A stretch of 61,612 bases of DNA, the filler included. It is 3 parts of 3 records of this genome, joined end to end, with 100 filler letters (N's around TTAATTAATTAA, not from the genome) between each part and the next. Parts side by side here need not be neighbours in the genome. Positions count along the whole stretch, not along the records: positions 21,828 to 43,491 come from SRR22947727_730; 2 more parts are not named here. One strand, given 5' to 3'. Within the stretch, counting starts at the first letter, position 1; each line of letters starts with the position of its first letter. This document shows positions 1 to 61,612 of the stretch, piece after piece. The notes under the pieces were generated by a model. The model worked only from the letters and a program-made list of their open reading frames with translations. It did not search any database and was not told the origin of the DNA. Position numbers and translations under genes: made by a program.

Positions 1-30
1 TTTAATTTTTAATTTTTAATTTTTAATTTT
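1..30. repeat. Heptamer tandem repeat (TTTAATT)x4+, cut by window start
   Basis: AA dinucleotides recur every 7 nt (4-5, 11-12, 18-19, 25-26) within T runs. Confidence 0.8.
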
Positions 31-87
31 CCTAAAACAACAACAATATCGACATCAACTTAATTCTACTTAGTAAAATTGTTGCTA

Positions 88-115
88 TTGAAATGAATGA
101 TAATTTAATTATAAT
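88..115 (+). promoter_or_regulatory. Candidate sigma70 promoter for the lipoprotein gene
   Basis: TTGAAA (88-93), 16-nt spacer, TATAAT (110-115). The context is very AT-rich, so a chance match is possible. Confidence 0.35.
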
Positions 116-203
116 CATTACTAGAAGATATATAGATAGAGCCAAATAAAATAGACCTATCTAGGGTACATTTATTTTAAAAAAAATTTAGGGAGAAGAT
201 TTT

Positions 204-530
204 ATGATAAGTAAGAAAGTTATTTTAGCTACTTTGGCAATTCCATTTTTAATAGCCTGCAGTAAATCATTTGTGGAAGTTGAACCTGGGTCAGAGAACG
301 TAACAGTGGCTAACACAATTGATCAAAGTAGCTGTACTCTGAAGGCGCAAGTAAAAGTAAGAATGACAGGTTATGCTGAAAGAAGAGACAACTATACAGA
401 GTTAGATCATATCCAGCTTGCTAAAAATGCAGCTGTTGAACAAGGAGGCAATACTATATATCAGATTGATCATCCTGAAGCTGGTAAAGGGACGCAATCA
501 TCTGTTTATCAAATCTATAGCTGTAGTTAA
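204..530 (+). CDS. Small lipoprotein, DUF4156-like
   Basis: Signal peptide with lipobox LIAC; AKNAAVEQGGNT and terminal YSC resemble DUF4156; GGAGA SD upstream. Confidence 0.7.
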   Translation: MISKKVILATLAIPFLIACSKSFVEVEPGSENVTVANTIDQSSCTLKAQVKVRMTGYAERRDNYTELDHIQLAKNAAVEQGGNTIYQIDHPEAGKGTQSSVYQIYSCS

Positions 531-551
531 GGTTCATTAAAGCTTAACTTG

Positions 552-1727
552 TTAAGCCCAAAGCTTTGTTCGGGTTATACATACTAACCCGAACATCAAA
601 ATAAAGAATAATCCTAAAGATAAGCCAAATGTTGAAAACCAGCTAATAGGTACTATGACGCCTGCCACTGCTGACGAGAAAAGCATTTGCATAAAAGCTT
701 GCCCAGATGCCGCAGTTCCTCTTGCTCTTGGAAAACAATCTAGTGCAGCAATAGAAATGATCGGCATTATGGCAGCCATACCAATATTATAAAGTGCTAT
801 AAAACCGATATTTATAATTGGATTGTTGTCAAAGAAATAACAAAAAACTACGTTTGAGATTGTAATTAATGCCATCCAAAAATAACCAAACCTTGTCACC
901 TTTGATGGACTAATAACCCCCGCTGTCTTTTTGGCAATAAATGATCCTATTATCATTCCACACACCGTTGGAACAAATAAATATGCAAATTGTTTTTCAC
1001 TAAATCCCAGTAAATCTATTAAAAAAATTGGGCTTGCTAATACATATAGAAAAAAGGCTGAAAAGTTTGCTGAGATAGATAAAATCAAAAAGATGAACTC
1101 TTTATCTTTAAATATTGTTCGGTATCTTTTACTTATTGATTTCAAGTCAAATGGAAGCCTATCTTTAAGTGGCATAGTTTCAGGTAATATTTTTGAACTC
1201 AAGAAAATAGCAATTCCAGCATAGAGAGCTAGAAAGATAAATATACTTTGCCACTCATAATCAAGTAAAAAACCTCCAACAATCGGGGCTACAGCAGGGG
1301 CAATTCCAAATATAATTTGAATTGTAGCCATTACTCTTTGAGCTTGTGCTCCTTCATATAAATCACGAACCATGGCACGGGCTACAACATTGCCAGCTCC
1401 GCCTCCTATACCTTGAAGCGCCCTAAAAAACCATAACTCTTCAACAGAGGTGGATAAAGCACAGCCAATTGAAGCAAAAAAGAATAAAGCCAAACCCCAC
1501 TTAATTGTCGTTATACGTCCAATTGAATCAGAAATAGCACCATGAAATAGTGTCATTACAGTGTAAGGAATTAAATAAAAAGTGAGGCTTTGTTGGACGT
1601 AAGACGGCGTTGATAATAAATCAGAGGCAATAATATGAAAGCCAGGGAGGTAGGTGTCAATTGCAAACGGTGCAAGGCTAGCAAGTACAGCAAGCGCGAT
1701 GACTTTAGGGTTTAGAAAAAGATTCAT
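552..1727 (-). CDS. Bcr/CflA-family MFS drug efflux transporter
   Basis: PFAIDTYLP N-terminal motif, GAISDSIGR MFS loop motif, about 12 hydrophobic segments. Confidence 0.88.
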   Translation of the reverse strand: MNLFLNPKVIALAVLASLAPFAIDTYLPGFHIIASDLLSTPSYVQQSLTFYLIPYTVMTLFHGAISDSIGRITTIKWGLALFFFASIGCALSTSVEELWFFRALQGIGGGAGNVVARAMVRDLYEGAQAQRVMATIQIIFGIAPAVAPIVGGFLLDYEWQSIFIFLALYAGIAIFLSSKILPETMPLKDRLPFDLKSISKRYRTIFKDKEFIFLILSISANFSAFFLYVLASPIFLIDLLGFSEKQFAYLFVPTVCGMIIGSFIAKKTAGVISPSKVTRFGYFWMALITISNVVFCYFFDNNPIINIGFIALYNIGMAAIMPIISIAALDCFPRARGTAASGQAFMQMLFSSAVAGVIVPISWFSTFGLSLGLFFILMFGLVCITRTKLWA

Positions 1728-1746
1728 GCTATTAATTATAGATTAA

Positions 1747-2931
1747 TTAAGGAAGCGCATGAAATTTTGCCAGTCTCTCTTTTTCTTCTCCATCATTAAT
1801 TCTTTTTGAATTCTTATCAGTTCTAAAAATAATTGGTTGTGCTTTTAATTCAGGATTTTGGGCATCCTTAACTGCTTGTTCAATCACATTTCTATTCGGT
1901 GATAGTGAACAAACAGGATCAGCACTTTCTGCATCACCGGTAAGTAAAAATGCTTGGCATCGGCAACCTCCTAGATCATTTTCTTTCTCTGGACAAGTCC
2001 TACAAGGCTCTTTCATCCATGAATCCCCCCTAAACTTATTAAAAGCAGGAGAATCATACCAAGCACCTTTAATATTAGAATCTTTTACATTAGGGAATTC
2101 CATATTAGGGAGAACTCTAGCAGAATGACAAGGGAGCACGTCACCATTAGCAGTGACAATCATAAATACCTCACCCCATCCATTCATACATTTTTTAGGT
2201 CTTTCTGCATAATAATCAGGAACAACAAAAAATATTTTCATTTTGTTGCCAACTTTATCCCTATACTGATTTGTGATTTTTTCAGCATGGTCAATCTGTT
2301 CTTTTGTTGGCATGAGCTGGTTTCGGTTAATTAAGGACCAACCATAGTATTGTGTATTTGCTAACTCAACATAATCAGCGCCTAGCGCTTCGGCCATCTC
2401 AAGAATTTCTTTAATATGGTCAATGTTATAACGATGGATTACAACATTTAAGACCATAGGGTAACCACGATCTTTAATCATCGCTGCAACTTTTTTCTTC
2501 AATTTGAAAGTTTTTGTATCGGTAATAAAGTTATTTATTTCTTCTGTAATATCATGCATTGACAGCTGAATATGATCTAACCCGCCCTTCTTAAATGCAT
2601 CAATTCTTTTGTCGGTTAATCCAACACCTGATGTGATTAAATTACTATAGTATCCAAGCTGATGCGCTTCCTCAACAATCACTTCAATATCATCACGAAG
2701 GAGTGGCTCACCGCCAGAGATGCCAAGCTGGGCTGCTCCTAAATCCCTAGCTTGATTGAGTACGCTTAGCCAAGACTTTGTATCAAGTTCATTTTGTGTG
2801 TGCTTATCATAGTCCGTTGGGTTATAACAAAACGCACAATGTAGTGGGCATCGATAAGTAATCTCAGCCAACAACCATAAAGGTTGGGTTGCAGTCGTTG
2901 TACTCGATACTCCATTATTTTGATCAGTCAT
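1747..2931 (-). CDS. pqqE: PqqA peptide cyclase, radical SAM/SPASM enzyme
   Basis: PLWLLAEITYRCPLHCAFCYNP (CxxxCxxC), SPASM cysteines (CMNGWG, CRTC, GGCRCQA), follows pqqD. Confidence 0.97.
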   Translation of the reverse strand: MTDQNNGVSSTTTATQPLWLLAEITYRCPLHCAFCYNPTDYDKHTQNELDTKSWLSVLNQARDLGAAQLGISGGEPLLRDDIEVIVEEAHQLGYYSNLITSGVGLTDKRIDAFKKGGLDHIQLSMHDITEEINNFITDTKTFKLKKKVAAMIKDRGYPMVLNVVIHRYNIDHIKEILEMAEALGADYVELANTQYYGWSLINRNQLMPTKEQIDHAEKITNQYRDKVGNKMKIFFVVPDYYAERPKKCMNGWGEVFMIVTANGDVLPCHSARVLPNMEFPNVKDSNIKGAWYDSPAFNKFRGDSWMKEPCRTCPEKENDLGGCRCQAFLLTGDAESADPVCSLSPNRNVIEQAVKDAQNPELKAQPIIFRTDKNSKRINDGEEKERLAKFHALP

Positions 2932-2939
2932 AATCGTCC

Positions 2940-3218
2940 TTAATTAGTCTTTTCAATCCAGGCTTTTTCTAAAGCTAGCTCAATCATACCTATAATATCT
3001 TTATCAATACTATCAGCATCTGGAAATTTTTTAACCAATGCTTCCGTAATCTTAGCAACAGATGATTTACCGTCAACTAAATTTAGAACTTCACCTGCGC
3101 CACCGTTTAACTTAACCATACCTTCGGGAAACAAAATAACATAACAATTTTGAGCTTTTTCCCATTGAAAGCGATGATGAGCAGCAATTTTATAAATATC
3201 TTCTATTTTAACTGTCAT
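2940..3218 (-). CDS. pqqD: PqqA-binding chaperone (RRE)
   Basis: RFQWEKAQNCYVILFPEGMVKLN typical of PqqD; lies between pqqC and pqqE. Confidence 0.95.
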   Translation of the reverse strand: MTVKIEDIYKIAAHHRFQWEKAQNCYVILFPEGMVKLNGGAGEVLNLVDGKSSVAKITEALVKKFPDADSIDKDIIGMIELALEKAWIEKTN

Positions 3219-3219
3219 T

Positions 3220-3951
3220 TTATTTAGGCTGCCTCATATAATCATTACCGTCAACCTTAATATTCGAGGAGGCTAACATAATTGAGTCTGCAATTACCCA
3301 CAAAACATTTAATTTAAATTGCAAGATATCTAGTGCTTTTTCTTGCATTTCTCTTGATGTACTAAAAAAATCCAAAGTAACTCCAAGTCCGTGCTCAACA
3401 TCTCTTCGAGCTTCTGTTAATCTCTTTTTAAAATAACTTAGGCCTGATTCATCGATCCATGGATACATCTCTGGCCAAGAACTAATCCTCTGTTGATGAA
3501 TATGAGGTGCAAACAACTCAGTAAGTGATGAACAAACTGATTCTTGCCATGTTCTTTGTTTAGCAAAGTTGATATATGCATCGACAGCAAATTTCACACC
3601 TGGACTTACTCCATCGAGAGATGTTACCTCCTCTCTCTTTAAGCCTACTGCTCGACCCAAATTTATCCATGCTTCAATACCCCCATCGGCGTCTCCCTCT
3701 CCGTCATGATCAAGGATCCTAACTATCCATTCTTTTCTAATTTCTTTAACAGGACAATTAGACAATATTGCTGCATCCTTCAAAGGAATACTAATTTGAT
3801 AATAAAATCTATTCATCACCCAGCTTTGTAACTGTTCTTTGGATAATTGGCCCTTGTACATCATTACATGAAAGGGATGGTAAATATGATACCCCTTCCC
3901 CTTCTCTCTTAACTTATCTTCAAACGCTTTTCTTGGCCAAGGTGCTGACAT
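3220..3951 (-). CDS. pqqC: Pyrroloquinoline-quinone synthase
   Basis: [21 protein letters not shown] and SSLTELFAP motifs. Confidence 0.97.
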
Positions 3952-3963
3952 TGTAAATATCCT

Positions 3964-4878
3964 TTATAAAATTATGTCCATTCCATCATATGAAACTTCG
4001 ATTTCATTTGATTCTAGAAGTTTCCGTTCTTCAGAGTCTTCTCTTAAAATTGGGTTTGTATTATTAATGTGTATTAGAATTTTTCTAGGTTTATGGAGTG
4101 AGCTTAATGTTTCCATTATTCCTCCTTTGCTTGACTGATCTAGATGGCCCATTTCACTTGCTTTTTTATTATTAATTCCATGTCTAGACATCTCATCATC
4201 TGTCCAAACAGTTCCATCAATCAGAACAACATCAGCGTTCTTCATATACTCCAAAACATGATCTTCAATAACACCTAGACCAGGTGCATAGAAAAGATTT
4301 TTACCTTTCTTTGTATCTTCAATTCTATATCCAACATTATCGCCTGCGACTGTATTATGTCTATGTGGTGAGTATGGAGGTGCTTCACTCTTTAATGGAA
4401 CCGCGGTAAAAATAAGGTTATCTGCTTTTGGGATTGTATAACTACTTTGATCGGTTAAAACCTCGTGCCAATTTACACCTCTAAAATGTTCCAAAATATT
4501 AAATATAGGGTAACCCGTTGTCATATCCTCATAAACCTCTTTAGTACAATAAATATCCCAAGGCTTATCATGCTCTCTTAAGATTAAAAGTCCTGTTGTG
4601 TGGTCTATTTGTCCATCAGTAATTACAATAGAGGAAATTCCTGTATCCCTAATCTTTCTTGCTGGTTGAAGTGGAGGAAATGATTCTATTTGAGCTCTAA
4701 TATCGGGTGATGCATTGAATAAAATCCAATCATCACCATTTGAACTTACTGTAATAGATGATTGATTTCTCGCCTTAAGATTTGGATTTTTTTTTCTCAA
4801 GCCTGCACAATTTTCACAATTGCAGTTCCATTGCGGGAACCCTCCGCCTGCCCCTGAACCTAAAACACGAATATGCAT
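3964..4878 (-). CDS. pqqB: PQQ biosynthesis protein B (MBL fold)
   Basis: VLGSGAGGGFPQWNCNCENC, NASPDIR and HINNTNP motifs. Confidence 0.97.
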   Translation of the reverse strand: MHIRVLGSGAGGGFPQWNCNCENCAGLRKKNPNLKARNQSSITVSSNGDDWILFNASPDIRAQIESFPPLQPARKIRDTGISSIVITDGQIDHTTGLLILREHDKPWDIYCTKEVYEDMTTGYPIFNILEHFRGVNWHEVLTDQSSYTIPKADNLIFTAVPLKSEAPPYSPHRHNTVAGDNVGYRIEDTKKGKNLFYAPGLGVIEDHVLEYMKNADVVLIDGTVWTDDEMSRHGINNKKASEMGHLDQSSKGGIMETLSSLHKPRKILIHINNTNPILREDSEERKLLESNEIEVSYDGMDIIL

Positions 4879-4953
4879 TTTTTTCCGATCTTATAAAATA
4901 ATTAACAATGAATATTGAATGAGAAATTAATTGGCAGACAGGGGAAAATGTCT

Positions 4954-4980
4954 AAAAAAAACTCATGGATATCATGAGTT
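4954..4980 (-). terminator. Probable intrinsic terminator after aroF
   Basis: Minus strand AACTCATG-ATATC-CATGAGTT (8-bp stem) followed by a T tract; overlaps the aroF stop codon. Confidence 0.6.
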
Positions 4981-6001
4981 ACTTACTTATATTTCTTCCT
5001 AAAATATTAGCAATAGCCGTAAGCTCTTTCATTAGATTTTTTAATTCGGTTGGCGTTATAGCTTGATCTGCATCACACCATGCTTCACTAGGTGTAGGAT
5101 GCATTTCAACAAGCAACCCATCTGCTCCAGCAGCAATGCCTGCCCTTGATAAAGCTGCGACCATCCATGCTTTTCCACCAGCATGAGATGGATCAATGAT
5201 CACAGGTAGGTGAGTCTCTTTCTTTAGCACAGGAATAGCAGTGACATCTAAAACATTTCTATAATATGTTTCAAACGTCCTTATTCCCCTTTCACAAAAT
5301 ATAATATTATGGTTTCCTCCCGAAGCAATATATTCTGCAGCCATTAGCCATTCTGAAATTGTTGCCGACATACCTCTTTTCAAAATAACAGGGACTTTTA
5401 ACCTACCAACTTCACGTAATAATTCAAAGTTTTGCATACTTCGAGTACCAATCTGAATTACGTCAACCTTTTGCTCTAAGAATTTATCTAGATGCCTAAC
5501 ATCTAAGAGCTCGGTGACTATCGGTAAATTTGCGTTATTTGCGGCCTCTCTAAACATCTCTAAACCTTCGAATCCAGTTCCTTGAAAGCTATAAGGGCTT
5601 GTCCTCGGTTTAAATGCGCCACCTCGCATAATCTTAACTCCCGCAGCCTTAACTCCCTCAGCAGCATTTTTCATTTGGTCAGGAGTCTCTACAGAACAAG
5701 GGCCTGAGATGACTTGTATATCTTTTCCACCAATTGGATGTCCATCAATTTCTATAACAGTGTCTTTAGGATGCCACTCTCTTGCGACAATCTTATATGG
5801 CTTTACAATTCTAAGTGCTTGTTCAACACCGGGAAGGTTATCAAGAAGTTTAGGATCTAAAAGTCTTTCATCACCAACAGCACCAATAACCGTTTTTTCT
5901 GTGCCTTTGGATATACTTGCATCTAAGCCCTTCTCTTTTATTCTAGAAACAACAAAACTAATTTCTTCGTCTGTTGCTGAGTTATTCATTACAATAATCA
6001 T
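4979..6001 (-). CDS. aroF: DAHP synthase, class I-beta, with N-terminal regulatory domain
   Basis: SGPCSVE, RGGAFKPRTSPYSFQG, LKRGMSATISEW, CERGIRTFE and DPSH motifs. Confidence 0.93.
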   Translation of the reverse strand: MIIVMNNSATDEEISFVVSRIKEKGLDASISKGTEKTVIGAVGDERLLDPKLLDNLPGVEQALRIVKPYKIVAREWHPKDTVIEIDGHPIGGKDIQVISGPCSVETPDQMKNAAEGVKAAGVKIMRGGAFKPRTSPYSFQGTGFEGLEMFREAANNANLPIVTELLDVRHLDKFLEQKVDVIQIGTRSMQNFELLREVGRLKVPVILKRGMSATISEWLMAAEYIASGGNHNIIFCERGIRTFETYYRNVLDVTAIPVLKKETHLPVIIDPSHAGGKAWMVAALSRAGIAAGADGLLVEMHPTPSEAWCDADQAITPTELKNLMKELTAIANILGRNISK

Positions 6002-6011
6002 AATTATCCTA

Positions 6012-7112
6012 TTACATAAAACTTTTTAAATATTTAATAAAAACATCATTTTCTTTTTTAAGCCCAATGCTTACTCTTAGCCATGAGGGTAACTCATAGT
6101 TTTTTATAGGCCTTACAATAACGCCATTTTCTAATAAATGCTGATAATACATCATTGCTTTTGTTTCGTCTCCTAAATTAAAACTTATAAAATTTCCATA
6201 CGAGGTTATAAATTCAATTCTAAGTTCCTTAAAAGCCTCTTCTAGCTGGGTCCTTCCTTGGTCATTAATAAGCCTACTTTTATTTATAAATTCATCATCT
6301 TTAAGGGATGCTATTGCCGCAGCTTGGGCGATATAATTTACGTTAAAGGGCTGCCTGACCCTATTCATTAAATTTATAACTTTTTTGTCTCCTACGCCAT
6401 ATCCTATCCTTAATCCAGCTAAGCCATGTGCTTTAGAAAAACTTCGAGATATTAATAAATTTTTATGTTCTGCAAGCCAGCTTAAAGCAATTGATTTTGC
6501 ATCATTACTTAGGTATTCATCGTAAGCTTCATCAAGAACAACTAAGATATGATTGGGCACTCTAGATAAAAATTTTAATATCTCAGCCTTATCAATTAAG
6601 TTGCCTGTTGGATTGTTAGGGTTAGCAATAAAAATTAGTTTTGTTTTTTTTGAGATAAGCTTCAGAAATTCATCTAAACTATGGCCGTACTCATCTGTAG
6701 GTTTTGCCTTTAAGCCAATGCCTCCCGCTGATTTTGTTACAATTTCATACACTGCAAAAGCATGTTTAGAAAATATAACTTCATCCCCTGGGGATAAAAC
6801 TGTTCGTGCAGCAAGTTCAAGGACATCATTTGAACCATTCCCTAAAATAATCTGCTCTGAATCTATCGAAAATTTTTCAGAAATGGCTCGTTTTAAATAA
6901 TATCCATTCCCATCAGGGTATCGATGAATTTCATTTATACATTCATCAATTGCATGTTTAGCTTTTGGACTCAGCCCAAGAGGATTTTCATTTGAAGCTA
7001 GCTTTACAATTTTTTCGGGCGCTATCCCAAGCTCTCTTGAAACTTCTTTTATTGGTCTGCCGCCTTCATAAGGCTCCAATTCGGCAATATATTTTGGAGT
7101 GATTATAGCCAT
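6012..7112 (-). CDS. hisC: Histidinol-phosphate/aromatic aminotransferase
   Basis: KLASNENPLG, GNGSNDV, NPNNPTG, DEAY and RSFSKAHGLAGLRIGY motifs. Confidence 0.95.
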   Translation of the reverse strand: MAIITPKYIAELEPYEGGRPIKEVSRELGIAPEKIVKLASNENPLGLSPKAKHAIDECINEIHRYPDGNGYYLKRAISEKFSIDSEQIILGNGSNDVLELAARTVLSPGDEVIFSKHAFAVYEIVTKSAGGIGLKAKPTDEYGHSLDEFLKLISKKTKLIFIANPNNPTGNLIDKAEILKFLSRVPNHILVVLDEAYDEYLSNDAKSIALSWLAEHKNLLISRSFSKAHGLAGLRIGYGVGDKKVINLMNRVRQPFNVNYIAQAAAIASLKDDEFINKSRLINDQGRTQLEEAFKELRIEFITSYGNFISFNLGDETKAMMYYQHLLENGVIVRPIKNYELPSWLRVSIGLKKENDVFIKYLKSFM

Positions 7113-7125
7113 AAAATATTAAAAT

Positions 7126-8187
7126 TTAATTTTTTGGATAGGATCCTAAAAATTTCATGAATGACGATTTTTTTTCAATATCTTTAAGGCATAATTTAAC
7201 CTTAGAATTATCTCTATGCCCCTCAACATCAATAAAAAAGACATATTCCCACATGCCAATTTTTGATGGCCTGGATTCTAACTTGGTTAAACTAACTTTT
7301 CTTGAGGCAAAAGGTTGAATTAAATCGACAATGGCACCTGGTTTATTTTTTGTGGCAACAACTATAGAAGTCTTATCATTACCTGATGGCGCAATTTCTT
7401 GATCAGATAAAATTAAGAATCTCGTTGTATTGTTCGGTTCATCTTCAATATGATTTTGGAGTATATTTAGTTTAAATAAGTTTGCAGCCCTGGAACTTGC
7501 AATTGCAGCAGAATGTTTCTCTTTCGATGCTATTTTTGCACCTTCAGCATTACTTAAAACTGAAATTTTCTCCGCGTTAGGAAGATTATTGGCTATCCAG
7601 TCATGGCATTGAGCTAATGATTGACCATGTGCATAGATGCTTGTAATTTTTTTTAATTCTTTAGATTTTGATATTAAGCAATGATGAACGGGTAATGTAA
7701 TCTCTCCACATATTTTTAAGTCTTTCATTAATAATAGATCAAGAGTTCGGCTAATTCCTCCCTCTGTCGAATTTTCAATAGGCACAACGCCATAGTGTAC
7801 TTTTTTTGACTGAACATTATTAAATACCTCATCAATACTGCTTGTTGGTATTGATTTTACATTTTCACCGAAATGCTTGATGGTTGCTTCTTCACTGAAT
7901 GTGCCAGATGGACCCAGAAATGAAATAGCTAATTTTTTTTCCAATGCTCTACAATTTGAAATAATTGCCTTATAAATGTTTGTAACGCTATCATTTGATA
8001 GTGGGCCTTTATTTTCTTTGATAAGCTTTGTTATGACCTGGGCTTCTCTTTCTGGTTTATATATAACACCATCATCTTTTAGGAGTCCAATTTCTTTTGC
8101 CAAGAGTCCCCTACTAGATATAAGTTCTAAGAGCTTTTTATCAATATCATCAATGTTTTGCCTTAATTTTTCTAATTTTTTTGTCAT
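7126..8187 (-). CDS. pheA: Chorismate mutase/prephenate dehydratase (P-protein)
   Basis: LRQNIDDID chorismate mutase domain, LGPSGTFSE, PIENSTEG, NTTRF, LESRP ACT motif. Confidence 0.96.
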   Translation of the reverse strand: MTKKLEKLRQNIDDIDKKLLELISSRGLLAKEIGLLKDDGVIYKPEREAQVITKLIKENKGPLSNDSVTNIYKAIISNCRALEKKLAISFLGPSGTFSEEATIKHFGENVKSIPTSSIDEVFNNVQSKKVHYGVVPIENSTEGGISRTLDLLLMKDLKICGEITLPVHHCLISKSKELKKITSIYAHGQSLAQCHDWIANNLPNAEKISVLSNAEGAKIASKEKHSAAIASSRAANLFKLNILQNHIEDEPNNTTRFLILSDQEIAPSGNDKTSIVVATKNKPGAIVDLIQPFASRKVSLTKLESRPSKIGMWEYVFFIDVEGHRDNSKVKLCLKDIEKKSSFMKFLGSYPKN

Positions 8188-9263
8188 GTATTATTTTTTT
8201 TAAAATCTTTCATAAACTCAACTAAACATTCTACCCCATCAAATGGCATAGCGTTATATAAGGAGGCTCTTAAACCTCCCACTACCCTATGTCCTTTTAG
8301 AGCATACAACCCCTTTTCCTCTGCTGTAGCAACAAATTTTTTGGTTAAGTCATCTTTTACTAGTCTAAAGGGCACATTCATTCTAGATCTATTTTTAATT
8401 TCAATATCATTAATATAAAAATCATCTGCATCAATGAAGTTGTATAGATAATTAGATTTTTTAATATTTAATTCTTCCATTTTTTTTAAGCCACCCAATT
8501 TCAAAAGCCACTCAAAAACCAATCCAGCCATATAAATACTAAATGTAGTAGGAGTGTTAATCATTGAATTATTCTCTGATTGGATTTTCCAGTTTAAGGT
8601 TGATGGAGTTTTTTGGTCTGCGAATGCAAGTAAATCATCCCTAACTATTACTAAAGTTAGTCCAGAAGGGCCAATATTTTTTTGCGCTCCAGCATAGACC
8701 ACTCCATAATCATCAATATTCACAGGTCTTGATAAAATCGTTGAAGACATGTCGCAAACTAGAGGAACTGCTGCTATTTTAATTGAATCAAGATACTCAA
8801 CGCCATGAACGGTTTCATTTTGACAAAAGTGAACATAAGCGTCATTTTTATCAAAATTCCAAGATCCAACACTAGGCGCTTTTTTAAAGTTAATTTCCTC
8901 TGATGATCCCGCCAATTTTATTGTGCCAAAAGGTTGGGCATCATTATAAGTTCTCTTTGACCAATATCCTGAAACAACATAGCTTGCTGACCCGCTGTTA
9001 AGTAAATTCATTGGGACCATGAAGTTTTGAGTAATCGCACCCCCCTGTAAAAAAAGGACCTTATAGTTATTTGGTATTTTAAGTAAAGTTCTTAAACTTT
9101 TTTCAGCTTTTTCCACGATTGGAAGATACTCTTTACTTCTGTGTGACATTTCCATTACGGAAATTCCAGTCTCATTAAAATTTAAAAATTCTTGCTGTGC
9201 TTGCAACATTACCTCTTTTGGAATCATTGCTGGTCCAGCAGAGAAATTATATTGGTAGCTCAT
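8184..9263 (-). CDS. serC: Phosphoserine aminotransferase
   Basis: [25 protein letters not shown] and [15 protein letters not shown] motifs. Confidence 0.97.
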
Positions 9264-11817
9264 CTTGATTCATTTCAATTTGTTCTGGTTCTACTATCTT
9301 GGCTAATCCTGATAGCTTTTCATCTTTGGTTAAGTTGATTAATGTCACACCTTGCGTTGCTCTTCCTAGCTCTCTAATTTCCGAAACACGGGTTCTTATT
9401 AAGACACCTCCCGTAGTAATTAACATAATTTCGTCAGAGTCACTGACTAATCTTGCTGCAACTACAATGCCATTTCGATCACTCACCTGAATAGCTTTTA
9501 CGCCTTGTGTTCCCCTTCCTGACTTTCTAAAGTCAGATAATACTGTTCTCTTGCCGTATCCATTTTCTGTTGCAACTAAAACAGATTCATCTTCCGAAGA
9601 TGCGATTAGAAGTGATAGCGCTTGATTTTCATCTGGGATTTTCATACCCCTAACACCTCTTGCATTTCTTCCCATACTTCTTACGCTATTTTCATCAAAC
9701 CATACTGCTTTACCACCATTAGAGACAAGCACTACATCGTTTTCACCATTTGTGATTTCAGCACCAATTAAATAATCTCCATTATCAAGTTTAATTGCGA
9801 TAATTCCATTTTTTCTAGGATTTGAAAAATCAGAAAGTGGCGTTTTCTTTACGGTTCCCTTAGAAGTTGCCATAAAAATAAATTTATCATCAACAAAGTC
9901 TTTAACCACTAGTGTTGCATTTATCTTTTCTCCAGGCATCAAGGGGAATAAATTTACAATTGGCTTACCTTTACTTATTCTGCTTCCCTGAGGTACTTCA
10001 TAAACTTTTAACCAATAAACCTGACCTCTGCTTGAAAAGCATAAGATGTTATCGTGGGTATTAGCAACGAACATCTGCTCAATAAAGTCATCTTCCTTAG
10101 CAGTCATGGCCTGCTTTCCTCGCCCACCCCTGCGTTGAGCTCTATACTCATCAAGCACTTGGGCTTTTATATAACCTGTATTAGAAATAGTAACGACTAA
10201 ATCTTGTGGCGTGATTAAATCTTCAATTGATAAGTCATTAGCATCTTCAACAATTTCACTTCTTCTCTCATCACCATATTGGGCTTTTATTTCATCAAGC
10301 TCTGTTTCAATTATTTTAGTTACTCTTTCAGCATTTTCTAATATATCTAAAAGGTCACTAATTACCTCAAGAATATTCTTATACTCGCTAACAATTTTTT
10401 CTTGCTCAAGGCCTGTTAATCTTTGTAATCTTAATTGAAGTATTTCTTGAGCTTGGTTATCAGAGAGCTTGTAGCCTTTTTCTGTAAGACCAAATTTATC
10501 AGACAAGCCATCGGGCTTTGAAAGGCCTGAAGAAGTTTTTTGGAGCATACCTTCAACTACTGTTGATTTCCATGTTTGCTTCATTAATTCAATTTTTGCT
10601 TCCGGAGGAGTCTTTGCGGATTTAATAATTTTAATCATTTCATCGACATTTTCTAATGCCACTGCCAAGCCCTCTAAAACATGACCTCGGTCCCTGGCTT
10701 TTTTTAAGTCATAAACAGTTCTTCGTGTAATAACTTCTCTTCTATGCCTTAGGAAAGCGTCAAGGATCTCTTTTAGATTAAGCAATTTTGGTTGGCCATC
10801 AATTAGGGCAACCATATTCATTCCAAAACTATCTTGAAGCTGAGTTTGTTTATATAAGTTATTCAGAACAACGTCTGGAATTTCTCCACGTTTTAACTCA
10901 ATAACCACTCTCATTCCAGATTTATCAGACTCATCCCTTAAATCAGAGATTCCATCAATTTTTTTACTATTAACAAGTTCAGCAATTTTTTCAATAAAGT
11001 TCTTCTTATTAACCTGGTATGGGAGTTCATCTACGATAATTGCTTCACGTTTTCCTCTATCAAGCTCTTCGGTATGAGTCCTTCCCCTCATTACAACCCT
11101 ACCACGCCCTGTCCTATATCCTTCTCTAACACCAGATATCCCATGGATTATGCCTGCTGTAGGAAAATCTGGAGCTGGTATTTTCTCAATAAGCTCGTCG
11201 ATAGTAATTTCAGGTTTCTTTAAAAGCTCTTGTAATCCATCAATCACCTCTGTTAGGTTATGTGGCGGGATATTTGTTGCCATACCAACGGCTATTCCAG
11301 AACTCCCATTGATAAGAAGGTTGGGAAGTTTTGTTGGCATAATAAGAGGTTCATGCTCTGAGCCATCATAATTCGGACCAAAATTAACTGTCTCTTTTTC
11401 TATATCAGATAATAATTCATGTGAAATTTTGGACATCCTAATTTCGGTATAACGCATTGCTGCAGCATTATCTCCATCAACAGAACCAAAATTTCCTTGC
11501 CCATCAATTAGCATATATCTAAGACTAAAATCTTGTGCCATCCTAACAATAGTGTCATAAACAGCTGTATCTCCATGTGGGTGATACTTACCAATTACAT
11601 CACCTACAATTCTTGCAGACTTTTTGTAGGGTCTATTAAAGCTATTACTTAGTTCGTGCATAGCATATAAAACACGTCTATGTACAGGTTTTAACCCATC
11701 CCTAACATCAGGTAAAGCTCGTCCAACGATTACGCTCATTGCGTAGTCGAGGTACGATTTTTTCATTTCTCCGTCGAGGCTTACCGGGATTGTTTCTTTT
11801 GCGAATTGATCATCCAT
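9247..11817 (-). CDS. gyrA: DNA gyrase subunit A
   Basis: [42 protein letters not shown], GyrA box QRRGGRG. Confidence 0.99.
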
Positions 11818-11851
11818 AATTGATTATAAATTCTATGATTTAATTAGAAAT

Positions 11852-11860
11852 ATTTTACCA
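11852..11860 (-). promoter_or_regulatory. Candidate extended -10 promoter for the gyrA operon
   Basis: Minus strand TG-G-TAAAAT about 35 nt upstream of the gyrA ATG. Confidence 0.45.
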
Positions 11861-11901
11861 TGTATAGCAATGTTACTAAGTGCAAATTGTTAACTTAATA
11901 T

Positions 11902-13071
11902 CTAGTTAATGTCCGCTTTTATGTCATCAATATTTTCTAGGCCGACCGCAATTCTGATAAGGTTTTCAGTAATTCCTGCAAGATTTCTTTGTTCTTGATT
12001 TAGCCTTGAGTGTGTTGTTGTTGCTGGGTGAGTTATGGTCGATCTTGTATCACCTAAATTTGCTGTTATGGATAATAATTTAGTATTATTAATTAAATTC
12101 CATGCCTCTTCTTTTCCACCCTTAACCTTAAATGATACAATTCCTCCACCCGTGCTTTGTTGTTTTTTCGCCAGTTCAAACTGAGGATGTGAAGATAAGC
12201 CTGGGTAATAAACTTGATCAATTTTTTTATTTTTTTCCAACCAAACTGCTAATTTATTAGCATTATTTGAATGTGCATCCATTCTTATCTTGAGGGTTTC
12301 CAGGCCTTTTAGAAAAACCCATGCATTAAAAGGGCTCATTGATGTTCCACCTGACCTTAAAAAACCTCTTACTTTTTTCATTAGATCACGATTACCTAAA
12401 ACAGCTCCCCCAAGGCACCTGCCTTGTCCATCGAGAAACTTTGTTGCAGAGTGAATTATTATATCTGCCCCAAATCTAGTTGGAATTTGATGGGCAGGGG
12501 TACAAAAACAATTATCTACGACTAATAAACTTTTATTGTCATGGGCTAATTCTGCCAAAAATTTAATATCGCATATTTCCATGAGTGGATTTGAAGGGGT
12601 TTCAACAAAGAAAAGTTTTGTATTTTTCTTTAATGCGCTTTGCCATTCATCTTTATTTGTAAGAGAAACATAACTGACCTCTAAGCCCCATTCAGATAAG
12701 ATATTATCGAATAACTTAACGGTTGTACCAAATACATTTCTAGAAACAATTACATGATCCCCTGCCCTACATAAACTCATGATGCATGACAAAATTGCTG
12801 ACATCCCAGTTGAAGTGGCAACACATTCTTCAGTCTCTTCAAGGGCAGCCAATCTATCCTCAAACATCTTAACTGTGGGGTTTGTAAATCTAGAATAAAC
12901 ATTACCGCTTTCATGATCTAAGAATCTTTCTGCTGCTTGCTCTGCACTTTCGAAAATAAAACTTGAAGTTAAGTATAACGACTCAGAATGTTCACCTTGG
13001 CTTGAGCGGATTGTTCCTGCACGAACTGCATTTGTTTCAAATTTTGTACTAAGAGATTTTTTTTTATTCAT
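11902..13071 (-). CDS. metZ: O-succinylhomoserine sulfhydrylase (start revised to ATG 13071)
   Basis: YSRFTNPT, FVETPSNP, HSATKFLDGQG, TANLGDTRSTITHPATTTH; follows purF. AGGA SD precedes ATG 13071; the track's GTG 13131 lies inside the riboswitch. Confidence 0.93.
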   Translation of the reverse strand: MNKKKSLSTKFETNAVRAGTIRSSQGEHSESLYLTSSFIFESAEQAAERFLDHESGNVYSRFTNPTVKMFEDRLAALEETEECVATSTGMSAILSCIMSLCRAGDHVIVSRNVFGTTVKLFDNILSEWGLEVSYVSLTNKDEWQSALKKNTKLFFVETPSNPLMEICDIKFLAELAHDNKSLLVVDNCFCTPAHQIPTRFGADIIIHSATKFLDGQGRCLGGAVLGNRDLMKKVRGFLRSGGTSMSPFNAWVFLKGLETLKIRMDAHSNNANKLAVWLEKNKKIDQVYYPGLSSHPQFELAKKQQSTGGGIVSFKVKGGKEEAWNLINNTKLLSITANLGDTRSTITHPATTTHSRLNQEQRNLAGITENLIRIAVGLENIDDIKADIN

Positions 13072-13076
13072 TATTT

Positions 13077-13134
13077 TCCTTTTTAGCTTCCTTTTTTTAT
13101 GTACGGGTGGAGCAAGTTGGACTAAATTCACCCA
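13077..13134 (-). ncRNA. SAM-II (SAM-II/SAM-V clan) riboswitch, translational type
   Basis: Minus strand TGGGTG-AATTT-AGTCC-AAC-TTGCTC-CACCCG-TACATAAAAAAA-GGAAGCTAAAAAGGA. Shows P1 GGGTG/CACCC, UUU loop, UUGC pairing with GCUAA, and UCC pairing with the SD GGA; directly upstream of a methionine biosynthesis gene. Confidence 0.8.
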
Positions 13135-13179
13135 AAAATTAGTAAAAGATTACATTCCTTTACTTAAGTTTTTTTTAAA

Positions 13180-13209
13180 ATTATACAGTCATACAAAAGA
13201 CATTAGCAA
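13180..13209 (-). promoter_or_regulatory. Candidate sigma70 promoter for metZ
   Basis: Minus strand TTGCTA (13209-13204), 18-nt spacer, TATAAT (13185-13180), upstream of the riboswitch. Confidence 0.5.
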
Positions 13210-13216
13210 GAAATGA

Positions 13217-14746
13217 TTATGCATGTTCCTCTTCTGTATGGTCTAACATTAAGTCGAGTTGTGAAGAACTTTTTGATGGTTCTTGTATATTTTCATCTGA
13301 CCTTAGCATTTCTATTCTATTTAAATAAGCATCATCAATATCATCAGTAATGTACTTACCATCAAAGCATGAACAATCAAAATCATCCATAATATTTCCC
13401 TCTTGGAGAATATTCTTTTTTAATTCTTCAAGATCTTGATAGATTAGTGCGTCAGCGCCAATCTCTTTACGTATTTGCTCGTCATCTTTATTAAAAGCAA
13501 CCAACTCATCTCTTGACGGCATATCAATTCCATAAACGTTTGGATATCTAACCGGGGGTGCTGCAGATGCAAAATATACATTTTTTGCTCCAGCATCTCT
13601 TGCCATCTGGATAATTTCTTTTGAGGTAGTGCCCCTAACAATTGAATCATCTATTAAAAGAACATTTTTGTTTTGAAACTCAATTTTGATAGGGTTTAGT
13701 TTTTGACGAACAGATTTTTTTCTAAGTTCTTGACCAGGCATAATAAATGTTCTTCCTATGTATCTATTCTTGATAAAACCTTCTCTGAATTCTGCATTAA
13801 GCATTAATGCAACCTCATGCGCACTAGGTCTACTTGTATCAGGAATTGGTATAACGACATCTATATCTAGATCTGACCATTCTGTTTTAATTTTTTTTGC
13901 CAGTGATCTACCCATATTTAATCTGGTTTGATAAACAGAAATATTATCTATCATCGAGTCTGGTCGAGCTAAATATACATATTCAAAAATACATGGCGCT
14001 CTTTTAACTGTTTTACTACAAACCTTTGAGTAAAAATTACCTTCTAGATCGATAAATACAGCCTCACCCGGCTCTACATCCCGAAGTAACTTAAAGCCTA
14101 AAATATCAAGCGCAACTGTTTCAGATGCAACTACATACTCAGGACCATCTTCAGATTGTCTTACCCCAACAACTAAAGGTCTGATTCCATGGGGATCTCT
14201 AAAAGCGAGTAGCCCAAAATTATTTATCATCGAGACTACTGCGTAGGCACCTTTGCACCTTTTATAAACTGAACTTACAGAATCAAAAATAATATCTGAC
14301 GTAAGGACGTTTTTATTTGACGATTTTTCTATAGCATCAGCTAAGACATTTAACAAAACCTCTGAGTCAGAGTTTGTATTAATATGCCTCAAATCTTGCT
14401 TAAACATATCCCCCTTTAATTTTTCAGAATTAGTTAAGTTGCCGTTATGCCCTAAGACTAATCCATAAGGAGAATTTACATAAAAGGGTTGTGCTTCTGC
14501 TGCAGATGATGAGCCTGCAGTTGGGTATCTGACATGGCCTATGCCGATATTTCCTGATAAATGCCGCATATGCCTTGTATGGAACACATCTTTCACAAGA
14601 CCATTATTCTTATACATCTTAATTCTACCGTTATCACAGGTTGCAATACCGGCTGCATCTTGACCTCTATGCTGCAGAACTAATAGTCCATCATAGAGCA
14701 TTTGATTGACTGGGCTATTTGAAACTATTCCAATTATCCCACACAT
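13217..14746 (-). CDS. purF: Amidophosphoribosyltransferase
   Basis: MCGI N-terminus, LQHRGQDAAG, GHVRYPTAG, PRPP-binding DDSIVRGTTS. Confidence 0.98.
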   Translation of the reverse strand: MCGIIGIVSNSPVNQMLYDGLLVLQHRGQDAAGIATCDNGRIKMYKNNGLVKDVFHTRHMRHLSGNIGIGHVRYPTAGSSSAAEAQPFYVNSPYGLVLGHNGNLTNSEKLKGDMFKQDLRHINTNSDSEVLLNVLADAIEKSSNKNVLTSDIIFDSVSSVYKRCKGAYAVVSMINNFGLLAFRDPHGIRPLVVGVRQSEDGPEYVVASETVALDILGFKLLRDVEPGEAVFIDLEGNFYSKVCSKTVKRAPCIFEYVYLARPDSMIDNISVYQTRLNMGRSLAKKIKTEWSDLDIDVVIPIPDTSRPSAHEVALMLNAEFREGFIKNRYIGRTFIMPGQELRKKSVRQKLNPIKIEFQNKNVLLIDDSIVRGTTSKEIIQMARDAGAKNVYFASAAPPVRYPNVYGIDMPSRDELVAFNKDDEQIRKEIGADALIYQDLEELKKNILQEGNIMDDFDCSCFDGKYITDDIDDAYLNRIEMLRSDENIQEPSKSSSQLDLMLDHTEEEHA

Positions 14747-14757
14747 ATATATCTCAT

Positions 14758-15258
14758 CTAAGTAGAAATTTCCTCATATTTTACATTGTTAAGCCAGTCC
14801 TGGGGTAAATATGGAAATGTTTTTTCAGCTAAGAGTTTAATAAGAGTAACTGAATTGGAGTTCTGCCAAGACTCATCTTCCGCAAAAGAAGTTTTTTCGA
14901 TTATAAAAATCAAAAAATAAACAAGAATGACGCCTCTTAAGATACCAAAAAAACCTCCAAGAATTATATTTGATGCCCCCAAACCAATTGAGTGCACAAA
15001 AGAACTTATAAACTTAATGGCTATCGATGAAAAAATTAAAACCAAAACAAAGATAATTACAAAGCTAATAATATATTTTATGGAAAATTCCACTTCGAAA
15101 GGAAGCATCACAGCAACACTGGATGTTAGGTAATATGATATAAAAAAAGCTATTACCCATGCAATAACACTTAATAGCTCTTTGACAAAACCTCTAAAAA
15201 ATCCAAATATTAAGGAAGTAAATAAGATAAAAATTACAAAAATATCAACTAATGACAT
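14758..15258 (-). CDS. cvpA: CvpA-family membrane protein
   Basis: GFFRGFVKELLS motif, hydrophobic, directly upstream of purF. Confidence 0.92.
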   Translation of the reverse strand: MSLVDIFVIFILFTSLIFGFFRGFVKELLSVIAWVIAFFISYYLTSSVAVMLPFEVEFSIKYIISFVIIFVLVLIFSSIAIKFISSFVHSIGLGASNIILGGFFGILRGVILVYFLIFIIEKTSFAEDESWQNSNSVTLIKLLAEKTFPYLPQDWLNNVKYEEIST

Positions 15259-15262
15259 AAAT

Positions 15263-15766
15263 TTATTGCAACTCTCTTACGAAGCCTGATAAATTTGCTT
15301 TCTTAATTTCCTGAAGAATTAAACGAGCTTGTTTTTCACTTGAAAAAAATTCTGTCGTTAATCTTATTTTATCTTCGTTATCAATTTTTATAAGCTGCGT
15401 ATTAGTTTTATAACCCATTAAATGAATTTTATTTTTGACTTTTTTCATATTTAACTCATCCGAAAAAATACCTAGCTGAACGGTAAAGCCTTTTTTTTTT
15501 GATACATCTTGATCAGCATCTAATTCTTCATTTAAAAAAGCTGTTGCAATTTTATCCTCATTTATTTTTTTTCCTAAGGCTAAATATGATGACTTAGTCT
15601 CTAAAAAAGAAATTTTTGGATTACTTTTAATTGCTTCAGTTTTAGTTTTCACGAAAAAGATAGACAAAGAAAATAAAATTAAAAGAATTATTATTGCTCC
15701 AACAAGCCTTCTTTTAGCTCTTTTAATTAAAAGTTGATTATTTAATGAATCTTTTGAATTTGACAT
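15263..15766 (-). CDS. dedD: SPOR-domain cell division protein, DedD-like (short)
   Basis: KRAKRRLVGAI + TM helix, FTVQLGIFS SPOR motif, folC-dedD-cvpA synteny. Confidence 0.8.
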   Translation of the reverse strand: MSNSKDSLNNQLLIKRAKRRLVGAIIILLILFSLSIFFVKTKTEAIKSNPKISFLETKSSYLALGKKINEDKIATAFLNEELDADQDVSKKKGFTVQLGIFSDELNMKKVKNKIHLMGYKTNTQLIKIDNEDKIRLTTEFFSSEKQARLILQEIKKANLSGFVRELQ

Positions 15767-17040
15767 ATTGAAGTATCTTCTAAAATTTCACTTACAACAA
15801 AAAAGGAACCAAACGCTAATATATTATCATCATCGTCACTATTTTTGTATGCTGCTGAAAAGGCTTCTTGTGTTGTACTGAATGTTTTGTAAGCGACATG
15901 TTTTCTTTGGTTCGTTAATTTTAAGATTATTTCTTCAGATTTAAAAGCTCTTTGGGAATTTAACTCTGATATATACCACTCATCTACATAATCAATAAAC
16001 TGATTTGTAATATCAATAATATCTTTGCCTTCAAGTAAAGAAAAAATACAGCGCACCTTACCCTTCTGTCGCTTTTCTCTAAAAAAAGTGTTTAATGATT
16101 CAGCAGATTCTTTGTTATGTGCAACATCTAAAATTATTAACGGCTTATTTTTTAATATCTGCATTCTTCCAGTGATATTTGTTTCCTCTATTGCTTTTTT
16201 TAAAATATTCACCTTAACAGGGAAGGCATCAAACATAAGCTCAACAATTCGAAGGGCTCCAGATAGGTTTTGAAGTTGTTTCTTTCCATTTAATTTTGGT
16301 CGGGGAAGGCCTATAAAATTTTGCTTTTGACCAAAAAAATTTAATTTTGAATTATCTTCAACAATTTGATAATCATTGTTAATTTCTGAGACAATAGCTT
16401 TTGAGTTGCTCTTAAAATCTTTAATAAATGCTTCATCAGAATAAAAATTTATAATGGCATCTTTATGCTCCCTAAAAATGCCTGACTTTTCTTTAAAAAT
16501 TTTTTCTAATGAGTCTCCTAAAAATTCTTGGTGATCCAGGGCTATAGAGGAAATGATAGAAACTTCAGGGTCAAAAATATTCACTGCGTCCAGCCTGCCT
16601 CCTAAGCCTACTTCCATTATCGCAATATCAATGTCTTCGCTTGAAAATATCAAAATAGCTGCCAATGTAGTCATTTCAAAATAAGTGAGAGGTATATCTT
16701 TTCGTGCTTTATTAACCTTAAAAAGCGCGTCAACAATGACTTCATCAGAACAAGAAGTTTTTTTAATTCTGATCCTCTCATTAAATTTAAAAAAATGCGG
16801 AGATGTGTAACAAGCAACTTTGAAATGTGCATTATGGTATATAGATTCTAGGAAAGCGCAAGTAGAGCCTTTGCCATTTGTTCCGGCAACCATAATGACC
16901 GGAAAGCTTTGTTCAATTTCTAGATTTTTATAAACTCGACGGACTCTATCAAGGCCTAATTCGATTTCCTTTGGAGTAATAAAATCTATGTACTCCAGCC
17001 ACTCATCAATAGAGTTAGAACGATTTAAGCCGTCTTTCAC
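15742..17040 (-). CDS. folC: Folylpolyglutamate synthase/dihydrofolate synthase
   Basis: VAGTNGKGST, YTSPH, EVGLGGRLDA, LDVAHN and FGSF motifs. Confidence 0.96.
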   Translation of the reverse strand: MKDGLNRSNSIDEWLEYIDFITPKEIELGLDRVRRVYKNLEIEQSFPVIMVAGTNGKGSTCAFLESIYHNAHFKVACYTSPHFFKFNERIRIKKTSCSDEVIVDALFKVNKARKDIPLTYFEMTTLAAILIFSSEDIDIAIMEVGLGGRLDAVNIFDPEVSIISSIALDHQEFLGDSLEKIFKEKSGIFREHKDAIINFYSDEAFIKDFKSNSKAIVSEINNDYQIVEDNSKLNFFGQKQNFIGLPRPKLNGKKQLQNLSGALRIVELMFDAFPVKVNILKKAIEETNITGRMQILKNKPLIILDVAHNKESAESLNTFFREKRQKGKVRCIFSLLEGKDIIDITNQFIDYVDEWYISELNSQRAFKSEEIILKLTNQRKHVAYKTFSTTQEAFSAAYKNSDDDDNILAFGSFFVVSEILEDTSICQIQKIH

Positions 17041-17041
17041 T

Positions 17042-17893
17042 TCAATTTTTTAGGTTTACAATAAGATCGGTCAATGTTTTTCTTAATTGCCTCCTATCTA
17101 CTATCATATCTATTGCACCATGAGTTAATAAAAATTCAGAAGTTTGAAACCCTTCGGGCAACTTTTCTCTGACGGTTTGTTCTATAACCCTTGGGCCTGC
17201 AAAACCAATTAATGCTTTAGGTTCAGCAATAATAATATCTCCAAGCATTGCAAAGCTTGCTGAAACACCACCCATTGTTGGGTCAGTTAAAACTGAGATA
17301 AATGGTTGTTTGATAGCGCTCAATTTTGTTAATGAAGCACTAGTTTTGGCCATTTGAAATAAGGATATAAGCCCTTCTTGCATCCTGGCTCCCCCACTTG
17401 CAGAAACGCAAATAAAAGGGCATTTTAATTTGACAGCAGTGTTTACGGCATCGACAAACTTTTCACCCACAACAGATCCCATTGATCCACCCATAAATTT
17501 AAATTCGAAGCATGCGATAACTACATCTAAAGACTCCAAGTGGCCCCTCATGGTAACTAATGCATCATTCTCATCAGTGCTTTTCTGTGATGATTTAATT
17601 CTTTCTTTGTAAGGTTTAGAATCTTTGAAACCAAGTGGATCAGTTGGTTTGATGTCCTTACCTAACTCAATCTGATCAGGGGTATCTAGAAGCAGGCTAA
17701 TTCTTTTTCTTGCATCAATTCGATGGTGAAAATTACAATTAGGGCATACATAGTTATTTCTTTCTAAATCAGTCCCATAAAGAACTGTCTGGCATGAGGG
17801 ACATTTTTGCCATAATCCCTCTGGAATATTTTTTTTCACCCTTCCAAGGATATTTTTAATTTTAGGGGGAATCGCTTTTTTTAACCAACTCAT
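17042..17893 (-). CDS. accD: Acetyl-CoA carboxylase carboxyltransferase beta subunit
   Basis: Zn finger CPSC...[36 protein letters not shown]. Confidence 0.97.
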
Positions 17894-17896
17894 AAA

Positions 17897-18706
17897 TTAT
17901 TGAGCTTTCGATGAATCAATTGCATTTTTCATACTCTCAACTAATTTTTTTACGTTTGAAAATATATGATTTTTTTCTGATACTTCAATCTCTTTGACAA
18001 TTCTACTTCCGATAACAACGGCATCTGAAATTTCTGCAACTGATTTTGCTGTATCCGCATCTCTTACTCCAAAACCAACCGCAACTGGTAAATCAGAGTA
18101 TTTTTTTATGTTATTTACTTTCTCAGAGACTTGTTTAATGTCAATGTTAGCTGCGCCTGTTACGCCTTTTAGAGAGACGTAGTATAAAAAACCTGAAGCC
18201 TGTTCAGCGATTAATTTAATTCTCTCATCTTCAGTTGTTGGTGATAATAAAAAAATACTGTCAATCTTTTGTTCATTTAGTTTTTTTACAAATTCTCTCG
18301 ATTCTTCAGGTGGGTAATCAACAGTAATAACTCCATCAATTTGCGCTTCCTTTATTAACTGAATAAAATTTTCTACACCGATGGCCTCAATAGGGTTTGC
18401 ATATCCCATTAGAATTAAAGGTGTTTCTTTATTAGTTTTTCTGAAATCTTTTGCAAGTTTTATTGTATCTTTAATGCCAACTTTATTGTTAAGTGCACGT
18501 TCGCTAGCCCTCTGAATAACTGGTCCATCCGCCATTGGGTCAGAAAAAGGGATGCCCAGCTCGATCATATCAGCACCATTTTCAACCAATGTATCCATTA
18601 ATTGAACAGTGTCCTTTGGGTGAGGGTCACCTGCAGTAATAAATGGAATTAATGCACTTTTATTAGCCTCTTTTAATTTCTCAAATGTAACTTTTATTTT
18701 TGACAT
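17897..18706 (-). CDS. trpA: Tryptophan synthase alpha subunit
   Basis: PFITAGDP, ELGIPFSDPMADGPVIQ, YYVSLKGVTG and VGFG motifs. Confidence 0.97.
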   Translation of the reverse strand: MSKIKVTFEKLKEANKSALIPFITAGDPHPKDTVQLMDTLVENGADMIELGIPFSDPMADGPVIQRASERALNNKVGIKDTIKLAKDFRKTNKETPLILMGYANPIEAIGVENFIQLIKEAQIDGVITVDYPPEESREFVKKLNEQKIDSIFLLSPTTEDERIKLIAEQASGFLYYVSLKGVTGAANIDIKQVSEKVNNIKKYSDLPVAVGFGVRDADTAKSVAEISDAVVIGSRIVKEIEVSEKNHIFSNVKKLVESMKNAIDSSKAQ

Positions 18707-18708
18707 AT

Positions 18709-19911
18709 CTACAAGGAAATTCCTGAAATATTTGCCACTGTATTGATATCTTTATCTCCTCTTCCAGATAAATTTACTAAGATAACCTCTTCTGAAGACA
18801 TTTGAGAGGCTAATTTTTGCGCATAGGCAAGAGCATGACTTGTCTCTAATGCTGGAATAATTCCCTCAACTTTGCATAAATTATGAAATGCTTCCAATGC
18901 CTCATCATCTTTTATTGCCACGTAACTCGCTCTTCCTGAATCCTTTAACCAAGAATGTTCAGGGCCAACACCCGGATAATCAAGACCTGCAGATACAGAG
19001 TGTGTCTCGATGATTTGTCCTTCTGCATTTTGCATGAGATATGTTCTATTTCCATGAAGGACACCTATTTTACTGTTAGATGTTAAAGGAGCTGCATGCT
19101 TTCCTGTCTCTATTCCCTCTCCTGCAGCCTCTACACCAATTAACTTTACATCTTTATGTTCAATGTATGGATAAAAAATACCCATAGCATTTGAGCCACC
19201 TCCAACACAGGCGACAACTGCATCAGGTTGTTTATTTGCAATTTCTGGCATTTGCTCCAAACATTCTTTACCTACAACAGAATTAAAATCTCTAACCATC
19301 ATTGGATAAGGATGAGGTCCGGCTACAGTGCCGATAATATAAAAGGTATTTGATACATTGGTAACCCAATCCCTTAAAGCTTCATTTAATGCGTCTTTGA
19401 GTGTTTTTGATCCACTTTCTACTGGAACAACAGTAGCCCCTAAGAGTTTCATCCTATAAACATTAGGGGATTGCCTTTTGACGTCCTCAGACCCCATATA
19501 CACAACACATTCCAACCCTAACCTAGCAGCAATTGTAGCCGTCGCAACGCCATGCTGACCTGCCCCTGTCTCTGCAATAACTCTCGGTTTTCCCATTTTT
19601 TTTGCTAGCAAGGCTTGTCCAACAGTATTATTTACTTTGTGAGCACCTGTATGGTTAAGATCTTCTCTTTTAAGAAATATTTTAGCTCCTCCACTTTGCT
19701 TGGTAAGTCTTTCTGCAAAATAGATAGGGCTTGGTCTTCCCACAAAATGCTTTAAATCACTATGAAATTCAGCCAAAAACTCGGGGTCATCTTTATATTT
19801 TGTATACATTTCTCTGAGTTCATCTAAGGCCTCTATGAGCGTTTCAGCGACGAAGGTACCACCAAATTGTCCAAAGTGGCCAAATTCATCGGGTAAATCA
19901 TAAGGTTGCAT
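18709..19911 (-). CDS. trpB: Tryptophan synthase beta subunit
   Basis: [24 protein letters not shown] and [13 protein letters not shown] motifs. Confidence 0.98.
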
Positions 19912-20521
19912 TGTGTACTCCCACCATAAATTTCTTCATTTTTTCTCTATCCTTAATACCTTTCTTAATTTCAACTCCACCACTAACATCAACACAAAAA
20001 GGATTCGCTAATTTAATCAAAGTATCCACATTGTCTGGATTTAATCCACCTGCAACAATTAAGGGTACTGAAAAATTTTTGGGGATTTTTTCCCAATCAA
20101 AAACTTCGCCTGTGCCGCCTTTAAGTTCTCTACTAAAAGTGTCTAGCAAAAGGGCAGATGCTGAATTATATTTATTAGAGTATTCTATCAAATTTATGTT
20201 GTCTTTCATTGAAATAGATTTGATATAAGGCAAATTAAACTGATTGCAATACTCCTCTGATTCATCTCCATGAAATTGTAAAAGATTTATTTTTGATCTA
20301 TTAATTGAGTCTTTTACGAAACTATCTTTAGCATTAACAAACAAACCTACCCTTAAGATAAAAGGATGAAGGCATGATGATATTTGTCCAACCAATTCTG
20401 GGTCAATGAACCTTGGGCTTTCTTCATAAAAGACAAAGCCTAATGCATCAACTCCTAGGCCTGATGCAAAAACTGCATCAGATTTTGTTGTTATCCCACA
20501 AATTTTTACTCTAGTTCTCAA
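19898..20521 (-). CDS. trpF: Phosphoribosylanthranilate isomerase
   Basis: [28 protein letters not shown] and DVSGGVE motifs. Confidence 0.96.
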
Positions 20522-20534
20522 TGTTTTTTACAAG

Positions 20535-21317
20535 TTATAAATTTATATTTATTTTATTATTTGACTTAGGCAGCCCCCAATGAGAATCATACCTAATATT
20601 AGTTAGATATAAACCATTTGGTGAAAAAGTTGCAGGTACTAAACGACGGTCATTTTGTTTTAACAAAAAGTCAATTCTATTAATATCGATGGCACCATAT
20701 CCTACTTTTAAGATTGTACCCAACATATTTCTAATCTGATGTTGTAAAAAAGCATCTGCAACAAAAGTAAATAGAAAGTATTCTTTGTGTTGCTTTACAC
20801 ATATTTTGGAAATAGTTCTCACTGATGATTTAGCCTGACATTCGGAAGATCTAAAAGCATTAAAATCATGTTTGCCTTTGAACTTTAGTAATGATTTTTT
20901 TATTAGATCAATATTTAGATTATAAAAAGTCCAACCACAATTTTGCCTCATAATTGCTGAATTTATTGGTTGATTTAGCAGTAAGTATTGATATTCCCTC
21001 TGCTTCGCAGAAAAGCGTGCATGAAAATCATCAGAAACCTCAACAGCCCATTTAACACGAATTGATTCAGGTAAAAAAGCATTAATTCCTTTCACCCATG
21101 AATGCATAGATCTTTTTAATTTTGTGTCAAAGTGAATAACCTGACCTAAAGCATGGACACCTGAGTCAGTTCTTCCAGCTGCGGTTGTACCTATATTTTG
21201 TTTAGTAATTGAAAAAATTGCTTTCTCAAGTTCACCTTGTATTGTTTTAACTCTAGGTTGCTTTTGCCAGCCTGAAAAATCTTGTCCCGCATATTCAATT
21301 GAAGCAGCGATTCTCAT
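20535..21317 (-). CDS. truA: tRNA pseudouridine(38-40) synthase
   Basis: EYAGQDFSGWQKQ, AGRTDSGVHA and FHARFSA motifs. Confidence 0.96.
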   Translation of the reverse strand: MRIAASIEYAGQDFSGWQKQPRVKTIQGELEKAIFSITKQNIGTTAAGRTDSGVHALGQVIHFDTKLKRSMHSWVKGINAFLPESIRVKWAVEVSDDFHARFSAKQREYQYLLLNQPINSAIMRQNCGWTFYNLNIDLIKKSLLKFKGKHDFNAFRSSECQAKSSVRTISKICVKQHKEYFLFTFVADAFLQHQIRNMLGTILKVGYGAIDINRIDFLLKQNDRRLVPATFSPNGLYLTNIRYDSHWGLPKSNNKININL

Positions 21318-21382
21318 TTATTAAAAAAAAAAGAAAAAAAACACAAAGGAGAAGTAAAAATGAATACAACATCTTTCCATCT

Positions 21383-21727
21383 TTATCCTTTATTTTTTTT
21401 ATTCATTGCATCAATATATCGATCAGTTGGTTTTAAAGAAGTTGCAGAATCGCTCGTATGATTGAATGTTTCAGATGCTTTTACATCTAATTCTTCATCA
21501 AATAACAAAGAAGCTTTGCGTTTTTTTCTTGAGAGAATTACTAGCAATCCTACAATAGATATTAATAAAAGTGCGAGGAGGAGCATGTGTAAAGTAGTTA
21601 AACCATCTTCTTCTTTGTCTTTAATAATAACCTCAGTAATGTTGTCATCAACACTTGAAATAGATGATTTGAAAGTTTTTGTATCAATTTTAACTGTTGG
21701 CTCTTCGACAGTAACTTCTTTCACTGG
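21383..21727 (-). CDS. C-terminal part of a single-TM protein, 5'-truncated by the contig end; sits where fimV usually lies
   Basis: Frame is open to the contig end; TM helix followed by RKKRK; upstream of truA. No FimV C-terminal motif recognised. Confidence 0.55.
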   Translation of the reverse strand, partial: PVKEVTVEEPTVKIDTKTFKSSISSVDDNITEVIIKDKEEDGLTTLHMLLLALLLISIVGLLVILSRKKRKASLLFDEELDVKASETFNHTSDSATSLKPTDRYIDAMNKKNKG

Positions 21728-21827
21728 NNNNNNNNNNNNNNNNNNNNNNNNNNNNNNNNNNNNNNNNNNNNTTAATTAATTAANNNNNNNNNNNNNNNNN
21801 NNNNNNNNNNNNNNNNNNNNNNNNNNN
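21728..21827. other. Artificial contig-joining spacer
   Basis: 44 N + TTAATTAATTAA (stops in all six frames) + 44 N; genes are truncated on both sides. Confidence 0.97.
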
Positions 21828-22013
21828 TACAATGCCTTCAGCTGCCACTCTGCTTGATGCTTTTGAAGCTTTATTTCCGAAACGTACTCTTAGTATTTCT
21901 TCAGCTCTCGTTGTATCGCCATCAGCTTCATTTAGAGCTTTTTTACAATCCATCATTGGTGCGTCGGTTTTAGCTCTTAAGCTCATTACCATTTTTGCTG
22001 TAATCTCAGCCAT
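21828..22013 (-). CDS. tsf: Elongation factor Ts, N-terminal part (truncated)
   Basis: [27 protein letters not shown]...RVAAEG; follows rpsB. Confidence 0.96.
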
Positions 22014-22040
22014 ACTCTATAAACTCCTAATTAAAATGTT

Positions 22041-22793
22041 TTACTCTTTTTCAGATTTTGATTCCGCTTTTACAGGGTCTTCTTCTTTGACCATCTTAGC
22101 TAAATCATCAATTGCATTTTTTCTTCCTTCAAGAACTGCATCTGCGATGCCTCTTGCATAAAGTCTAATTGCTCTGCTTGAGTCATCGTTACCAGGAATT
22201 ACATAGGCTATATCATCAATTGAGTTGTTTGTATCTACAACCCCAATGATAGGTATGCCCAATTTAGTTGCTTCGACAACTGCGCCACTTTCATAACCAA
22301 CATCAATAACAAAAATAGCATCAGGTAGGGAATTCATATTCTTAATACCCCCTATTGATCTCTCTAACTTCTCATAATCTTTTTTAATGCCTAAAGCTTC
22401 TTTCTTAGTGATTTTATCAATGCTTCCATCTTCTAACATCAACTGCAATTCATTGAGGCGTTTGATTGATTGTTTTACTGTTTTGAAGTTTGTTAACATA
22501 CCACCAAGCCATCTATGGTTAACATAGGCACAATCCGCTCGAATTGCTTCCTCTTTGATAATCTCCCTAGCTTGTCTTTTCGTTGCGACAAAAAGTATTC
22601 GTCCTTTGTTTGCAGCCAATGTTTTTACATACTTCATTGTCTCTTCAAACATAGGAAGAGTCTTTTCGAGGTTGATTATATGAATTTTATTTCTGTCGCC
22701 AAAAATATAGGGAGCCATTTTAGGGTCCCAGTATCTGGTTTGATGCCCAAAGTGGACGCCAGCTTCAAGCATTTGTCTCATTGTTACAGACAT
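22041..22793 (-). CDS. rpsB: 30S ribosomal protein S2
   Basis: [29 protein letters not shown] and PGNDD motifs. Confidence 0.99.
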
Positions 22794-22799
22794 AATTTT

Positions 22800-22866
22800 C
22801 TCCTTTAAGGGTTATAACTGCACTAAGTTTAAAAATGCTAAGCACCCTTAAAAAAACTTAGTGGAA
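22800..22866 (-). ncRNA. rpsB 5' leader (S2 autoregulatory, t44-like)
   Basis: 10-bp stem CACTAAGTTT/AAACTTAGTG encloses TTTAAGGGTGC; TTTAAGGGT is complementary to ACCCTTAAA next to the SD, giving the GGGU/ACCC pseudoknot typical of rpsB leaders. Confidence 0.7.
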
Positions 22867-22888
22867 ATTTTAAAAATAATTCGACGAC

Positions 22889-22897
22889 ATGATACCA
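22889..22897 (-). promoter_or_regulatory. Extended -10 promoter of rpsB-tsf
   Basis: Minus strand TG-G-TATCAT just upstream of the leader; rpsB promoters are known to be extended -10 type. Confidence 0.6.
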
Positions 22898-22937
22898 TAT
22901 TTGTAAAAGATTTTTTACAATTTAAATAGTAATTTTT

Positions 22938-23732
22938 ATGCCAATTATAATTAATAATCAAGAAGATATAAAAAAAATGAGAGTTGCGGGTAAATTAGCA
23001 TCTGAAGTCTTAGATTTTATAACTCCTTTAATTGAACCAAATATCACAACTGATAAAATTGATACCCTATGTCATGAATTTATGACAAAAGAACAAGGAA
23101 CAATCCCAGCTCCATTAAATTATGCGCCGCCTGGACATTCACCCTTTCCAAAATCTATTTGTACATCTGTAAACAATCAAATATGCCATGGAATACCTGG
23201 CGCAAAAATCTTAAAAAAAGGCGATATAGTGAATATTGATATTACAGTTATAAAAGATGGATATCATGGCGATACAAGCCGTATGTTTTTTGTAGGGGAA
23301 CCTTCTATTCAAGCTAAAAGACTTTGTGAGATTACTTACCAATCTATGTGGCTAGGCATAAGGCAAGTCAAAGCAGGAGCTCATTTAGGGGATATTGGCT
23401 ATGCAATCCAAAAATTTGCTGAATCTAATTCATATAGTGTTGTGCGAGAATTTTGCGGGCATGGAATAGGTAAAGTTTTCCATGATGAGCCACAAGTGCT
23501 TCATTATGGATCTCCTGGGGAAGGTCTCAAGTTAGAGGCAGGAATGATCTTTACTATTGAACCGATGATAAATGCCGGAAAAAAAGATATTAAAGTTTTA
23601 CCTGACAAGTGGACTGTTGTTACAAAAGATAGGAGTTTGTCGGCGCAATGGGAACATACAATATTGGTAACAAATTCTGGCTATGAAGTGCTTACTGTTT
23701 CAGATAAAACCCCAAAGCCTTTTCTAGATTAG
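22938..23732 (+). CDS. map: Methionine aminopeptidase type I
   Basis: SICTSVNNQICHGIP, DIT...HGDTS, FCGHGIG, FTIEPM, SAQWEHT. Confidence 0.98.
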   Translation: MPIIINNQEDIKKMRVAGKLASEVLDFITPLIEPNITTDKIDTLCHEFMTKEQGTIPAPLNYAPPGHSPFPKSICTSVNNQICHGIPGAKILKKGDIVNIDITVIKDGYHGDTSRMFFVGEPSIQAKRLCEITYQSMWLGIRQVKAGAHLGDIGYAIQKFAESNSYSVVREFCGHGIGKVFHDEPQVLHYGSPGEGLKLEAGMIFTIEPMINAGKKDIKVLPDKWTVVTKDRSLSAQWEHTILVTNSGYEVLTVSDKTPKPFLD

Positions 23733-23741
23733 AATTTAAAC

Positions 23742-26273
23742 ATGCCCTCCAATATCGTTGCAATCGAAAAAAAGAGTTATCAAAGGCAATTTGATAGTCT
23801 ATGTGATCAATTCATAAAAAAAATCAATGGGGGGTTATTTTTAAAAAAGCACACAAAGCTTGTTGATAGTCTATTAATAAAACTATGGATAGATAGTGCT
23901 GTTTCCGAAAAAAATACACTTATTGCTGTTGGAGGTTATGGAAGAAACGAATTATTTCCATACTCTGATGTTGACATACTGGTCCTGCATAATGAAAAAA
24001 ATTTGGAAAATGATAAAAATATTTCTGAGTTCATCACAAAATGTTGGGATGTTGGTTTAAAAATTGGCCATAGTGTTAGGAATCTCTCGCAAGTAAAAGA
24101 AGAATTTAAAGCAGACATATCGACAGCTACCAACCTACTCGAAGCAAGATTAGTGTATGGAAGCGATAAGCTTTATTTAAAATTCAATTCAACAGTTAAT
24201 AAAATAACTAACATTAAAAGGTTCTATAAAGAAAAAATAATCGAGCAAACCATCCGTCACAAAAAGTACAAAGATTCAGCCTATCAGCTCGAGCCAAATA
24301 TTAAAGAAAGTCCTGGCGGTTTAAGAGATTTACAGATGATTCTATGGATTTCCTTAAGCCAAAAAAAAGGTAAAACTTTTGAAGAGTTATACCAAAAAGG
24401 AATTTTGACTATTGATCAATATAAAAAAATTAGACTTACAGTCAGCAAGGTAACAAATTACCGCGCTCTTCTTCATATTCTATCTAAATCTACAGATGAC
24501 AGGCTTACTTTTGATGTTCAAGCCAGATTATCTACAGCATTAGGTTACCAGGCAAAGAGGAATAAAAAATCTAGTGAAGTTCTAATGAAAAATTATTATA
24601 AATCAGTTAATTACATAATATTATTAAATGAAATTATATTAAAAAGACTTAATCCAAATGATTCTAAAATTATTCAAATTAAAGACCAATTTCCCTTTAC
24701 CCTTTCAAATCATTTAATTGATATAGATAAGGTACATATGCCAATGATAAATAAGTATGCTTTCGAACCTTTCATACTTCTTCAAAAAATAAAGAAGGCG
24801 AACGGTTTCGGAGCAAACCTTTTGGAAGCCCTAAATAGCTTTGGGCCATTAATAAATGAAAACTATAGAAATAAAAAAATAAATCAATCTAAATTCATCG
24901 AAGTTATTTCAGGCCATGAAAAAGTAAATAGATCCTTACGACTGATGAATAAATGCAATATTTTAGGAAATTTCATTCCGGCATTTGGCAAGGTTGTTGC
25001 GCAAATGCAGCATGATCTTTTTCATATCTATACCGTGGATGAGCACACCTTAAATGTCATTGAAAATATAAGAAGGTTTGGCAAAGCAAGTTTAAAACAC
25101 GAGTTTCCAGAGTGTCATAAGATATTTCTTAAATTTAAAAAACCATACCTCTTATACTTAGGCGCAATTTTTCATGATATTGCAAAAGGTAGAGGTGGCG
25201 ATCATTCTGAGCTCGGTTTTGGTATTGCTATGAAATTTTGTAAAAAAATGCACTTACCATATAACGATACCCTTTTAATCGCATGGCTTGTCAAATCACA
25301 CCTTAAAATGTCTCAAATTGCACAAAAAAGTGATATTTCTGACCCACAGGTAATTCATGAGTTTAAAGATTTAGTAGGGACACAAACTTATCTCGATGCA
25401 CTATATCTCCTTACAGTGGCTGATATAAGAGGTACGAGTCCGCATGTTTGGAACCAATGGAAAGCAAGCCTAATTTATAACTTATACGCCTCAACAACTA
25501 AATTACTAAGTGAGCATCATAGATCACCTAATGAAATGGTCAGTGATCGAAAAAATGAGGTTGCTAAAATTCTTTCTCAATATTCAATTAAAAAAGATCA
25601 CTATAATGAATTTTGGCAAAAGCTTGATGTTAATTATTTTATGAAGTTCGATGCCAATGAAATAGCCTGGCAAACAAGGTTGCTTATGGCACACATCCAT
25701 TCAGAAGTGCCTGTTGTAAGAGTTCATCATCACAAAGGCAGTTTTATTGAGGTGCTTATTTATACAAAGAATCAGGCTTCATTATTTGAAAAAATAACAA
25801 ACTTTTTCTATAAAAACCAAATTGATATTTTAGAAGCAAAAATCTATACAACTTCACATGATTATGCTCTGGATATTTTTCATATGATGGATGATAACAA
25901 GGCAAATGAAAGTTACAACCAACTTTTTCAGGACCTTGAACAAGGCCTAGCAGATATCATTCCACGTAAGTTGGAAACTAAAAAAATATCATTACGAAAA
26001 ACTCGACAGGCTGAACACCATGACATCCAGACTATTGTTAATAATAAAGTTATTAATAATACTCAATTTGAATTAGAAATTATTACTGACTCAAGACCTG
26101 GGCTTTTAAACATGATTAGTGGTGAAATTAATCAGCTTAATCTTGAAATAGATAAAGCAAGAATAAATACCCTAGGCAATAGAGCAGAAGATTTTTTTCT
26201 CATCACTTCAAAAAAATTACATCAAGATACAATAAAACAACTTAAAAAAAATATTCTAGAGCGCCTAGCTTAA
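23742..26273 (+). CDS. glnD: PII uridylyltransferase/uridylyl-removing enzyme
   Basis: AVGGYGRNELFPYSDVD NT domain, EPNIKESPGGLRD, HIYTVDEH...FHDIAKGRGGDHS HD domain, two ACT domains; map-glnD synteny. Confidence 0.96.
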   Translation: MPSNIVAIEKKSYQRQFDSLCDQFIKKINGGLFLKKHTKLVDSLLIKLWIDSAVSEKNTLIAVGGYGRNELFPYSDVDILVLHNEKNLENDKNISEFITKCWDVGLKIGHSVRNLSQVKEEFKADISTATNLLEARLVYGSDKLYLKFNSTVNKITNIKRFYKEKIIEQTIRHKKYKDSAYQLEPNIKESPGGLRDLQMILWISLSQKKGKTFEELYQKGILTIDQYKKIRLTVSKVTNYRALLHILSKSTDDRLTFDVQARLSTALGYQAKRNKKSSEVLMKNYYKSVNYIILLNEIILKRLNPNDSKIIQIKDQFPFTLSNHLIDIDKVHMPMINKYAFEPFILLQKIKKANGFGANLLEALNSFGPLINENYRNKKINQSKFIEVISGHEKVNRSLRLMNKCNILGNFIPAFGKVVAQMQHDLFHIYTVDEHTLNVIENIRRFGKASLKHEFPECHKIFLKFKKPYLLYLGAIFHDIAKGRGGDHSELGFGIAMKFCKKMHLPYNDTLLIAWLVKSHLKMSQIAQKSDISDPQVIHEFKDLVGTQTYLDALYLLTVADIRGTSPHVWNQWKASLIYNLYASTTKLLSEHHRSPNEMVSDRKNEVAKILSQYSIKKDHYNEFWQKLDVNYFMKFDANEIAWQTRLLMAHIHSEVPVVRVHHHKGSFIEVLIYTKNQASLFEKITNFFYKNQIDILEAKIYTTSHDYALDIFHMMDDNKANESYNQLFQDLEQGLADIIPRKLETKKISLRKTRQAEHHDIQTIVNNKVINNTQFELEIITDSRPGLLNMISGEINQLNLEIDKARINTLGNRAEDFFLITSKKLHQDTIKQLKKNILERLA

Positions 26274-26277
26274 GCAC

Positions 26278-27786
26278 CTAATCCTTCTTAAACAATTTAC
26301 TCCATTTTTTAACTCCTTCTTCATGCAAAGAGTCCCCTTCTGTATTGGCTGCCAAAGTAACGGGCATATCTTTGACTTCAAACTCATATATCCCCTCCAT
26401 CCCCAGCTCAGGAAATGCTATAAGCTTTGAAGATTTAATAGCTTGTGAAATTAGGTAGGCTGCACCGCCAATAGCAATAAAATAAACTGCTTTATTTTTT
26501 TTAATGCTCTCTAATGCTTCCTTCCCTCTCTCGGCTTTTCCAATCATGCCAATAACTCCGTAATCTTCAAGCATAAGAGATGAATACTTGTCCATCCTGG
26601 TTGATGTTGTTGGTCCAGCAGGACCTACGACCTCATTACCTACTGGGTCAACCGGACCCACGTAATAAATAAAGCGATTTTTTAAATCTAAGCCATCAGG
26701 TAATGGTTGCTTATTGTCTACCAATTCTTTTAATTTTTTATGTGCCGCATCTCTTGCTGTTAAAATTTTTCCACTGAGCAATAAACTTTGACCAAGCTTA
26801 AATTTTTCTAAATCTTTTTTCTGCAAAGTATTTAAGTTGATCCTTAGAGCTGTTTCTTTTGGCGACCACTCATCTTTAGGCCATACTTCAAGATTGGGTG
26901 GATTTAACTTAGCTGGACCCTCAGGTGGCATTCTAAAATGAATGTGTCTATTGGCAGCACAATTAGGAATAATTGCAACAGGAAGCGATGCAGCATGTGT
27001 AGGATAGTCTCTAATCTTAACATCCAAAACAGTTGTCATACCCCCAAGGCCCTGGGCACCAATACCTAATTGATTAATTTTTTCATATAACTCAATTCTT
27101 AAATTTTCAATTACATTTGATGGTCCCTTTTGAATTATTTCTTGAATATTAATAGATTCAAATAATGATTCTTTAGCCATAAGCATTGCTTTTTCTGCTG
27201 TACCACCAATCCCAACACCTAAGACACCTGGAGGACACCACCCTGCTCCCATTTTAGGTATTTCATCCAAAATAAAATCAACAATACTATCTGATGGGTT
27301 TAACATACCAAGAGAAGCTTTGTTTTCTGATCCAGCACCTTTTGCAGCAATACTTATATCCAAATTATCTCCTGGAACTAGGCTGATATGAACAACCGCA
27401 GGTGAATTATCTTTCGTATTTAACCTATCTGATATTGGGTCTTTAACAATTGAAGCTCTTAATGGATTGCCTTTATCAAGATAGGCATTTCTTACCCCTT
27501 GATTCACCATTTCCTCAATTGTTTTATCTGAATCCCATTTCAGGTCCATACCTTGTTTGACGAAGACTGTAACGATACCGGTATCTTGGCATATTGGACG
27601 GTTATTAAATGCTGAAAGTTTTGAATTTGTTAAAATTTGTAGAATGGCGTCTTTCGCAGCATCTGACCTTTCAACCTCTAATGCGCTTTTCATTGCAAGG
27701 ATAAAATCCTCAGAATGATAATAAGAAATATATTGAAGAGCGTTAGCTATCGATTCGATAAAATCATTTTTTTTTATGGCACCCAT
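26278..27786 (-). CDS. fumA: Class I (Fe-S) fumarate hydratase
   Basis: RPICQDTG, KGAGSEN, GWCPP, NCAANRH, ARDAAH and GPAGPTTSTRM motifs. Confidence 0.93.
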   Translation of the reverse strand: MGAIKKNDFIESIANALQYISYYHSEDFILAMKSALEVERSDAAKDAILQILTNSKLSAFNNRPICQDTGIVTVFVKQGMDLKWDSDKTIEEMVNQGVRNAYLDKGNPLRASIVKDPISDRLNTKDNSPAVVHISLVPGDNLDISIAAKGAGSENKASLGMLNPSDSIVDFILDEIPKMGAGWCPPGVLGVGIGGTAEKAMLMAKESLFESINIQEIIQKGPSNVIENLRIELYEKINQLGIGAQGLGGMTTVLDVKIRDYPTHAASLPVAIIPNCAANRHIHFRMPPEGPAKLNPPNLEVWPKDEWSPKETALRINLNTLQKKDLEKFKLGQSLLLSGKILTARDAAHKKLKELVDNKQPLPDGLDLKNRFIYYVGPVDPVGNEVVGPAGPTTSTRMDKYSSLMLEDYGVIGMIGKAERGKEALESIKKNKAVYFIAIGGAAYLISQAIKSSKLIAFPELGMEGIYEFEVKDMPVTLAANTEGDSLHEEGVKKWSKLFKKD

Positions 27787-29420
27787 TACCTTACATCCGA
27801 TTTTTCAATAATAATTTCTTTTGTTATTTGTTTTCTCAATATTTTTCCATTTTTTGTTTTCGGAAATTCAGTTGCTATATAAACAATTTTTGGAGCTTTA
27901 TAGGCCGCTAAGTTTTCCCTTCCATACTGAACAAATTGATTTGGATGGAGGTGGCTTGATTTATTAAGTATAATATATATAACAACAAGAACTTTTCCAT
28001 CTTCTTGCTTTTCACCCAATGCGACGCAATTCTCAATTAATTTATGAGATTTAAATACTCTTTCAATTTCATAAGGGGAAACACGATATCCAAAGCTTTT
28101 AATGATGTCATCCTTCCTGCCCAAGAACCATAAATAACCTTCTTTATCGTATCTTGCAAAATCACCCGTAAAAAACCAATTATTATTTTTATACTTTGAA
28201 GTTTCTTGATCCATATTCCAATATTTAATAAAAAGACCAGGATCGTTTTCAGGGATACAAATCATTCCCTCCTCATCCGTTTTTACTTCCTCAAGCGTCT
28301 CAGGATTTAAAAGTTTTACATCATGTCCTGGCTGTGGAAACCCAGCAGACCCAGGTTTTATAGGATATTTTACTGATTGAGATATATAATATGAGAATTC
28401 GGACATTCCTACTGCCTCATATATGTTTAAATTAAATCTCTCAAACCAGGAATTAAAAATTTCATCAGATAAATGCTCACCAGCGCTCATGCAATGGTGT
28501 AGTGTTGGGACATTAGTCTTGTTTGCTTCTGTTTTTTTTAAAATTTGTCGATATATGGTTGGTACACCGATAAAAATAGTTGCCTTGTGTTTTTCAATTA
28601 AATTAATCCATCCATCTGCATCATTTTTACCCTCATGAACGATGACAGTTTTCCCCAGATAGAGAGGATCCATTAGCCCTGAACCAAGAACATAAGTCCA
28701 ATTAAACTTTCCTGTATGCACTATTCTGTCATCTGGATTTATAAAATTAAACCAATATTTTGAAGCTGGGCCTCTTCCCAATAGAGCTCTATGCGCATGA
28801 AGAACTCCTTTTGGGTATCCTGTCGTGCCTGAGGTATAGACAAGATAGGCCGGATCTTCAGAAAAAGTTTTTGGGTTCTCAGTCAAAGAAGTAATATTAT
28901 TTAATTCTTTATCCAGCGACAAAACTTCCATCCCACTTCTACAATCTTCAAACTCCCCAGAAATGAAAACCTTTTTTAAATATTTGAAATCACTTAACAT
29001 GGGCAAAAGTGATTTCCATGTTTTAAGATCTGTTACCAATACCTCTGCAGAAGAGTCATTTGCTAGATATAAAATTTCTTTTGGTGTTAGTAAGGTTGAA
29101 GTAGGTACTGATATACACGCTGCTTTCATGGTGCCTAAGAAAGAAATTGGGTAATGTAAACAATTTGAAAGTCTTATAAGAATTCTAGACTGCTTTTTAA
29201 GTTTAAGATTCTTTAAAAATTCAGCAAATTGATTAGATTTTGTAGCTAAGATTTCATAAGTGATTGAAGATGTTCCCTTTATATCATCTTCAACAATCAT
29301 AGCAATTTTATCTTTTTTACCCTCTTTGCAAACCCTGTCAGAACAAGCCTCTCCAATATTAAAGAATTTCGGAATGCTCCATTTCCATTTAGTTTGATTA
29401 GCATTTTGATAAACAGTCAT
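27786..29420 (-). CDS. AMP-forming acyl-CoA synthetase, substrate unknown (start revised to ATG 29420)
   Basis: YTSGTTGYPKG AMP-binding motif, TGD, GRKDDIIKSFGYRVSPYEIE, PKTKNGKILR; TAATG overlaps with both neighbours. Confidence 0.9.
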   Translation of the reverse strand: MTVYQNANQTKWKWSIPKFFNIGEACSDRVCKEGKKDKIAMIVEDDIKGTSSITYEILATKSNQFAEFLKNLKLKKQSRILIRLSNCLHYPISFLGTMKAACISVPTSTLLTPKEILYLANDSSAEVLVTDLKTWKSLLPMLSDFKYLKKVFISGEFEDCRSGMEVLSLDKELNNITSLTENPKTFSEDPAYLVYTSGTTGYPKGVLHAHRALLGRGPASKYWFNFINPDDRIVHTGKFNWTYVLGSGLMDPLYLGKTVIVHEGKNDADGWINLIEKHKATIFIGVPTIYRQILKKTEANKTNVPTLHHCMSAGEHLSDEIFNSWFERFNLNIYEAVGMSEFSYYISQSVKYPIKPGSAGFPQPGHDVKLLNPETLEEVKTDEEGMICIPENDPGLFIKYWNMDQETSKYKNNNWFFTGDFARYDKEGYLWFLGRKDDIIKSFGYRVSPYEIERVFKSHKLIENCVALGEKQEDGKVLVVIYIILNKSSHLHPNQFVQYGRENLAAYKAPKIVYIATEFPKTKNGKILRKQITKEIIIEKSDVR

Positions 29421-30595
29421 TACTGAATTTCTCCATAAGGCCAATTTTGCCTTATAACCTGTTGGGGAAGTTTATTTAAGACTTCTAAAGTAAAGCCTAT
29501 ATCATCATCTTTCAATGCATTCAGTGCATAAGCTCTCAGAAGTGTTTGTAATGCTTTTCCGAACATTGGTGGGTCTAACATCTCACCCTCAAATTTAATT
29601 GCACCGCCCTCAAGTGCATCGGCTTCTATCGCTGCTTTTAAAATCCTTATTTTAAGTTTTATATCTGTAGGTGATGGAGTATAAGCTACCTTACAAAGGT
29701 GGATATGTCCTGGATGAATAACTTGCTTACCTGTTAGACCTAATTCTCTCTCTCTAACGGCATGCTTGTATACAATTCTCGACTCATCGTCACCGTGTAA
29801 ATCCAACCAACGCCTAACATCGTGTGGCTCTAAAAAATTACTTGGCATAATTGTTTGTCCAATCAAGGTTTCAACGCCACCAATTACACCCTTACCAGAA
29901 ATTCTTGCTTCAAACATAAGTTGATTCAAAAAGAAATTAAGTTCATCAATCCATCCTATTGGGGTGATGTTTATCCCCATTGCCTTTGAGAAGTCATGAA
30001 TCCCAAAAACTACATGTTTTACTGAGGAGAATGCCATGAGATCAGTTGCAATTTTCAAAGATTTTGGATGCTCGATAATTGGCTGTATTGTGATTTTTTC
30101 ATTAAGGTCAACAAGGTTACTTGAAAGATCTCTTATCTCTGCTGCACCATAAACCTCGCCGGCTTTTGACAACATTACTACGTCAATACATTCAGGTAGT
30201 TTTTTTAAAAACTCTAAATCGTTTATATATTCCTCCGTTCGAAACGGATTAATTCGAATTGCTATGCTGATATCTGGTCGGCTTTCTCTTAACCCAAGAA
30301 GTTCTTTTTCTAACAAAGTTCGACTCATTTCTTTTTGTCGACACCCATCCTCTAAATCAAATATTATGGTGTGAGCTTCAGTCGTATAAGCATGCTTTTT
30401 CATTCTTTTTGCAGCACCAATTAGATCTTCATAAACGCCTGAGGATGGTGAATATTTTACCGGAGGATAATAAAGCTGAATGCCTGGCCAGACACCTCCT
30501 AGAAGGTCATGGCTAAGATGGTCAATTTCAATTTTTTGATGCTGCCTTGAAATTTTATTTTTCACTTTCAATTTCCTTTTGATTTTTAGGGTCAA
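29420..30595 (-). CDS. CitE/HpcH-superfamily acyl-CoA C-C lyase (start may be GTG 30565)
   Basis: IFDLEDG, IRIN, IIEHP, FGIHDF, GKQVIHP, YTPS and GEMLDPP motifs of the CitE/malyl-CoA lyase fold. Confidence 0.85.
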   Translation of the reverse strand: MTLKIKRKLKVKNKISRQHQKIEIDHLSHDLLGGVWPGIQLYYPPVKYSPSSGVYEDLIGAAKRMKKHAYTTEAHTIIFDLEDGCRQKEMSRTLLEKELLGLRESRPDISIAIRINPFRTEEYINDLEFLKKLPECIDVVMLSKAGEVYGAAEIRDLSSNLVDLNEKITIQPIIEHPKSLKIATDLMAFSSVKHVVFGIHDFSKAMGINITPIGWIDELNFFLNQLMFEARISGKGVIGGVETLIGQTIMPSNFLEPHDVRRWLDLHGDDESRIVYKHAVRERELGLTGKQVIHPGHIHLCKVAYTPSPTDIKLKIRILKAAIEADALEGGAIKFEGEMLDPPMFGKALQTLLRAYALNALKDDDIGFTLEVLNKLPQQVIRQNWPYGEIQ

Positions 30596-30809
30596 TTAAG
30601 TTAACTAATGAATTATATTTTTTGGAATAATGTTTAGAATCTAAGGCATGCCAAATATCATTGTCATCCATTTCTAAAAACTCTAAAAAAAGTTTTTTCT
30701 TCTCATTTGATAAATGGAAGAATTTATTTTCATAGAAATTATTTAGAATCAAATCAAGTTCTAATAACCCTCTTCTGCAGCGATATTTAATAAGATTGTT
30801 TAATGTCAT
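30555..30809 (-). CDS. sdhE: Succinate dehydrogenase flavinylation factor
   Basis: YRCRRGLLELD motif; follows sdhB. Confidence 0.93.
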   Translation of the reverse strand: MTLNNLIKYRCRRGLLELDLILNNFYENKFFHLSNEKKKLFLEFLEMDDNDIWHALDSKHYSKKYNSLVNLIDPKNQKEIESEK

Positions 30810-31552
30810 TTTTTTGATTCTTGCACATGAAATATTTTTTTTAAGGTTTTAAATTTTGGTTTTTTAGTTGTCATTTGCATTTTTTTGATCCCTGCAATTG
30901 CTTTCGAGGGACTTAAGCCTTTTGGGCAAACATCTGCACAATTCATAATATTATGACAACGGTACAATCGATCAGGATCATCAAGATCTTCAAGACGCTC
31001 CTCATTTGCGTCATCCCTACTATCTACTAAAAATCTATAGGCTTGAAGTAAGCCTGCTGGTCCTACAAATTTATCAGGTTTCCACCAAAATGAAGGGCAT
31101 GAAGTTGTACAAGCGCCACATTGTATACATTCATACAAGCCATCAAGCTTTTTTCTATCCTCTGGAGACTGTAAACGCTCTTTCTTAGGTGGAGGTTTTT
31201 TATTTTTAAGATATGGGTCTATTGAATCGTAATGTTTAAAAAATTGCTTCATATCCACTACAAGATCTCTTATCACAGGAAGCCCAGGAATAGGTCTAAT
31301 AACTATAGGTTTTTTTAGGTCATCAATTTTTGTAACGCATGCTAGGCCATTTTTACCATTTATATTCATTGCATCAGAGCCACAAACACCTTCACGACAT
31401 GACATTCTCATCGAAAGTGAATCATCCATAGCTTTTATTTTTATTAATAAATCTAATAGCATCGTATCGGAATCAGCTCTCTTTACGTCGTAAACCTTGT
31501 TGTATGGTTTTTTATCTTTATCTGGATTAAATCTGTAAATTGAAATTTTCAT
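30806..31552 (-). CDS. sdhB: Succinate dehydrogenase iron-sulfur subunit
   Basis: SCREGVCGSD, ECIQCGACTTSCP and CHNIMNCADVCP motifs. Confidence 0.98.
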   Translation of the reverse strand: MKISIYRFNPDKDKKPYNKVYDVKRADSDTMLLDLLIKIKAMDDSLSMRMSCREGVCGSDAMNINGKNGLACVTKIDDLKKPIVIRPIPGLPVIRDLVVDMKQFFKHYDSIDPYLKNKKPPPKKERLQSPEDRKKLDGLYECIQCGACTTSCPSFWWKPDKFVGPAGLLQAYRFLVDSRDDANEERLEDLDDPDRLYRCHNIMNCADVCPKGLSPSKAIAGIKKMQMTTKKPKFKTLKKIFHVQESKK

Positions 31553-31559
31553 ATTATGT

Positions 31560-33308
31560 TCAATAAACCCTTTCTTTTAACGGAAATGATTTAACACTTA
31601 AAGGTTGCATTTTTACAGGTCGGTAAGCTAAAGATCCATCTTTTGGGCTATATAAGGAATGTTTTAACCAAGAATTATCATCTCTTTTTGGATAATCAGA
31701 CCTTGAATGCGCCCCTCTACTTTCCTCTCTATTTTTGGCTGAAGCCATTGTTGCTAAAGCGACCTCAATTAAGTTTTGTAACTCAAGTGCTTCCGATCTT
31801 GCTGTGTTGAAAACTTTAGAATTATCTTTAATAGATATATTTCTTATTCTCTGCTTCAAATCAACTACCTTACCCAGTCCCTCATTAAGTAGTTCTGGAG
31901 TGCGAAAAACACCACAATGTTTTTGCATTACCGCTCTTAGCTCTTCACCTAACTCCCTTGGATCCTCCAAAGAGCCTTTTGTATCTATTTTTTTTAATCT
32001 TTCTATAGTTTTTTTTGTTACATCATTAGGTAGTTTTTTTAACTTCTTTCCTTTTGATGAATCTAGAATATGTTGGCCAGCTGCTTTTCCGAAAACAATC
32101 AAATCTAAAAGAGAGTTAGATCCTAGGCGATTTGCACCATGAACAGAAACGCATGCGCATTCTCCCACTGCATAAAAACCATTTACTTCTTTTTGTTTGA
32201 CACCATCTCTGACTTGGCCATTCAAGGTTGTTGGAATTCCTCCCATCATATAGTGAACTGTTGGGACAACAGGGACTGGATCCTTAACAGGGTCAACATT
32301 TGCAAATTTAATTGAGATCTCTCTAATCCCAGGTAACTTTTCGTTTATTAACTCTTCACCCAAATGAGATAAAGTGAGATAAACACCATTTTTATTGGCA
32401 CCAATTCCCCTTCCCTCCAAAACCTCTTGAGCAATTGATCTTGAAATTACATCTCTACTTGCTAAATCTTTTGCGCTCGGCGCGTAACGCTCCATAAAGC
32501 GTTCATTTTTTGAATTTATTAGATAGCCCCCTTCACCACGAACACCCTCTGTAACGAGGACACCCGCACCAAGAATTCCAGTGGGATGAAATTGCCAAAA
32601 CTCCATATCTTCTAAGCTAATATTTGCTCTTGCTGCCATGCCTAGACCATCGCCTGTATTTATGAACGCATTAGTGCTTGCTTGAAAAATTCTTCCCGCC
32701 CCACCTGTTGCGAAAATAGTATTCTTTGCATGAAAGATGCCCAAATCCCCTGTTTGCAGTTCCAAGGCAATTAATCCAAGAACATCTCCATCCTCATCCC
32801 TAATCAGATCTAGACCAATCCATTCAATAAAAAATTGTGTCTTAAGCTCAATATTTTTTTGATAAAGGGTATGCAGCATTGCATGTCCCGTTCTGTCTGC
32901 CACCGCACAAGTTCTTGAGATTGATGACTCACCAAAGTTTTTTGTCATTCCACCAAATGGTCTCTGATAAATACGGCCATCATTATTTCTATCAAAAGGC
33001 ATTCCCATATGTTCAAGTTCATATATCGCTTCAGGTGCATTTTTGCACATGTATTCGATAGCATCCTGGTCACCTAGATAATCTGAGCCTTTGATCGTGT
33101 CATACATGTGCCATAACCATTTATCATCAGAAACATTAGCTAGCGCTGCAGCAATACCTCCTTGGGCAGCAACAGTATGAGATCTGGTAGGAAAAACTTT
33201 TGAAATAACAGCTACACTTTGACCCGCACCAGCAAGTTGCATAGATGTTCTTAATCCAGCACCACCGCCACCAACAACAATAGAATCAAATTCAAAATTT
33301 TTAACCAT
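31560..33308 (-). CDS. sdhA: Succinate dehydrogenase flavoprotein subunit
   Basis: [16 protein letters not shown] (FAD-His), QFHPTG and [13 protein letters not shown] motifs. Confidence 0.98.
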
Positions 33309-33654
33309 TAAAAATCACCAATAAGAAATAAGGTAAATATATAAGTTGCGCGAGCGTTAGAAGTAAAAAAATTATATTTATTAAAGTCTTCAAAAAACTA
33401 AATTTAATATAGTCATCAATCACGTGCTGAACCCCAATCCATGCATGAATAATCATAAATAAAAAAAAAATAAAGGTTGTCCATCTCATCCATAAAGGTG
33501 ACATTAAAGCCACCCATGATTCGAAAGTAAATGCATTAAAAAAAAGATAAAATACAATAATTCCTGAGTAGGCAATCATAAAAAATGCTGTAAACCTTTG
33601 ATAAAGCCATTGCGTCATTCCACCAAATGGAGATTTTAGGCTAACTCTACTCAA
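33301..33654 (-). CDS. sdhD: Succinate dehydrogenase membrane anchor
   Basis: WLYQRFTA and [13 protein letters not shown] motifs. Confidence 0.93.
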
Positions 33655-34016
33655 ATCAAAAAAACCAGTGCAGTGAAAATAAAACTCAAGATTAATACTG
33701 TTTTGCTGGTTAACCTCGCGATAATTAAATCATTTCCAATCTGCATATCTAATAATAAATGCCGACATCCTGCAATAAAATGATGAAAGATGCCCCACAC
33801 TAACAATGCGCTTAAAATCCTTACAGGCCATAAATCAAAGATTGATATGACATTAGCAAAACCATTTGAGGACATTAGGCTTATTGAAAAGCCAATCGTA
33901 ATAAATGGCATAAGTAAAAAAATAATTACTCCACTCATACGGTGCATTATTGATACTATGGCGGGAATTGGGAATCGAATGGTGAATAGATTCAAGTTTT
34001 TAGGTTTTTTACTCAT
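33651..34016 (-). CDS. sdhC: Succinate dehydrogenase cytochrome b556 (start revised to ATG 34016)
   Basis: KPKNLNL..IRFPIPAIVSIMHRMSG and HHFIAGCRHLLLD; the track's extension to 34058 overlaps the malic enzyme gene. Confidence 0.94.
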   Translation of the reverse strand: MSKKPKNLNLFTIRFPIPAIVSIMHRMSGVIIFLLMPFITIGFSISLMSSNGFANVISIFDLWPVRILSALLVWGIFHHFIAGCRHLLLDMQIGNDLIIARLTSKTVLILSFIFTALVFLI

Positions 34017-34024
34017 AGTCTGAA

Positions 34025-35212
34025 TCAGGCTGCATCCTGAACAGCTTTTGCAACCCAATCAATCAATCTTGAATCAAAGGGTTTGGGAATTATATATTCA
34101 GGCCCAAAGGTTAATGATTTTAAGCCGTAGGCTTCAAGAACGTCTTGTGGAACTGGCTCCTTAGCTAAACTTGCTAGTGCTTTTGAGGCGGCTATCAACA
34201 TTTTATCGGTTATTTCGGTAGCTTTTGCGTCTAAAGCCCCCCTAAATAGAAATGGAAACCCAAGAACATTGTTTACTTGATTAGGAAAGTCAGACCTACC
34301 TGTAGCCATCACAATATCATCTCTAATTTGGTGTGCGTCAGAGGGAAGTACTTCAGGATCTGGGTTAGCTAATGCAAAAATAATAGGGTTAGCTGCCATA
34401 CTCAGTAAATGCGATTCTTTTAAAAGATTAGCCCCAGAAACACCAATAAATACATCCGCATCAATAATACATTGATCTAATGTATTACTTTTTGTATCAA
34501 CAGCAAGATCTTGATTATATTGATTTAAATCTTTTCTATTTTTATTTAAGACTCCTTTTCTATCAACTAATGTAATATTTTTTGCCCCCATTTTTTTTAA
34601 GAGTCTTGCGCATGAGCAACCGGCTGCACCAGCACCTAAAAAAACGATCTTTACCTCACCAATCATTTTTTCTTGGATTTCTAAGGCATTCACTAAACCG
34701 GCTGCCACAATAACTGCCGTGCCATGTTGGTCATCGTGAAAAACAGGTATATCTAACCTTTTTTTGAGTTCATCTTCAATGTAAAAGCAATTTGGTGCTG
34801 CAATATCTTCTAAGTTAATACCTCCAAAAGTTGGTGCTATATTCTCAACAGTCCTTATAAATTCATCAGGATCCTTGCAGTTAACTTCGATATCAAATAC
34901 ATCTATATTTGCAAACCTTTTAAACAGGACACCTTTGCCTTCCATAACGGGTTTACCTGCTAGAGCCCCAACATCACCCAAACCAAGAACTGCTGACCCA
35001 TCCGTAATGACGGCGACTAAATTTCCTTTATTTGTATATCTATAAGCATTTTTTTCGTCTTTTGCTATCTCATTAACCGGCACCGCCACACCTGGTGTAT
35101 AGGCAAGAGATAACTCTTCAGCTGTTGCACAGGGTTTTGATGCTTCAACACTTAACTTGCCTGGAATTGGAAATTCATGGTAATCCAGGGCTTTTTTTTC
35201 GTTTGATTTCAT
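34025..35212 (-). CDS. maeB: NAD(P)-dependent malic enzyme, short form without PTA domain
   Basis: ALDYHEFP.PGK, LSLAYTPGVA, GKPVMEGK, INLEDI, FHDDQHGTA, GAGAAG, TGRSDFPNQVNN. Confidence 0.92.
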   Translation of the reverse strand: MKSNEKKALDYHEFPIPGKLSVEASKPCATAEELSLAYTPGVAVPVNEIAKDEKNAYRYTNKGNLVAVITDGSAVLGLGDVGALAGKPVMEGKGVLFKRFANIDVFDIEVNCKDPDEFIRTVENIAPTFGGINLEDIAAPNCFYIEDELKKRLDIPVFHDDQHGTAVIVAAGLVNALEIQEKMIGEVKIVFLGAGAAGCSCARLLKKMGAKNITLVDRKGVLNKNRKDLNQYNQDLAVDTKSNTLDQCIIDADVFIGVSGANLLKESHLLSMAANPIIFALANPDPEVLPSDAHQIRDDIVMATGRSDFPNQVNNVLGFPFLFRGALDAKATEITDKMLIAASKALASLAKEPVPQDVLEAYGLKSLTFGPEYIIPKPFDSRLIDWVAKAVQDAA

Positions 35213-35220
35213 TAATTTTC

Positions 35221-35928
35221 CTAGTCAAGTTCTGATCGGTAATAGTGGCTGTCTGAAATGCAAAGTCCTAATCTCCATTCAAGAGGTTTGTTTTCATAAG
35301 TATAGGAAATACGTTCGACACTTAGCAGAGGTGTATTTTCTTTAACATTTAAAAGCGACGCAGATTCAAAATTAGCGTTGATAGCCCTAATTTTTTCATC
35401 AGCACGCAACATCGCTACCCCAAAATCTGTTTCATACATGCGGTACATTGATCCTTTTTTTTCAACAACCATTTCAGCTGTTAAGCCTCTAAATGATTGT
35501 GCAGGTATTTTAATGACATCAAGAATTAGTGGTTTTTCGTTAAAAGTTAAAACTCTTTTTAAAGAGATGATTGTTGAAGCAGGATTAATATTTAAAACCT
35601 TTGCAAGTTTATTAGTTGCCTTTTCTTTTGAAAATGAAACCAATTGATTATCTAGCTTTTCTTTTAATCCAAAGTTAGATGTTAGCCTTAAAAAGCGAAG
35701 TTGAATGTTTTCCTCATTGTGGGTTGCAACATAAGTACCCTTGCCCTGTCTTCGTATTAAAATACTTTCTGCACTCAGCTCGTCAATTGCCTTTCTAACT
35801 GTGCCTTGACTAACCTCATAAACATTTGCAAGCTCGGTCTCACTAGGTATCGCCTCACCAGGACTCCATTCACCCTGAACCAAACTTGCTGTAATTTTCT
35901 TTTTAACCTTTTCGTAGAGTGGCTGCAT
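35221..35928 (-). CDS. GntR/HutC-subfamily regulator, SdhR-type
   Basis: PLYEKVK, IPSETELA, VSQGTVRKAIDEL, RRQGKGTYV winged HTH plus UTRA domain; heads the sdh operon as in other Betaproteobacteria. Confidence 0.92.
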   Translation of the reverse strand: MQPLYEKVKKKITASLVQGEWSPGEAIPSETELANVYEVSQGTVRKAIDELSAESILIRRQGKGTYVATHNEENIQLRFLRLTSNFGLKEKLDNQLVSFSKEKATNKLAKVLNINPASTIISLKRVLTFNEKPLILDVIKIPAQSFRGLTAEMVVEKKGSMYRMYETDFGVAMLRADEKIRAINANFESASLLNVKENTPLLSVERISYTYENKPLEWRLGLCISDSHYYRSELD

Positions 35929-35956
35929 AAATAAATTCCAATTAAATTTAAAAAAT

Positions 35957-35977
35957 TCTTATATATCTTATATAAGA
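35957..35977. promoter_or_regulatory. Candidate SdhR operator 1
   Basis: Perfect 12-bp palindrome TCTTATATAAGA (35966-35977) preceded by an extra TCTTATATA half-repeat. Confidence 0.75.
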
Positions 35978-36088
35978 GTTATTAATTAATCAACATATAT
36001 TTAAAAAAATATTTATAGGGTAAAAATTATATTAAATTATTGTTTTTAAACGTATTTATGATAATAAATTTAAATTTAATTCATATAC

Positions 36089-36100
36089 TCTTATATAAGA
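36089..36100. promoter_or_regulatory. Candidate SdhR operator 2
   Basis: Second exact TCTTATATAAGA, 13 nt upstream of the -35 of the rightward promoter. Confidence 0.75.
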
Positions 36101-36113
36101 CTTTAAAAATTTA

Positions 36114-36142
36114 TTGACATATATTTTACATATGCCTAAAAT
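36114..36142 (+). promoter_or_regulatory. sigma70 promoter of the mcl2-mch-lyase-prpBCD operon
   Basis: TTGACA (36114-36119), 17-nt spacer, TAAAAT (36137-36142). Confidence 0.7.
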
Positions 36143-36171
36143 CGTTGCAATTAATGTAATTGTATATTTTT

Positions 36172-37047
36172 ATGACAAAATATTTTCGTCCAAGAAGGTC
36201 GATGCTTTATGTTCCTGGTTGCAATAGGCGTTACTTGGAAAAAGCAAAGACTTTAAAAGTTGACTCCATTATTCTTGACTTAGGTGATCCAATTCTGATC
36301 GAAGCTAAAGAGGAATCAAGATCAAATGTTGTTGATTTTTTAAACCAAAAAAAATACGGAAAACGTGAGGTTGTTGTTAGGGTTAATGACTTTGACTCAC
36401 CTTGGGGGATAAATGACATTAAGGCTGTAGCAAATGCAGAACCTGACGCTGTTCTTTTTCCCAATATTGAGTCAAGCCAAGATGTTTTAAATGCGATTAA
36501 TGAGCTTGATAAAGCAGGTGGAAAGAACATACCTGTCATGCTGATGATTGAAAGCCCTAAGGGCGTTTTACATGCCGAGGAAATTGCAGCGACATCTTCA
36601 AGGATTGCATGCCTAATACTTGCTACATCAGATTTGATTTCACAGTTACATGCAAGAACAACGCAAACTAGAGTGGCTGTCCTCCACAGCCTATCCCGAG
36701 TAATTCTTGCTGCAAGGGCTTATGATCTTGCTGTCATTGACGGCATTCATAGCAATCTTAAGGCTACAGATGCCTTTGAGTATGCATGTAGAATTGGTCG
36801 TGATATGGGTTTTGATGGAAAATCTTTGGTACACCCCGACCAACTACCCTACGCAAATGACGCCTATTCTCCCAAATTAAGTGAAGTTAAAAATGCTCGT
36901 GAGATTATCTCTTCTCTCGCCGAAGCAAATGCTACAGGGAGAGGCACAGTCGTGGTAAACGATAGGTTAGTTGAGCACCACCATGTAAATGCAGCCAAAA
37001 GACTTCTCGGGCTCCACGAGTTGATTGAGGAGTTAAGTAATGAGTAA
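36172..37047 (+). CDS. CitE-family protein most like (3S)-malyl-CoA thioesterase Mcl2
   Basis: RRSMLYVPG..LEKA, VVRVN, MIESPKGVLHAEEIAA, GRDMGFDGKSLVHP and GTVVVNDRLVE recall Rhodobacter Mcl2; the usual DLED reads DLGD here. Confidence 0.8.
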   Translation: MTKYFRPRRSMLYVPGCNRRYLEKAKTLKVDSIILDLGDPILIEAKEESRSNVVDFLNQKKYGKREVVVRVNDFDSPWGINDIKAVANAEPDAVLFPNIESSQDVLNAINELDKAGGKNIPVMLMIESPKGVLHAEEIAATSSRIACLILATSDLISQLHARTTQTRVAVLHSLSRVILAARAYDLAVIDGIHSNLKATDAFEYACRIGRDMGFDGKSLVHPDQLPYANDAYSPKLSEVKNAREIISSLAEANATGRGTVVVNDRLVEHHHVNAAKRLLGLHELIEELSNE

Positions 37048-38104
37048 GATAGGTGGAAATTTTCTTGAAGACTTTCAATACGGTGACATAATTCATCATG
37101 CTATACCAAGATCTATTACCTCTGGTGATGCATCCATGTTTCTTGGTCTGACTGGGACGAGGTATCCCCTATTTTGCGCTAAAAACTTTGCAAATTCTCT
37201 AGGTTATGATTCAACACCAGTTGATGACATTCTTTTATTTAATATCGCTTTTGGAAGAACTGTTCAGGATATTTCCCTAAATGCAGTGGCAAACCTTGGC
37301 TATGCAGAGGTTATATTCCATTCGCCTGTTTTTTTTGGTGATACCGTTTCTAGTCAATCTGAGATTATAGGCATCAAAGAAAACTCAAATAAAACTAATG
37401 GGATTGTTTATGTCCATTCATCTAGCTTTAATCAACACGATAAAATGGTATTGAGCTGGAAGCGTTGGGTGATGATTCCAAAAAGAGATAAAAATAAAAC
37501 TATAAAAGAAGTTCTCCCTAAAAATATAAAACCTGAAGTTGCGGTTGAACGAATGAATATTCCTGGCTTTCTTAAAACAAATAACTTTAATGACATAGCT
37601 TCGGGCTCATCATTAAGGTGGGAGGACTATCATGAAAACGATGAAGTTAATCATAGTCGAGGGCTTACCATTGATGAAACCTCACATACCTTAGCAACTC
37701 ATTTATATCAAAATGATGCAAAGTTGCATTTTAATGCGCATCAAATGAAAGCCTCTCCATTTAAAAGAAGACTTGTTTATGGTGGACACGTTATATCGTT
37801 GTGCCGCTCTATTGCTCACGAGGGCTTTGAAAACAACCTTATCATGACAGCTATTCATGCAGGAACTCACTCAAATCCTGTCTTGGCAGACGACACGTTA
37901 TATGCGAAAACAATTATCACTGGCAAGGATGAATTGCCAGATCATCAAGATATTGGAGTTTTAAAACTAAAGTTAATAGGTATTAAAAACCAAATACCGA
38001 GCTCGCTAAAATCTATTTATCAAGAGAATGTAGAAAGTAAAATTTATAACAAAAATGTTGTTTTAGATCTTGATTACAGCATTGTTGTGCCTAAAGGAAA
38101 ATAA
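37040..38104 (+). CDS. mch: Mesaconyl-CoA hydratase / beta-methylmalyl-CoA dehydratase (double MaoC hot-dog)
   Basis: GNFLEDF, HAIPRS, FGRTVQDISLNAVANLGYAE, IGIKENSN, RWVM.PKRD, YQNDAKLHFN and VYGGHVIS, all characteristic of Mch. Confidence 0.88.
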   Translation: MSKIGGNFLEDFQYGDIIHHAIPRSITSGDASMFLGLTGTRYPLFCAKNFANSLGYDSTPVDDILLFNIAFGRTVQDISLNAVANLGYAEVIFHSPVFFGDTVSSQSEIIGIKENSNKTNGIVYVHSSSFNQHDKMVLSWKRWVMIPKRDKNKTIKEVLPKNIKPEVAVERMNIPGFLKTNNFNDIASGSSLRWEDYHENDEVNHSRGLTIDETSHTLATHLYQNDAKLHFNAHQMKASPFKRRLVYGGHVISLCRSIAHEGFENNLIMTAIHAGTHSNPVLADDTLYAKTIITGKDELPDHQDIGVLKLKLIGIKNQIPSSLKSIYQENVESKIYNKNVVLDLDYSIVVPKGK

Positions 38105-38105
38105 T

Positions 38106-39095
38106 ATGAAACTAGTTCACCCAAACGAAGCCCTTTTTCAGGGAGAAAAACCGTTCCCAGCTATCCCATGCTGTGAACATTTTGCAGGTAGTGAGAAATT
38201 AATTACAAAAGCACTATCATTTCAAGAGGAGCTTGGTCCTATTTTTGATATTACTTGTGATTGTGAAGATGGAGCTGCAACTGGCCAAGAAGAAGAACAC
38301 GCAGAGATGATTGTAAAAGTTTTAAGCTCTGACCTGAATAAATATAAAATGGCTGGAGTAAGGATACATGATTATACCCATTCCTCCTGGAAGAAAGATG
38401 TTGACATTATTTTGAGCGGGATTGGAGAAATTGTTTCTTATATCACCATACCAAAATCAACAACTTTTTCTCAGGTCGATGAAATGGTTAGTTATATTAA
38501 AAATAGATCTAATGAGCTTGGGATAGAAAAAGCTATACCCATTCATATTCTTATTGAAACACATGGTGCCCTTAAGGATGTTCAACAAATTGCAACTATT
38601 GATTGGGTTCAAGTCCTTGATTTTGGTCTAATGGATTTTGTGAGTGGTCATCATGGGGCAATCCCAGCCAGTGCGATGCGAAGCCCTGGACAATTTGATC
38701 ACAAACTTCTCTCAAGAGCAAAATCTGAAGTTGTCGCGGCCGCAATTGGCAACGGTGTAATTCCTGCCCACAATGTAACGCTCGACCTAAAAAATGCAGA
38801 GGTAACTCATAGTGATGCTAAACGTGCTCGAGAAGAGTTTGGATTTTTAAGGATGTGGAGTATTTATCCAACTCAAATTAAGGCAATTGTTGATGGAATG
38901 AAGCCAGATTATAGTGAAGTAATTGATGGGGCAAAAATTTTACTTGAGGCTCAAAAATCAAATTGGGGACCAATACAATATGCTGGAGAATTGCATGATA
39001 GAGCAACTTACCGATATTTTTGGAAAATGCTTCAAACTGCAAAACTTTCAGGGATGGCACTTCCAGATGATTCGGTAAATGCTTTTTTTAGCTAA
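38106..39095 (+). CDS. HpcH/CitE-family lyase, the type found next to mdh/sdh in Betaproteobacteria (start revised to ATG 38106)
   Basis: HPNEALF, CEHFAGSEK, DCEDGA, VRIHD, LIETHGAL, DFGLMDFVS, RMWSIYP, ELHDRATYRYFW. Confidence 0.85.
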   Translation: MKLVHPNEALFQGEKPFPAIPCCEHFAGSEKLITKALSFQEELGPIFDITCDCEDGAATGQEEEHAEMIVKVLSSDLNKYKMAGVRIHDYTHSSWKKDVDIILSGIGEIVSYITIPKSTTFSQVDEMVSYIKNRSNELGIEKAIPIHILIETHGALKDVQQIATIDWVQVLDFGLMDFVSGHHGAIPASAMRSPGQFDHKLLSRAKSEVVAAAIGNGVIPAHNVTLDLKNAEVTHSDAKRAREEFGFLRMWSIYPTQIKAIVDGMKPDYSEVIDGAKILLEAQKSNWGPIQYAGELHDRATYRYFWKMLQTAKLSGMALPDDSVNAFFS

Positions 39096-39989
39096 ATGAC
39101 TATGGAAAATAAAATGACTCCGGGGCTATTATTTAAAAAAGCTATTGAAGCGGAAAGGCCTTTACAAGTTATTGGCGCTATAAACGCTTACCATGCAAAA
39201 TTTGCAGAAAAAACAGGATACAAAGCGATTTATTTATCAGGTGGTGGAGTTGCAGCTGGCTCCCTAGGCGTTCCTGATTTAGGTATCTCAACCTTAGAGG
39301 ATGTATTAATTGATATAAGAAGGATTACAGATTCGACATCACTCCCCCTCCTTGTTGATGTTGATACAGGATTTGGTGGTGCCTTCAATATTGCAAGAAC
39401 GATTCGCAGTGTAGAAAAATCAGGTGCTGCTGCAGTTCATATAGAAGATCAAATTCAAGCAAAAAGATGCGGACATCGTCCAAATAAGTCAATCGTTAGC
39501 CAGAATGAAATGGTGGATCGAATAAAAAGTGCGGTAGATGCAAAAAATGATGAAAATTTTGTCATTATGGCAAGGACAGATGCCTTGGCAGTGGAAGGCT
39601 TGCAATCTGCAATCGATAGAGCTTGCGCATGCGTTGAGGCTGGTGCAGATATGATTTTCCCCGAGGCAATAAATGATTTGGATACCTATAAAAAGTTTAC
39701 AAAATCTCTTGATGTCCCTGTACTGGCTAATATTACTGAATTTGGTGCCACCCCATTGTTTTCTTTAGATGAATTAGATTCTGTAGGTATAGCTATCGCT
39801 CTTTACCCTTTGAGTGCATTTAGGGCGATGAATAAGGCAGCCCTCAACATATACAAAGGTCTCAGGAAAGAAGGAACACAAAAAAATCTGGTTGAACAAA
39901 TGCAGACAAGAGAGGAATTATACGAATTTCTTGATTATCATGAATACGAAAAAAAACTCGATCAACTTTTTAAAAAAGAAAAAGACTGA
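39096..39989 (+). CDS. prpB: 2-methylisocitrate lyase
   Basis: KRCGH signature (isocitrate lyase has KKCGH), [21 protein letters not shown]. Confidence 0.97.
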
Positions 39990-40000
39990 GGAGGTTATGT

Positions 40001-41143
40001 ATGCCAACTGAACCTAAAAAAGTAAAAAAAGGTGTCGCTTTAGCAGGCGTTAATGCTGGGACAACTGCTGTTTGCACAGTGGGTCATTCAGGAAACGATT
40101 TACATTATCGTGGGTACGATATTCTAGAGTTAGCTAAAGAATGCTCATTTGAAGAAGTTGCTTTTTTACTCATTCACGGTGAACTTCCAAATGTCACGCA
40201 ATTGGATAAATACACAAATCAACTAAAAAAATTAAGAGATATACCCGCTCATCTTAAAACAGTTTTAGAACAAATTCCTAAAGATGCGCATCCTATGGAT
40301 GTAATGCGCACGGGATGTTCAATGCTTGGGATTTTAGAGCCTGAAGCTAGCGATCACAATATTGATAAAACCAAAAAGATAGCAGATCGACTTATATCAT
40401 GCTTCAGTTCAATTTTAATTTATTGGTATAAATTTTCTCATGAAGGTATACGTATTGAATGCAAAACAGATGAGGACTCTATTGCTGGACATTTTCTTCA
40501 TTTGCTCCACGGTAAGACCCCTTCATCATTACATGAGAGGTCTATGAATATTTCATTGATACTTTATGCTGAACATGAATTTAATGCTTCAACATTTGCT
40601 GCAAGGGTCATCACAGGAACATTATCTGATTTATATTCCTCTATCACAGGAGCAATCGGTGCACTCAGAGGCCCAAAACATGGTGGCGCCAACGAGGTAG
40701 CAATGGAAATCATCAGTCGCTATAACACACCCGATGAAGCTGAAGCTGATATAAGGGCGCGCATGGCTAAAAAAGAAATTATTATAGGCTTTGGACATCC
40801 AGTGTATACAATTTCTGATCCCAGAAATGAGTGTATCAAAGAAGTATCAAGAAATTTATCTGAAGATTCTGGGGATATGAAACTCTTTAAGATATCAGAT
40901 CGTATTGAAAAAGTGATGTGGGAAGAGAAAAAAATGTTTCCTAACCTTGATTGGTATAGTGCCTCCTGTTACCACTTAATGGGAATTCCAACATCAATGT
41001 TTACTCCTATATTCGTCATATCAAGAACATCTGGTTGGGCTGCGCACGCTATAGAACAAAGGATTGATAACAGAATTATTAGGCCAAATGCTGAATATAA
41101 TGGCCCAGCTGATAGACCAATAGCACCAATACAACAAAGATAA
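40001..41143 (+). CDS. prpC: 2-methylcitrate synthase
   Basis: [40 protein letters not shown]; lies between prpB and prpD. Confidence 0.95.
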
Positions 41144-41161
41144 AAAAAAGGAAAATAAAGA

Positions 41162-42625
41162 TTGAGCTTACATGTTAAAAAAAATAATCAAAAACCCGAC
41201 GAGATACTAGTTAATATCGCAAATTATGTATTTGATTACAAAATTAAAAGTAATGAGGCTTTAGAAACAGCAAAAAACTGTCTTATTGATACCTTAGGTT
41301 GTGGCTTGGAAGCTTTGGACTACCCTGCCTGTGTTAAGCATTTGGGGCCGATTGTACCTGGTTCCATTGTTCCAAATGGAACAAAAATTCCTGGAACTAA
41401 CTTTCAACTTGATCCAATAAATGGGGCATTTAATATTGGGGCAATGATCCGTTGGCTTGATTTTAACGACACTTGGCTGGCAGCCGAATGGGGCCATCCA
41501 TCAGATAATCTGGGTGGGATTCTTGCTGTAGCAGATTGGGTTTCAAGAACAAAAGTTTCAAACAAGGAAAAACCACTTCAAATGAAAGTCGTTCTTGAAG
41601 CGATGATCAAAGCTCATGAAATACAGGGCGTTATTGCATTAGAAAATAGCTTCAATCGTGTTGGGCTTGATCATGTTGTTTTAGTAAAAATTGCAACAAC
41701 CGCCGTTGTATCACAGATGCTTGGTGCATCAAAAGAGCAAATAATAGATGCGCTATCAAATGCATGGGTAGACGGCCAGAGCTTAAGAACTTATCGACAT
41801 GCTCCCAATACGGGATCAAGAAAATCATGGGCTGCAGGTGATGCAACAAGTCGAGGGGTAAGGTTAGCATTAATGACAATGAAGGGTGAGATGGGTTATC
41901 CAACAGCACTTAGCGCAAAAATATGGGGATTTTATGACGTTTTATTTAATGGTAAACCATTTAAATTTAACCAAGAGTTCGGTAGCTATGTAATGGAAAA
42001 TATTTTATTTAAAATTAGTTTTCCCGCTGAATTTCATGCTCAAACAGCTGTCGAGTGTGCATTAAAACTTCATAAAAATGAATTTCATAAAATCGATAAA
42101 GTTGAAAAAATAGATGCAATTGACCATATTAATATTACAACTCATGAGTCTGCGATTAGAATTATAGACAAAACTGGACCTTTAACCAACCCTGCCGATC
42201 GAGATCATTGCATCCAATATATGGTTGCCATTGGCTTACTTAAGGGAAATTTAACAGCGCAAGACTATGAGGACGAAGTCGCAATTGATCCAAGGATTGA
42301 TCTTCTCAGAAAAAAAATGAAATGTATTGAAAAAAAAGAATATACGGCAGATTATCTTGATCCAAATAAAAGGTCCATTGCGAATGCCATTCAAATATTT
42401 TACAAAGACGGTAACAAATCAGAACTGATTGAAGTTGAATACCCAATTGGCCACCAACGAAGACGTGATGAAGGTATTCCTAAGCTGATTGAAAAATTCA
42501 AGGTCAATCTTTCTCGGCAGTTTGATGAACTGCAATCAAAAAAAATACTTGAAAAAAGCCTTAATTATGAAATTCTTGAGCAGATTCCGGTTAATGAGTA
42601 TATGGATCTATACTGGAAAAATTAG
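41162..42625 (+). CDS. prpD: 2-methylcitrate dehydratase
   Basis: [58 protein letters not shown]. Confidence 0.97.
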
Positions 42626-42876
42626 TCTATTATTAATTCCGCTTTGATTGCTGATAGTTCTTGATCGGAATCAATATAATCCTCAAATGTTTTTAAGCCT
42701 GAGCGACTGTACCAATACCGACTATTATGAACATCCCCTTCAATTTTATGCAAAACCGCGTGAATCCATTGAGCAAATTCTGTATTTATTTCCTGAACAA
42801 TTAAATGTGCCTCATCCCATTTTCCTGAAAGCGCCAAATCAACAGCATTAATACATTCTTGTTTGAATTCAGTCAA
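42622..42876 (-). CDS. Conserved small hypothetical protein
   Basis: WDEAH..VQ...[18 protein letters not shown] resembles a widespread uncharacterised bacterial family. Confidence 0.75.
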
Positions 42877-43055
42877 TTATTTGCTTTTCCTGTTCAATTC
42901 TATATTTACAATCTACATTATGTTTATTTAATAAACCATTGATATATAATGATTTATTTTTACAATAAATACATCTATATACATTAAGTCCAGGTTCAAT
43001 TTTCTCTTGTGGATAATCAATATAGTATTTTTTTTTCATACCTTTATCTTTCTTT

Positions 43056-43490
43056 TTATATGTCTATGAACGTCACGGTTCCTGCTTTCATGTCAGGCAC
43101 AACTAACACTTTTTTGTCATGGACTAGCGCGATATCTGCAGCCGCTTCAAAACCTTCAGCGATCAGTTTTGTTTTTCCATTTTTAAAGGAATAGATAGTT
43201 CCTTTTGTCCAACTGCTTATATAGATCGTATCATTCTTAATTGCTAGGCCATCCCCACCTTCAAAACCTTCACCTAATTTTATAACATCTTGGCTTTTTA
43301 AATCTCCTTCAAGTAAATCACCTGCCCAATCAACTATTAGTAACTTTGAATCATCTAGGACTAAAACACCATTAGGCGCTTTAATAAAATCATTACCTTC
43401 AAATAAAAGACCAATCTCACCAGATGGTTTTACTGCAAAAATAAATCCGCTCTCTTTGAAGTCCCCAGTGTCACTGACATATAAAGTTCC
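43056..43490 (-). CDS. SMP-30/gluconolactonase-like beta-propeller, C-terminal part (5'-truncated; not in ORF track)
   Basis: My translation: GTLYVSDTG...APNGV...GGDGLA..DTIYISSW...AAADIA..LVVPDMKAGTVTFIDI*, open to the contig end. Confidence 0.8.
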   Translation of the reverse strand, partial: GTLYVSDTGDFKESGFIFAVKPSGEIGLLFEGNDFIKAPNGVLVLDDSKLLIVDWAGDLLEGDLKSQDVIKLGEGFEGGDGLAIKNDTIYISSWTKGTIYSFKNGKTKLIAEGFEAAADIALVHDKKVLVVPDMKAGTVTFIDI

Positions 43491-43491
43491 A

Positions 43492-43591
43492 NNNNNNNNN
43501 NNNNNNNNNNNNNNNNNNNNNNNNNNNNNNNNNNNTTAATTAATTAANNNNNNNNNNNNNNNNNNNNNNNNNNNNNNNNNNNNNNNNNNNN
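43492..43591. other. Artificial contig-joining spacer
   Basis: Identical 44 N + TTAATTAATTAA + 44 N. Confidence 0.97.
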
Positions 43592-44896
43592 CAGATAAAG
43601 GAAGAATTGGCAAATTTGAATGAAGAAAAAAAGAGTTTAAGCGCCAAATGGCAAGCTGAAAAAAATGTTGTGGAAGGCATTCAGAAGGCAAAAGAGGATA
43701 TTGAACATCTAAAATATGAAGCCGAACAAGCCGAGCGTGCAGGAGATTTTGGAAAGGTTGCTGAAATCCGTTATGGAAAAAACAAAGAAGCCGAAGAGCT
43801 ATTAGAAAGGTATAAAGCCGATTTAGTAGAAATTCAAGCGACATCGAAAATGATTAAGGAAGAGGTAACTGTTGAAGAAATTGCCGAAGTCGTTTCTAAA
43901 TGGACAGGAATTCCGGTAACAAAAATGATTGAAAGCGAAAGGGAAAAATTACTTCGTTTAGAGGATGAATTGCGCAAAAGAGTTATTGGTCAGGAAGAAG
44001 CAATAACAGCTGTTTCTGATGCAGTAAGACGAAGCAGAGCTGGATTGCAAGATGAAAAACGACCAATTGGTTCCTTCATTTTCTTAGGAACTACAGGCGT
44101 GGGTAAAACAGAACTCGCCAAAACATTGAGTGAATTCCTCTTTAGTGACGAAAATGCCATGACTAGAATTGACATGAGTGAATATCAAGAGAAGCATTCC
44201 GTTTCAAGACTTCTTGGTGCGCCTCCAGGATATGTAGGGTATGATGAAGGCGGACAATTAACCGAAGCCGTTAGAAGAAAACCCTACTCTGTTATTTTAT
44301 TGGACGAAATTGAAAAAGCACATCCAGATGTATTCAATATTCTACTTCAAGTTCTTGATGATGGCCGATTAACCGACAATAAAGGAAGAATGGTAAATTT
44401 TAAAAATACCATCATCATTATGACCTCCAATATTGGATCGCACCTGATTCAAGAAAATTTTGAAGATTTAGGAGAGATTGATAGGGATAACATTATTGAA
44501 CGTACAAAAGTAGAGGTCTTTGGTTTATTGAAAAAAACCATGCGTCCAGAATTACTCAATCGAATTGATGAAAAGATTATGTTTACGCCATTAACTCGGG
44601 AAGATATTCATCAAATTGTTGAAGTTCAATTGAAATCATTGGCCAAAATACTCGCCAAAAATGATATAGTCTTAAAATTCACCAAAGAAGCCCTGAATAA
44701 AATTGCTGAACTAGGATACGACCCTCAATTTGGCGCAAGACCGGTGAAGAGAGTCCTTCAAAAAAATGTACTGAATGCACTTTCTAAAGAGATATTGGCT
44801 GGCACAGTAAAAGCAGCATCCACTATCTTATTGGATGAATTTGATGGGAAATTTGTTTTTAGGAATAGTAAAGAAACCCCAGAAATGGTCTCATAA
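43592..44896 (+). CDS. clpB: ClpB chaperone, C-terminal part (5'-truncated)
   Basis: M-domain end KVAEIRYG, VSKWTGIPV, GTTGVGKTELAK, RIDMSEYQE, LLDEIEKAHPDVFN; frame open from the contig start. Confidence 0.96.
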   Translation, partial: QIKEELANLNEEKKSLSAKWQAEKNVVEGIQKAKEDIEHLKYEAEQAERAGDFGKVAEIRYGKNKEAEELLERYKADLVEIQATSKMIKEEVTVEEIAEVVSKWTGIPVTKMIESEREKLLRLEDELRKRVIGQEEAITAVSDAVRRSRAGLQDEKRPIGSFIFLGTTGVGKTELAKTLSEFLFSDENAMTRIDMSEYQEKHSVSRLLGAPPGYVGYDEGGQLTEAVRRKPYSVILLDEIEKAHPDVFNILLQVLDDGRLTDNKGRMVNFKNTIIIMTSNIGSHLIQENFEDLGEIDRDNIIERTKVEVFGLLKKTMRPELLNRIDEKIMFTPLTREDIHQIVEVQLKSLAKILAKNDIVLKFTKEALNKIAELGYDPQFGARPVKRVLQKNVLNALSKEILAGTVKAASTILLDEFDGKFVFRNSKETPEMVS

Positions 44897-45652
44897 ATTC
44901 AATACTAAACCATCATGAGCTATCTGAATATAATCAGGTAGCTCTTTTTGTACTTCCTCATGCAAACCTAAATAATGGCTGATATGGGTTAAATAAGCTT
45001 TTTTAGGTTTTATTTTTTCTATTAGTGCTATAGCCTCATCGAGATTAAAATGCGAAATATGCTCCGTTTTTCTTAAAGCATTTACAACAATCACCTCTGA
45101 CCCCATTACCTTATCTAACTCTTTTTCTTCTATTCTATTGGCATCGGTTATATAAGTGAATTTTCCAATACGAAAAGCCTTAACAGGCATTTTATGGTGC
45201 CAAACATTAATTGGGAGCAACTCCACATCTCCAATATTAAATGGTACATCGGCAATGGTGTTTAAGTTAATTTTTGGAACTCCAGGGTAAGGGTTTTCTG
45301 CAAAAGCGTAATAAAATTCTCTTTTTAAAGCGACTTGAGTTGCGGAGCTTGCGTAAACCTCCATATCCTTTTTTTGCTTAAAATTAAAAGCCCTAACATC
45401 ATCCAAGCCTGCAATATGATCTTTGTGCTCATGGGTAAATACAGCAGCATCTAGTTGCTGTACGTTTTCTAGTAACATTTGTTGCCTAAAATCCGGACCA
45501 GTATCAATTACAATAACTTTTCCTTTGTCTTCAACCATAATTGAGCAACGCAAACGCTTGTCTTTAATGTTTTCAGATAAACAAACTGGACAATTACATG
45601 CAATAACTGGTATTCCCTGTGATGTTCCCGTTCCCAAAAAAGTTATCTTCAT
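44891..45652 (-). CDS. MBL-fold metallo-hydrolase, PhnP-like
   Basis: LGTGTSQGIPVIACNCPVC, IDTGPDFR, THEHKDH.AGLDD and THISH motifs. Confidence 0.9.
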   Translation of the reverse strand: MKITFLGTGTSQGIPVIACNCPVCLSENIKDKRLRCSIMVEDKGKVIVIDTGPDFRQQMLLENVQQLDAAVFTHEHKDHIAGLDDVRAFNFKQKKDMEVYASSATQVALKREFYYAFAENPYPGVPKINLNTIADVPFNIGDVELLPINVWHHKMPVKAFRIGKFTYITDANRIEEKELDKVMGSEVIVVNALRKTEHISHFNLDEAIALIEKIKPKKAYLTHISHYLGLHEEVQKELPDYIQIAHDGLVLNL

Positions 45653-46077
45653 GCTGCTAATTTAAGTTGTTTTAAGTTAGATTTAAATGTAAATCCCACA
45701 AAAATTAAAAATATAATTTGCCCCAAAATCATCCAGTACTTTTCAATCCAACTTATCAAATCAGGCGCATTTACATAAAGTTCTTGAGCATAAAATAAGT
45801 TATTATGAATAACATCAACGCTTATGATTAAAAGCGTTAATCGTAGGCCTAATTTAGGTTTAAAAATCAATAATAGCGCAGCCAAGGGATCCAAAAATGT
45901 AAGGCTATCCCAAAATAAAGTTGAAAACAAGGAAGCATGGTATTTTTCTGACAAGAAACCGTGTTGAATTGTCCAAGAAACATGGGTTGATGTCCCCATC
46001 AACATGCACATCGCTTGAATGCTTAAAACAATCTTCGTTCTTAAATCAACCTTGGCAAATAACAAAAATACCCCCAA
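45649..46077 (-). CDS. Hypothetical membrane protein (about 4 TM); start uncertain
   Basis: Hydrophobic segments, GTSTH...FWDSLTFLDPLAALLL; fills the gap between iscS and the MBL gene with an ATGA overlap. Confidence 0.65.
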   Translation of the reverse strand: MGVFLLFAKVDLRTKIVLSIQAMCMLMGTSTHVSWTIQHGFLSEKYHASLFSTLFWDSLTFLDPLAALLLIFKPKLGLRLTLLIISVDVIHNNLFYAQELYVNAPDLISWIEKYWMILGQIIFLIFVGFTFKSNLKQLKLAA

Positions 46078-46085
46078 TGATACAA

Positions 46086-47231
46086 CTATACTGTTTTGGC
46101 AACAAAAAGTGCTTCAATAACTGATAAGGTATAGTCAATTTCTTCTTTTGTTGTGTATTTGCTGAATGAAAACCGAATAGACGGTTTAGTCATGTCTGAT
46201 CCGATGTTTCTCAAAACGTGCGATCCGGTATTACTTCCCGATGAACATGCACTACCTCCAGAAACTGCTATCCCTTCAATATCAAAGTTGTAAAGCAACA
46301 TTTCATCCATATCACTATTGGGAAATTGAGCATTTAAGACCGTGTAAAGGCTGTCTCCTTTGGGATCTCCATTAAAAGTAATTGAAGGAATTAAAGCTTC
46401 CAACTTTTCTATCATATAAGTTTTAATTCCTTGGATATGATTTTGGTGCTCTTCGATGTCTCGATAAGCAACTTCCATTGCTTTGGTCAAGCCAACAATA
46501 CCGATAATATTTTCTGTTCCAGCCCTTACATTTCTTTCCTGAGCTCCCCCCGTAATAATAGGCTTTATTTGAATATTTTGATTAACATACAGGAAACCAA
46601 CACCTTTGGGGCCATGAAATTTATGCGCTGAACAGGTCAAGAAATCAATATCCAAGTCCCTTACATCAAAGGTATAATGACACATGGTTTGTACTGTGTC
46701 AGAATGAAAAATGGCACCATAAGATCTACAAAGTACAGAAACTTGTTTTAAGGGCAACCGGTTTCCAATTTCATTATTTGCATGCATTAGCGAAACCAAG
46801 GTTTTTCTATCTTTCTGGGCTTCTAAAAGCTCTTTTAAATGATTTAAGTCAACATAACCTTTGTCATCATGCTTTACCAAACTCAACTTTAAACCCTGTG
46901 TATTTTTAGACAATATTTCAGCAGTATCAATAACAGCATGATGCTCTGTTGCTGAAGTAATAATATGCGTTACTCCAGCATCTTGCACAGCGCAACGCAA
47001 AACCATATTGTCTGCTTCTGTACCCCCTCCAGTAAAAACAATCTCTCCAGGTGCAGCATTAATAAATCCTGCTACCTTCTTTCTTGATTTTTCTATAATC
47101 GCTCTACTATTTCTTCCAAAAGAATGGATAGAAGAAGGATTACCAAAACCATTTTCCATTACTGGAATAATTGCAGCTATTACTTCTTTATCCATTGGCG
47201 TTGTAGCCGCATTATCTAAATATACTTTCAT
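46086..47231 (-). CDS. iscS: Cysteine desulfurase, IscS/NifS type
   Basis: YLDNAATT, GNPSS.H, ANNEIG, SAHKFHGPKG and SGGSACSSG motifs. Confidence 0.93.
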   Translation of the reverse strand: MKVYLDNAATTPMDKEVIAAIIPVMENGFGNPSSIHSFGRNSRAIIEKSRKKVAGFINAAPGEIVFTGGGTEADNMVLRCAVQDAGVTHIITSATEHHAVIDTAEILSKNTQGLKLSLVKHDDKGYVDLNHLKELLEAQKDRKTLVSLMHANNEIGNRLPLKQVSVLCRSYGAIFHSDTVQTMCHYTFDVRDLDIDFLTCSAHKFHGPKGVGFLYVNQNIQIKPIITGGAQERNVRAGTENIIGIVGLTKAMEVAYRDIEEHQNHIQGIKTYMIEKLEALIPSITFNGDPKGDSLYTVLNAQFPNSDMDEMLLYNFDIEGIAVSGGSACSSGSNTGSHVLRNIGSDMTKPSIRFSFSKYTTKEEIDYTLSVIEALFVAKTV

Positions 47232-47256
47232 CTCTAAAAAATTGTAAGTTTAGCAA

Positions 47257-48663
47257 TTAGTTCACCACTTGCTCTTGATTACTAATTTGTTTAATCTCTC
47301 CTATTATTTTGTTTGCCAAAGCATCAGCATCCCCCATTGATTTGCTTTCAGAATAAATTCTAATGATTGGCTCTGTATTGGATTTTCTTAAATGCACCCA
47401 CTCTTCGGCAAAGTTTATTTTTACCCCATCAATAGTATTTACATCTTCATTGCTATATTTTTCAGCCATCTTCACTAAAATATCATCAACATCAATTTCT
47501 GGTGTTAATTGTATCTTATTTTTAGAAATATAATAATCTGGATAACTCGCTCTTAATGCTGAGCAAGTATCAAATTCTGACTTTGCAAAATGTGTTAGAA
47601 ACAAAGCAATTCCTACTAAAGCATCTCTTCCATAATGTGAGGCAGGATATATGATTCCACCATTTCCTTCTCCGCCAATTACCGCACTATTCGCTTTCAT
47701 CATATTTACAACATTTACTTCCCCTACTGCTGAAGCAAAATATTTTCCGCCATTTTTTTCCGTAACATCACGCAAAGCACGTGTAGATGATAAATTAGAA
47801 ACGGTGTTGCCTTTGGTATGTTTTAAAATATAGTCTGCCACTGCAACCAATGTATATTCTTCACCAAACATTTCTCCATTTTCGCACACCATACACAACC
47901 TGTCAACATCAGGATCAACGACAAAACCAACATCAGCTCCTTGCGCTTTAATTTGATTAGATATTTCTGTTAAATTTTCAGGCAAAGGTTCAGGGTTATG
48001 CGGAAACTGCCCATTGGGCTCACAATACAATTCTATAATATTGGTAACTCCCAAAGCTTTTAATAAAGCTGGTAAAAATATACCTCCAGTAGAATTAACA
48101 CAGTCAATGGCTACTTTATAATTTTTACGCTTTATGGCTTCAACATCAACCAAATCCATAGCTAAAATAGATTGGATGTGCTTTTCTAAATAGGAGTCAT
48201 CTTTTGTATACCCCCCTAAATCATCCACATCAGCATAATTGAAAGCATTCGCCTCAGCAATTTCTAATAATTCACTTCCATCTTCTCCAGAGATAAACTC
48301 ACCTTTATTATTTAAAAGCTTTAATGCGTTCCATTGTTTAGGATTATGGCTTGCAGTCAAAATAATACCTCCATCAGCATTTTCCATTGGCACAGCAACT
48401 TCTACTGTTGGCGTGGTACTAAAACCTAAATCAATCACATCTATTCCCAACCCTTGTAGTGTTCCAACAACAATATTCGACACCATTTCTCCTGAGATTC
48501 TTGCATCCCTACCGATGACCACTTTTAGCTTATCTGTCTTATTCTTTTGCAACCATGTTCCATAAGCAGATGTAAACCGAACGATATCAACAGGTGATAA
48601 TCCTTCATCTGGTTTACCACCAATTGTACCTCTAATTCCTGAAATTGATTTTATTAATGTCAT
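47257..48663 (-). CDS. glmM: Phosphoglucosamine mutase / phosphohexomutase
   Basis: TASHNP, DPDVDR, GEGNGG, RKSNTEP; the MTLIKSISGIRGTIGG N-terminus is typical of Bacteroidetes. Confidence 0.9.
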   Translation of the reverse strand: MTLIKSISGIRGTIGGKPDEGLSPVDIVRFTSAYGTWLQKNKTDKLKVVIGRDARISGEMVSNIVVGTLQGLGIDVIDLGFSTTPTVEVAVPMENADGGIILTASHNPKQWNALKLLNNKGEFISGEDGSELLEIAEANAFNYADVDDLGGYTKDDSYLEKHIQSILAMDLVDVEAIKRKNYKVAIDCVNSTGGIFLPALLKALGVTNIIELYCEPNGQFPHNPEPLPENLTEISNQIKAQGADVGFVVDPDVDRLCMVCENGEMFGEEYTLVAVADYILKHTKGNTVSNLSSTRALRDVTEKNGGKYFASAVGEVNVVNMMKANSAVIGGEGNGGIIYPASHYGRDALVGIALFLTHFAKSEFDTCSALRASYPDYYISKNKIQLTPEIDVDDILVKMAEKYSNEDVNTIDGVKINFAEEWVHLRKSNTEPIIRIYSESKSMGDADALANKIIGEIKQISNQEQVVN

Positions 48664-48684
48664 ATGCTCTTTTTTTTAGGTCAA

Positions 48685-48692
48685 CAAATTTA
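48685..48692 (-). promoter_or_regulatory. Bacteroidetes -7 promoter element for glmM-iscS
   Basis: Minus strand TAAATTTG matches TAnnTTTG, about 21 nt upstream of the ATG; no SD. Confidence 0.65.
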
Positions 48693-48839
48693 ATGAATGA
48701 ATATTAATTTTTTTGGATTGCTATCTCATTATTTACACTTTATTATTAGCCAAAAATTCAACAACAATTGGATTCATAAAATGTTAACTCTTTTGTTAAT
48801 AATAAACCAGCAAAAACCTTTTATGAATAGATATTCACG

Positions 48840-48847
48840 TATCTTTA
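48840..48847 (+). promoter_or_regulatory. Variant Bacteroidetes -7 element for the TPR-comA operon
   Basis: TATCTTTA (one mismatch to TAnnTTTG), 8 nt before ATG 48856. Confidence 0.4.
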
Positions 48848-48855
48848 CCTAAGGG

Positions 48856-50274
48856 ATGGAAGAAAGATATGACTCATACGATGACAATGCAGATTACACT
48901 GCTTCGTTAGATAAATTTGAAAAAATGCTCTCAAAAAATGAGCATTACTTTTTTGATGTGGAAGAGTTTGAAATATTGGTTGATCATTACTTAGATAAAA
49001 CGGATACCATTAAAGCAAAAAAAGCCATTGACATTTCTTTATTGCAGCACCCTAGCTCATCCAACCTAAAATTAAAAAAAGCACATTTTTTGGCTGCTAT
49101 TCACAAGCCGAATAAAGCCCTACAGGTTTTAAACAATTTAGAAGCATTAGAACCCTTTAATGCAGAAATATTTACCACAAAAGCGACTATCAACAGTCAA
49201 TTAAGACAGCACAACAAAGCGATAGAAAACTTTTACAAAGCCTTAAAATTGATGAGTGATAGCGCTGAGAAAGCGAACGTCAAAATTAATATTGCCTTTG
49301 AATACGAAAACTTAAACGAGTTTGATAAAGCCATTGATATTCTAAAAAAATTACTCAAAGAAAATCCAGAAAATGAGACTGTGCTTTATGAATTGGCCTT
49401 TTGTTACAATCTAAAAAACGATACGGACAATAGTATTGAATTCTTTAAAGAATTTATTGATGAATATCCTTACAGCTATGCAGCTTGGTATAATTTAGGA
49501 GTTGCTTTCAGCAGAGCTGGTTTGTTTGAAAAAGCCATTGAGGCTTACGACTTCACCTTAGCAATAAAAGAAGATTTTGCTTCAGCTTATTTTAACAAAG
49601 CCAATGCTTTAGCACTATTAGAACAGTATGAAAATGCAATAATTACTTATCGTGAAACTTTTGATTACGAAGAGCCAGACGCAACAACCTATTATTATAT
49701 TGGAGAGTGTTATGAGAAATTAGGAGACCCCAAATCTGCCATTTCTAATTATTACAAATCAACAAAATTAGATCCTTTCCATGCCGATGCTTGGGCGGGA
49801 ATGGCCGTTATCAATGAGGAAGAGAACAAAAGCCAATCGGCTGTTTTTTATATCAAAAAAGCATTAGAACTAGAAAATAACAACTCTGAATATTGGTATA
49901 TTTATGGCGATATTTTGGCAAAAACAGGATTATTTGATGAAGCCATAATTGCTTACAACAAGGTAGTTGAGTATGATGAGGAAAATGAAGATATTTGGTT
50001 AGACAAAGCTGAAGTGATGAAGGATTATGAAAATCTTGACAATGGGATTAACACACTTTATGAAGGATTAGAAAAACAACCAAAAAATAACTTGATTTAT
50101 GCAAGATTAGTCGCATATTTGCTGATGAATGGAAAAGAGGATGAAGCCTTGCTAAATTTGACCATTCTTTTAACGAATGATAAGGAGCTGGTTGCCGAGA
50201 TAATAGAATTTTATCCAGGAACACTAAGCCACCAAAAAGTGATTGATTTAATAGAGAATTTTAAGAACGAATAA
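48856..50274 (+). CDS. Tetratricopeptide repeat protein
   Basis: Multiple TPRs (AWYNLGVAF, AYFNKANAL, TYYYIGECY); N-terminal FEKML...YFFDVEEFE. Confidence 0.9.
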   Translation: MEERYDSYDDNADYTASLDKFEKMLSKNEHYFFDVEEFEILVDHYLDKTDTIKAKKAIDISLLQHPSSSNLKLKKAHFLAAIHKPNKALQVLNNLEALEPFNAEIFTTKATINSQLRQHNKAIENFYKALKLMSDSAEKANVKINIAFEYENLNEFDKAIDILKKLLKENPENETVLYELAFCYNLKNDTDNSIEFFKEFIDEYPYSYAAWYNLGVAFSRAGLFEKAIEAYDFTLAIKEDFASAYFNKANALALLEQYENAIITYRETFDYEEPDATTYYYIGECYEKLGDPKSAISNYYKSTKLDPFHADAWAGMAVINEEENKSQSAVFYIKKALELENNNSEYWYIYGDILAKTGLFDEAIIAYNKVVEYDEENEDIWLDKAEVMKDYENLDNGINTLYEGLEKQPKNNLIYARLVAYLLMNGKEDEALLNLTILLTNDKELVAEIIEFYPGTLSHQKVIDLIENFKNE

Positions 50275-51056
50275 TGAATTTTGATTTACCGCACATCCCT
50301 AATAGGGAAAGTTCTCCACGTGAGATAGGATTGACAATGATGATGGATAAAGGCTTAAGCTGGAGAGAAACAGAAAACTTTATTGATGCATCGGCCCACT
50401 TAACAGATTTAGTAAAATTTGGATTTGGCACCTCATATGTAACCAATGATTTACAAAAAAAATTAGATCTGTATAAAGAAGCAGGCATTAAGACCTACTT
50501 TGGAGGAACTCTTTTTGAAGCCTTTATTGCTCGAGGAATGTTTGATGATTTTCGCAGATTAATGGATAAATACCAATTGGAGACCTGTGAAGTTTCTGAT
50601 GGTTCTATTGAATTGCCTCAAGAAAAAAAATGTGAATACATTTCTAGGTTGGCTCAAGATTTTACCGTTTTATCGGAAGTTGGTTCTAAAGAAGAAGGAA
50701 TTTTTATTAGCCCTACCAAATGGATTTCGATGATGCAAACAGAATTGGAAGCTGGATCGTGGAAAGTTATTGCCGAAGCAAGAGAAAGTGGAAATGTTGG
50801 TATTTATCGACCTAATGGAACAGCACATGTTGCTTTAGTCAATAAAATTATTTCTAACGTTAAGGTAGAAAACATCCTATGGGAGGCTCCCAAAAAAGCA
50901 CAACAAGTATGGTTTATTAAACAATTTGGTGCCAATGTAAATTTAGGGAACATTGCTTTTAATGAGGTTATCCCTTTAGAATGTCTAAGGTTAGGTTTAA
51001 GAGGAGATACCTTTTTTGATAACCTTCCTAAAGAAGCCCTTGTCGAATTCAAATAA
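50274..51056 (+). CDS. comA: Phosphosulfolactate synthase (ComA family)
   Basis: GLTMMMDKG, VKFGFGTS, GGTLFE, EVSDG, SEVGSK, EARESG, WEAP, NVNLGN, LECLRLGLRGDT. Confidence 0.93.
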   Translation: MNFDLPHIPNRESSPREIGLTMMMDKGLSWRETENFIDASAHLTDLVKFGFGTSYVTNDLQKKLDLYKEAGIKTYFGGTLFEAFIARGMFDDFRRLMDKYQLETCEVSDGSIELPQEKKCEYISRLAQDFTVLSEVGSKEEGIFISPTKWISMMQTELEAGSWKVIAEARESGNVGIYRPNGTAHVALVNKIISNVKVENILWEAPKKAQQVWFIKQFGANVNLGNIAFNEVIPLECLRLGLRGDTFFDNLPKEALVEFK

Positions 51057-51061
51057 AAAAA

Positions 51062-51361
51062 ATGAATACTATTACCGCAGAAGAGTTGAAAGCGAAACTC
51101 AACAATAATGACAATTTACAAATTATTGATATTAGAGAAGATTATGAGTTTGAAGACAACAATATTGGAGGGACAAACATTCCTATGGAAAGTGTTTTAA
51201 ACTCTTTGGACAAAATCGATACAAGCAAACAAGTTATTATCTGTTGCAGAACTGGAAAAAGGTCTGCAGCAATGACACATACTATTGAAAGAAAATTGAA
51301 CCTCAAAAATATTTACTCCCTTGAAGGAGGCGTTTTTGGTTACCTAGGAATTAAAGCTTAA
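51062..51361 (+). CDS. Single-domain rhodanese (sulfurtransferase)
   Basis: IDIRE..EF, NIP, active-site loop CRTGKRS, SLEGG. Confidence 0.9.
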   Translation: MNTITAEELKAKLNNNDNLQIIDIREDYEFEDNNIGGTNIPMESVLNSLDKIDTSKQVIICCRTGKRSAAMTHTIERKLNLKNIYSLEGGVFGYLGIKA

Positions 51362-52278
51362 TGGAAAAGTCAATTAAAGATTATAGCCTCATAAGTCTTA
51401 AAGGTATAGTCATGGGAGCAGCCGATGTTATTCCTGGGGTTTCTGGAGGTACAATAGCATTTATTACCGGTATTTACGAGGAACTTCTAGATACTATCAA
51501 TTCTGTTAATCTAGCAGCATTAAAAAAATTAAAAACCGAGGGTTTAAAAAGTTTTTGGCAGCACATTAACGGCAATTTTATTGTTGCCCTATTTTTGGGA
51601 ATAGGAATTAGTGTTTATAAACTAGCAGGTCTCGTTACCTATTTAATGGCGAACGAAGCTGTTTTACTATGGTCTTTCTTTTTTGGGCTAATTATTTCCA
51701 GTATTTACTTGGTTGGTAAAAAAATAGCACATTGGGATACCGCTAAATTTATTGGCTTAATCATTGGAACAGCAGTATCATTTTACATCACCCTTCTAGC
51801 TCCTATGGAAAACCCTAGTGCATTATGGTATGTTTTCTTGTCGGGAGCAATTGCCATCTGCGCCATGATTTTACCAGGTATTTCAGGAAGTTTTATCCTA
51901 TTGCTATTAGGTTCTTACGAACTAATTTTAACTTCTATAAAAGATTTGAAACTCGCTATTATTGCGGTTTTTGCCAGTGGCTGTGTCGTTGGTTTGCTCT
52001 CTTTTTCTAAGTTATTAAGCTGGATGTTTAAAAAGTACCATGATTTAACCATTGCCATTCTTACTGGTTTTTTAATAGGATCACTGAATAAAATATGGCC
52101 TTGGAAAGAGACCATATCAACAAGAATTAACTCTCACGGAGAAACTGTTCCATTTATTCAAGAGAACGTTTTACCAACTAATTTTAATGGGGACAACCAA
52201 TTGGTTATGGCTATTGTAATTGCTATTGTTGGTTTAGGGATCATTCTATTACTAGAAAAAGTAGCCAGTAAGGCTTAA
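51361..52278 (+). CDS. DUF368 membrane protein (undecaprenyl-phosphate translocase family)
   Basis: Two internal repeats, MGAADVIPGVSGGT and AMILPGISGS; WPW motif. Confidence 0.92.
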   Translation: MEKSIKDYSLISLKGIVMGAADVIPGVSGGTIAFITGIYEELLDTINSVNLAALKKLKTEGLKSFWQHINGNFIVALFLGIGISVYKLAGLVTYLMANEAVLLWSFFFGLIISSIYLVGKKIAHWDTAKFIGLIIGTAVSFYITLLAPMENPSALWYVFLSGAIAICAMILPGISGSFILLLLGSYELILTSIKDLKLAIIAVFASGCVVGLLSFSKLLSWMFKKYHDLTIAILTGFLIGSLNKIWPWKETISTRINSHGETVPFIQENVLPTNFNGDNQLVMAIVIAIVGLGIILLLEKVASKA

Positions 52279-52404
52279 CCCTATAAGCGCTTTTCTGCTG
52301 TTCATAAAACTGATAATTATTAGAAATAGCCAAAGGCGATGTAAATATCCGTCACTCGGCAAAGCCAAGCAACTGAGAGGAAAACTTTCCAAATTACAAA
52401 CTCT

Positions 52405-52539
52405 CTATTTGATATAGACTTCATCCTGAAGTTCACAATAAAAAGGTTCCGATTCAAATCCGTAATCTCCCCCCAAATAGTTCCTTAATTTTTTATAGCT
52501 TGGATTAACTTCTAACTAAACAAAAAAAATGCGTCTCAT
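52405..52539 (-). pseudogene. Possible small gene remnant with an in-frame TAG
   Basis: Reads MRRIFFV*LEVNPSYKKLRNYLGGDYGFESEPFYCELQDEVYIK*, with GAGGGAG just before the ATG. Confidence 0.25.
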
Positions 52540-52612
52540 ACTCCCTCTGCAAGAAGTTCGCAGAAAGCATTCTAAGTTTTGCTAAAAAAGTGAAATCTGA
52601 TTAAACTAAATA

Positions 52613-53443
52613 TTAATGATGATCTTTATTGTATTCTGGAACGGCTAAATAATCTTTAAAAAAGTTCATTCCCAAATAAAAGAAAGCAGTATCTATTAAG
52701 GCTGCAATAATCTTAAAAACATAGCCGGTTAAAATAAATGCAATTAACTGCGCACTTATTGCTTTATCATCACTTATAGGTAATGCTCCCTCAGTAAAAG
52801 AGTAAGTAATAATAATAACAGCAGTAGAATCTACCAATTGACTAATTAAGGTTGATCCGTTATTTCTTAACCACAAATGCTTCCCATTGGTTATCTTTTT
52901 CAGAAAATGAAAAATATGTACATCACAAAACTGAGCGGTTAAGTAAGCAATCATTGATGCTAAAGTTGCACCAAAAGCAAAATATCTTAATTGATAAAAG
53001 ACTCTACCATTTGTCCCTATTGGTGGCACCCCAATTTCTGGACAAGTTGATACTCCCACATAAATACCATTTAAGTAACCAACAGCATCACAAATGTCTG
53101 GTGCAGGTGGCAAAATTCCGCCTAACCATAAAATAAATAAAACCCAAATATTTAACAACAAACCGATCCAAACTAAAAGATTTGCTCTTTTCTTACCGTA
53201 GATTTCGGATATAAAATCAGTACACAAAAACGTAATGGGATAGGCCAATACTCCAACGGGCAGCATATAAGTAAATGGTTGAGCTCCTAGGTAGCCAGAA
53301 ATATCAATAAATCGGGTAATACCCAATATGTTAAGCATCGTTAAGGATCCTAAAAACAAGCCTGCCAAAATAATAAAGACAACCTCTCGTCTCCACAACA
53401 TTTGTGGCAATAATTCTATATTTTCGTCTCCAATAAATCGCAT
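52613..53443 (-). CDS. yhhQ: Queuosine precursor transporter, YhhQ/VUT family (start revised to ATG 53443)
   Basis: YPITFLCTDFISEIYG, ASMIAYLTAQFCD, HLWLRNNGSTLISQLVDS; the track's TTG start overlaps the promoter element. Confidence 0.88.
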   Translation of the reverse strand: MRFIGDENIELLPQMLWRREVVFIILAGLFLGSLTMLNILGITRFIDISGYLGAQPFTYMLPVGVLAYPITFLCTDFISEIYGKKRANLLVWIGLLLNIWVLFILWLGGILPPAPDICDAVGYLNGIYVGVSTCPEIGVPPIGTNGRVFYQLRYFAFGATLASMIAYLTAQFCDVHIFHFLKKITNGKHLWLRNNGSTLISQLVDSTAVIIITYSFTEGALPISDDKAISAQLIAFILTGYVFKIIAALIDTAFFYLGMNFFKDYLAVPEYNKDHH

Positions 53444-53452
53444 ATTAGTGGC

Positions 53453-53460
53453 CAAATATA
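53453..53460 (-). promoter_or_regulatory. Bacteroidetes -7 promoter element for yhhQ
   Basis: Minus strand TATATTTG matches TAnnTTTG, 9 nt upstream of ATG 53443. Confidence 0.6.
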
Positions 53461-53564
53461 CATTTTTATCTATGTTTTAAAAAATATTTTACACCGAAGG
53501 ATTAGAAAATTAAATTTCTTCACAATTCCCTGTTAAAAGAATTTCACGCGTAAAATTAAAACGT

Positions 53565-53572
53565 TATTTTCG
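53565..53572 (+). promoter_or_regulatory. Candidate Bacteroidetes -7 element for the four-gene signalling operon
   Basis: TATTTTCG(CAG), a common variant of TAnnTTTG, 26 nt before TTG 53599. Confidence 0.5.
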
Positions 53573-53598
53573 CAGATTAAATGTATGAATAGATAAAA

Positions 53599-56500
53599 TT
53601 GAAAAAACTATTACTATCCATATTTGGCATTGAAAAAGAAGAGTCATTAAGTGTCTCTCTCCTAATGATTCAATCTCTATTCATTGGTATTTTCAATGGC
53701 ACCTTTTACATTAGTTCACACACTTTGTTTATTGGATCTTACGGTGGAGAATCCATTCCAATGGCTTATTTAATTTCTGGTGGTGTTGGTATTGTATTGA
53801 CACTATTATATTCCAAATTACAGGAAAAAATAAAATTTGCTTTCCTTTCTAAAATCAATTTAACATTTGTAACAATTGCAACCATTGCTTTAGCCTTCAG
53901 CTATAACTATGTCAATAAAGCTTTAGTTGATTATGCTCAATTTGTCTTATTTGGTCCACTTTTCGTTTTAAGTATTGTTTCGTTTTGGGGTGTTGCTAAT
54001 AGACTGTATAATCTGCGACAAGGTAAAAGGCTATTTGGAATTATTGATGCGGGGATAATATTTGGTATAATCATTAGTAATATCGCAGTTGCAACAATTC
54101 CTTATTTCACTGGAATTGATATCAATTTTGAAGGACTCCTTTATTTTAGTGTAGGATGCACAGTAGTAACGGTAGCTATACAATTTGTAATCAGTTCTAA
54201 ATTTAATCTAGACAGAGAGAGTACGGAAGAAATTGAAGAAGAAAATATTACTGAAGAGGTTTTAGGAATAAAAGTTATGCTTCAGAACAATTATGTTTTA
54301 ATGATGGCTGCTTTTGCAGGTCTATCTATGCTTATTGCATTTTTTGTCCAATATTCATTCCTTTTAGTTTTGGCAAAAAAATATACCAATGAGATTGATT
54401 TCGGATCTTTTCTGGGGGCATTTACGGCCATAATAATGGTTTTCACTTTACTACTTAAAACATTCGTTTATAGCAAATTGATTAAAAACTATGGCCTAAA
54501 ACTCTGTTTGGTATTATTGCCAATTTTATTGGGAGGATTTACCATTGCCGCAATAGCTATTGGTTATGGTATGGGAATTGAAGATGTTGAATCTTCTGGA
54601 TTCTTGTTTTTCTTTATGGTTATAGCGCTGAGTAAATTAATCGCTCAAGCGGTTAAGGAAGGTATTGAATTGCCTTCTTTCAAATTAATTTATCAAACCC
54701 TAAACAAAAAAATACGTTTTGTAGTTCAGGCTTTAATTGACGGTACGATAAATGAATTCTCTGCTCTGATCTCTGGTTTATGTCTTGTTGGTTTATCCGC
54801 TTTAAGCTTTATTGGTTTAGTAGAGATATCAGTTGTAATGCTTTTTATTATTTTGCTTTGGCTTTACACCGCATTTACGCTATACAGTAAATACAAAGAA
54901 TCTTTAGAATCGGGGTTAAAAGTTAAAATTGATGAGGATGAACAAAACGTTGTTACACCCATTGCTAATTCCATCTTAAACAAACTTAAAACTGGAGCGA
55001 GTATTACAGATCCTAACTTGGTAATAAGTTTACAAGCGATAGATCCTGTATTGTTTGAAAAAGAAATCAAGATCATTGAAGATAAAATAAGTACGACAGA
55101 ATTACAGTCATTTTTGATGAATGAAATTTTAGAATACCCAAATCAAAATCATTTGGATACATTAAGCAATATTGAACAAAACAGCTCTTCAGTATCCATT
55201 AAAACCCAGGCAAAAAAAATCATTAAAGAAATAAAGGAGACTTACAAAGTAATAGATTACAAAACAATCATTGCGCTTTCAAACTCAAAACTTAAAAAAG
55301 ACAGAATTACAGCTGCCTTAATGATCAGGTCCAATTATGATGCTAAATATGATACCATATTATTAAGACTTATTAAAGACCCTAATTTACAAGTTAAAAT
55401 TGAAGTGATTCAGACCTGTGGGCTGCTACATAAAACCGAATTTACCCCTATTATAATAGAATATTTAGCCGATGATGAATTATACTCAACAGCTTTTTCT
55501 GCAATTAAAGAACTTGGCGAAAATGTTATCGAGTATCTTTCACAAGCCTATTTTAAATCTAATGTTTCTGATAAATCATTAGTAGTAGTCACCAAGCTTA
55601 TCTCTTTTATCAATACCGAACAAGCCAATACACTATTAATTGAAAAACTATTCTCTAAGAATAGGTTAATTATGAGGCAAGCTGCAATCGGCATTAATGC
55701 AAAAAAAATAAGTCCAAAATCAGAAAAGGAAAAGCTAGAATTAATTAACCTGCTAAATGAGCAAATAGCCGTTGTTGCATGGAATTATGCTGCCTACAAT
55801 GCTTTTAATGTAAGTAATCCTGAAATGGCCAATACTATTGAAGCCATAGAGGATGACATTAACTTATCAAAAGAAATTTTATTTTCACTACTCTCAATTA
55901 TTTATGATTTTGGTTCCATTCAAATTGTAAAAAACAATATTGAAACAGGCAATCCAGATAATATAAGTTATGCCATAGAAATGCTAGACTTATTTATCGA
56001 TGAACATCTTAAACCAAAACTTTTCCCTGTTTTAGATGACAGCAGATTAAATCTTAGAATCATTCAATTAGAAGATTATTTTCCTATAGAGATATTTAAA
56101 GCCGAAAACATTTATGACTTAGTGCTCAATAGAGATAGTAATTTTATTTCAGACTGGACTAAAGCAAGTCTTATTTACGAGCTTGATTTAGAAAAAAATG
56201 AAACCACACAAACCTTCTTAGCTCAATTATTTAATCCAAAAAAAATTATAAGAGAAACAGCTTATCATAAGATGATTGGTATAAACAACGAGTTGAAAAA
56301 TTCTATTTTAGATCGTTTTCCTGAAAGCGAAAGATTTAACTTGGCTAAAGAAATAGCAAGAGTCTCAAAAGATAGTAATGACCTTATGGTGCTTTCATTA
56401 TTGCGTTTAAAGAACATTATTGCACAGGATGGATTTAAGCCTATGAATTGGGTTGCTGACATACCACATATAAAACCTGCAGTCGTAGAAGTGCAAAATG

Positions 56501-56691
56501 ATATTGTTTTGAAAGAAAACGCTATTAACTACTTACTCCGAAGCACCAACAACCAAGAATCATGCGATATTATTAGCCATAGTTATTCAGGATTAAAATT
56601 AAATGATCGAATTATAAGTATAAATAAATCTGTTTTTAACAAAATAGCGAGTCATAGATTACTAACTGGAATTTTATTAGCAGACAATTAA
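53599..56691 (+). CDS. Npt1/TLC-like MFS transporter domain fused to HEAT repeats, with a possible degenerate cNMP-binding tail
   Basis: About 12 TM segments in residues 1-430 with FWGVANRLYNLRQGKRLFGII and LIYQTL...R; HEAT-like repeats (LLRLIKDPNLQVKIEVIQTCG, SYAIEMLD). Confidence 0.8.
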   Translation: MKKLLLSIFGIEKEESLSVSLLMIQSLFIGIFNGTFYISSHTLFIGSYGGESIPMAYLISGGVGIVLTLLYSKLQEKIKFAFLSKINLTFVTIATIALAFSYNYVNKALVDYAQFVLFGPLFVLSIVSFWGVANRLYNLRQGKRLFGIIDAGIIFGIIISNIAVATIPYFTGIDINFEGLLYFSVGCTVVTVAIQFVISSKFNLDRESTEEIEEENITEEVLGIKVMLQNNYVLMMAAFAGLSMLIAFFVQYSFLLVLAKKYTNEIDFGSFLGAFTAIIMVFTLLLKTFVYSKLIKNYGLKLCLVLLPILLGGFTIAAIAIGYGMGIEDVESSGFLFFFMVIALSKLIAQAVKEGIELPSFKLIYQTLNKKIRFVVQALIDGTINEFSALISGLCLVGLSALSFIGLVEISVVMLFIILLWLYTAFTLYSKYKESLESGLKVKIDEDEQNVVTPIANSILNKLKTGASITDPNLVISLQAIDPVLFEKEIKIIEDKISTTELQSFLMNEILEYPNQNHLDTLSNIEQNSSSVSIKTQAKKIIKEIKETYKVIDYKTIIALSNSKLKKDRITAALMIRSNYDAKYDTILLRLIKDPNLQVKIEVIQTCGLLHKTEFTPIIIEYLADDELYSTAFSAIKELGENVIEYLSQAYFKSNVSDKSLVVVTKLISFINTEQANTLLIEKLFSKNRLIMRQAAIGINAKKISPKSEKEKLELINLLNEQIAVVAWNYAAYNAFNVSNPEMANTIEAIEDDINLSKEILFSLLSIIYDFGSIQIVKNNIETGNPDNISYAIEMLDLFIDEHLKPKLFPVLDDSRLNLRIIQLEDYFPIEIFKAENIYDLVLNRDSNFISDWTKASLIYELDLEKNETTQTFLAQLFNPKKIIRETAYHKMIGINNELKNSILDRFPESERFNLAKEIARVSKDSNDLMVLSLLRLKNIIAQDGFKPMNWVADIPHIKPAVVEVQNDIVLKENAINYLLRSTNNQESCDIISHSYSGLKLNDRIISINKSVFNKIASHRLLTGILLADN

Positions 56692-56744
56692 AGAGAACTT
56701 CCCTTTTTTATATTTTTATAGATTTGTGGATTAGAAATAAAAAC

Positions 56745-58721
56745 ATGAAGAACAACAATAAGACATCAACAATATTTAAACAGCTCATACTAAATATTAT
56801 TGTTCCTGTTGTTTGTGCGCTTGTTATTTTGGCATTACTGAACCAATATCGCGTAAAAACAACAACTGATCAAAATAACAAAATTCAAAATCAGTTAATT
56901 ACTGATCAAATTGAGCTAAGTTTAATACACCAAGATTTTGGACTAGAAGCAGTAGAATCCAGAATTGAGGCAGACCTTTTTGTTCAAAGCCATCATTTGG
57001 TAAACCGCTATTTCAAAAACACAGACAGTATTGAAGTAGTTGATTTATCAGCCATAAGAGATTCATTAAATATGTATTCTCGTGAGCAGGATATATACAT
57101 CATAAATAGAAACGGAGTTATTGTAAATACAACCTTTGCAAAAGACAAAGACTTTAACCTGTTTACCATTGGAGAACAATTTCAAACCTATTTGGAAAAT
57201 GTATTTGAGGGAAAAGAATATGTAAGCGAAAAATTCTCCATAGAATTAAAAACAGGAAAACTGCGTAAATACACCTACCAACCTACACTCGATGGCAACT
57301 ACCTCATTCAAACAGGGACCTATAAGTTAGAAGCAGATAAATGGGTAAACAAAACAAAAGAAACCTTAAACAATATTTCTAAAAAATATAAAAACATTAA
57401 AAAAATCGATTTATTCATTGATGCCGATACACCTTTTAGCTTAATCACATCAGATAAAACATCTGAAGATCCATCCTTTATAAAAGAGATATTTAATACC
57501 CTTGATACCAACCGCAGTAAAACAATCCTCTATAAAGAGAACGGCAGGTATATGGAAAAAGAATATATCCCTATGAAAAGGCAAAATACTAAGCTTTACA
57601 AAAAAGCATTGATAGAAATAATTGCCGATAGAACAGACATCCATAACAGTCAAAGGAATGATCTTCTGCAGAATGTTGCCATTTTCCTTTTCACTATTCT
57701 TTTGGTAATATTTTTAATTTACCAAAAAACCAAGGTCATCACCTCACCAATTAAAAAGCTTTTAAACAATGTAAATAGAATTACTAAAGGTGATTTATCA
57801 GGTAGAGCCGATGTTGAAGGAAACAACGAAATAACAAAATTATCTGAAAAGTTCAACGATATGGTTGAACGTTTGCAAACCCTATACAACAACTTGGAGG
57901 CAAAAGTTAAGGAAAGAACTGCTGATTTAAATGCAAAGAAAAACGAGTTAGAAGAGCAGAAAAAGGACATCGAAGATAGCATTAGATATGCCAAAAGAAT
58001 TCAAAATGCTATCCTCCCTCCCATGCCTTATGTAAAATCTTTGTTCCCTAATTCATTTATTTTCTATCAATCTAAAGATATCGTAAGTGGAGATTTTTAC
58101 TGGGTTGGTGAAGTAGATAACATAAAACTAATGGCCATTGTCGATTGCACTGGGCACGGAGTTCCAGGTGCATTTATGAGTATTATTGGAAACAATCAAT
58201 TGACACAAACTGTAGGAATAGAAAGAACAGACTTGCCCTCCAAAATACTTAATGATGTCAATAGTGGGGTTACTGCTTTACTTAGACAAACCAAAGGAAA
58301 TACAGAAGTTAAAGACGGAATGGACTTAGCACTGATATCAATTGATTACGACACATTAGAACTCAACTATGCCGGAGCCTATAATCCTTTGTATATTATT
58401 AGAGATAAAGCATTAATTGAAATTAAAGCTGATAAATTTCCAATAGGTGGTTTTCTGAATCAAGATTTAGAGAAATTTAACAACAATAAATTTCAGCTAA
58501 TGAAAGACGATATGCTATTTATGTTTTCAGATGGATATATGGATCAATTTGGTGGGCCTAAAGGGAAAAAATTCAAATCGAGGAATATGAAAAATTTAAT
58601 GATTGAAATTTGCCATTTGCCTTGTGAAGAACAACATGATATTCTTAAAAAGACCATTAATGACTGGATGGTGAATGAAGAGCAGGTGGATGATATTTTA
58701 GTTTCAGGAATTAAGATTTAG
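56745..58721 (+). CDS. Membrane receptor Ser/Thr phosphatase: TM - extracytoplasmic sensor - TM - HAMP - coiled coil - PP2C/SpoIIE (RsbU-like)
   Basis: HAMP PIKKL...ITKGDL...NEITKLSEKFNDM; SIRYAKRIQNAILP, KDIVSGDFYW, VDCTGHGVPGAFMS, DGMD, FSDGYMDQFGG, QVDDI. Start taken as ATG 56745. Confidence 0.93.
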   Translation: MKNNNKTSTIFKQLILNIIVPVVCALVILALLNQYRVKTTTDQNNKIQNQLITDQIELSLIHQDFGLEAVESRIEADLFVQSHHLVNRYFKNTDSIEVVDLSAIRDSLNMYSREQDIYIINRNGVIVNTTFAKDKDFNLFTIGEQFQTYLENVFEGKEYVSEKFSIELKTGKLRKYTYQPTLDGNYLIQTGTYKLEADKWVNKTKETLNNISKKYKNIKKIDLFIDADTPFSLITSDKTSEDPSFIKEIFNTLDTNRSKTILYKENGRYMEKEYIPMKRQNTKLYKKALIEIIADRTDIHNSQRNDLLQNVAIFLFTILLVIFLIYQKTKVITSPIKKLLNNVNRITKGDLSGRADVEGNNEITKLSEKFNDMVERLQTLYNNLEAKVKERTADLNAKKNELEEQKKDIEDSIRYAKRIQNAILPPMPYVKSLFPNSFIFYQSKDIVSGDFYWVGEVDNIKLMAIVDCTGHGVPGAFMSIIGNNQLTQTVGIERTDLPSKILNDVNSGVTALLRQTKGNTEVKDGMDLALISIDYDTLELNYAGAYNPLYIIRDKALIEIKADKFPIGGFLNQDLEKFNNNKFQLMKDDMLFMFSDGYMDQFGGPKGKKFKSRNMKNLMIEICHLPCEEQHDILKKTINDWMVNEEQVDDILVSGIKI

Positions 58722-58729
58722 GCATAACT

Positions 58730-59998
58730 ATGAGCAATAAGACTACAGTATATCTCTGTTCGGATAACCAACAATTAAAAGATTGGGCAAATCTATTTTG
58801 TGAAAACTTATCTATGATTTCTACCCAATTTTTGGGTGCTTCAGAAAAGATCGACCTTACATTATTTTCTGGGGAATTAACCACTTCCGATAAACACATC
58901 TTTGTCTTGACAGCAAACGATAAGGGTGATTTTTCTGCAATTGAAAAATCAGATAACAACTTATTTCAACTCCATCTTTCGCCTACCCCATTCAATAAAA
59001 TTCCATCATTTTTGCACAATGCTCCAATGTTCGAATTTTATGATACAGATATGGCTAGCAATCAATCTGTATGGAGTAATTTAGATGTAAGCACTGGAAA
59101 GAGCTGGGGGAAATTACTCGACTTTACCAAAAGCTTATTCGATAAATATAAGAAAGATAAACACACCATATATTTAGCAAAAACATCTGTTAATCAAGTT
59201 CGAAATAGAGAATTGCTAAAACGAGATTTACTCAACCAAGGCTATCGTGTAATTCCAGAAATTCCGTTAAACACCTCTAATATAGAGGTGCTTGAACAGC
59301 AGATTACCTCATTGACCAATGCCGCTGAATTGAGTATTCATATCTTTGGTAACGACATTAACGAATTAGATGATAAGGTGCTAGAGATAGTCGAATTTCA
59401 AAATAAAGTTGCTAAAAATAACGCCAGTTTACAGCGGCTTATTTGGCTGCCAACAGATGTAAGATTGGATAAGGTAAATGCTGAAAAAATTAGTGTTTTA
59501 CGAAAAGATTTAGAGCTCTTAAAAGGTGCTGAATTTGTTGAAGCTCCATTGGAATTATTCAAATCTTTAGTGTATCAAAAAATTGAGCACATCTCTTTCA
59601 AAAATGTTGAAAAAAATAAGGCTTTATACTTGATTTACGACAATATCGAAAATCAAGATATTAAACAAATTAAGGCTGAAATTGAGAAAAACAAACTTGG
59701 TGTTTTAGTCGTTAACAATCTAGACGAACACCCTTTGGTGAACCATAAGAATAACCTAAAAAATTCTAATGGCATTATCATTTATTATGATGGTTCTAAT
59801 AGCAATTGGATTGAAAATATTTTAAACGATATTATCAAAGCACCAAAATACCGAAATAACAAGCAGATTAATTCTATTGGTATCATAAGTAAGAGTAAAT
59901 TAAGCTTGAAACCAGAATTGGAAAGTTATAAATTAGAAAAAATTGACATTTCAAACCAAGACCAATTAGAAACCTTTATTCAAAACATAGATAAATGA
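58730..59998 (+). CDS. Hypothetical protein with tandem TIR/DUF4062-like alpha/beta domains
   Basis: Three units starting VYL/IYL/LYL (TTVYLCSD, HTIYLAKTS..RELLKRDLLNQGYRVIP..LSIHIFG, KALYLIYD..NGIIIYYDGSNSNW). The fold call is my inference. Confidence 0.6.
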   Translation: MSNKTTVYLCSDNQQLKDWANLFCENLSMISTQFLGASEKIDLTLFSGELTTSDKHIFVLTANDKGDFSAIEKSDNNLFQLHLSPTPFNKIPSFLHNAPMFEFYDTDMASNQSVWSNLDVSTGKSWGKLLDFTKSLFDKYKKDKHTIYLAKTSVNQVRNRELLKRDLLNQGYRVIPEIPLNTSNIEVLEQQITSLTNAAELSIHIFGNDINELDDKVLEIVEFQNKVAKNNASLQRLIWLPTDVRLDKVNAEKISVLRKDLELLKGAEFVEAPLELFKSLVYQKIEHISFKNVEKNKALYLIYDNIENQDIKQIKAEIEKNKLGVLVVNNLDEHPLVNHKNNLKNSNGIIIYYDGSNSNWIENILNDIIKAPKYRNNKQINSIGIISKSKLSLKPELESYKLEKIDISNQDQLETFIQNIDK

Positions 59999-61612
59999 GT
60001 TCAGTTTTATTAAATAAGGGGCAAGATTCGTTTTTAACAAAGCAAATAGATTACAACCCATTTCCTGGATTAAGGCCATTTACCCCCAACGAAAGCCATT
60101 TATTCTTTGGTAGAGAGGGACAAAGCGAAGAAATTCTTGAAAAATTATCTGACAACAAATTTGTTGCAGTAGTTGGAACTTCTGGTAGTGGGAAATCTTC
60201 ATTAATGTATTGTGGCGTATTGCCAATATTGCATGCGGGTTTTGTTAAGGGTGCCGGCTCTAATTGGGAAATCATTACTACCCGACCAGGATCTGGACCA
60301 ATTGGTAATTTAGCAGAGGCCATATTACAAAATAAATCAGATACTGGCCGACAAAATAAAAATTATACCGAAGAGTTGGCATTGAACAGTGCTGTTTTGA
60401 GGTCTAGTTCAAATGGTCTTATAGATATTGCTTCACAATTTGGAAAGGATAAAAGCATATTAGTTGTAGTCGATCAATTTGAAGAACTTTTTAGGTTTAA
60501 AAATTCCCAAGATAAAAACGCGATTAATGAATCCTTAGCTTTTGTAAAGCTTTTGTTAAATGCGGTAAAGGATAAAAACTCAAAAATATACGTTGTACTA
60601 ACGATGCGTTCTGATTTTATTGGCGACTGTGCTCAATTTCAGGAATTAACAGAACTCATTAACGATAGTCAGTACCTTATTCCGAGGATGACACGTGAAG
60701 ATGTTCAAAATGCAATTAAGGGACCAATTGCTGTTGGTGGTGGTAAGATTTCTAACCGCTTAACCAATCAGTTACTAAATGAAATTGGAGACAACCAAGA
60801 TCAACTCCCAATTTTGCAACACGCCTTAATGCGAACATGGGATTATTGGTCAAAGTATAAAGCGGAAGGAGAAGTTATTGATATTCCGCACTACGAGTCT
60901 ATCGGTAGGATGGAAAAAGCACTTTCCGAACACGCCAATGAGGCTTTTGATGAATTAACTCCAGAAGGCAAAGACATTTGTCAAAACTTATTTAAAACCC
61001 TTACCGAAAAAGGTTCGGAAAATAGAGGGACGCGAAGACCTACTGTGGTAAAAGAAATTGCTGAAATTGCCATTTGTGATCCGACACAGATTATAGAAAT
61101 TTTTGAGAATTTTAGTCAAACTGGCAGATCTTTTTTAACCTCCAGTGATCAAGTAATTACGCCAAGTTCTGTAATTGATATCTCCCACGAGAGTTTAATG
61201 AGAATTTGGGATCGATTAATTGCTTGGGTTGAAGAAGAGTCTGGGGCGGTTTCGATGTATCTTAAGTTATCTGAATCTGCGGCCCTTTACCAAGTTGGTA
61301 AAACGGGTTTATGGAGACCGCCAGATCTTCAACTAGCTACCAAATGGAAAGAATTAAAAAAGCCAACATTAACTTGGGCGGTAAGACATGATATCGCTTT
61401 TGAAAGAACAATGTCTTTCTTAACGGCTAGTGTTTTAGACCACGAGGCTGAAGAGTTAAATAAAATTAAACTTCAAAAAAAGGCTTTAAGAAGATCGCGT
61501 ATATTCGCAATCGTACTTGGTACAGCGGCCATTATTTTGATGTTCATATTGGTTTGGGCCATCCTACAAAAGGTTAAAGCCGATAAACTAACCATTGAAG
61601 CAAATGAACAGC
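59995..61612 (+). CDS. nSTAND1-type STAND NTPase with TM helix, 3'-truncated (not in ORF track)
   Basis: My translation from ATG 59995: NPFPGLRPF..ESHLFFGRE, Walker A GTSGSGKSS, Walker B VVVDQFEELF, LTMRSDF, LPILQHAL, ISHESLMRIWDRL, then KKALRRSR and TM IFAIVLGTAAIILMFILVWAIL; open to the window end. Confidence 0.92.
   Translation, partial: MSSVLLNKGQDSFLTKQIDYNPFPGLRPFTPNESHLFFGREGQSEEILEKLSDNKFVAVVGTSGSGKSSLMYCGVLPILHAGFVKGAGSNWEIITTRPGSGPIGNLAEAILQNKSDTGRQNKNYTEELALNSAVLRSSSNGLIDIASQFGKDKSILVVVDQFEELFRFKNSQDKNAINESLAFVKLLLNAVKDKNSKIYVVLTMRSDFIGDCAQFQELTELINDSQYLIPRMTREDVQNAIKGPIAVGGGKISNRLTNQLLNEIGDNQDQLPILQHALMRTWDYWSKYKAEGEVIDIPHYESIGRMEKALSEHANEAFDELTPEGKDICQNLFKTLTEKGSENRGTRRPTVVKEIAEIAICDPTQIIEIFENFSQTGRSFLTSSDQVITPSSVIDISHESLMRIWDRLIAWVEEESGAVSMYLKLSESAALYQVGKTGLWRPPDLQLATKWKELKKPTLTWAVRHDIAFERTMSFLTASVLDHEAEELNKIKLQKKALRRSRIFAIVLGTAAIILMFILVWAILQKVKADKLTIEANEQ

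Follow-up and report, generated by a model that had tools for sequence, protein, structure and literature searches.

The methylcitric acid cycle cluster of small methanol-using Methylophilaceae has already been described (PMC4109929, PMC3728764), as an earlier note on this DNA had stated of the methylcitrate genes in this family. The cluster is known, not new, and the pathway it may carry is a plausible candidate. Its expression has been reported for Methylotenera in situ, with the gntR orthologue among its most induced genes (PMC3728764), and for OM43 with high-molecular-weight dissolved organic matter. Published gene lists name its 552-aa ligase prpE (PMC4109929) and show its malic enzyme as 'mdh'. 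Outside the family, a 2007 paper on Arcobacter butzleri drew up a hybrid citramalate/methylcitrate scheme (PMC2147049), and Haloarcula offers a described precedent for Mch together with mesaconate activation (PMC5592240).

The window analysed here, a stretch of 61,612 nucleotides, is made of three contigs joined by N44-TTAATTAATTAA-N44 spacers (21728-21827 and 43492-43591), and the whole locus lies inside the middle contig. ORF calls and family profiles placed all the genes named in the earlier note within 26278-42625, confirming its gene calls, together with one GntR regulator. This GntR/UTRA regulator was absent from that note's gene list. The features are as follows.

26278-27786, minus strand: fused alpha+beta class I (Fe-S) fumarase, 502 aa (Pfam Fumerase 318 bits, Fumerase_C 262 bits)
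27786-29444, minus strand: AMP-forming acyl-CoA ligase, 552 aa (Pfam AMP-binding 228 bits)
29420-30595, minus strand: CitE-like cyl3, 391 aa, lyase-competent (Pfam HpcH_HpaI 43.8 bits; six residues kept)
30555-30809, minus strand: sdhE, FAD assembly factor (Pfam Sdh5 56.3 bits)
30806-31552, minus strand: sdhB, iron-sulfur subunit (NF004616 357 bits vs 228)
31560-33308, minus strand: sdhA, flavoprotein subunit (TIGR01816 894.9 bits vs 727)
33301-33654, minus strand: sdhD, membrane anchor (TIGR02968 74.6 bits vs 41.8)
33651-34058, minus strand: sdhC, cytochrome b556 (TIGR02970 104.8 bits vs 52.3)
34025-35212, minus strand: short malic enzyme, 395 aa, without PTA-like domain (Pfam malic 110 bits, Malic_M 91 bits)
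35221-35928, minus strand: GntR/HutC-type regulator, winged HTH plus UTRA (Pfam GntR 73.6 bits, UTRA 101.3 bits)
35966-35977, no strand: operator-like perfect 12-nt palindrome TCTTATATAAGA, copy 1, 38 nt upstream of the gntR start
36089-36100, no strand: operator-like palindrome, copy 2, 14 nt upstream of the -35 hexamer of the cyl1 operon
36114-36142, plus strand: best predicted sigma-70-like promoter of the region, TTGACA-17 nt-TAAAAT (11/12 consensus matches, top-scoring)
36160-37047, plus strand: CitE-like cyl1, Mcl2-type thioesterase signature (Glu for lid Asp, Gly for Glu44)
37040-38104, plus strand: Mch-like double hot-dog hydratase, 354 aa (Pfam MC_hydratase 77 bits vs 26.5)
38070-39095, plus strand: CitE-like cyl2, 341 aa, lyase-competent (3qqw E 1.5e-145; six residues kept)
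39096-39989, plus strand: prpB, 2-methylisocitrate lyase (NF008455 531 bits vs 353; TIGR02317 431 vs 354)
40001-41143, plus strand: prpC, 2-methylcitrate synthase (NF009006 672 bits vs 550)
41162-42625, plus strand: prpD, 2-methylcitrate dehydratase (NF006943 864 bits vs 575; TIGR02330 842 vs 458)

The genes form a single divergon. Its minus-strand arm reads, in transcription order, gntR, malic enzyme, sdhC, sdhD, sdhA, sdhB, sdhE, cyl3, acyl-CoA ligase and fumarase, and its plus-strand arm cyl1, mch, cyl2, prpB, prpC and prpD, with cyl2 lying between mch and prpB. Gene order is identical in three genomes of the same genus (G005, G008 and G015) and is also kept in the majority of the 80 related loci that were compared; the arrangement is more than chance. 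None of the window's other 36 ORFs scanned proved to be an isocitrate lyase, ethylmalonyl-CoA or glutamate mutase gene, in agreement with the earlier note, but since the window consists of joined contigs with the locus wholly in the middle one, this absence says little.

Both arms appear to share one control region. Its 231 bp hold the two palindrome copies, and the palindrome, with one mismatch at most, occurs in the gntR-cyl1 intergenic region of all 54 loci that have both genes and in none of the seven loci without gntR. Outside the gntR-cyl1 region, the exact 12-mer has no occurrence in the genomes of five complete relatives. In both M. flagellatus and Pseudomethylobacillus a second copy of the palindrome precedes a panD-acs operon; in the former, mqo flanks the other copy. 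These observations argue for co-regulation of both arms by GntR through a shared putative operator, in line with the co-regulated locus proposed earlier; the predicted promoter at 36114-36142 is a consensus match only. Furthermore, contigs from four metatranscriptome runs (four studies) span 28-30 of 30 bins across both arms, a coverage that consists of contigs only and may include DNA carry-over.

The Mch-like protein is, judged by sequence, a mesaconyl-CoA hydratase / beta-methylmalyl-CoA dehydratase, aligning over nearly its full length with PDB 4e3e (E 4e-92) and with 8hgn (E 6e-86), the latter deposited as beta-methylmalyl-CoA dehydratase. None of the three CitE-like paralogues reaches an equivalog cut-off of the NCBIfam profiles. 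In cyl1 the catalytic Asp of all other CitE-like enzymes is Glu, a change reported only for the malyl-CoA thioesterase clade (PMC3832036), which bears out the Mcl2-like thioesterase of the earlier note; at the lid position, 76 of 80 orthologues have Glu, four have Gln and none has Asp. The likely start of cyl1 is the ATG at 36172, giving a product of 291 aa, and its closest database relatives, among the matches listed, mostly measure 291-293 aa. The two further CitE-type lyases announced in that note are cyl2 and cyl3, which retain every catalytic and metal residue. The six residues are invariant in 98/98 orthologues of cyl2, whose family includes 3QQW and 3R4I, both uncharacterised structures, and in 63/63 of cyl3, with a lid Asp in 61/61. 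The cyl3 gene shares 25 nt with the ligase gene, and its start codon is uncertain. Each of the five complete relatives has exactly three HpcH/CitE genes, every one inside the locus.

Mesaconate is the substrate that we infer for the 552-aa ligase. The best 25 of its 104 NCBIfam matches are all below cut-off, the top one being MbcS (295 bits vs a cut-off of 850), and its nearest solved relatives, the 4-hydroxybutyrate-, medium-chain-, acetate- and benzoate-CoA ligases, all act on monocarboxylates, which counts against mesaconate. An acetate-CoA ligase above the equivalog cut-off adjoins some clusters besides the 552-aa enzyme (flanks of 6/80 loci; directly after prpD in 3/40), which argues that the latter is not PrpE. 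The malic enzyme aligns to positions 7-401 of the 764-position NADP-malic-enzyme model. The fumarase exceeds the cut-offs of both TIGR00722 and TIGR00723; all five complete relatives have one class I fumarase and no fumC above cut-off, so that its presence is explained without a mesaconase role, and it may act as a mesaconase as well. Outside Methylophilaceae no fumarase adjoins the module described below, as seen in Methylophaga, Gallionella and the stand-alone cases. The earlier interpretation was thus partly supported, in its gene calls, its thioesterase and the absence of rival pathways, while its citramalyl-CoA synthesis from acetyl-CoA and pyruvate, its mesaconate-CoA ligase, its mesaconase and its direction of flow are candidates only.

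That absence was seen at the level of whole genomes. None of the five complete relatives encodes isocitrate lyase (aceA), malate synthase, family III CoA-transferase (mct), B12 acyl-CoA mutase (MM_CoA_mutase), sucA, methylaspartate ammonia-lyase or, above cut-off, ccr, and acnB is present in them outside the cluster, which answers the genome search proposed in the earlier note. With no ccr over cut-off and no B12 mutase in the relatives, the ethylmalonyl-CoA pathway, raised there as a competing reason for mch and the lyases, is not their explanation. Isocitrate lyase was also missing from five module-bearing genomes of other families, and GlcD above cut-off from the relatives. Mqo occurs in four of five genomes searched; in G032, the nearest complete relative, no Mqo was found, an apparent gap in oxaloacetate regeneration that counts against the cycle proposed below.

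Comparison across families argues that the ligase, mch and the three CitE genes travel together as a five-gene module. Among the 38 loci whose flanks are complete, 27 have the ligase gene, cyl1, mch and cyl3 beside cyl2; Sedimenticola, Aliikangiella and Kangiellaceae carry the module by itself, with neither prp nor gntR. When the class was sampled evenly, 15 of 401 genomes had a cyl2 relative, five of these 15 having the whole module adjacent. The gene directly 3' of cyl2 is prpB in 61 of the 74 loci that leave room for it; where the module is not beside prp, prpB above cut-off is found elsewhere in three of five genomes. The cluster of M. flagellatus, cyl1-mch-cyl2-prpBCD, is incomplete, cyl3 and the ligase not being found within 10 kb.

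The best explanation, which we hold tentatively, is a GntR-controlled divergon that joins a methylcitrate cycle to a five-gene CoA-ester module making propionyl-CoA and glyoxylate. The first unit would be an ordinary methylcitrate cycle, with PrpC, PrpD and PrpB here and AcnB at another place in the genome; SdhCDAB together with SdhE, and then the cell's only fumarase, would take succinate to malate, malic enzyme being there as well. In the second, the ligase would convert mesaconate to mesaconyl-C1-CoA, Mch would hydrate this to beta-methylmalyl-CoA, and a lyase-competent CitE paralogue, probably cyl2, would split it into propionyl-CoA and glyoxylate. A second lyase would condense glyoxylate with acetyl-CoA to malyl-CoA, for hydrolysis to malate by the Mcl2-like cyl1, while propionyl-CoA would yield pyruvate and succinate through the methylcitrate cycle. 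We lean slightly towards flow in this direction. The most likely source of mesaconate would be (S)-citramalyl-CoA, made by a lyase from acetyl-CoA and pyruvate, hydrolysed by cyl1 to citramalate and dehydrated by the class I fumarase. If closed, the cycle would turn two acetyl-CoA into malate without isocitrate lyase, and malic enzyme together with pyruvate dehydrogenase could allow complete oxidation of acetyl-CoA with no need for 2-oxoglutarate dehydrogenase. Full closure seems doubtful, however: for known citramalyl-CoA lyases the condensation of acetyl-CoA with pyruvate is the unfavourable direction, and the characterised Mcl2 is reported to be specific for malyl-CoA, which counts against hydrolysis of citramalyl-CoA by cyl1. 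Nor is growth of Methylophilaceae on acetate known, and the proposed cycle would cost two ATP equivalents per turn.

The same enzyme evidence would also support open catabolism of C5 dicarboxylates, an unlikely reading in which mesaconate, citramalate or a similar branched C5 acid taken up from outside would give propionyl-CoA and glyoxylate, to be cleared by the methylcitrate cycle and an apparent malate synthase. Citramalyl-CoA would not be made from acetyl-CoA and pyruvate, which sidesteps the unfavourable condensation. Induction of the cluster by environmental conditions or dissolved organic matter, not by C1 substrates, fits this reading, and the Berg laboratory has made the case that soils may commonly contain branched C5-dicarboxylates (PMC12290011). 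However, neither the locus nor the conserved flanks of related loci contain a transporter gene, the acs association suggests C2 or C3 acids, and a 16-kb locus in 1.3-Mb streamlined genomes would be odd, as sea water is not known to be rich in such a substrate. We give a similarly low probability to the reading annotated in the literature, a methylcitrate cycle alone, serving propionate use or detoxification of internal propionyl-CoA, with the ligase as PrpE and the three CitE paralogues and Mch doing some other, perhaps unrelated job. PrpBCD, Sdh, fumarase and AcnB do amount to the complete textbook pathway, and both the published name prpE (PMC4109929) and the ligase's solved relatives, which use short- and medium-chain monocarboxylates, agree with it. 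Yet four or five tightly conserved, co-regulated genes would be left without a role, the module including its ligase also occurs without adjacent prp genes, some clusters carry the extra Acs-type ligase, none of the ligase's best 25 of 104 NCBIfam matches attains its curated cut-off, and the authors of the literature themselves call the metabolite processed by the cluster unknown.

Operation in reverse is improbable too, although it is the thermodynamically downhill direction. Propionyl-CoA and glyoxylate would then give beta-methylmalyl-CoA and mesaconyl-C1-CoA, citramalyl-CoA would be split into acetyl-CoA and pyruvate, and thioesterase plus ligase would stand in for the missing intramolecular CoA-transferase, a substitution made conceivable by the absence of family III CoA-transferases. 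Mch-family enzymes hydrate C1 and C4 esters alike, of the two solved structures nearest to Mch one bears that pathway's step name, beta-methylmalyl-CoA dehydratase, and cyl3, ligase and fumarase are consecutive here, with a ligase-CitE fusion in A. butzleri AB1918 (PMC2147049). On the other side, no glyoxylate source to feed this direction was seen in the relatives (isocitrate lyase 0/5; no GlcD above cut-off), and an Mcl2-type enzyme suits glyoxylate consumption with acetyl-CoA. The module and PrpC would also vie for propionyl-CoA within one regulon, and the candidate thioesterase is a CitE-fold protein; the substrates known for this fold, as may be deduced from PMC3832036, are 3-hydroxy-3-carboxyacyl-CoAs, whereas mesaconyl-CoA is an enoyl-CoA.

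Known systems offer a counterpart for either direction. Running in reverse, the locus would be like the second cycle of the 3-hydroxypropionate bi-cycle, the direction favoured in the A. butzleri paper (PMC2147049). That organism has the same kind of module, with the ligase fused to a CitE domain in AB1918, and grows on neither acetate nor propionate (PMC2147049), which counts against our best explanation. In the direction of our best explanation, towards propionyl-CoA and glyoxylate, the five-gene module would resemble the closing steps of the methylaspartate and ethylmalonyl-CoA pathways.

The locus at 26278-42625 consists of two divergent operons separated by an AT-rich spacer of 231 bp. 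The earlier note had named its genes correctly throughout, and the only omission was the regulator, which combines an N-terminal winged helix-turn-helix domain (GntR, 73.6 bits) with a C-terminal UTRA domain (101.3 bits) and thus belongs to the GntR/HutC type.

Genes of the locus, each operon in order of transcription
gntR, minus strand: GntR/UTRA regulator
mae, minus strand: short malic enzyme of 395 aa without a PTA-like domain
sdhC, sdhD, sdhA, sdhB and sdhE, minus strand, in this order
cyl3, minus strand: CitE-like protein of 391 aa
ligase, minus strand: AMP-forming acyl-CoA ligase of 552 aa, its gene overlapping cyl3 by 25 nt
fumarase, minus strand: fused class I fumarase of 502 aa
cyl1, plus strand: CitE-like protein of 295 aa or, more likely, 291 aa
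mch, plus strand: Mch-like double hot-dog hydratase of 354 aa
cyl2, plus strand: CitE-like protein of 341 aa
prpB, prpC and prpD, plus strand, in this order: methylcitrate cycle genes

PrpB (531 bits against a cut-off of 353), PrpC (672 against 550) and PrpD (864 against 575) as well as SdhA, SdhB, SdhC and SdhD all exceeded the curated NCBIfam cut-offs. Spacers of the form N44-TTAATTAATTAA-N44 at 21728-21827 and 43492-43591 indicated that the window is made of three artificially joined contigs. The locus lies entirely within the middle one (21828-43491), and genes left of 21728 or right of 43591 need not be its neighbors. The middle contig was collinear with the complete chromosome of Methylophilaceae bacterium Uisw_099_01 (G032) at 81-88% nucleotide identity, the glnD-fumarase junction included. 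An 84-aa ORF convergent with prpD (42622-42876, minus strand) gave no Pfam or NCBIfam match, and its position was kept in G005, G015, L018, L024, L028 and L050 at 49-90% identity. On the first contig, pqqE, pqqD, pqqC and pqqB-like genes (radical SAM/SPASM, PqqD, PQQC and MBL families) were found at 1747-4878, as expected for a methanol-dehydrogenase-dependent methylotroph. On the third contig, the ORF at 43607-44896 matches ClpB in its C-terminal half alone (model positions 444-852); since it begins directly after the second spacer, it was taken as a gene cut by the contig edge and its reading as a truncated pseudogene was rejected. The same contig holds at 53599-61611, in order, a 1030-aa ORF and a 422-aa ORF (both without a Pfam match), a HAMP-SpoIIE phosphatase and an nSTAND1 NTPase running off the end, which may form a variable or defense-type island unrelated to the locus.

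The three CitE-like paralogs share only 21-23% pairwise identity, indicating that they are old and not recent copies. According to the available text of Zarzycki and Kerfeld (PMC3832036), the entire CitE-like superfamily keeps Arg76, Asp299, Glu141, Asp168, Glu44 and Asp45 (R. sphaeroides Mcl1 numbering), with the malyl-CoA thioesterase clade, in which Glu replaces Asp299, as the sole exception. In alignments to 4l9y, cyl2 and cyl3 retained all six residues, whereas cyl1 differed at two of the six sites, with Glu272 at the position of the lid Asp299 and Gly at that of Glu44. The same pattern was observed across all fetched loci. The six positions were invariant in 98/98 cyl2 and 63/63 cyl3 sequences (lid Asp in 61/61 of the latter), and the lid position of cyl1 was Glu in 76/80, Gln in 4/80 and Asp in 0/80, its Glu44 position never being Glu. 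At the residue level, the claim that the locus encodes one Mcl2-like thioesterase and two lyases is thus supported as a prediction. The 120 best database relatives of cyl1 carried generic names only and none tied it to a characterized Mcl2, and the scores of the CitE paralogs lay far below every equivalog cut-off. cyl2 fell into the family of the structural-genomics entries 3QQW (E 1.5e-145) and 3R4I (E 8e-108), both listed without a function. In a protein atlas, cyl3 matched generic CitE clusters and, at 0.90, a haloarchaeal malate-synthase-like cluster, which serves as a lead only.

The hydratase exceeded the cut-off of the Pfam mesaconyl-CoA hydratase family (PF19315; 77 bits against 26.5, residues 5-313) and aligned over almost its full length with 4e3e (E 4e-92) and with 8hgn (E 6e-86, residues 5-352), the latter deposited as "beta-methylmalyl-CoA dehydratase". 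By its double hot-dog match it is a member of the mesaconyl-CoA hydratase family, and it is predicted to hydrate mesaconyl-C1-CoA to beta-methylmalyl-CoA; the Haloarcula Mch is described in the available part of PMC5592240 as hydrating the C4 ester as well. The ligase exceeded no curated cut-off among the 25 best of 104 NCBIfam matches, and on the same 25 families it was not PrpE by model. For Acs-type ligases beside related clusters, the PrpE model (cut-off 827) gave 534-560 bits. The nearest solved relatives of the ligase use monocarboxylates, and a dicarboxylate as its putative substrate is the weakest link of the scheme discussed below. A search for longer, fused proteins with cyl3 as a query returned none, and the ligase as a query returned NRPS-type matches and one ligase-mannitol dehydrogenase fusion. 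This single record (P0001, 1039 aa) joins a ligase 53% identical to that of the locus with mannitol dehydrogenase domains and may be a gene-calling or assembly artifact. As evidence on which CitE paralog pairs with the fused ligase of Arcobacter, the fusion searches are weak either way.

To define the distribution of the locus, relatives of cyl2 were searched; 573 stretches encoded one, and the best 80 loci were examined. Among these, mch was directly upstream of cyl2 in 56/64 and prpB directly downstream in 61/74 of the loci with room. Moreover, cyl1, mch, cyl3 and the ligase gene all lay in the flanks of cyl2 in 27/38 full-flank loci, revealing a five-gene module that was found in four layouts.

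Layouts of the five-gene module
Methylophilaceae: the full cluster, including sdh
Methylophaga: ligase-cyl3-mae-gntR facing cyl1-mch-cyl2-prpBCD, without sdh and fumarase
Gallionella: ligase-cyl3-gntR facing cyl1-mch-cyl2
Sedimenticola, Aliikangiella, Kangiellaceae and others: a bare cyl3-ligase-cyl1-mch operon facing cyl2, with neither gntR nor prp nearby

When the class was sampled evenly, a cyl2 relative (E 1e-60 or better) occurred in 15/401 genomes and 11/309 genera, and 5/15 of these genomes carried the whole module. PrpB scored over its cut-off elsewhere in 3/5 genomes whose module was not beside prp, and the other two held only a sub-threshold relative. No ICL over the cut-off was detected in the module-bearing genomes of other families (0/5), which is only a hint, given the missing base rate and the non-independence of relatives. 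The flanks of stand-alone modules contained no transporter or other gene hinting at a substrate. In the stand-alone module of Aliikangiella marina, a 4HBT hot-dog gene directly downstream of cyl2 (L085, 11193-11630) encodes a candidate extra thioesterase. More distant cyl2 relatives occurred in other contexts, some of them adjoining gntR-sdhCDAB-gltA in the same taxonomic order; in three such loci (L126-L128, from genomes G028, G314 and G160) relatives of 37-45% identity lay divergently upstream of gntR-sdhCDAB-gltA. The link of a CitE-like gene with a GntR regulator and sdh may therefore be older than the methylcitrate association.

The spacer between the operons holds two copies of a perfect palindrome, TCTTATATAAGA, at 35966 and 36089. 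The first copy lies 38 nt upstream of gntR, and the second precedes the region's best promoter-like site by 14 nt. Alone, a pair of copies in the window is unremarkable, as 11/100 shuffles equaled this number, and the palindrome becomes convincing through its conservation. Allowing one mismatch at most, it was present in the gntR-cyl1 spacer of 54/54 loci containing both genes, including those of Methylophaga and Gallionella, and in 0/7 full-flank loci without gntR. In five complete genomes, the exact 12-mer was confined to the gntR-cyl1 spacer. From this pattern we infer that the palindrome is the operator of the GntR regulator. In Methylobacillus flagellatus (L084, 358-7604) and Pseudomethylobacillus (L088), a second copy preceded a panD-acs operon; the identification of the neighboring gntR and panD concerns only the M. 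flagellatus locus, where mqo is the divergent neighbor of cyl1 and flanks the copy upstream of it. In these species the regulon seems to include an acetate-CoA ligase, aspartate decarboxylase (which catalyzes a CoA precursor step) and malate:quinone oxidoreductase. An acetate-CoA ligase over the equivalog cut-off also followed prpD in 3/40 loci with room. Among OM43-like and LSUCC-type relatives, L022 (14596-18334), L058 (14776-16734) and L050 have a true acetate-CoA ligase directly after prpD; in L022 an aldehyde dehydrogenase comes next. These links suggest that the regulon extends to acetate or propionate activation, and the existence of separate acetate-CoA ligases makes it unlikely that the 552-aa ligase is merely an acetate/propionate ligase. 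Taken together, the conserved palindrome and the acs links lend good support to the inferred co-regulation of the locus.

The first descriptions of the cluster are reportedly those of Lapidus 2011, Chistoserdova 2011, Kalyuzhnaya 2008 and Chistoserdova 2007. As the earlier note had stated, methylcitrate genes are already in print for Methylophilaceae, where the available text of PMC3728764 and PMC4109929 describes a "methylcitric acid cycle (MCC)" cluster (mmol_0748-0766 of Methylotenera mobilis and m301_0686-0703 of M. versatilis; PMC3728764). In the same parts of PMC3728764, the cluster was transcribed more strongly than the RuMP genes in situ, with gntR among the most induced genes. The retrieved portions of PMC6794327 report that marine OM43 have conserved the cluster whereas Ca. 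Methylopumilus has lost it, and those of PMC5120137 report that high-molecular-weight dissolved organic matter raised prpBCD and the succinate-to-oxaloacetate arm in OM43 strain NB0046. Throughout the accessible Methylophilaceae literature from 2013 to 2025, the role of the cluster was called unknown or was given without a defined substrate. The same texts yielded no published role for cyl1-3 or maoC (the mch gene of this study) in Methylophilaceae, although the founding papers may contain a proposal, and no link of Methylophilaceae to a mesaconyl-CoA branch was found in the literature searched. In public runs, the region 34000-40000 was present in 19 listed runs, 13 of them RNA-labeled, from 14 studies. 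From four metatranscriptome runs, each of a different study, contigs covered 28-30 of 30 bins between 25500 and 43500 on both arms (95% identity or more), in agreement with the published transcript data; these are contigs only and show neither strand nor transcript ends, DNA carry-over is possible, and depths or relative expression cannot be ranked. In two studies, an adapter-tailed contig ended at 35914, inside the gntR reading frame.

Among the 36 other ORFs scanned in the window, no ICL and no gene of the ethylmalonyl-CoA or glutamate mutase routes was seen, just as had been noticed from the sequence, and this absence carries little weight because the window is three joined contigs. Genome-wide searches were therefore run on relatives, namely the complete same-genus genomes G002, G005, G010 and G012, which carry the syntenic locus, each time joined either by the same-species MAG G001 (91% complete; set A) or by G032 (set B).

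Genome-wide searches in relatives (five genomes per set)
Isocitrate lyase (aceA), set A: over cut-off in 0/5; PrpB alone matched, at 64-70 bits
Malate synthase (TIM barrel), set A: 0/5
Family III CoA-transferase (CoA_transf_3; Mct), set A: 0/5
B12-dependent acyl-CoA mutase (MM_CoA_mutase), set A: 0/5
2-Oxoglutarate dehydrogenase E1 (sucA), set A: 0/5
ccr, set A: over cut-off in 0/5
HpcH/CitE genes, set A: exactly three per genome, all within the locus, in 4/5 (G002, G005, G010 and G012); none in G001
Aconitase family, set A: leuC and acnB only
Methylaspartate ammonia-lyase, set B: 0/5, a weak result as control genomes also fell below the cut-off
GlcD, set B: none over cut-off
Class I fumarase, set B: one per genome, the locus copy
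fumC, set B: none over cut-off
sucC, set B: 5/5
HMGL-like genes, set B: two per genome, LeuA-type and pyruvate-carboxylase-type
Mqo, set B: present in G002, G005, G010 and G012, not found in G032

With only LeuA-type and pyruvate-carboxylase-type HMGL-like genes, these genomes have no separate CimA. The aconitase that the methylcitrate cycle needs for rehydrating 2-methyl-cis-aconitate is not encoded in the window, but all five set A relatives, G001 included, have an AcnB-type protein, with open frames of 859-917 aa. In G032, malate could reach oxaloacetate through malic enzyme and pyruvate carboxylase as one possibility. As for glycolate oxidase as a glyoxylate source, the sole match was a fused FAD/Fe-S protein of about 1300 aa far below the cut-off, and the candidate was rejected. 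G001 matched the window at 99-100% over 16000-26392 only. Its contig C15 begins, at position 1, within the fumarase gene (26392 of the window), and the search of G001 with 26393-61612 gave nothing at that identity, the only matches being weak clp-like ones of 73-75%; PrpB and CitE genes were likewise not found in it. The missing locus in this MAG probably reflects an assembly or binning break and not a true absence.

The earlier note had left aceA, mct, sucAB and acnB to the whole genome, and in the relatives the first three (with sucA for sucAB) are missing and the last is present. A full ethylmalonyl-CoA pathway elsewhere, which would have explained mch and mcl in another way, is ruled out for these relatives by the ccr and mutase results (0/5 each), and the same negatives remove the 3-hydroxypropionate and methylaspartate contexts. 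The proposal of a citramalate/mesaconate-methylcitrate hybrid cycle therefore stood in part: the gene identities, the thioesterase/lyase split and the lack of an ethylmalonyl-CoA pathway in relatives held, but the fumarase lent it nothing. Class I fumarases generally hydrate mesaconate, according to the text available of PMC4682846; nevertheless, the conversion of succinate to malate needs a fumarase anyway and each genome has only one, so its presence is no sign of a mesaconase function.

Each protein of the module has a precedent at the end of the methylaspartate or ethylmalonyl-CoA pathway, and for this reason we favor a reaction series that would use all five genes. An activating enzyme would make mesaconyl-C1-CoA, Mch would convert it into beta-methylmalyl-CoA, a lyase would cleave this into propionyl-CoA and glyoxylate, and a lyase together with the thioesterase would form malate from glyoxylate and acetyl-CoA. 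Because the lyase would yield propionyl-CoA, the location of the module beside a propionyl-CoA consumer (prp) finds an explanation. An Mcl2-type enzyme implies that glyoxylate is consumed with acetyl-CoA, which fits this series, and flow in this direction needs no glyoxylate source, none having been found in the relatives. On balance we lean towards flow to propionyl-CoA and glyoxylate. The reverse, 3-hydroxypropionate-like direction would run through the same intermediates as the Chloroflexus 3-hydroxypropionate bi-cycle and its glyoxylate-assimilation cycle (Mcl, Mch, Mct and Meh; PMC3832036 and PMC9813914, as far as their available text goes), and one of the two solved structures nearest to the hydratase is deposited as beta-methylmalyl-CoA dehydratase. 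That system differs in having Mct and Meh, whereas neither Mct nor a separate Meh is found here, and in relying on one trifunctional lyase in place of three CitE paralogs. Flow in the present locus is probably opposite to that of the Chloroflexus cycle, and the reverse direction appears the most improbable of the readings considered.

Open catabolism of external C5 dicarboxylates is unlikely, too. Among known systems, the degradation of itaconate, mesaconate and methylsuccinate (Ict, Ich and Ccl), as presented in the accessible parts of PMC12290011 and PMC4682846, shares with the locus a CitE-type acyl-CoA lyase, a hydratase of the MaoC type and a class I fumarase for C5 dicarboxylates, the fumarase acting there as a mesaconase. 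The corresponding models scored far below their cut-offs here (RipB/Ich 102 bits against 340; RipC/Ccl 136 against 375, for cyl1), and the locus differs from that pathway in lacking a CoA-transferase, a methylsuccinyl-CoA dehydrogenase and an MmgE-type isomerase. A plain methylcitrate cycle, the extra genes doing something else, is held to be unlikely to a similar degree; the prp genes are firmly assigned and the module also occurs away from them, and the forward series accounts for the two standing together. As to how that forward series might be closed, acetyl-CoA and pyruvate would be joined to citramalyl-CoA, which would pass through citramalate to mesaconate, as first proposed from the sequence, so that the module and the methylcitrate cycle would form a closed citramalate-methylcitrate cycle. 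Such closure is attractive because it gives a job to every gene of the divergon including malic enzyme, requires no transporter, suits organisms without ICL, malate synthase and 2-oxoglutarate dehydrogenase, and agrees with the acs link. It is costly in that the lyase must run in an unfavorable direction, cyl1 must hydrolyze two substrates and the ligase must accept a dicarboxylate. We regard the closed cycle as possible, though doubtful.

Coastal seas and lakes harbor OM43 and related Methylophilaceae among their most abundant methylotrophs, and the obligate methylotrophy of this family is usually blamed on an incomplete TCA cycle. If the closed cycle were true, "obligate" RuMP methylotrophs (OM43, other Methylophilaceae and Methylophaga) would gain an ICL-free equivalent of the glyoxylate cycle and, with malic enzyme and pyruvate dehydrogenase, complete oxidation of acetyl-CoA without 2-oxoglutarate dehydrogenase, and the "incomplete TCA cycle" would not be what restricts them to C1 compounds. 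With the extra enzymes feeding the methylcitrate cycle from acetyl-CoA and pyruvate, C2 units could be assimilated and oxidized, and models of carbon use would change. In other bacteria without ICL, the module would represent a portable substitute for the glyoxylate cycle, and the old idea of a "citramalate cycle" would be revived in a new form. The cluster was already known and the hypothesis had been in print before, for Arcobacter butzleri. New here are the residue census, which predicts one thioesterase-like and two lyase-like paralogs; the five-gene module, whose movement does not depend on prp, sdh or the fumarase; the conserved operator-like palindrome, unique in each genome; the acs, mqo and panD links in some relatives; and the negative whole-genome searches, together with the finding that the fumarase is the only one of the cell. 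The question is old and is now sharply testable, with proteins matched to steps, a favored direction, and an operator and regulator named.

Compared with the MCC cluster of Methylotenera, the locus has the same divergent layout, and aconitase lies outside the cluster here, as reported for OM43; the printed "mdh" of that cluster is malic enzyme and its printed "prpE" fits no PrpE model. The closest published scheme is that of Miller et al. (2007) for A. butzleri. The available text of PMC2147049 describes a CitE / ligase-CitE / hydratase / CitE / class I fumarase cluster and names mesaconyl-CoA synthetase, citramalate hydrolase, citramalate lyase, beta-methylmalyl-CoA lyase and malyl-CoA hydrolase as its activities. 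Both systems share the kinds of proteins (CitE-like proteins, an AMP-forming ligase, a MaoC-type hydratase and a class I fumarase), and in both schemes pyruvate and acetyl-CoA would be linked with glyoxylate and propionyl-CoA and coupled to the methylcitrate cycle. The A. butzleri system differs in belonging to another phylum, in its ligase fused to a CitE domain, and in a methylcitrate route via AcnD/PrpF that is not adjacent; moreover, its authors favored the opposite direction, the scheme being on paper there too.

Similarities extend to the pathways from which the enzyme precedents come. The end of the ethylmalonyl-CoA pathway of R. sphaeroides, in the text available of PMC3832036, comprises Mch, the lyase Mcl1 and the paralogous thioesterase Mcl2, as would be the case here, and the Glu typical of the Mcl2 clade is also present in cyl1. 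That pathway has one lyase paralog against two in the locus, and with no ccr over the cut-off and no B12 mutase in the relatives, nothing would make mesaconyl-CoA from crotonyl-CoA. In haloarchaea, the latter half of the methylaspartate cycle (Mct, Mch, beta-methylmalyl-CoA lyase and apparent malate synthase; accessible parts of PMC5592240 and PMC3832036) follows the same logic, from mesaconate through mesaconyl-C1-CoA, then beta-methylmalyl-CoA, to propionyl-CoA and glyoxylate, with glyoxylate and acetyl-CoA yielding malate, and likewise employs two CitE-like enzymes and Mch. The haloarchaeal cycle includes a methylaspartate ammonia-lyase, which was found in 0/5 relatives here with a weak control. 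Activation there depends on a succinyl-CoA-dependent family III transferase (0/5 in the relatives), whereas here an ATP-dependent ligase would activate mesaconate. Propionyl-CoA, which in the methylaspartate cycle passes through carboxylation and a B12 mutase (0/5), would here enter the methylcitrate cycle.

Follow-up and report, generated by a model that had tools for sequence, protein, structure and literature searches.

In FecA-FecR-FecI signalling, an outer-membrane protein extended at its N-terminus into the periplasm communicates with an inner-membrane partner that crosses its membrane once, and in Toll-like receptor/MyD88 signalling an extracytoplasmic repeat sensor with one transmembrane (TM) segment is served by non-catalytic cytosolic TIR scaffolds. 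The bacterial gene cluster described here resembles both in its logic only, with no sequence relationship to either: it uses a STAND NTPase as transducer where those systems have an anti-sigma factor or a TIR-bearing receptor, and it encodes no sigma factor or kinase. That transducer, an NLR-like ATPase encoded by gene g4, falls in the nSTAND1 clade (PF20703; Kaur, Iyer, Burroughs and Aravind 2021, PMC8195603), whose members are presented in the accessible text of that survey as proteins of the cytosol that carry effectors or EADs fused at the N-terminus, along with FGS or repeat sensors. Like them, g4 matches the family strongly (6.7e-96) with Walker A and B motifs intact, its orthologues end in WD40 repeats, and a TIR/deoxyribohydrolase-type partner lies alongside; unlike the nSTAND1 proteins set out in that text, the cluster encodes its effector-like module in a gene of its own, the g4 NTPase has no N-terminal domain, and a TM helix followed by an alanine-zipper stalk would put the WD40 part outside the cytoplasm, with envelope genes next in the cluster.

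Three further families invite comparison. The first comprises the DUF4062 or ‘NIR’ TIR-like NADases (Swarozyc, Evangelion, PsAvs2, Vulcan and Vesta), considered together with human TEP1 and NWD1 (DUF4062-NACHT-WD40). By orthologue Pfam matches and alignment, the middle domain of g3 appears to fall within this family, and the order DUF4062, STAND, WD40 of TEP1/NWD1 and PsAvs2 recurs here over two genes. In contrast to these NADases, the E-Y motif is Gln-Asn in g3, the same E-to-Q change that inactivates published proteins; the domain appears to sit between two further TIR-like domains, and the WD40 part is predicted to be extracytoplasmic. According to the accessible text of one report, E-to-Q mutants of DUF4062 proteins lose NADase-dependent defence (10.64898/2026.09.04.749371). 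The second family, the NTT-HEAT(-cNBD) fusions, is described in the available part of its survey as widespread and functionally uncharacterised (Major, Embley and Williams 2017, PMC5381601); the g1 family shares the three-part architecture given there, where no association with STAND or TIR genes is reported, and the g1 studied here differs in having no detectable cNBD and in falling below the Pfam TLC cut-off. The third is Pycsar: the cNBD of the g1 family resembles that of the effector PycTIR (8jsk_A, 4.4e-9), and in one variant locus (L070) a PycC-like, Pycsar-type cyclase (1.8e-9) replaces the TIR of g3. Unlike Pycsar, the cluster type studied here has no cyclase, and no PADLOC Pycsar model matched the proteins of the window. 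An earlier note on this DNA knew of no experimentally characterised system of such composition, and we likewise found no experimental work on the cluster in the literature searched.

Results

Gene layout and expression

The window, the whole stretch of 61,612 nt that was analysed, is a chimeric pseudomolecule of three contigs joined by N44-TTAATTAATTAA-N44 linkers. The locus lies within contig C (43592-61612), which derives from a Flavobacteriales-like organism; contig C and the tested stretch of contig B come from different source organisms. Four genes follow one another on the + strand: g1 (53599-56691; TTG start, 1030 aa), the g2 open reading frame (56724-58721; TTG start, 665 aa), g3 (58730-59998; 422 aa) and g4 (59995-61611; 539 aa, running off the end of the window). 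For g2, an ATG at 56745 is the more likely start, because the orthologue in locus L004 begins there. With that start, 53 nt separate the g1 stop (56691) from g2, the g2-g3 gap is 8 nt, and the end of g3 and the start of g4 share the 4 nt ATGA, so that the coordinates and spacing of the co-oriented genes given in the earlier note are reproduced.

The spacer upstream of g1, which follows a divergent Vut_1 gene (53456-53598, + strand), is by its position the presumed promoter region. The earlier note had placed a single Bacteroidetes-type promoter element ahead of the four genes, a claim that was not confirmed: the motif TAnnTTTG, which we take to be that element, has no exact copy on the + strand of 53456-53598, where only a near-match with one mismatch can be found by eye some 25-35 nt ahead of the g1 start codon. 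An exact copy (TAGATTTG) lies instead in the g1-g2 spacer (56719-56726, + strand) and may serve g2 as an internal promoter element; we treat it as a lead only, because TAnnTTTG shows no excess in the window (86 copies against 93.8 expected). A terminator scan of 52200-61612 returned three sites, all on the - strand, and thus no + strand site inside the four genes. Contigs from two metatranscriptome libraries match parts of all four genes, one spanning g1/g2 (56597-56843) and another g3/g4 (59956-60119); these bridging contigs lend weak support to joint expression, DNA carry-over being possible. A seawater DNA contig extends 1689 nt past the window end on the g4 side.

Seven linked genes conserved in marine Bacteroidota

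The order g1-g2-g3-g4 recurs in six loci at 23-52% protein identity, and synteny and co-occurrence, conserved well above chance expectation, support the view, proposed in the earlier note, that the four genes form one unit. What must be revised is its extent: the unit has seven genes, is conserved among marine Bacteroidota, and begins with the four described here. The full series g1 to g7 is found in six loci (L004, L005 and L016-L019), and g1-g3-g4-g5-g6 plus a giant open reading frame in five loci of other Bacteroidota genomes (L061-L065). Throughout, g3 stands directly upstream of g4, and the g3-g4-g5-g6 genes are separated by no more than 14 nt or overlap in L004 and L018. Among 87 genomes of one order, g3 occurs in eight, a strong g1 in seven and this nSTAND1 type in eight; g1, g3 and g4 occur together in the same seven, one copy each, counts that overstate the association since these genomes are relatives and not independent. 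The distribution is patchy (8/87 genomes of the order; 8 full-length matches in 401 genomes), and the flanks are housekeeping genes, syntenic among relatives, with no adjoining mobile-element genes.

The WD40 repeats and further operon genes that had been expected downstream are both seen in relatives. After g4 come an outer-membrane β-barrel protein (g5), a β-propeller lipoprotein (g6) and a giant type IX secretion system (T9SS) surface protein (g7); g5 and g7 have signal peptides, and g6 has a lipobox. The barrel of g5 is preceded by a secreted, Cys-pair helical N-domain of roughly 100 aa (invariant residues C28, Y39, G42 and C54), which likewise heads the TonB-dependent receptors standing in for g5 in L015 and L060. 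g6 matches an SBBP propeller weakly. The giant secreted protein that closes the cluster carries SprB, PKD, CUB and Ig repeats, evolves fast and is poorly conserved; the g7 of genome G075 has 3269 aa and a T9SS type A sorting domain.

PADLOC-DB 2.0, a library dated 2023 that predates the description of DUF4062 systems, gave only weak P-loop matches in g4 (mad8 5e-4, mad3 6.5e-4) for the four window proteins. Among 23 proteins of related clusters it gave no system model match beyond weak P-loop or cNBD hits, and for g3, g4, g5 and g6 nothing beyond the same weak P-loop matches.

The encoded proteins

Pfam and hydropathy divide g4 (59995-61611, + strand) into an nSTAND1 NTPase, a linker, a TM helix and the first stalk residues. 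The nSTAND1 domain (PF20703, residues 22-433) scores 322.6 bits against a gathering score of 27.1 (6.7e-96). Its Walker A motif, GTSGSGKSS, read directly from the sequence at residues 61-69 (60175-60201, + strand), has G61 and S63-S69 invariant in 13 orthologues, and its Walker B, VVDQFEE, has D160-E164 (DQFEE) invariant in the same number. The membrane anchor proposed earlier is borne out by one strong TM helix at residues 506-524 (61510-61566, + strand), preceded by a Lys/Arg-rich stretch; hydropathy finds a single TM segment in every g4 orthologue and paralogue examined. The linker between NTPase and TM helix is 65 residues long in 13/13 sequences. Beyond the membrane, from residue 529 to residue 634, each seventh position is alanine in 10-13 of the 13 sequences, and in relatives this alanine-zipper coiled coil spans 119, 126 or 140 residues, in each case a whole number of heptads (17-20). 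Full-length orthologues run to 1010-1074 aa with a WD40 propeller at about 696-1020; among clusters that keep g5-g7 (L016-L019, L061-L065), the WD40 part is 29-41% and g5 25-36% identical. With one predicted TM helix and an ATPase that has to be cytoplasmic, the propeller would be periplasmic, and g4 is thus predicted to be an inner-membrane protein with a cytoplasmic nSTAND1 module, a TM helix, a stalk and a WD40 domain beyond the membrane.

An AF2 model (pLDDT 82.8), structure comparison and orthologue Pfam matches resolve g3 (58730-59998, + strand) into a cytoplasmic protein of three domains: a probable TIR remnant (1-142), a DUF4062-like domain (143-294) and a TIR/flavodoxin-like domain (295-422). 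In VIA-align comparisons, domain 2 matches TIR-STING (Z 11.5) and the IL-1RAcPb TIR (11.3), and domain 3 is tied among REC, NDT and the SARM1 TIR (Z 10.6-11.5). A Pfam scan of the window g3 itself returned no match, neither DUF4062 (PF13271) at E<=0.01 nor TIR_2. Its orthologues pass both cut-offs, in keeping with the tandem TIR-like protein first proposed: DUF4062 scores 32.1, 28.2 and 27.7 bits (cut-off 24.7) in proteins at the same cluster position and reaches E<=0.01 in 11/20 members of family set A1, and TIR_2 (PF13676) scores 31.2 bits (cut-off 28) in the N-terminal domain of the L062 orthologue and 61.9 in that of L066. The A1 profile also matches the TLR1 TIR (E 0.0047).

The catalytic positions of g3 are altered in both folds. 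Gln224-Asn225 aligns with the E-Y or E-F of six canonical DUF4062 domains, placing the Gln224 codon (59399-59401, + strand) at the catalytic Glu of the NADases; Gln stands there in 19/20 A1 members, in 18/18 copies from the clusters and in 144/152 representatives of the family. In the window, L004 and L005, a deletion removes the WCxxE segment and with it the TIR catalytic Glu. That Glu is missing from 10 of the 11 clusters with g1, is kept in L018, L015, L060, L066 and L067-69, and is retained by 118 of the 152 representatives of the wider family. Because Gln replaces the DUF4062 Glu and the TIR Glu segment is gone, g3 looks catalytically dead in the window clade, as judged from these alignments; the suggestion that its TIR fold acts as an adaptor rather than an NADase fits the missing residues.

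By Pfam, TM scan and family profile, g1 (53599-56691, + strand) is a predicted NTT/TLC-type membrane protein with about 12 TM helices (residues 20-420, approximately) and HEAT repeats (568-636); its divergent C-terminal domain corresponds to a cyclic-nucleotide-binding domain in orthologues. Its own Pfam matches are weak (MFS_1 4.5e-4, HEAT_2 2.6e-4), with no TLC (PF03219) match at E<=0.01 and no cNBD signal at E<=1 in the last 130 aa. It is at the family level that the earlier assignment as a HEAT-bearing nucleotide transporter stands. The profile of 12 members (A5) matches solved NTT1 ADP/ATP carriers (9j3n_A 1.2e-17, 9j3j_A 7.4e-16), alphaRep/HEAT (8.2e-21) and the cNBDs of PKG (6.1e-18) and PycTIR (8jsk_A). 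TLC reaches 25.5 bits (cut-off 21) in the L004 protein and E<=1e-3 in 3/12 orthologues; HEAT_2 is found in 12/12 and cNMP_binding in 5/12 family members.

The receptor-type PP2C phosphatase g2 (56745-58721, + strand) retains its original assignment, with SpoIIE (PF07228; 61.9 bits versus 25, 9.9e-17) and HAMP (42.7 bits versus 25, 7.2e-11) both above gathering score. Numbered from the TTG at 56724, it comprises TM1 (21-39), a periplasmic part of about 275 aa that has no Pfam match at E<=1, TM2 (314-332), HAMP (338-385), a coiled coil and SpoIIE/PP2C (470-660). The Asp-containing stretches GDFY, DCTGHG, SDG and VDD are visible in its sequence and presumably supply the PP2C metal ligands. This layout of two TM helices, periplasmic domain, HAMP and PP2C is that of SiaA, the HAMP-PP2C protein of the Pseudomonas SiaABCD biofilm switch, yet g2 scores only 235.8 bits against the 700-bit cut-off of the SiaA equivalog (NF038263; model positions 310-653 matched), its periplasmic domain is unrelated to that of SiaA, and the cluster has no SiaB-, SiaC- or SiaD-like genes. 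As the same cluster lacks the PP2C in five other Bacteroidota genomes of our phylum sample, g2 is a lineage-specific addition, and the phosphatase reset proposed in the earlier note cannot be a core step.

Discussion

That the three added genes all encode envelope proteins shifts the picture towards a trans-envelope device. The reading we favour, at about even confidence, is that the cluster is a Toll-receptor-like signalling device spanning the envelope, of which the four window genes are the cytoplasmic and inner-membrane half.

Its main rival, which we consider unlikely on balance, is an anti-phage or anti-invader system of the abortive-infection type that guards the envelope: the periplasmic WD40 domain would detect adsorption, injection or outer-membrane damage, and the STAND oligomer would trigger an effector, either the NTT-type carrier draining ATP or NAD, or residual TIR/DUF4062 chemistry. 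STAND, TIR and DUF4062 are hallmark defence domains, and their presence weighs against signalling; nSTAND1 was defined, in the accessible text of its survey, within conflict systems (PMC8195603), and three 2026 preprints, as far as their available text goes, establish DUF4062 and TIR as proven defence NADases. The TIR Glu kept in most of the g3 family (118/152, and in L015, L060, L066 and L067-69), the cyclase of L070 and the Pycsar-like cNBD of g1 point the same way, as do the patchy distribution and the fast-evolving g7; a further point against signalling is that the window g1 has no detectable cNBD. Defence is opposed by the absence of both catalytic glutamates from the window g3, by the lack of any model match in the 2023 PADLOC library, and by a single-copy cluster that has syntenic housekeeping flanks and no adjoining mobile-element genes. 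The sensor domain, moreover, is conserved about as well as g5 rather than hypervariable, and known defence operons do not resemble a unit with three structural genes devoted to the envelope.

Less probable still is inside-out control of the giant surface adhesin g7, for instance in adhesion or gliding, whereby the STAND ATPase would read the cytoplasmic nucleotide state through g1/cNBD and g3, and the stalk, propeller and g5/g6 module would alter the conformation, anchoring or release of g7. Such control would suit a cluster that always ends in a giant secreted protein with a T9SS sorting domain and SprB/PKD/CUB/Ig repeats, as well as the fixed, heptad-quantised stalk and the tight coupling of g3-g6. 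To our knowledge, however, STAND NTPases are switches and not force generators; L015 and L060 have a TonB-dependent receptor as outer-membrane partner and no giant adhesin in the stretch examined, and the poor conservation of g7 would make a specific mechanical coupling hard to maintain. That the genes are mere neighbours without shared function, as the unconfirmed promoter, the possible internal motif in the 53-nt g1-g2 spacer and the missing g2 of five other genomes might suggest, is highly improbable, being contradicted by gene order kept at 23-35% identity (g1, g3) with different flanks, exact phyletic co-occurrence, the g3/g4 ATGA overlap and RNA-library contigs that bridge g1/g2 and g3/g4.

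Under the favoured trans-envelope signalling reading, the stalk, about 18 nm long if it forms a canonical coiled coil, would keep the propeller beneath the outer membrane; docked there on the g5 N-domain and/or g6, the propeller could relay the condition of the outer membrane or the g7 ‘antenna’, be it attachment, load, damage or a ligand. The signal would cross the membrane and make the STAND module exchange nucleotide and oligomerise, and the oligomer would recruit g3, which, because both catalytic glutamates are lost in the window clade, may serve as a TIR-type scaffold in the manner of the adaptor MyD88. No transcription factor, kinase or cyclase is encoded in the cluster; the scaffold may act on the HEAT/cNBD tail of the g1 carrier and so change nucleotide transport, a link that we infer purely from adjacency. 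In the window lineage, the HAMP-PP2C protein g2 could contribute a second input from the periplasm, or a reset. As 118 of the 152 g3-family representatives keep the TIR Glu, the ancestral output of the family was probably enzymatic, as in immune TIRs.

A four-gene cluster at the end of contig C

The four open reading frames of the cluster are all present on the plus strand: g1 (53599–56691; 1030 aa from a TTG start), an NTT/TLC-type membrane protein with HEAT repeats; g2 (56724–58721), a HAMP-PP2C phosphatase whose likely start is the ATG at 56745, because the orthologue in L004, a cluster locus in a related genome, starts there; g3 (58730–59998; 422 aa), a TIR/DUF4062-like protein; and g4 (59995–61611), a membrane-anchored nSTAND1 protein that is open at the window end. 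Four co-oriented genes had been described in the earlier note, and the spacing it gave is exact throughout: 53 nt between g1 and g2, 8 nt between g2 and g3, and an ATGA overlap of 4 nt between g3 and g4. The single Bacteroidetes promoter element that it placed before the operon was not recovered: TAnnTTTG, which we take to be the Bacteroidetes promoter motif, has no exact plus-strand copy upstream of g1, has one in the g1–g2 spacer, and is not enriched in the window (86 found vs 93.8 in shuffles). No terminator-like site on the plus strand interrupts g1–g4 in a scan of the window, and the promoter and terminator scans of the window returned nothing beyond chance level. Two metatranscriptome libraries contain contigs on parts of all four genes, among them contigs bridging g1/g2 (56597–56843) and g3/g4 (59956–60119); large parts of g2, g3 and g4 have no RNA-library contig cover, which we read neither way. 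These contigs are compatible with co-transcription, but weakly, since a contig is not a transcript and DNA may be present in such libraries.

Pfam searches identified nSTAND1 in g4 (6.7e-96), HAMP and SpoIIE/PP2C in g2, and weak MFS_1 and HEAT_2 matches in g1, with no match for g3 of the window. A profile of 12 g1 orthologues matches solved ADP/ATP carriers of plastids and bacteria (9j3n_A, 1.2e-17), repeats of the HEAT type and cyclic-nucleotide-binding domains (6.1e-18). Major et al. 2017 (PMC5381601) describe this NTT-HEAT-cNBD architecture as widespread and uncharacterised; the C-terminus of g1 in the window has no Pfam family and no detectable cNBD. The layout of g2 resembles that of SiaA, but its score falls far under the SiaA cut-off, and its periplasmic domain matches no Pfam family.

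A Flavobacteriales-like host

Blocks of N44-TTAATTAATTAA-N44 at 21728–21827 and 43492–43591 are contig linkers, so the window is three contigs joined into one pseudomolecule. Contigs A and B are proteobacterium-like in gene content (PQQ synthesis, GlnD, sdhCDAB and the methylcitrate cycle), and over 3.4 kb contig B shares 99% identity with the 1.2-Mb genome G001. Contig C (43592–61612) matches G001 within ClpB only, at 67–75%, and the Flavobacteriales metagenome-assembled genomes G042 and G043 at 73–80% over most of its length; the four genes thus come from a marine, Flavobacteriales-like organism, and these differing affinities of contigs B and C indicate that the source assembly is probably a mixed bin. 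Our search for the cluster in G001 and 40 relatives (0/41) is irrelevant to it, since G001 is kin only of the window's other contigs. The whole stretch with the finding is present in two seawater metagenomes at 95–99% likeness, and one seawater metagenome contig extends 1689 nt past the window end.

On contig A, a PQQ-type set at 1747–4878 (minus strand; radical SAM/SPASM, PqqD, PqqC-like TENA/THI-4 and a metallo-beta-lactamase fold) adjoins aromatic amino-acid genes. Upstream of the cluster, 48856–53455 encodes a TPR protein, the phosphosulfolactate synthase ComA, a rhodanese, a VCA0040-like translocase and a divergent Vut_1 transporter; the order TPR, ComA, VCA0040-like, Vut_1 is kept in L004.

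A longer operon in relatives

The closest relatives of the window cluster are L005 and L004; loci L016–L019 stem from four genomes of the same order that are less closely related, at 23–35% identity for g1 and g3 and ~50% for g4. All six loci share the gene order g1-g2-g3-g4-g5-g6-g7, and the WD40 repeats and further genes that the earlier note expected downstream are found: full-length g4 (1026–1057 aa in the six loci) comprises nSTAND1, one transmembrane helix, a coiled coil and a WD40 propeller, and is followed by g5–g7. In the g5 product a signal peptide and an OMP_b-brl_2 barrel accompany a conserved N-domain of ~100 residues that contains two invariant cysteines; g6 carries a lipoprotein signal and matches SBBP beta-propellers weakly; and g7 encodes a giant secreted protein in which SprB, PKD, CUB and Ig-like repeats occur, 3269 aa long in G075 and ending there in a T9SS type A sorting domain. 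It evolves fast, aligning well among close relatives only. Genes g3, g4, g5 and g6 are spaced by at most 14 nt or overlap (L004, L018). In the metagenome-assembled genome G043 the g2 orthologue is split (L005, 8015–8440 and 8491–9990, ORFs of 141 and 499 aa), reflecting a gene break or a misassembly.

To locate related loci we used A2, the narrower of two g3 homologue alignments, A1 being too divergent; A2 gave 2 loci. Among 87 genomes of the order of G043, the g3 profile matched 8, g1 was strong in 7 (plus one unrelated NTT), and PF20703, the Pfam nSTAND1 family, was found in the same 7, in G088 and as one different nSTAND1. Thus g1, g3 and g4 occur jointly in the same 7 of 87 genomes, in single copy each. 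Of 401 genomes sampled across the phylum, 19 gave some match and 8 a full-length g3. Single-copy occurrence among housekeeping genes fits poorly with envelope-watching immunity, the main rival to a signalling role; the domain families point towards such immunity, but PADLOC gave no match beyond weak P-loop or cNBD hits.

Five loci from other genomes (L061–L065) carry g1-g3-g4-g5-g6 and a giant ORF without g2, and in four of these five genomes PP2C domains occur elsewhere only, in other architectures. The phosphatase, which the earlier note had treated as a shared part of the unit, is thus, on this gene content, an addition of one lineage. In L063 a 137-aa PD-(D/E)XK_3 nuclease-superfamily ORF (10840–11253, minus strand) lies between g1 and g3.

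Other neighbourhoods vary further. In L015 and L060 a TrkA_N protein accompanies g3 and g4, and the g5 N-domain forms the N-terminus of a TonB-dependent receptor; L066 has g3, g4 and two TPR-S proteins (an alpha/beta-hydrolase-TPR-S and a MAP3K_TRAF_bd/TPR-S protein, 3326–6122, minus strand, standing after g3-g4 in place of outer-membrane genes). L067–L070 pair a TIR/DUF4062 protein with two nSTAND1 proteins in tandem, each of ~1350 aa; in L067–L069 this paralogous nSTAND1-TM pair precedes a conserved 268-aa gene, and the one copy scanned gave no WD40 hit in its C-terminal part. At L070 (8980–11073) an adenylate/guanylate cyclase domain replaces the N-terminal TIR, with a match to Pycsar PycC at 1.8e-9, and two tandem 1349-aa nSTAND1 genes follow; Pycsar-like features in g1 and in this variant favour immunity. 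Among the neighbourhoods fetched, the invariant core is g3 immediately upstream of g4.

Loss of catalytic residues in g3

An AF2 model of g3 (pLDDT 82.8) contains three alpha/beta domains. By VIA-align, domain 2 aligns best with TIR domains (TIR-STING, Z 11.5; IL-1RAcPb, 11.3), and for domain 3 receiver, NDT and TIR folds are tied (Z 10.6–11.5), so the fold alone is no proof of a TIR domain. Foldseek with the whole three-domain model gave generic multi-Rossmann hits (TM 0.15–0.33), which were uninformative, and the per-domain VIA-align comparison was used instead. It is the sequence evidence that we take to decide the family: g3 orthologues score above Pfam cut-offs for DUF4062 in domain 2 and TIR_2 in domain 1, and domain 3 of the L016 protein gives a weak TIR_2 signal (2.6e-4). 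Against PDB sequences the g3 profile gave weak Toll-like receptor TIR hits for the N-domain and detected no solved DUF4062 structure.

DUF4062 domains are NADases that need one glutamate, the E of an E-Y motif, and E-to-Q mutants lose function, according to three 2026 preprints. Aligned with six canonical domains from genomes of the same order, this Glu-Tyr corresponds to Gln224-Asn225 in g3. Glutamine occupies the catalytic position in 19 of 20 homologues, in all 18 cluster copies and in 144 of the best 152 family representatives (Glu in 7, Cys in 1), from a family of 1681 representatives at E<=1e-30. The WCxxE glutamate of the N-terminal TIR domain is kept in 118 of the same 152 and lost in 10 of 11 g1-containing clusters; in the clade of the window the whole segment is deleted. 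Retention of the TIR active site in most of the wider family argues for immunity, but at this locus the catalytic residues are missing. With both catalytic glutamates gone, 'adaptor' is a better word than 'NADase' here, in keeping with the tandem TIR-like adaptor of the earlier note; g3 has three TIR-type domains.

A predicted periplasmic stalk in g4

Every g4 examined has one hydrophobic helix, preceded in the window by a Lys/Arg-rich stretch. Across 13 orthologues the linker from NTPase to transmembrane helix is exactly 65 residues in all, alanine recurs at intervals of seven residues between positions 529 and 634 in 10–13 sequences, and the span after the helix measures 119, 126 or 140 residues, equal to 17, 18 or 20 heptads. 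At the coiled-coil rise of ~0.15 nm per residue the stalk would be ~18 nm long, roughly the width of the periplasm. Compared with L004, nine clusters with g5–g7 (L016–L019, L061–L065) are 55–64% identical in the NTPase and 29–41% in the WD40 part, which is therefore less conserved than the NTPase, yet not hypervariable; conservation of the sensor counts against immunity. The periplasmic part as query retrieved at least 659 protein clusters; the best 120 of the 659 are mostly 1000–1150 aa with PF20703 in nearly all, and the named matches among these 120 are mostly Bacteroidota, one being Cytophaga hutchinsonii ATCC 33406.

Discussion

We think that the cluster is a trans-envelope signalling device. 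Its anatomy, predicted topology, conservation and loss of catalytic residues are documented above, and we infer each of its contacts and its output. The periplasmic propeller of g4 would read an outer-membrane module (the g5 N-domain and g6) and the variable surface antenna g7, and the signal would pass through stalk and transmembrane helix to the STAND switch, whose oligomer may recruit the dead TIR scaffold g3; g3 would then act on the nucleotide carrier g1, with g2 as a possible second input or reset in the lineage of the window. In its fullest form, which we offer as a tentative and rather doubtful proposal, this device would be a 'Toll-like receptor built from an NLR': a STAND ATPase holding its WD40 domain ~18 nm into the periplasm on an alanine-zipper stalk, reading an outer-membrane docking module and a giant surface antenna, and gating a nucleotide carrier via catalytically dead TIR scaffolds, without killing.

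We found no experimental study of the cluster in a search of main-text literature; the passages on nSTAND1 retrieved from the main text of Kaur et al. 2021 define this family and do not describe the layout of the g4 cluster. For the Cytophaga hutchinsonii homologue the literature search returned no paper with its accessions, and among the WD40 titles listed none points to the gene. As far as can be told, the family-wide glutamine at the DUF4062 catalytic site, the coupled loss of the TIR glutamate in carrier-holding clusters, the lineage-specific PP2C and the N-domain common to alternative outer-membrane partners are new.

STAND and NLR switches are understood as cytosolic sensors. Here a large family (at least 659 clusters resembling the periplasmic part, and 1681 representatives of the partner family at E<=1e-30) lies outside that picture, its sensor predicted to be extracytoplasmic and wired to outer-membrane proteins, and the locus supplies a first conserved functional context for the uncharacterised NTT-HEAT-cNBD carriers. 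Cytophaga hutchinsonii, which is genetically tractable, has a homologue, and this makes the questions testable. The presence of TIR and DUF4062 domains without catalytic residues parallels the enzyme-to-adaptor shift of animal TIR signalling; if the proposed device is real, it would represent a new route from cell-surface events to cytoplasmic nucleotide traffic, and would mark a point in the domestication of an immune-type TIR/DUF4062 enzyme that turned it into an adaptor, a change paralleled in animals.
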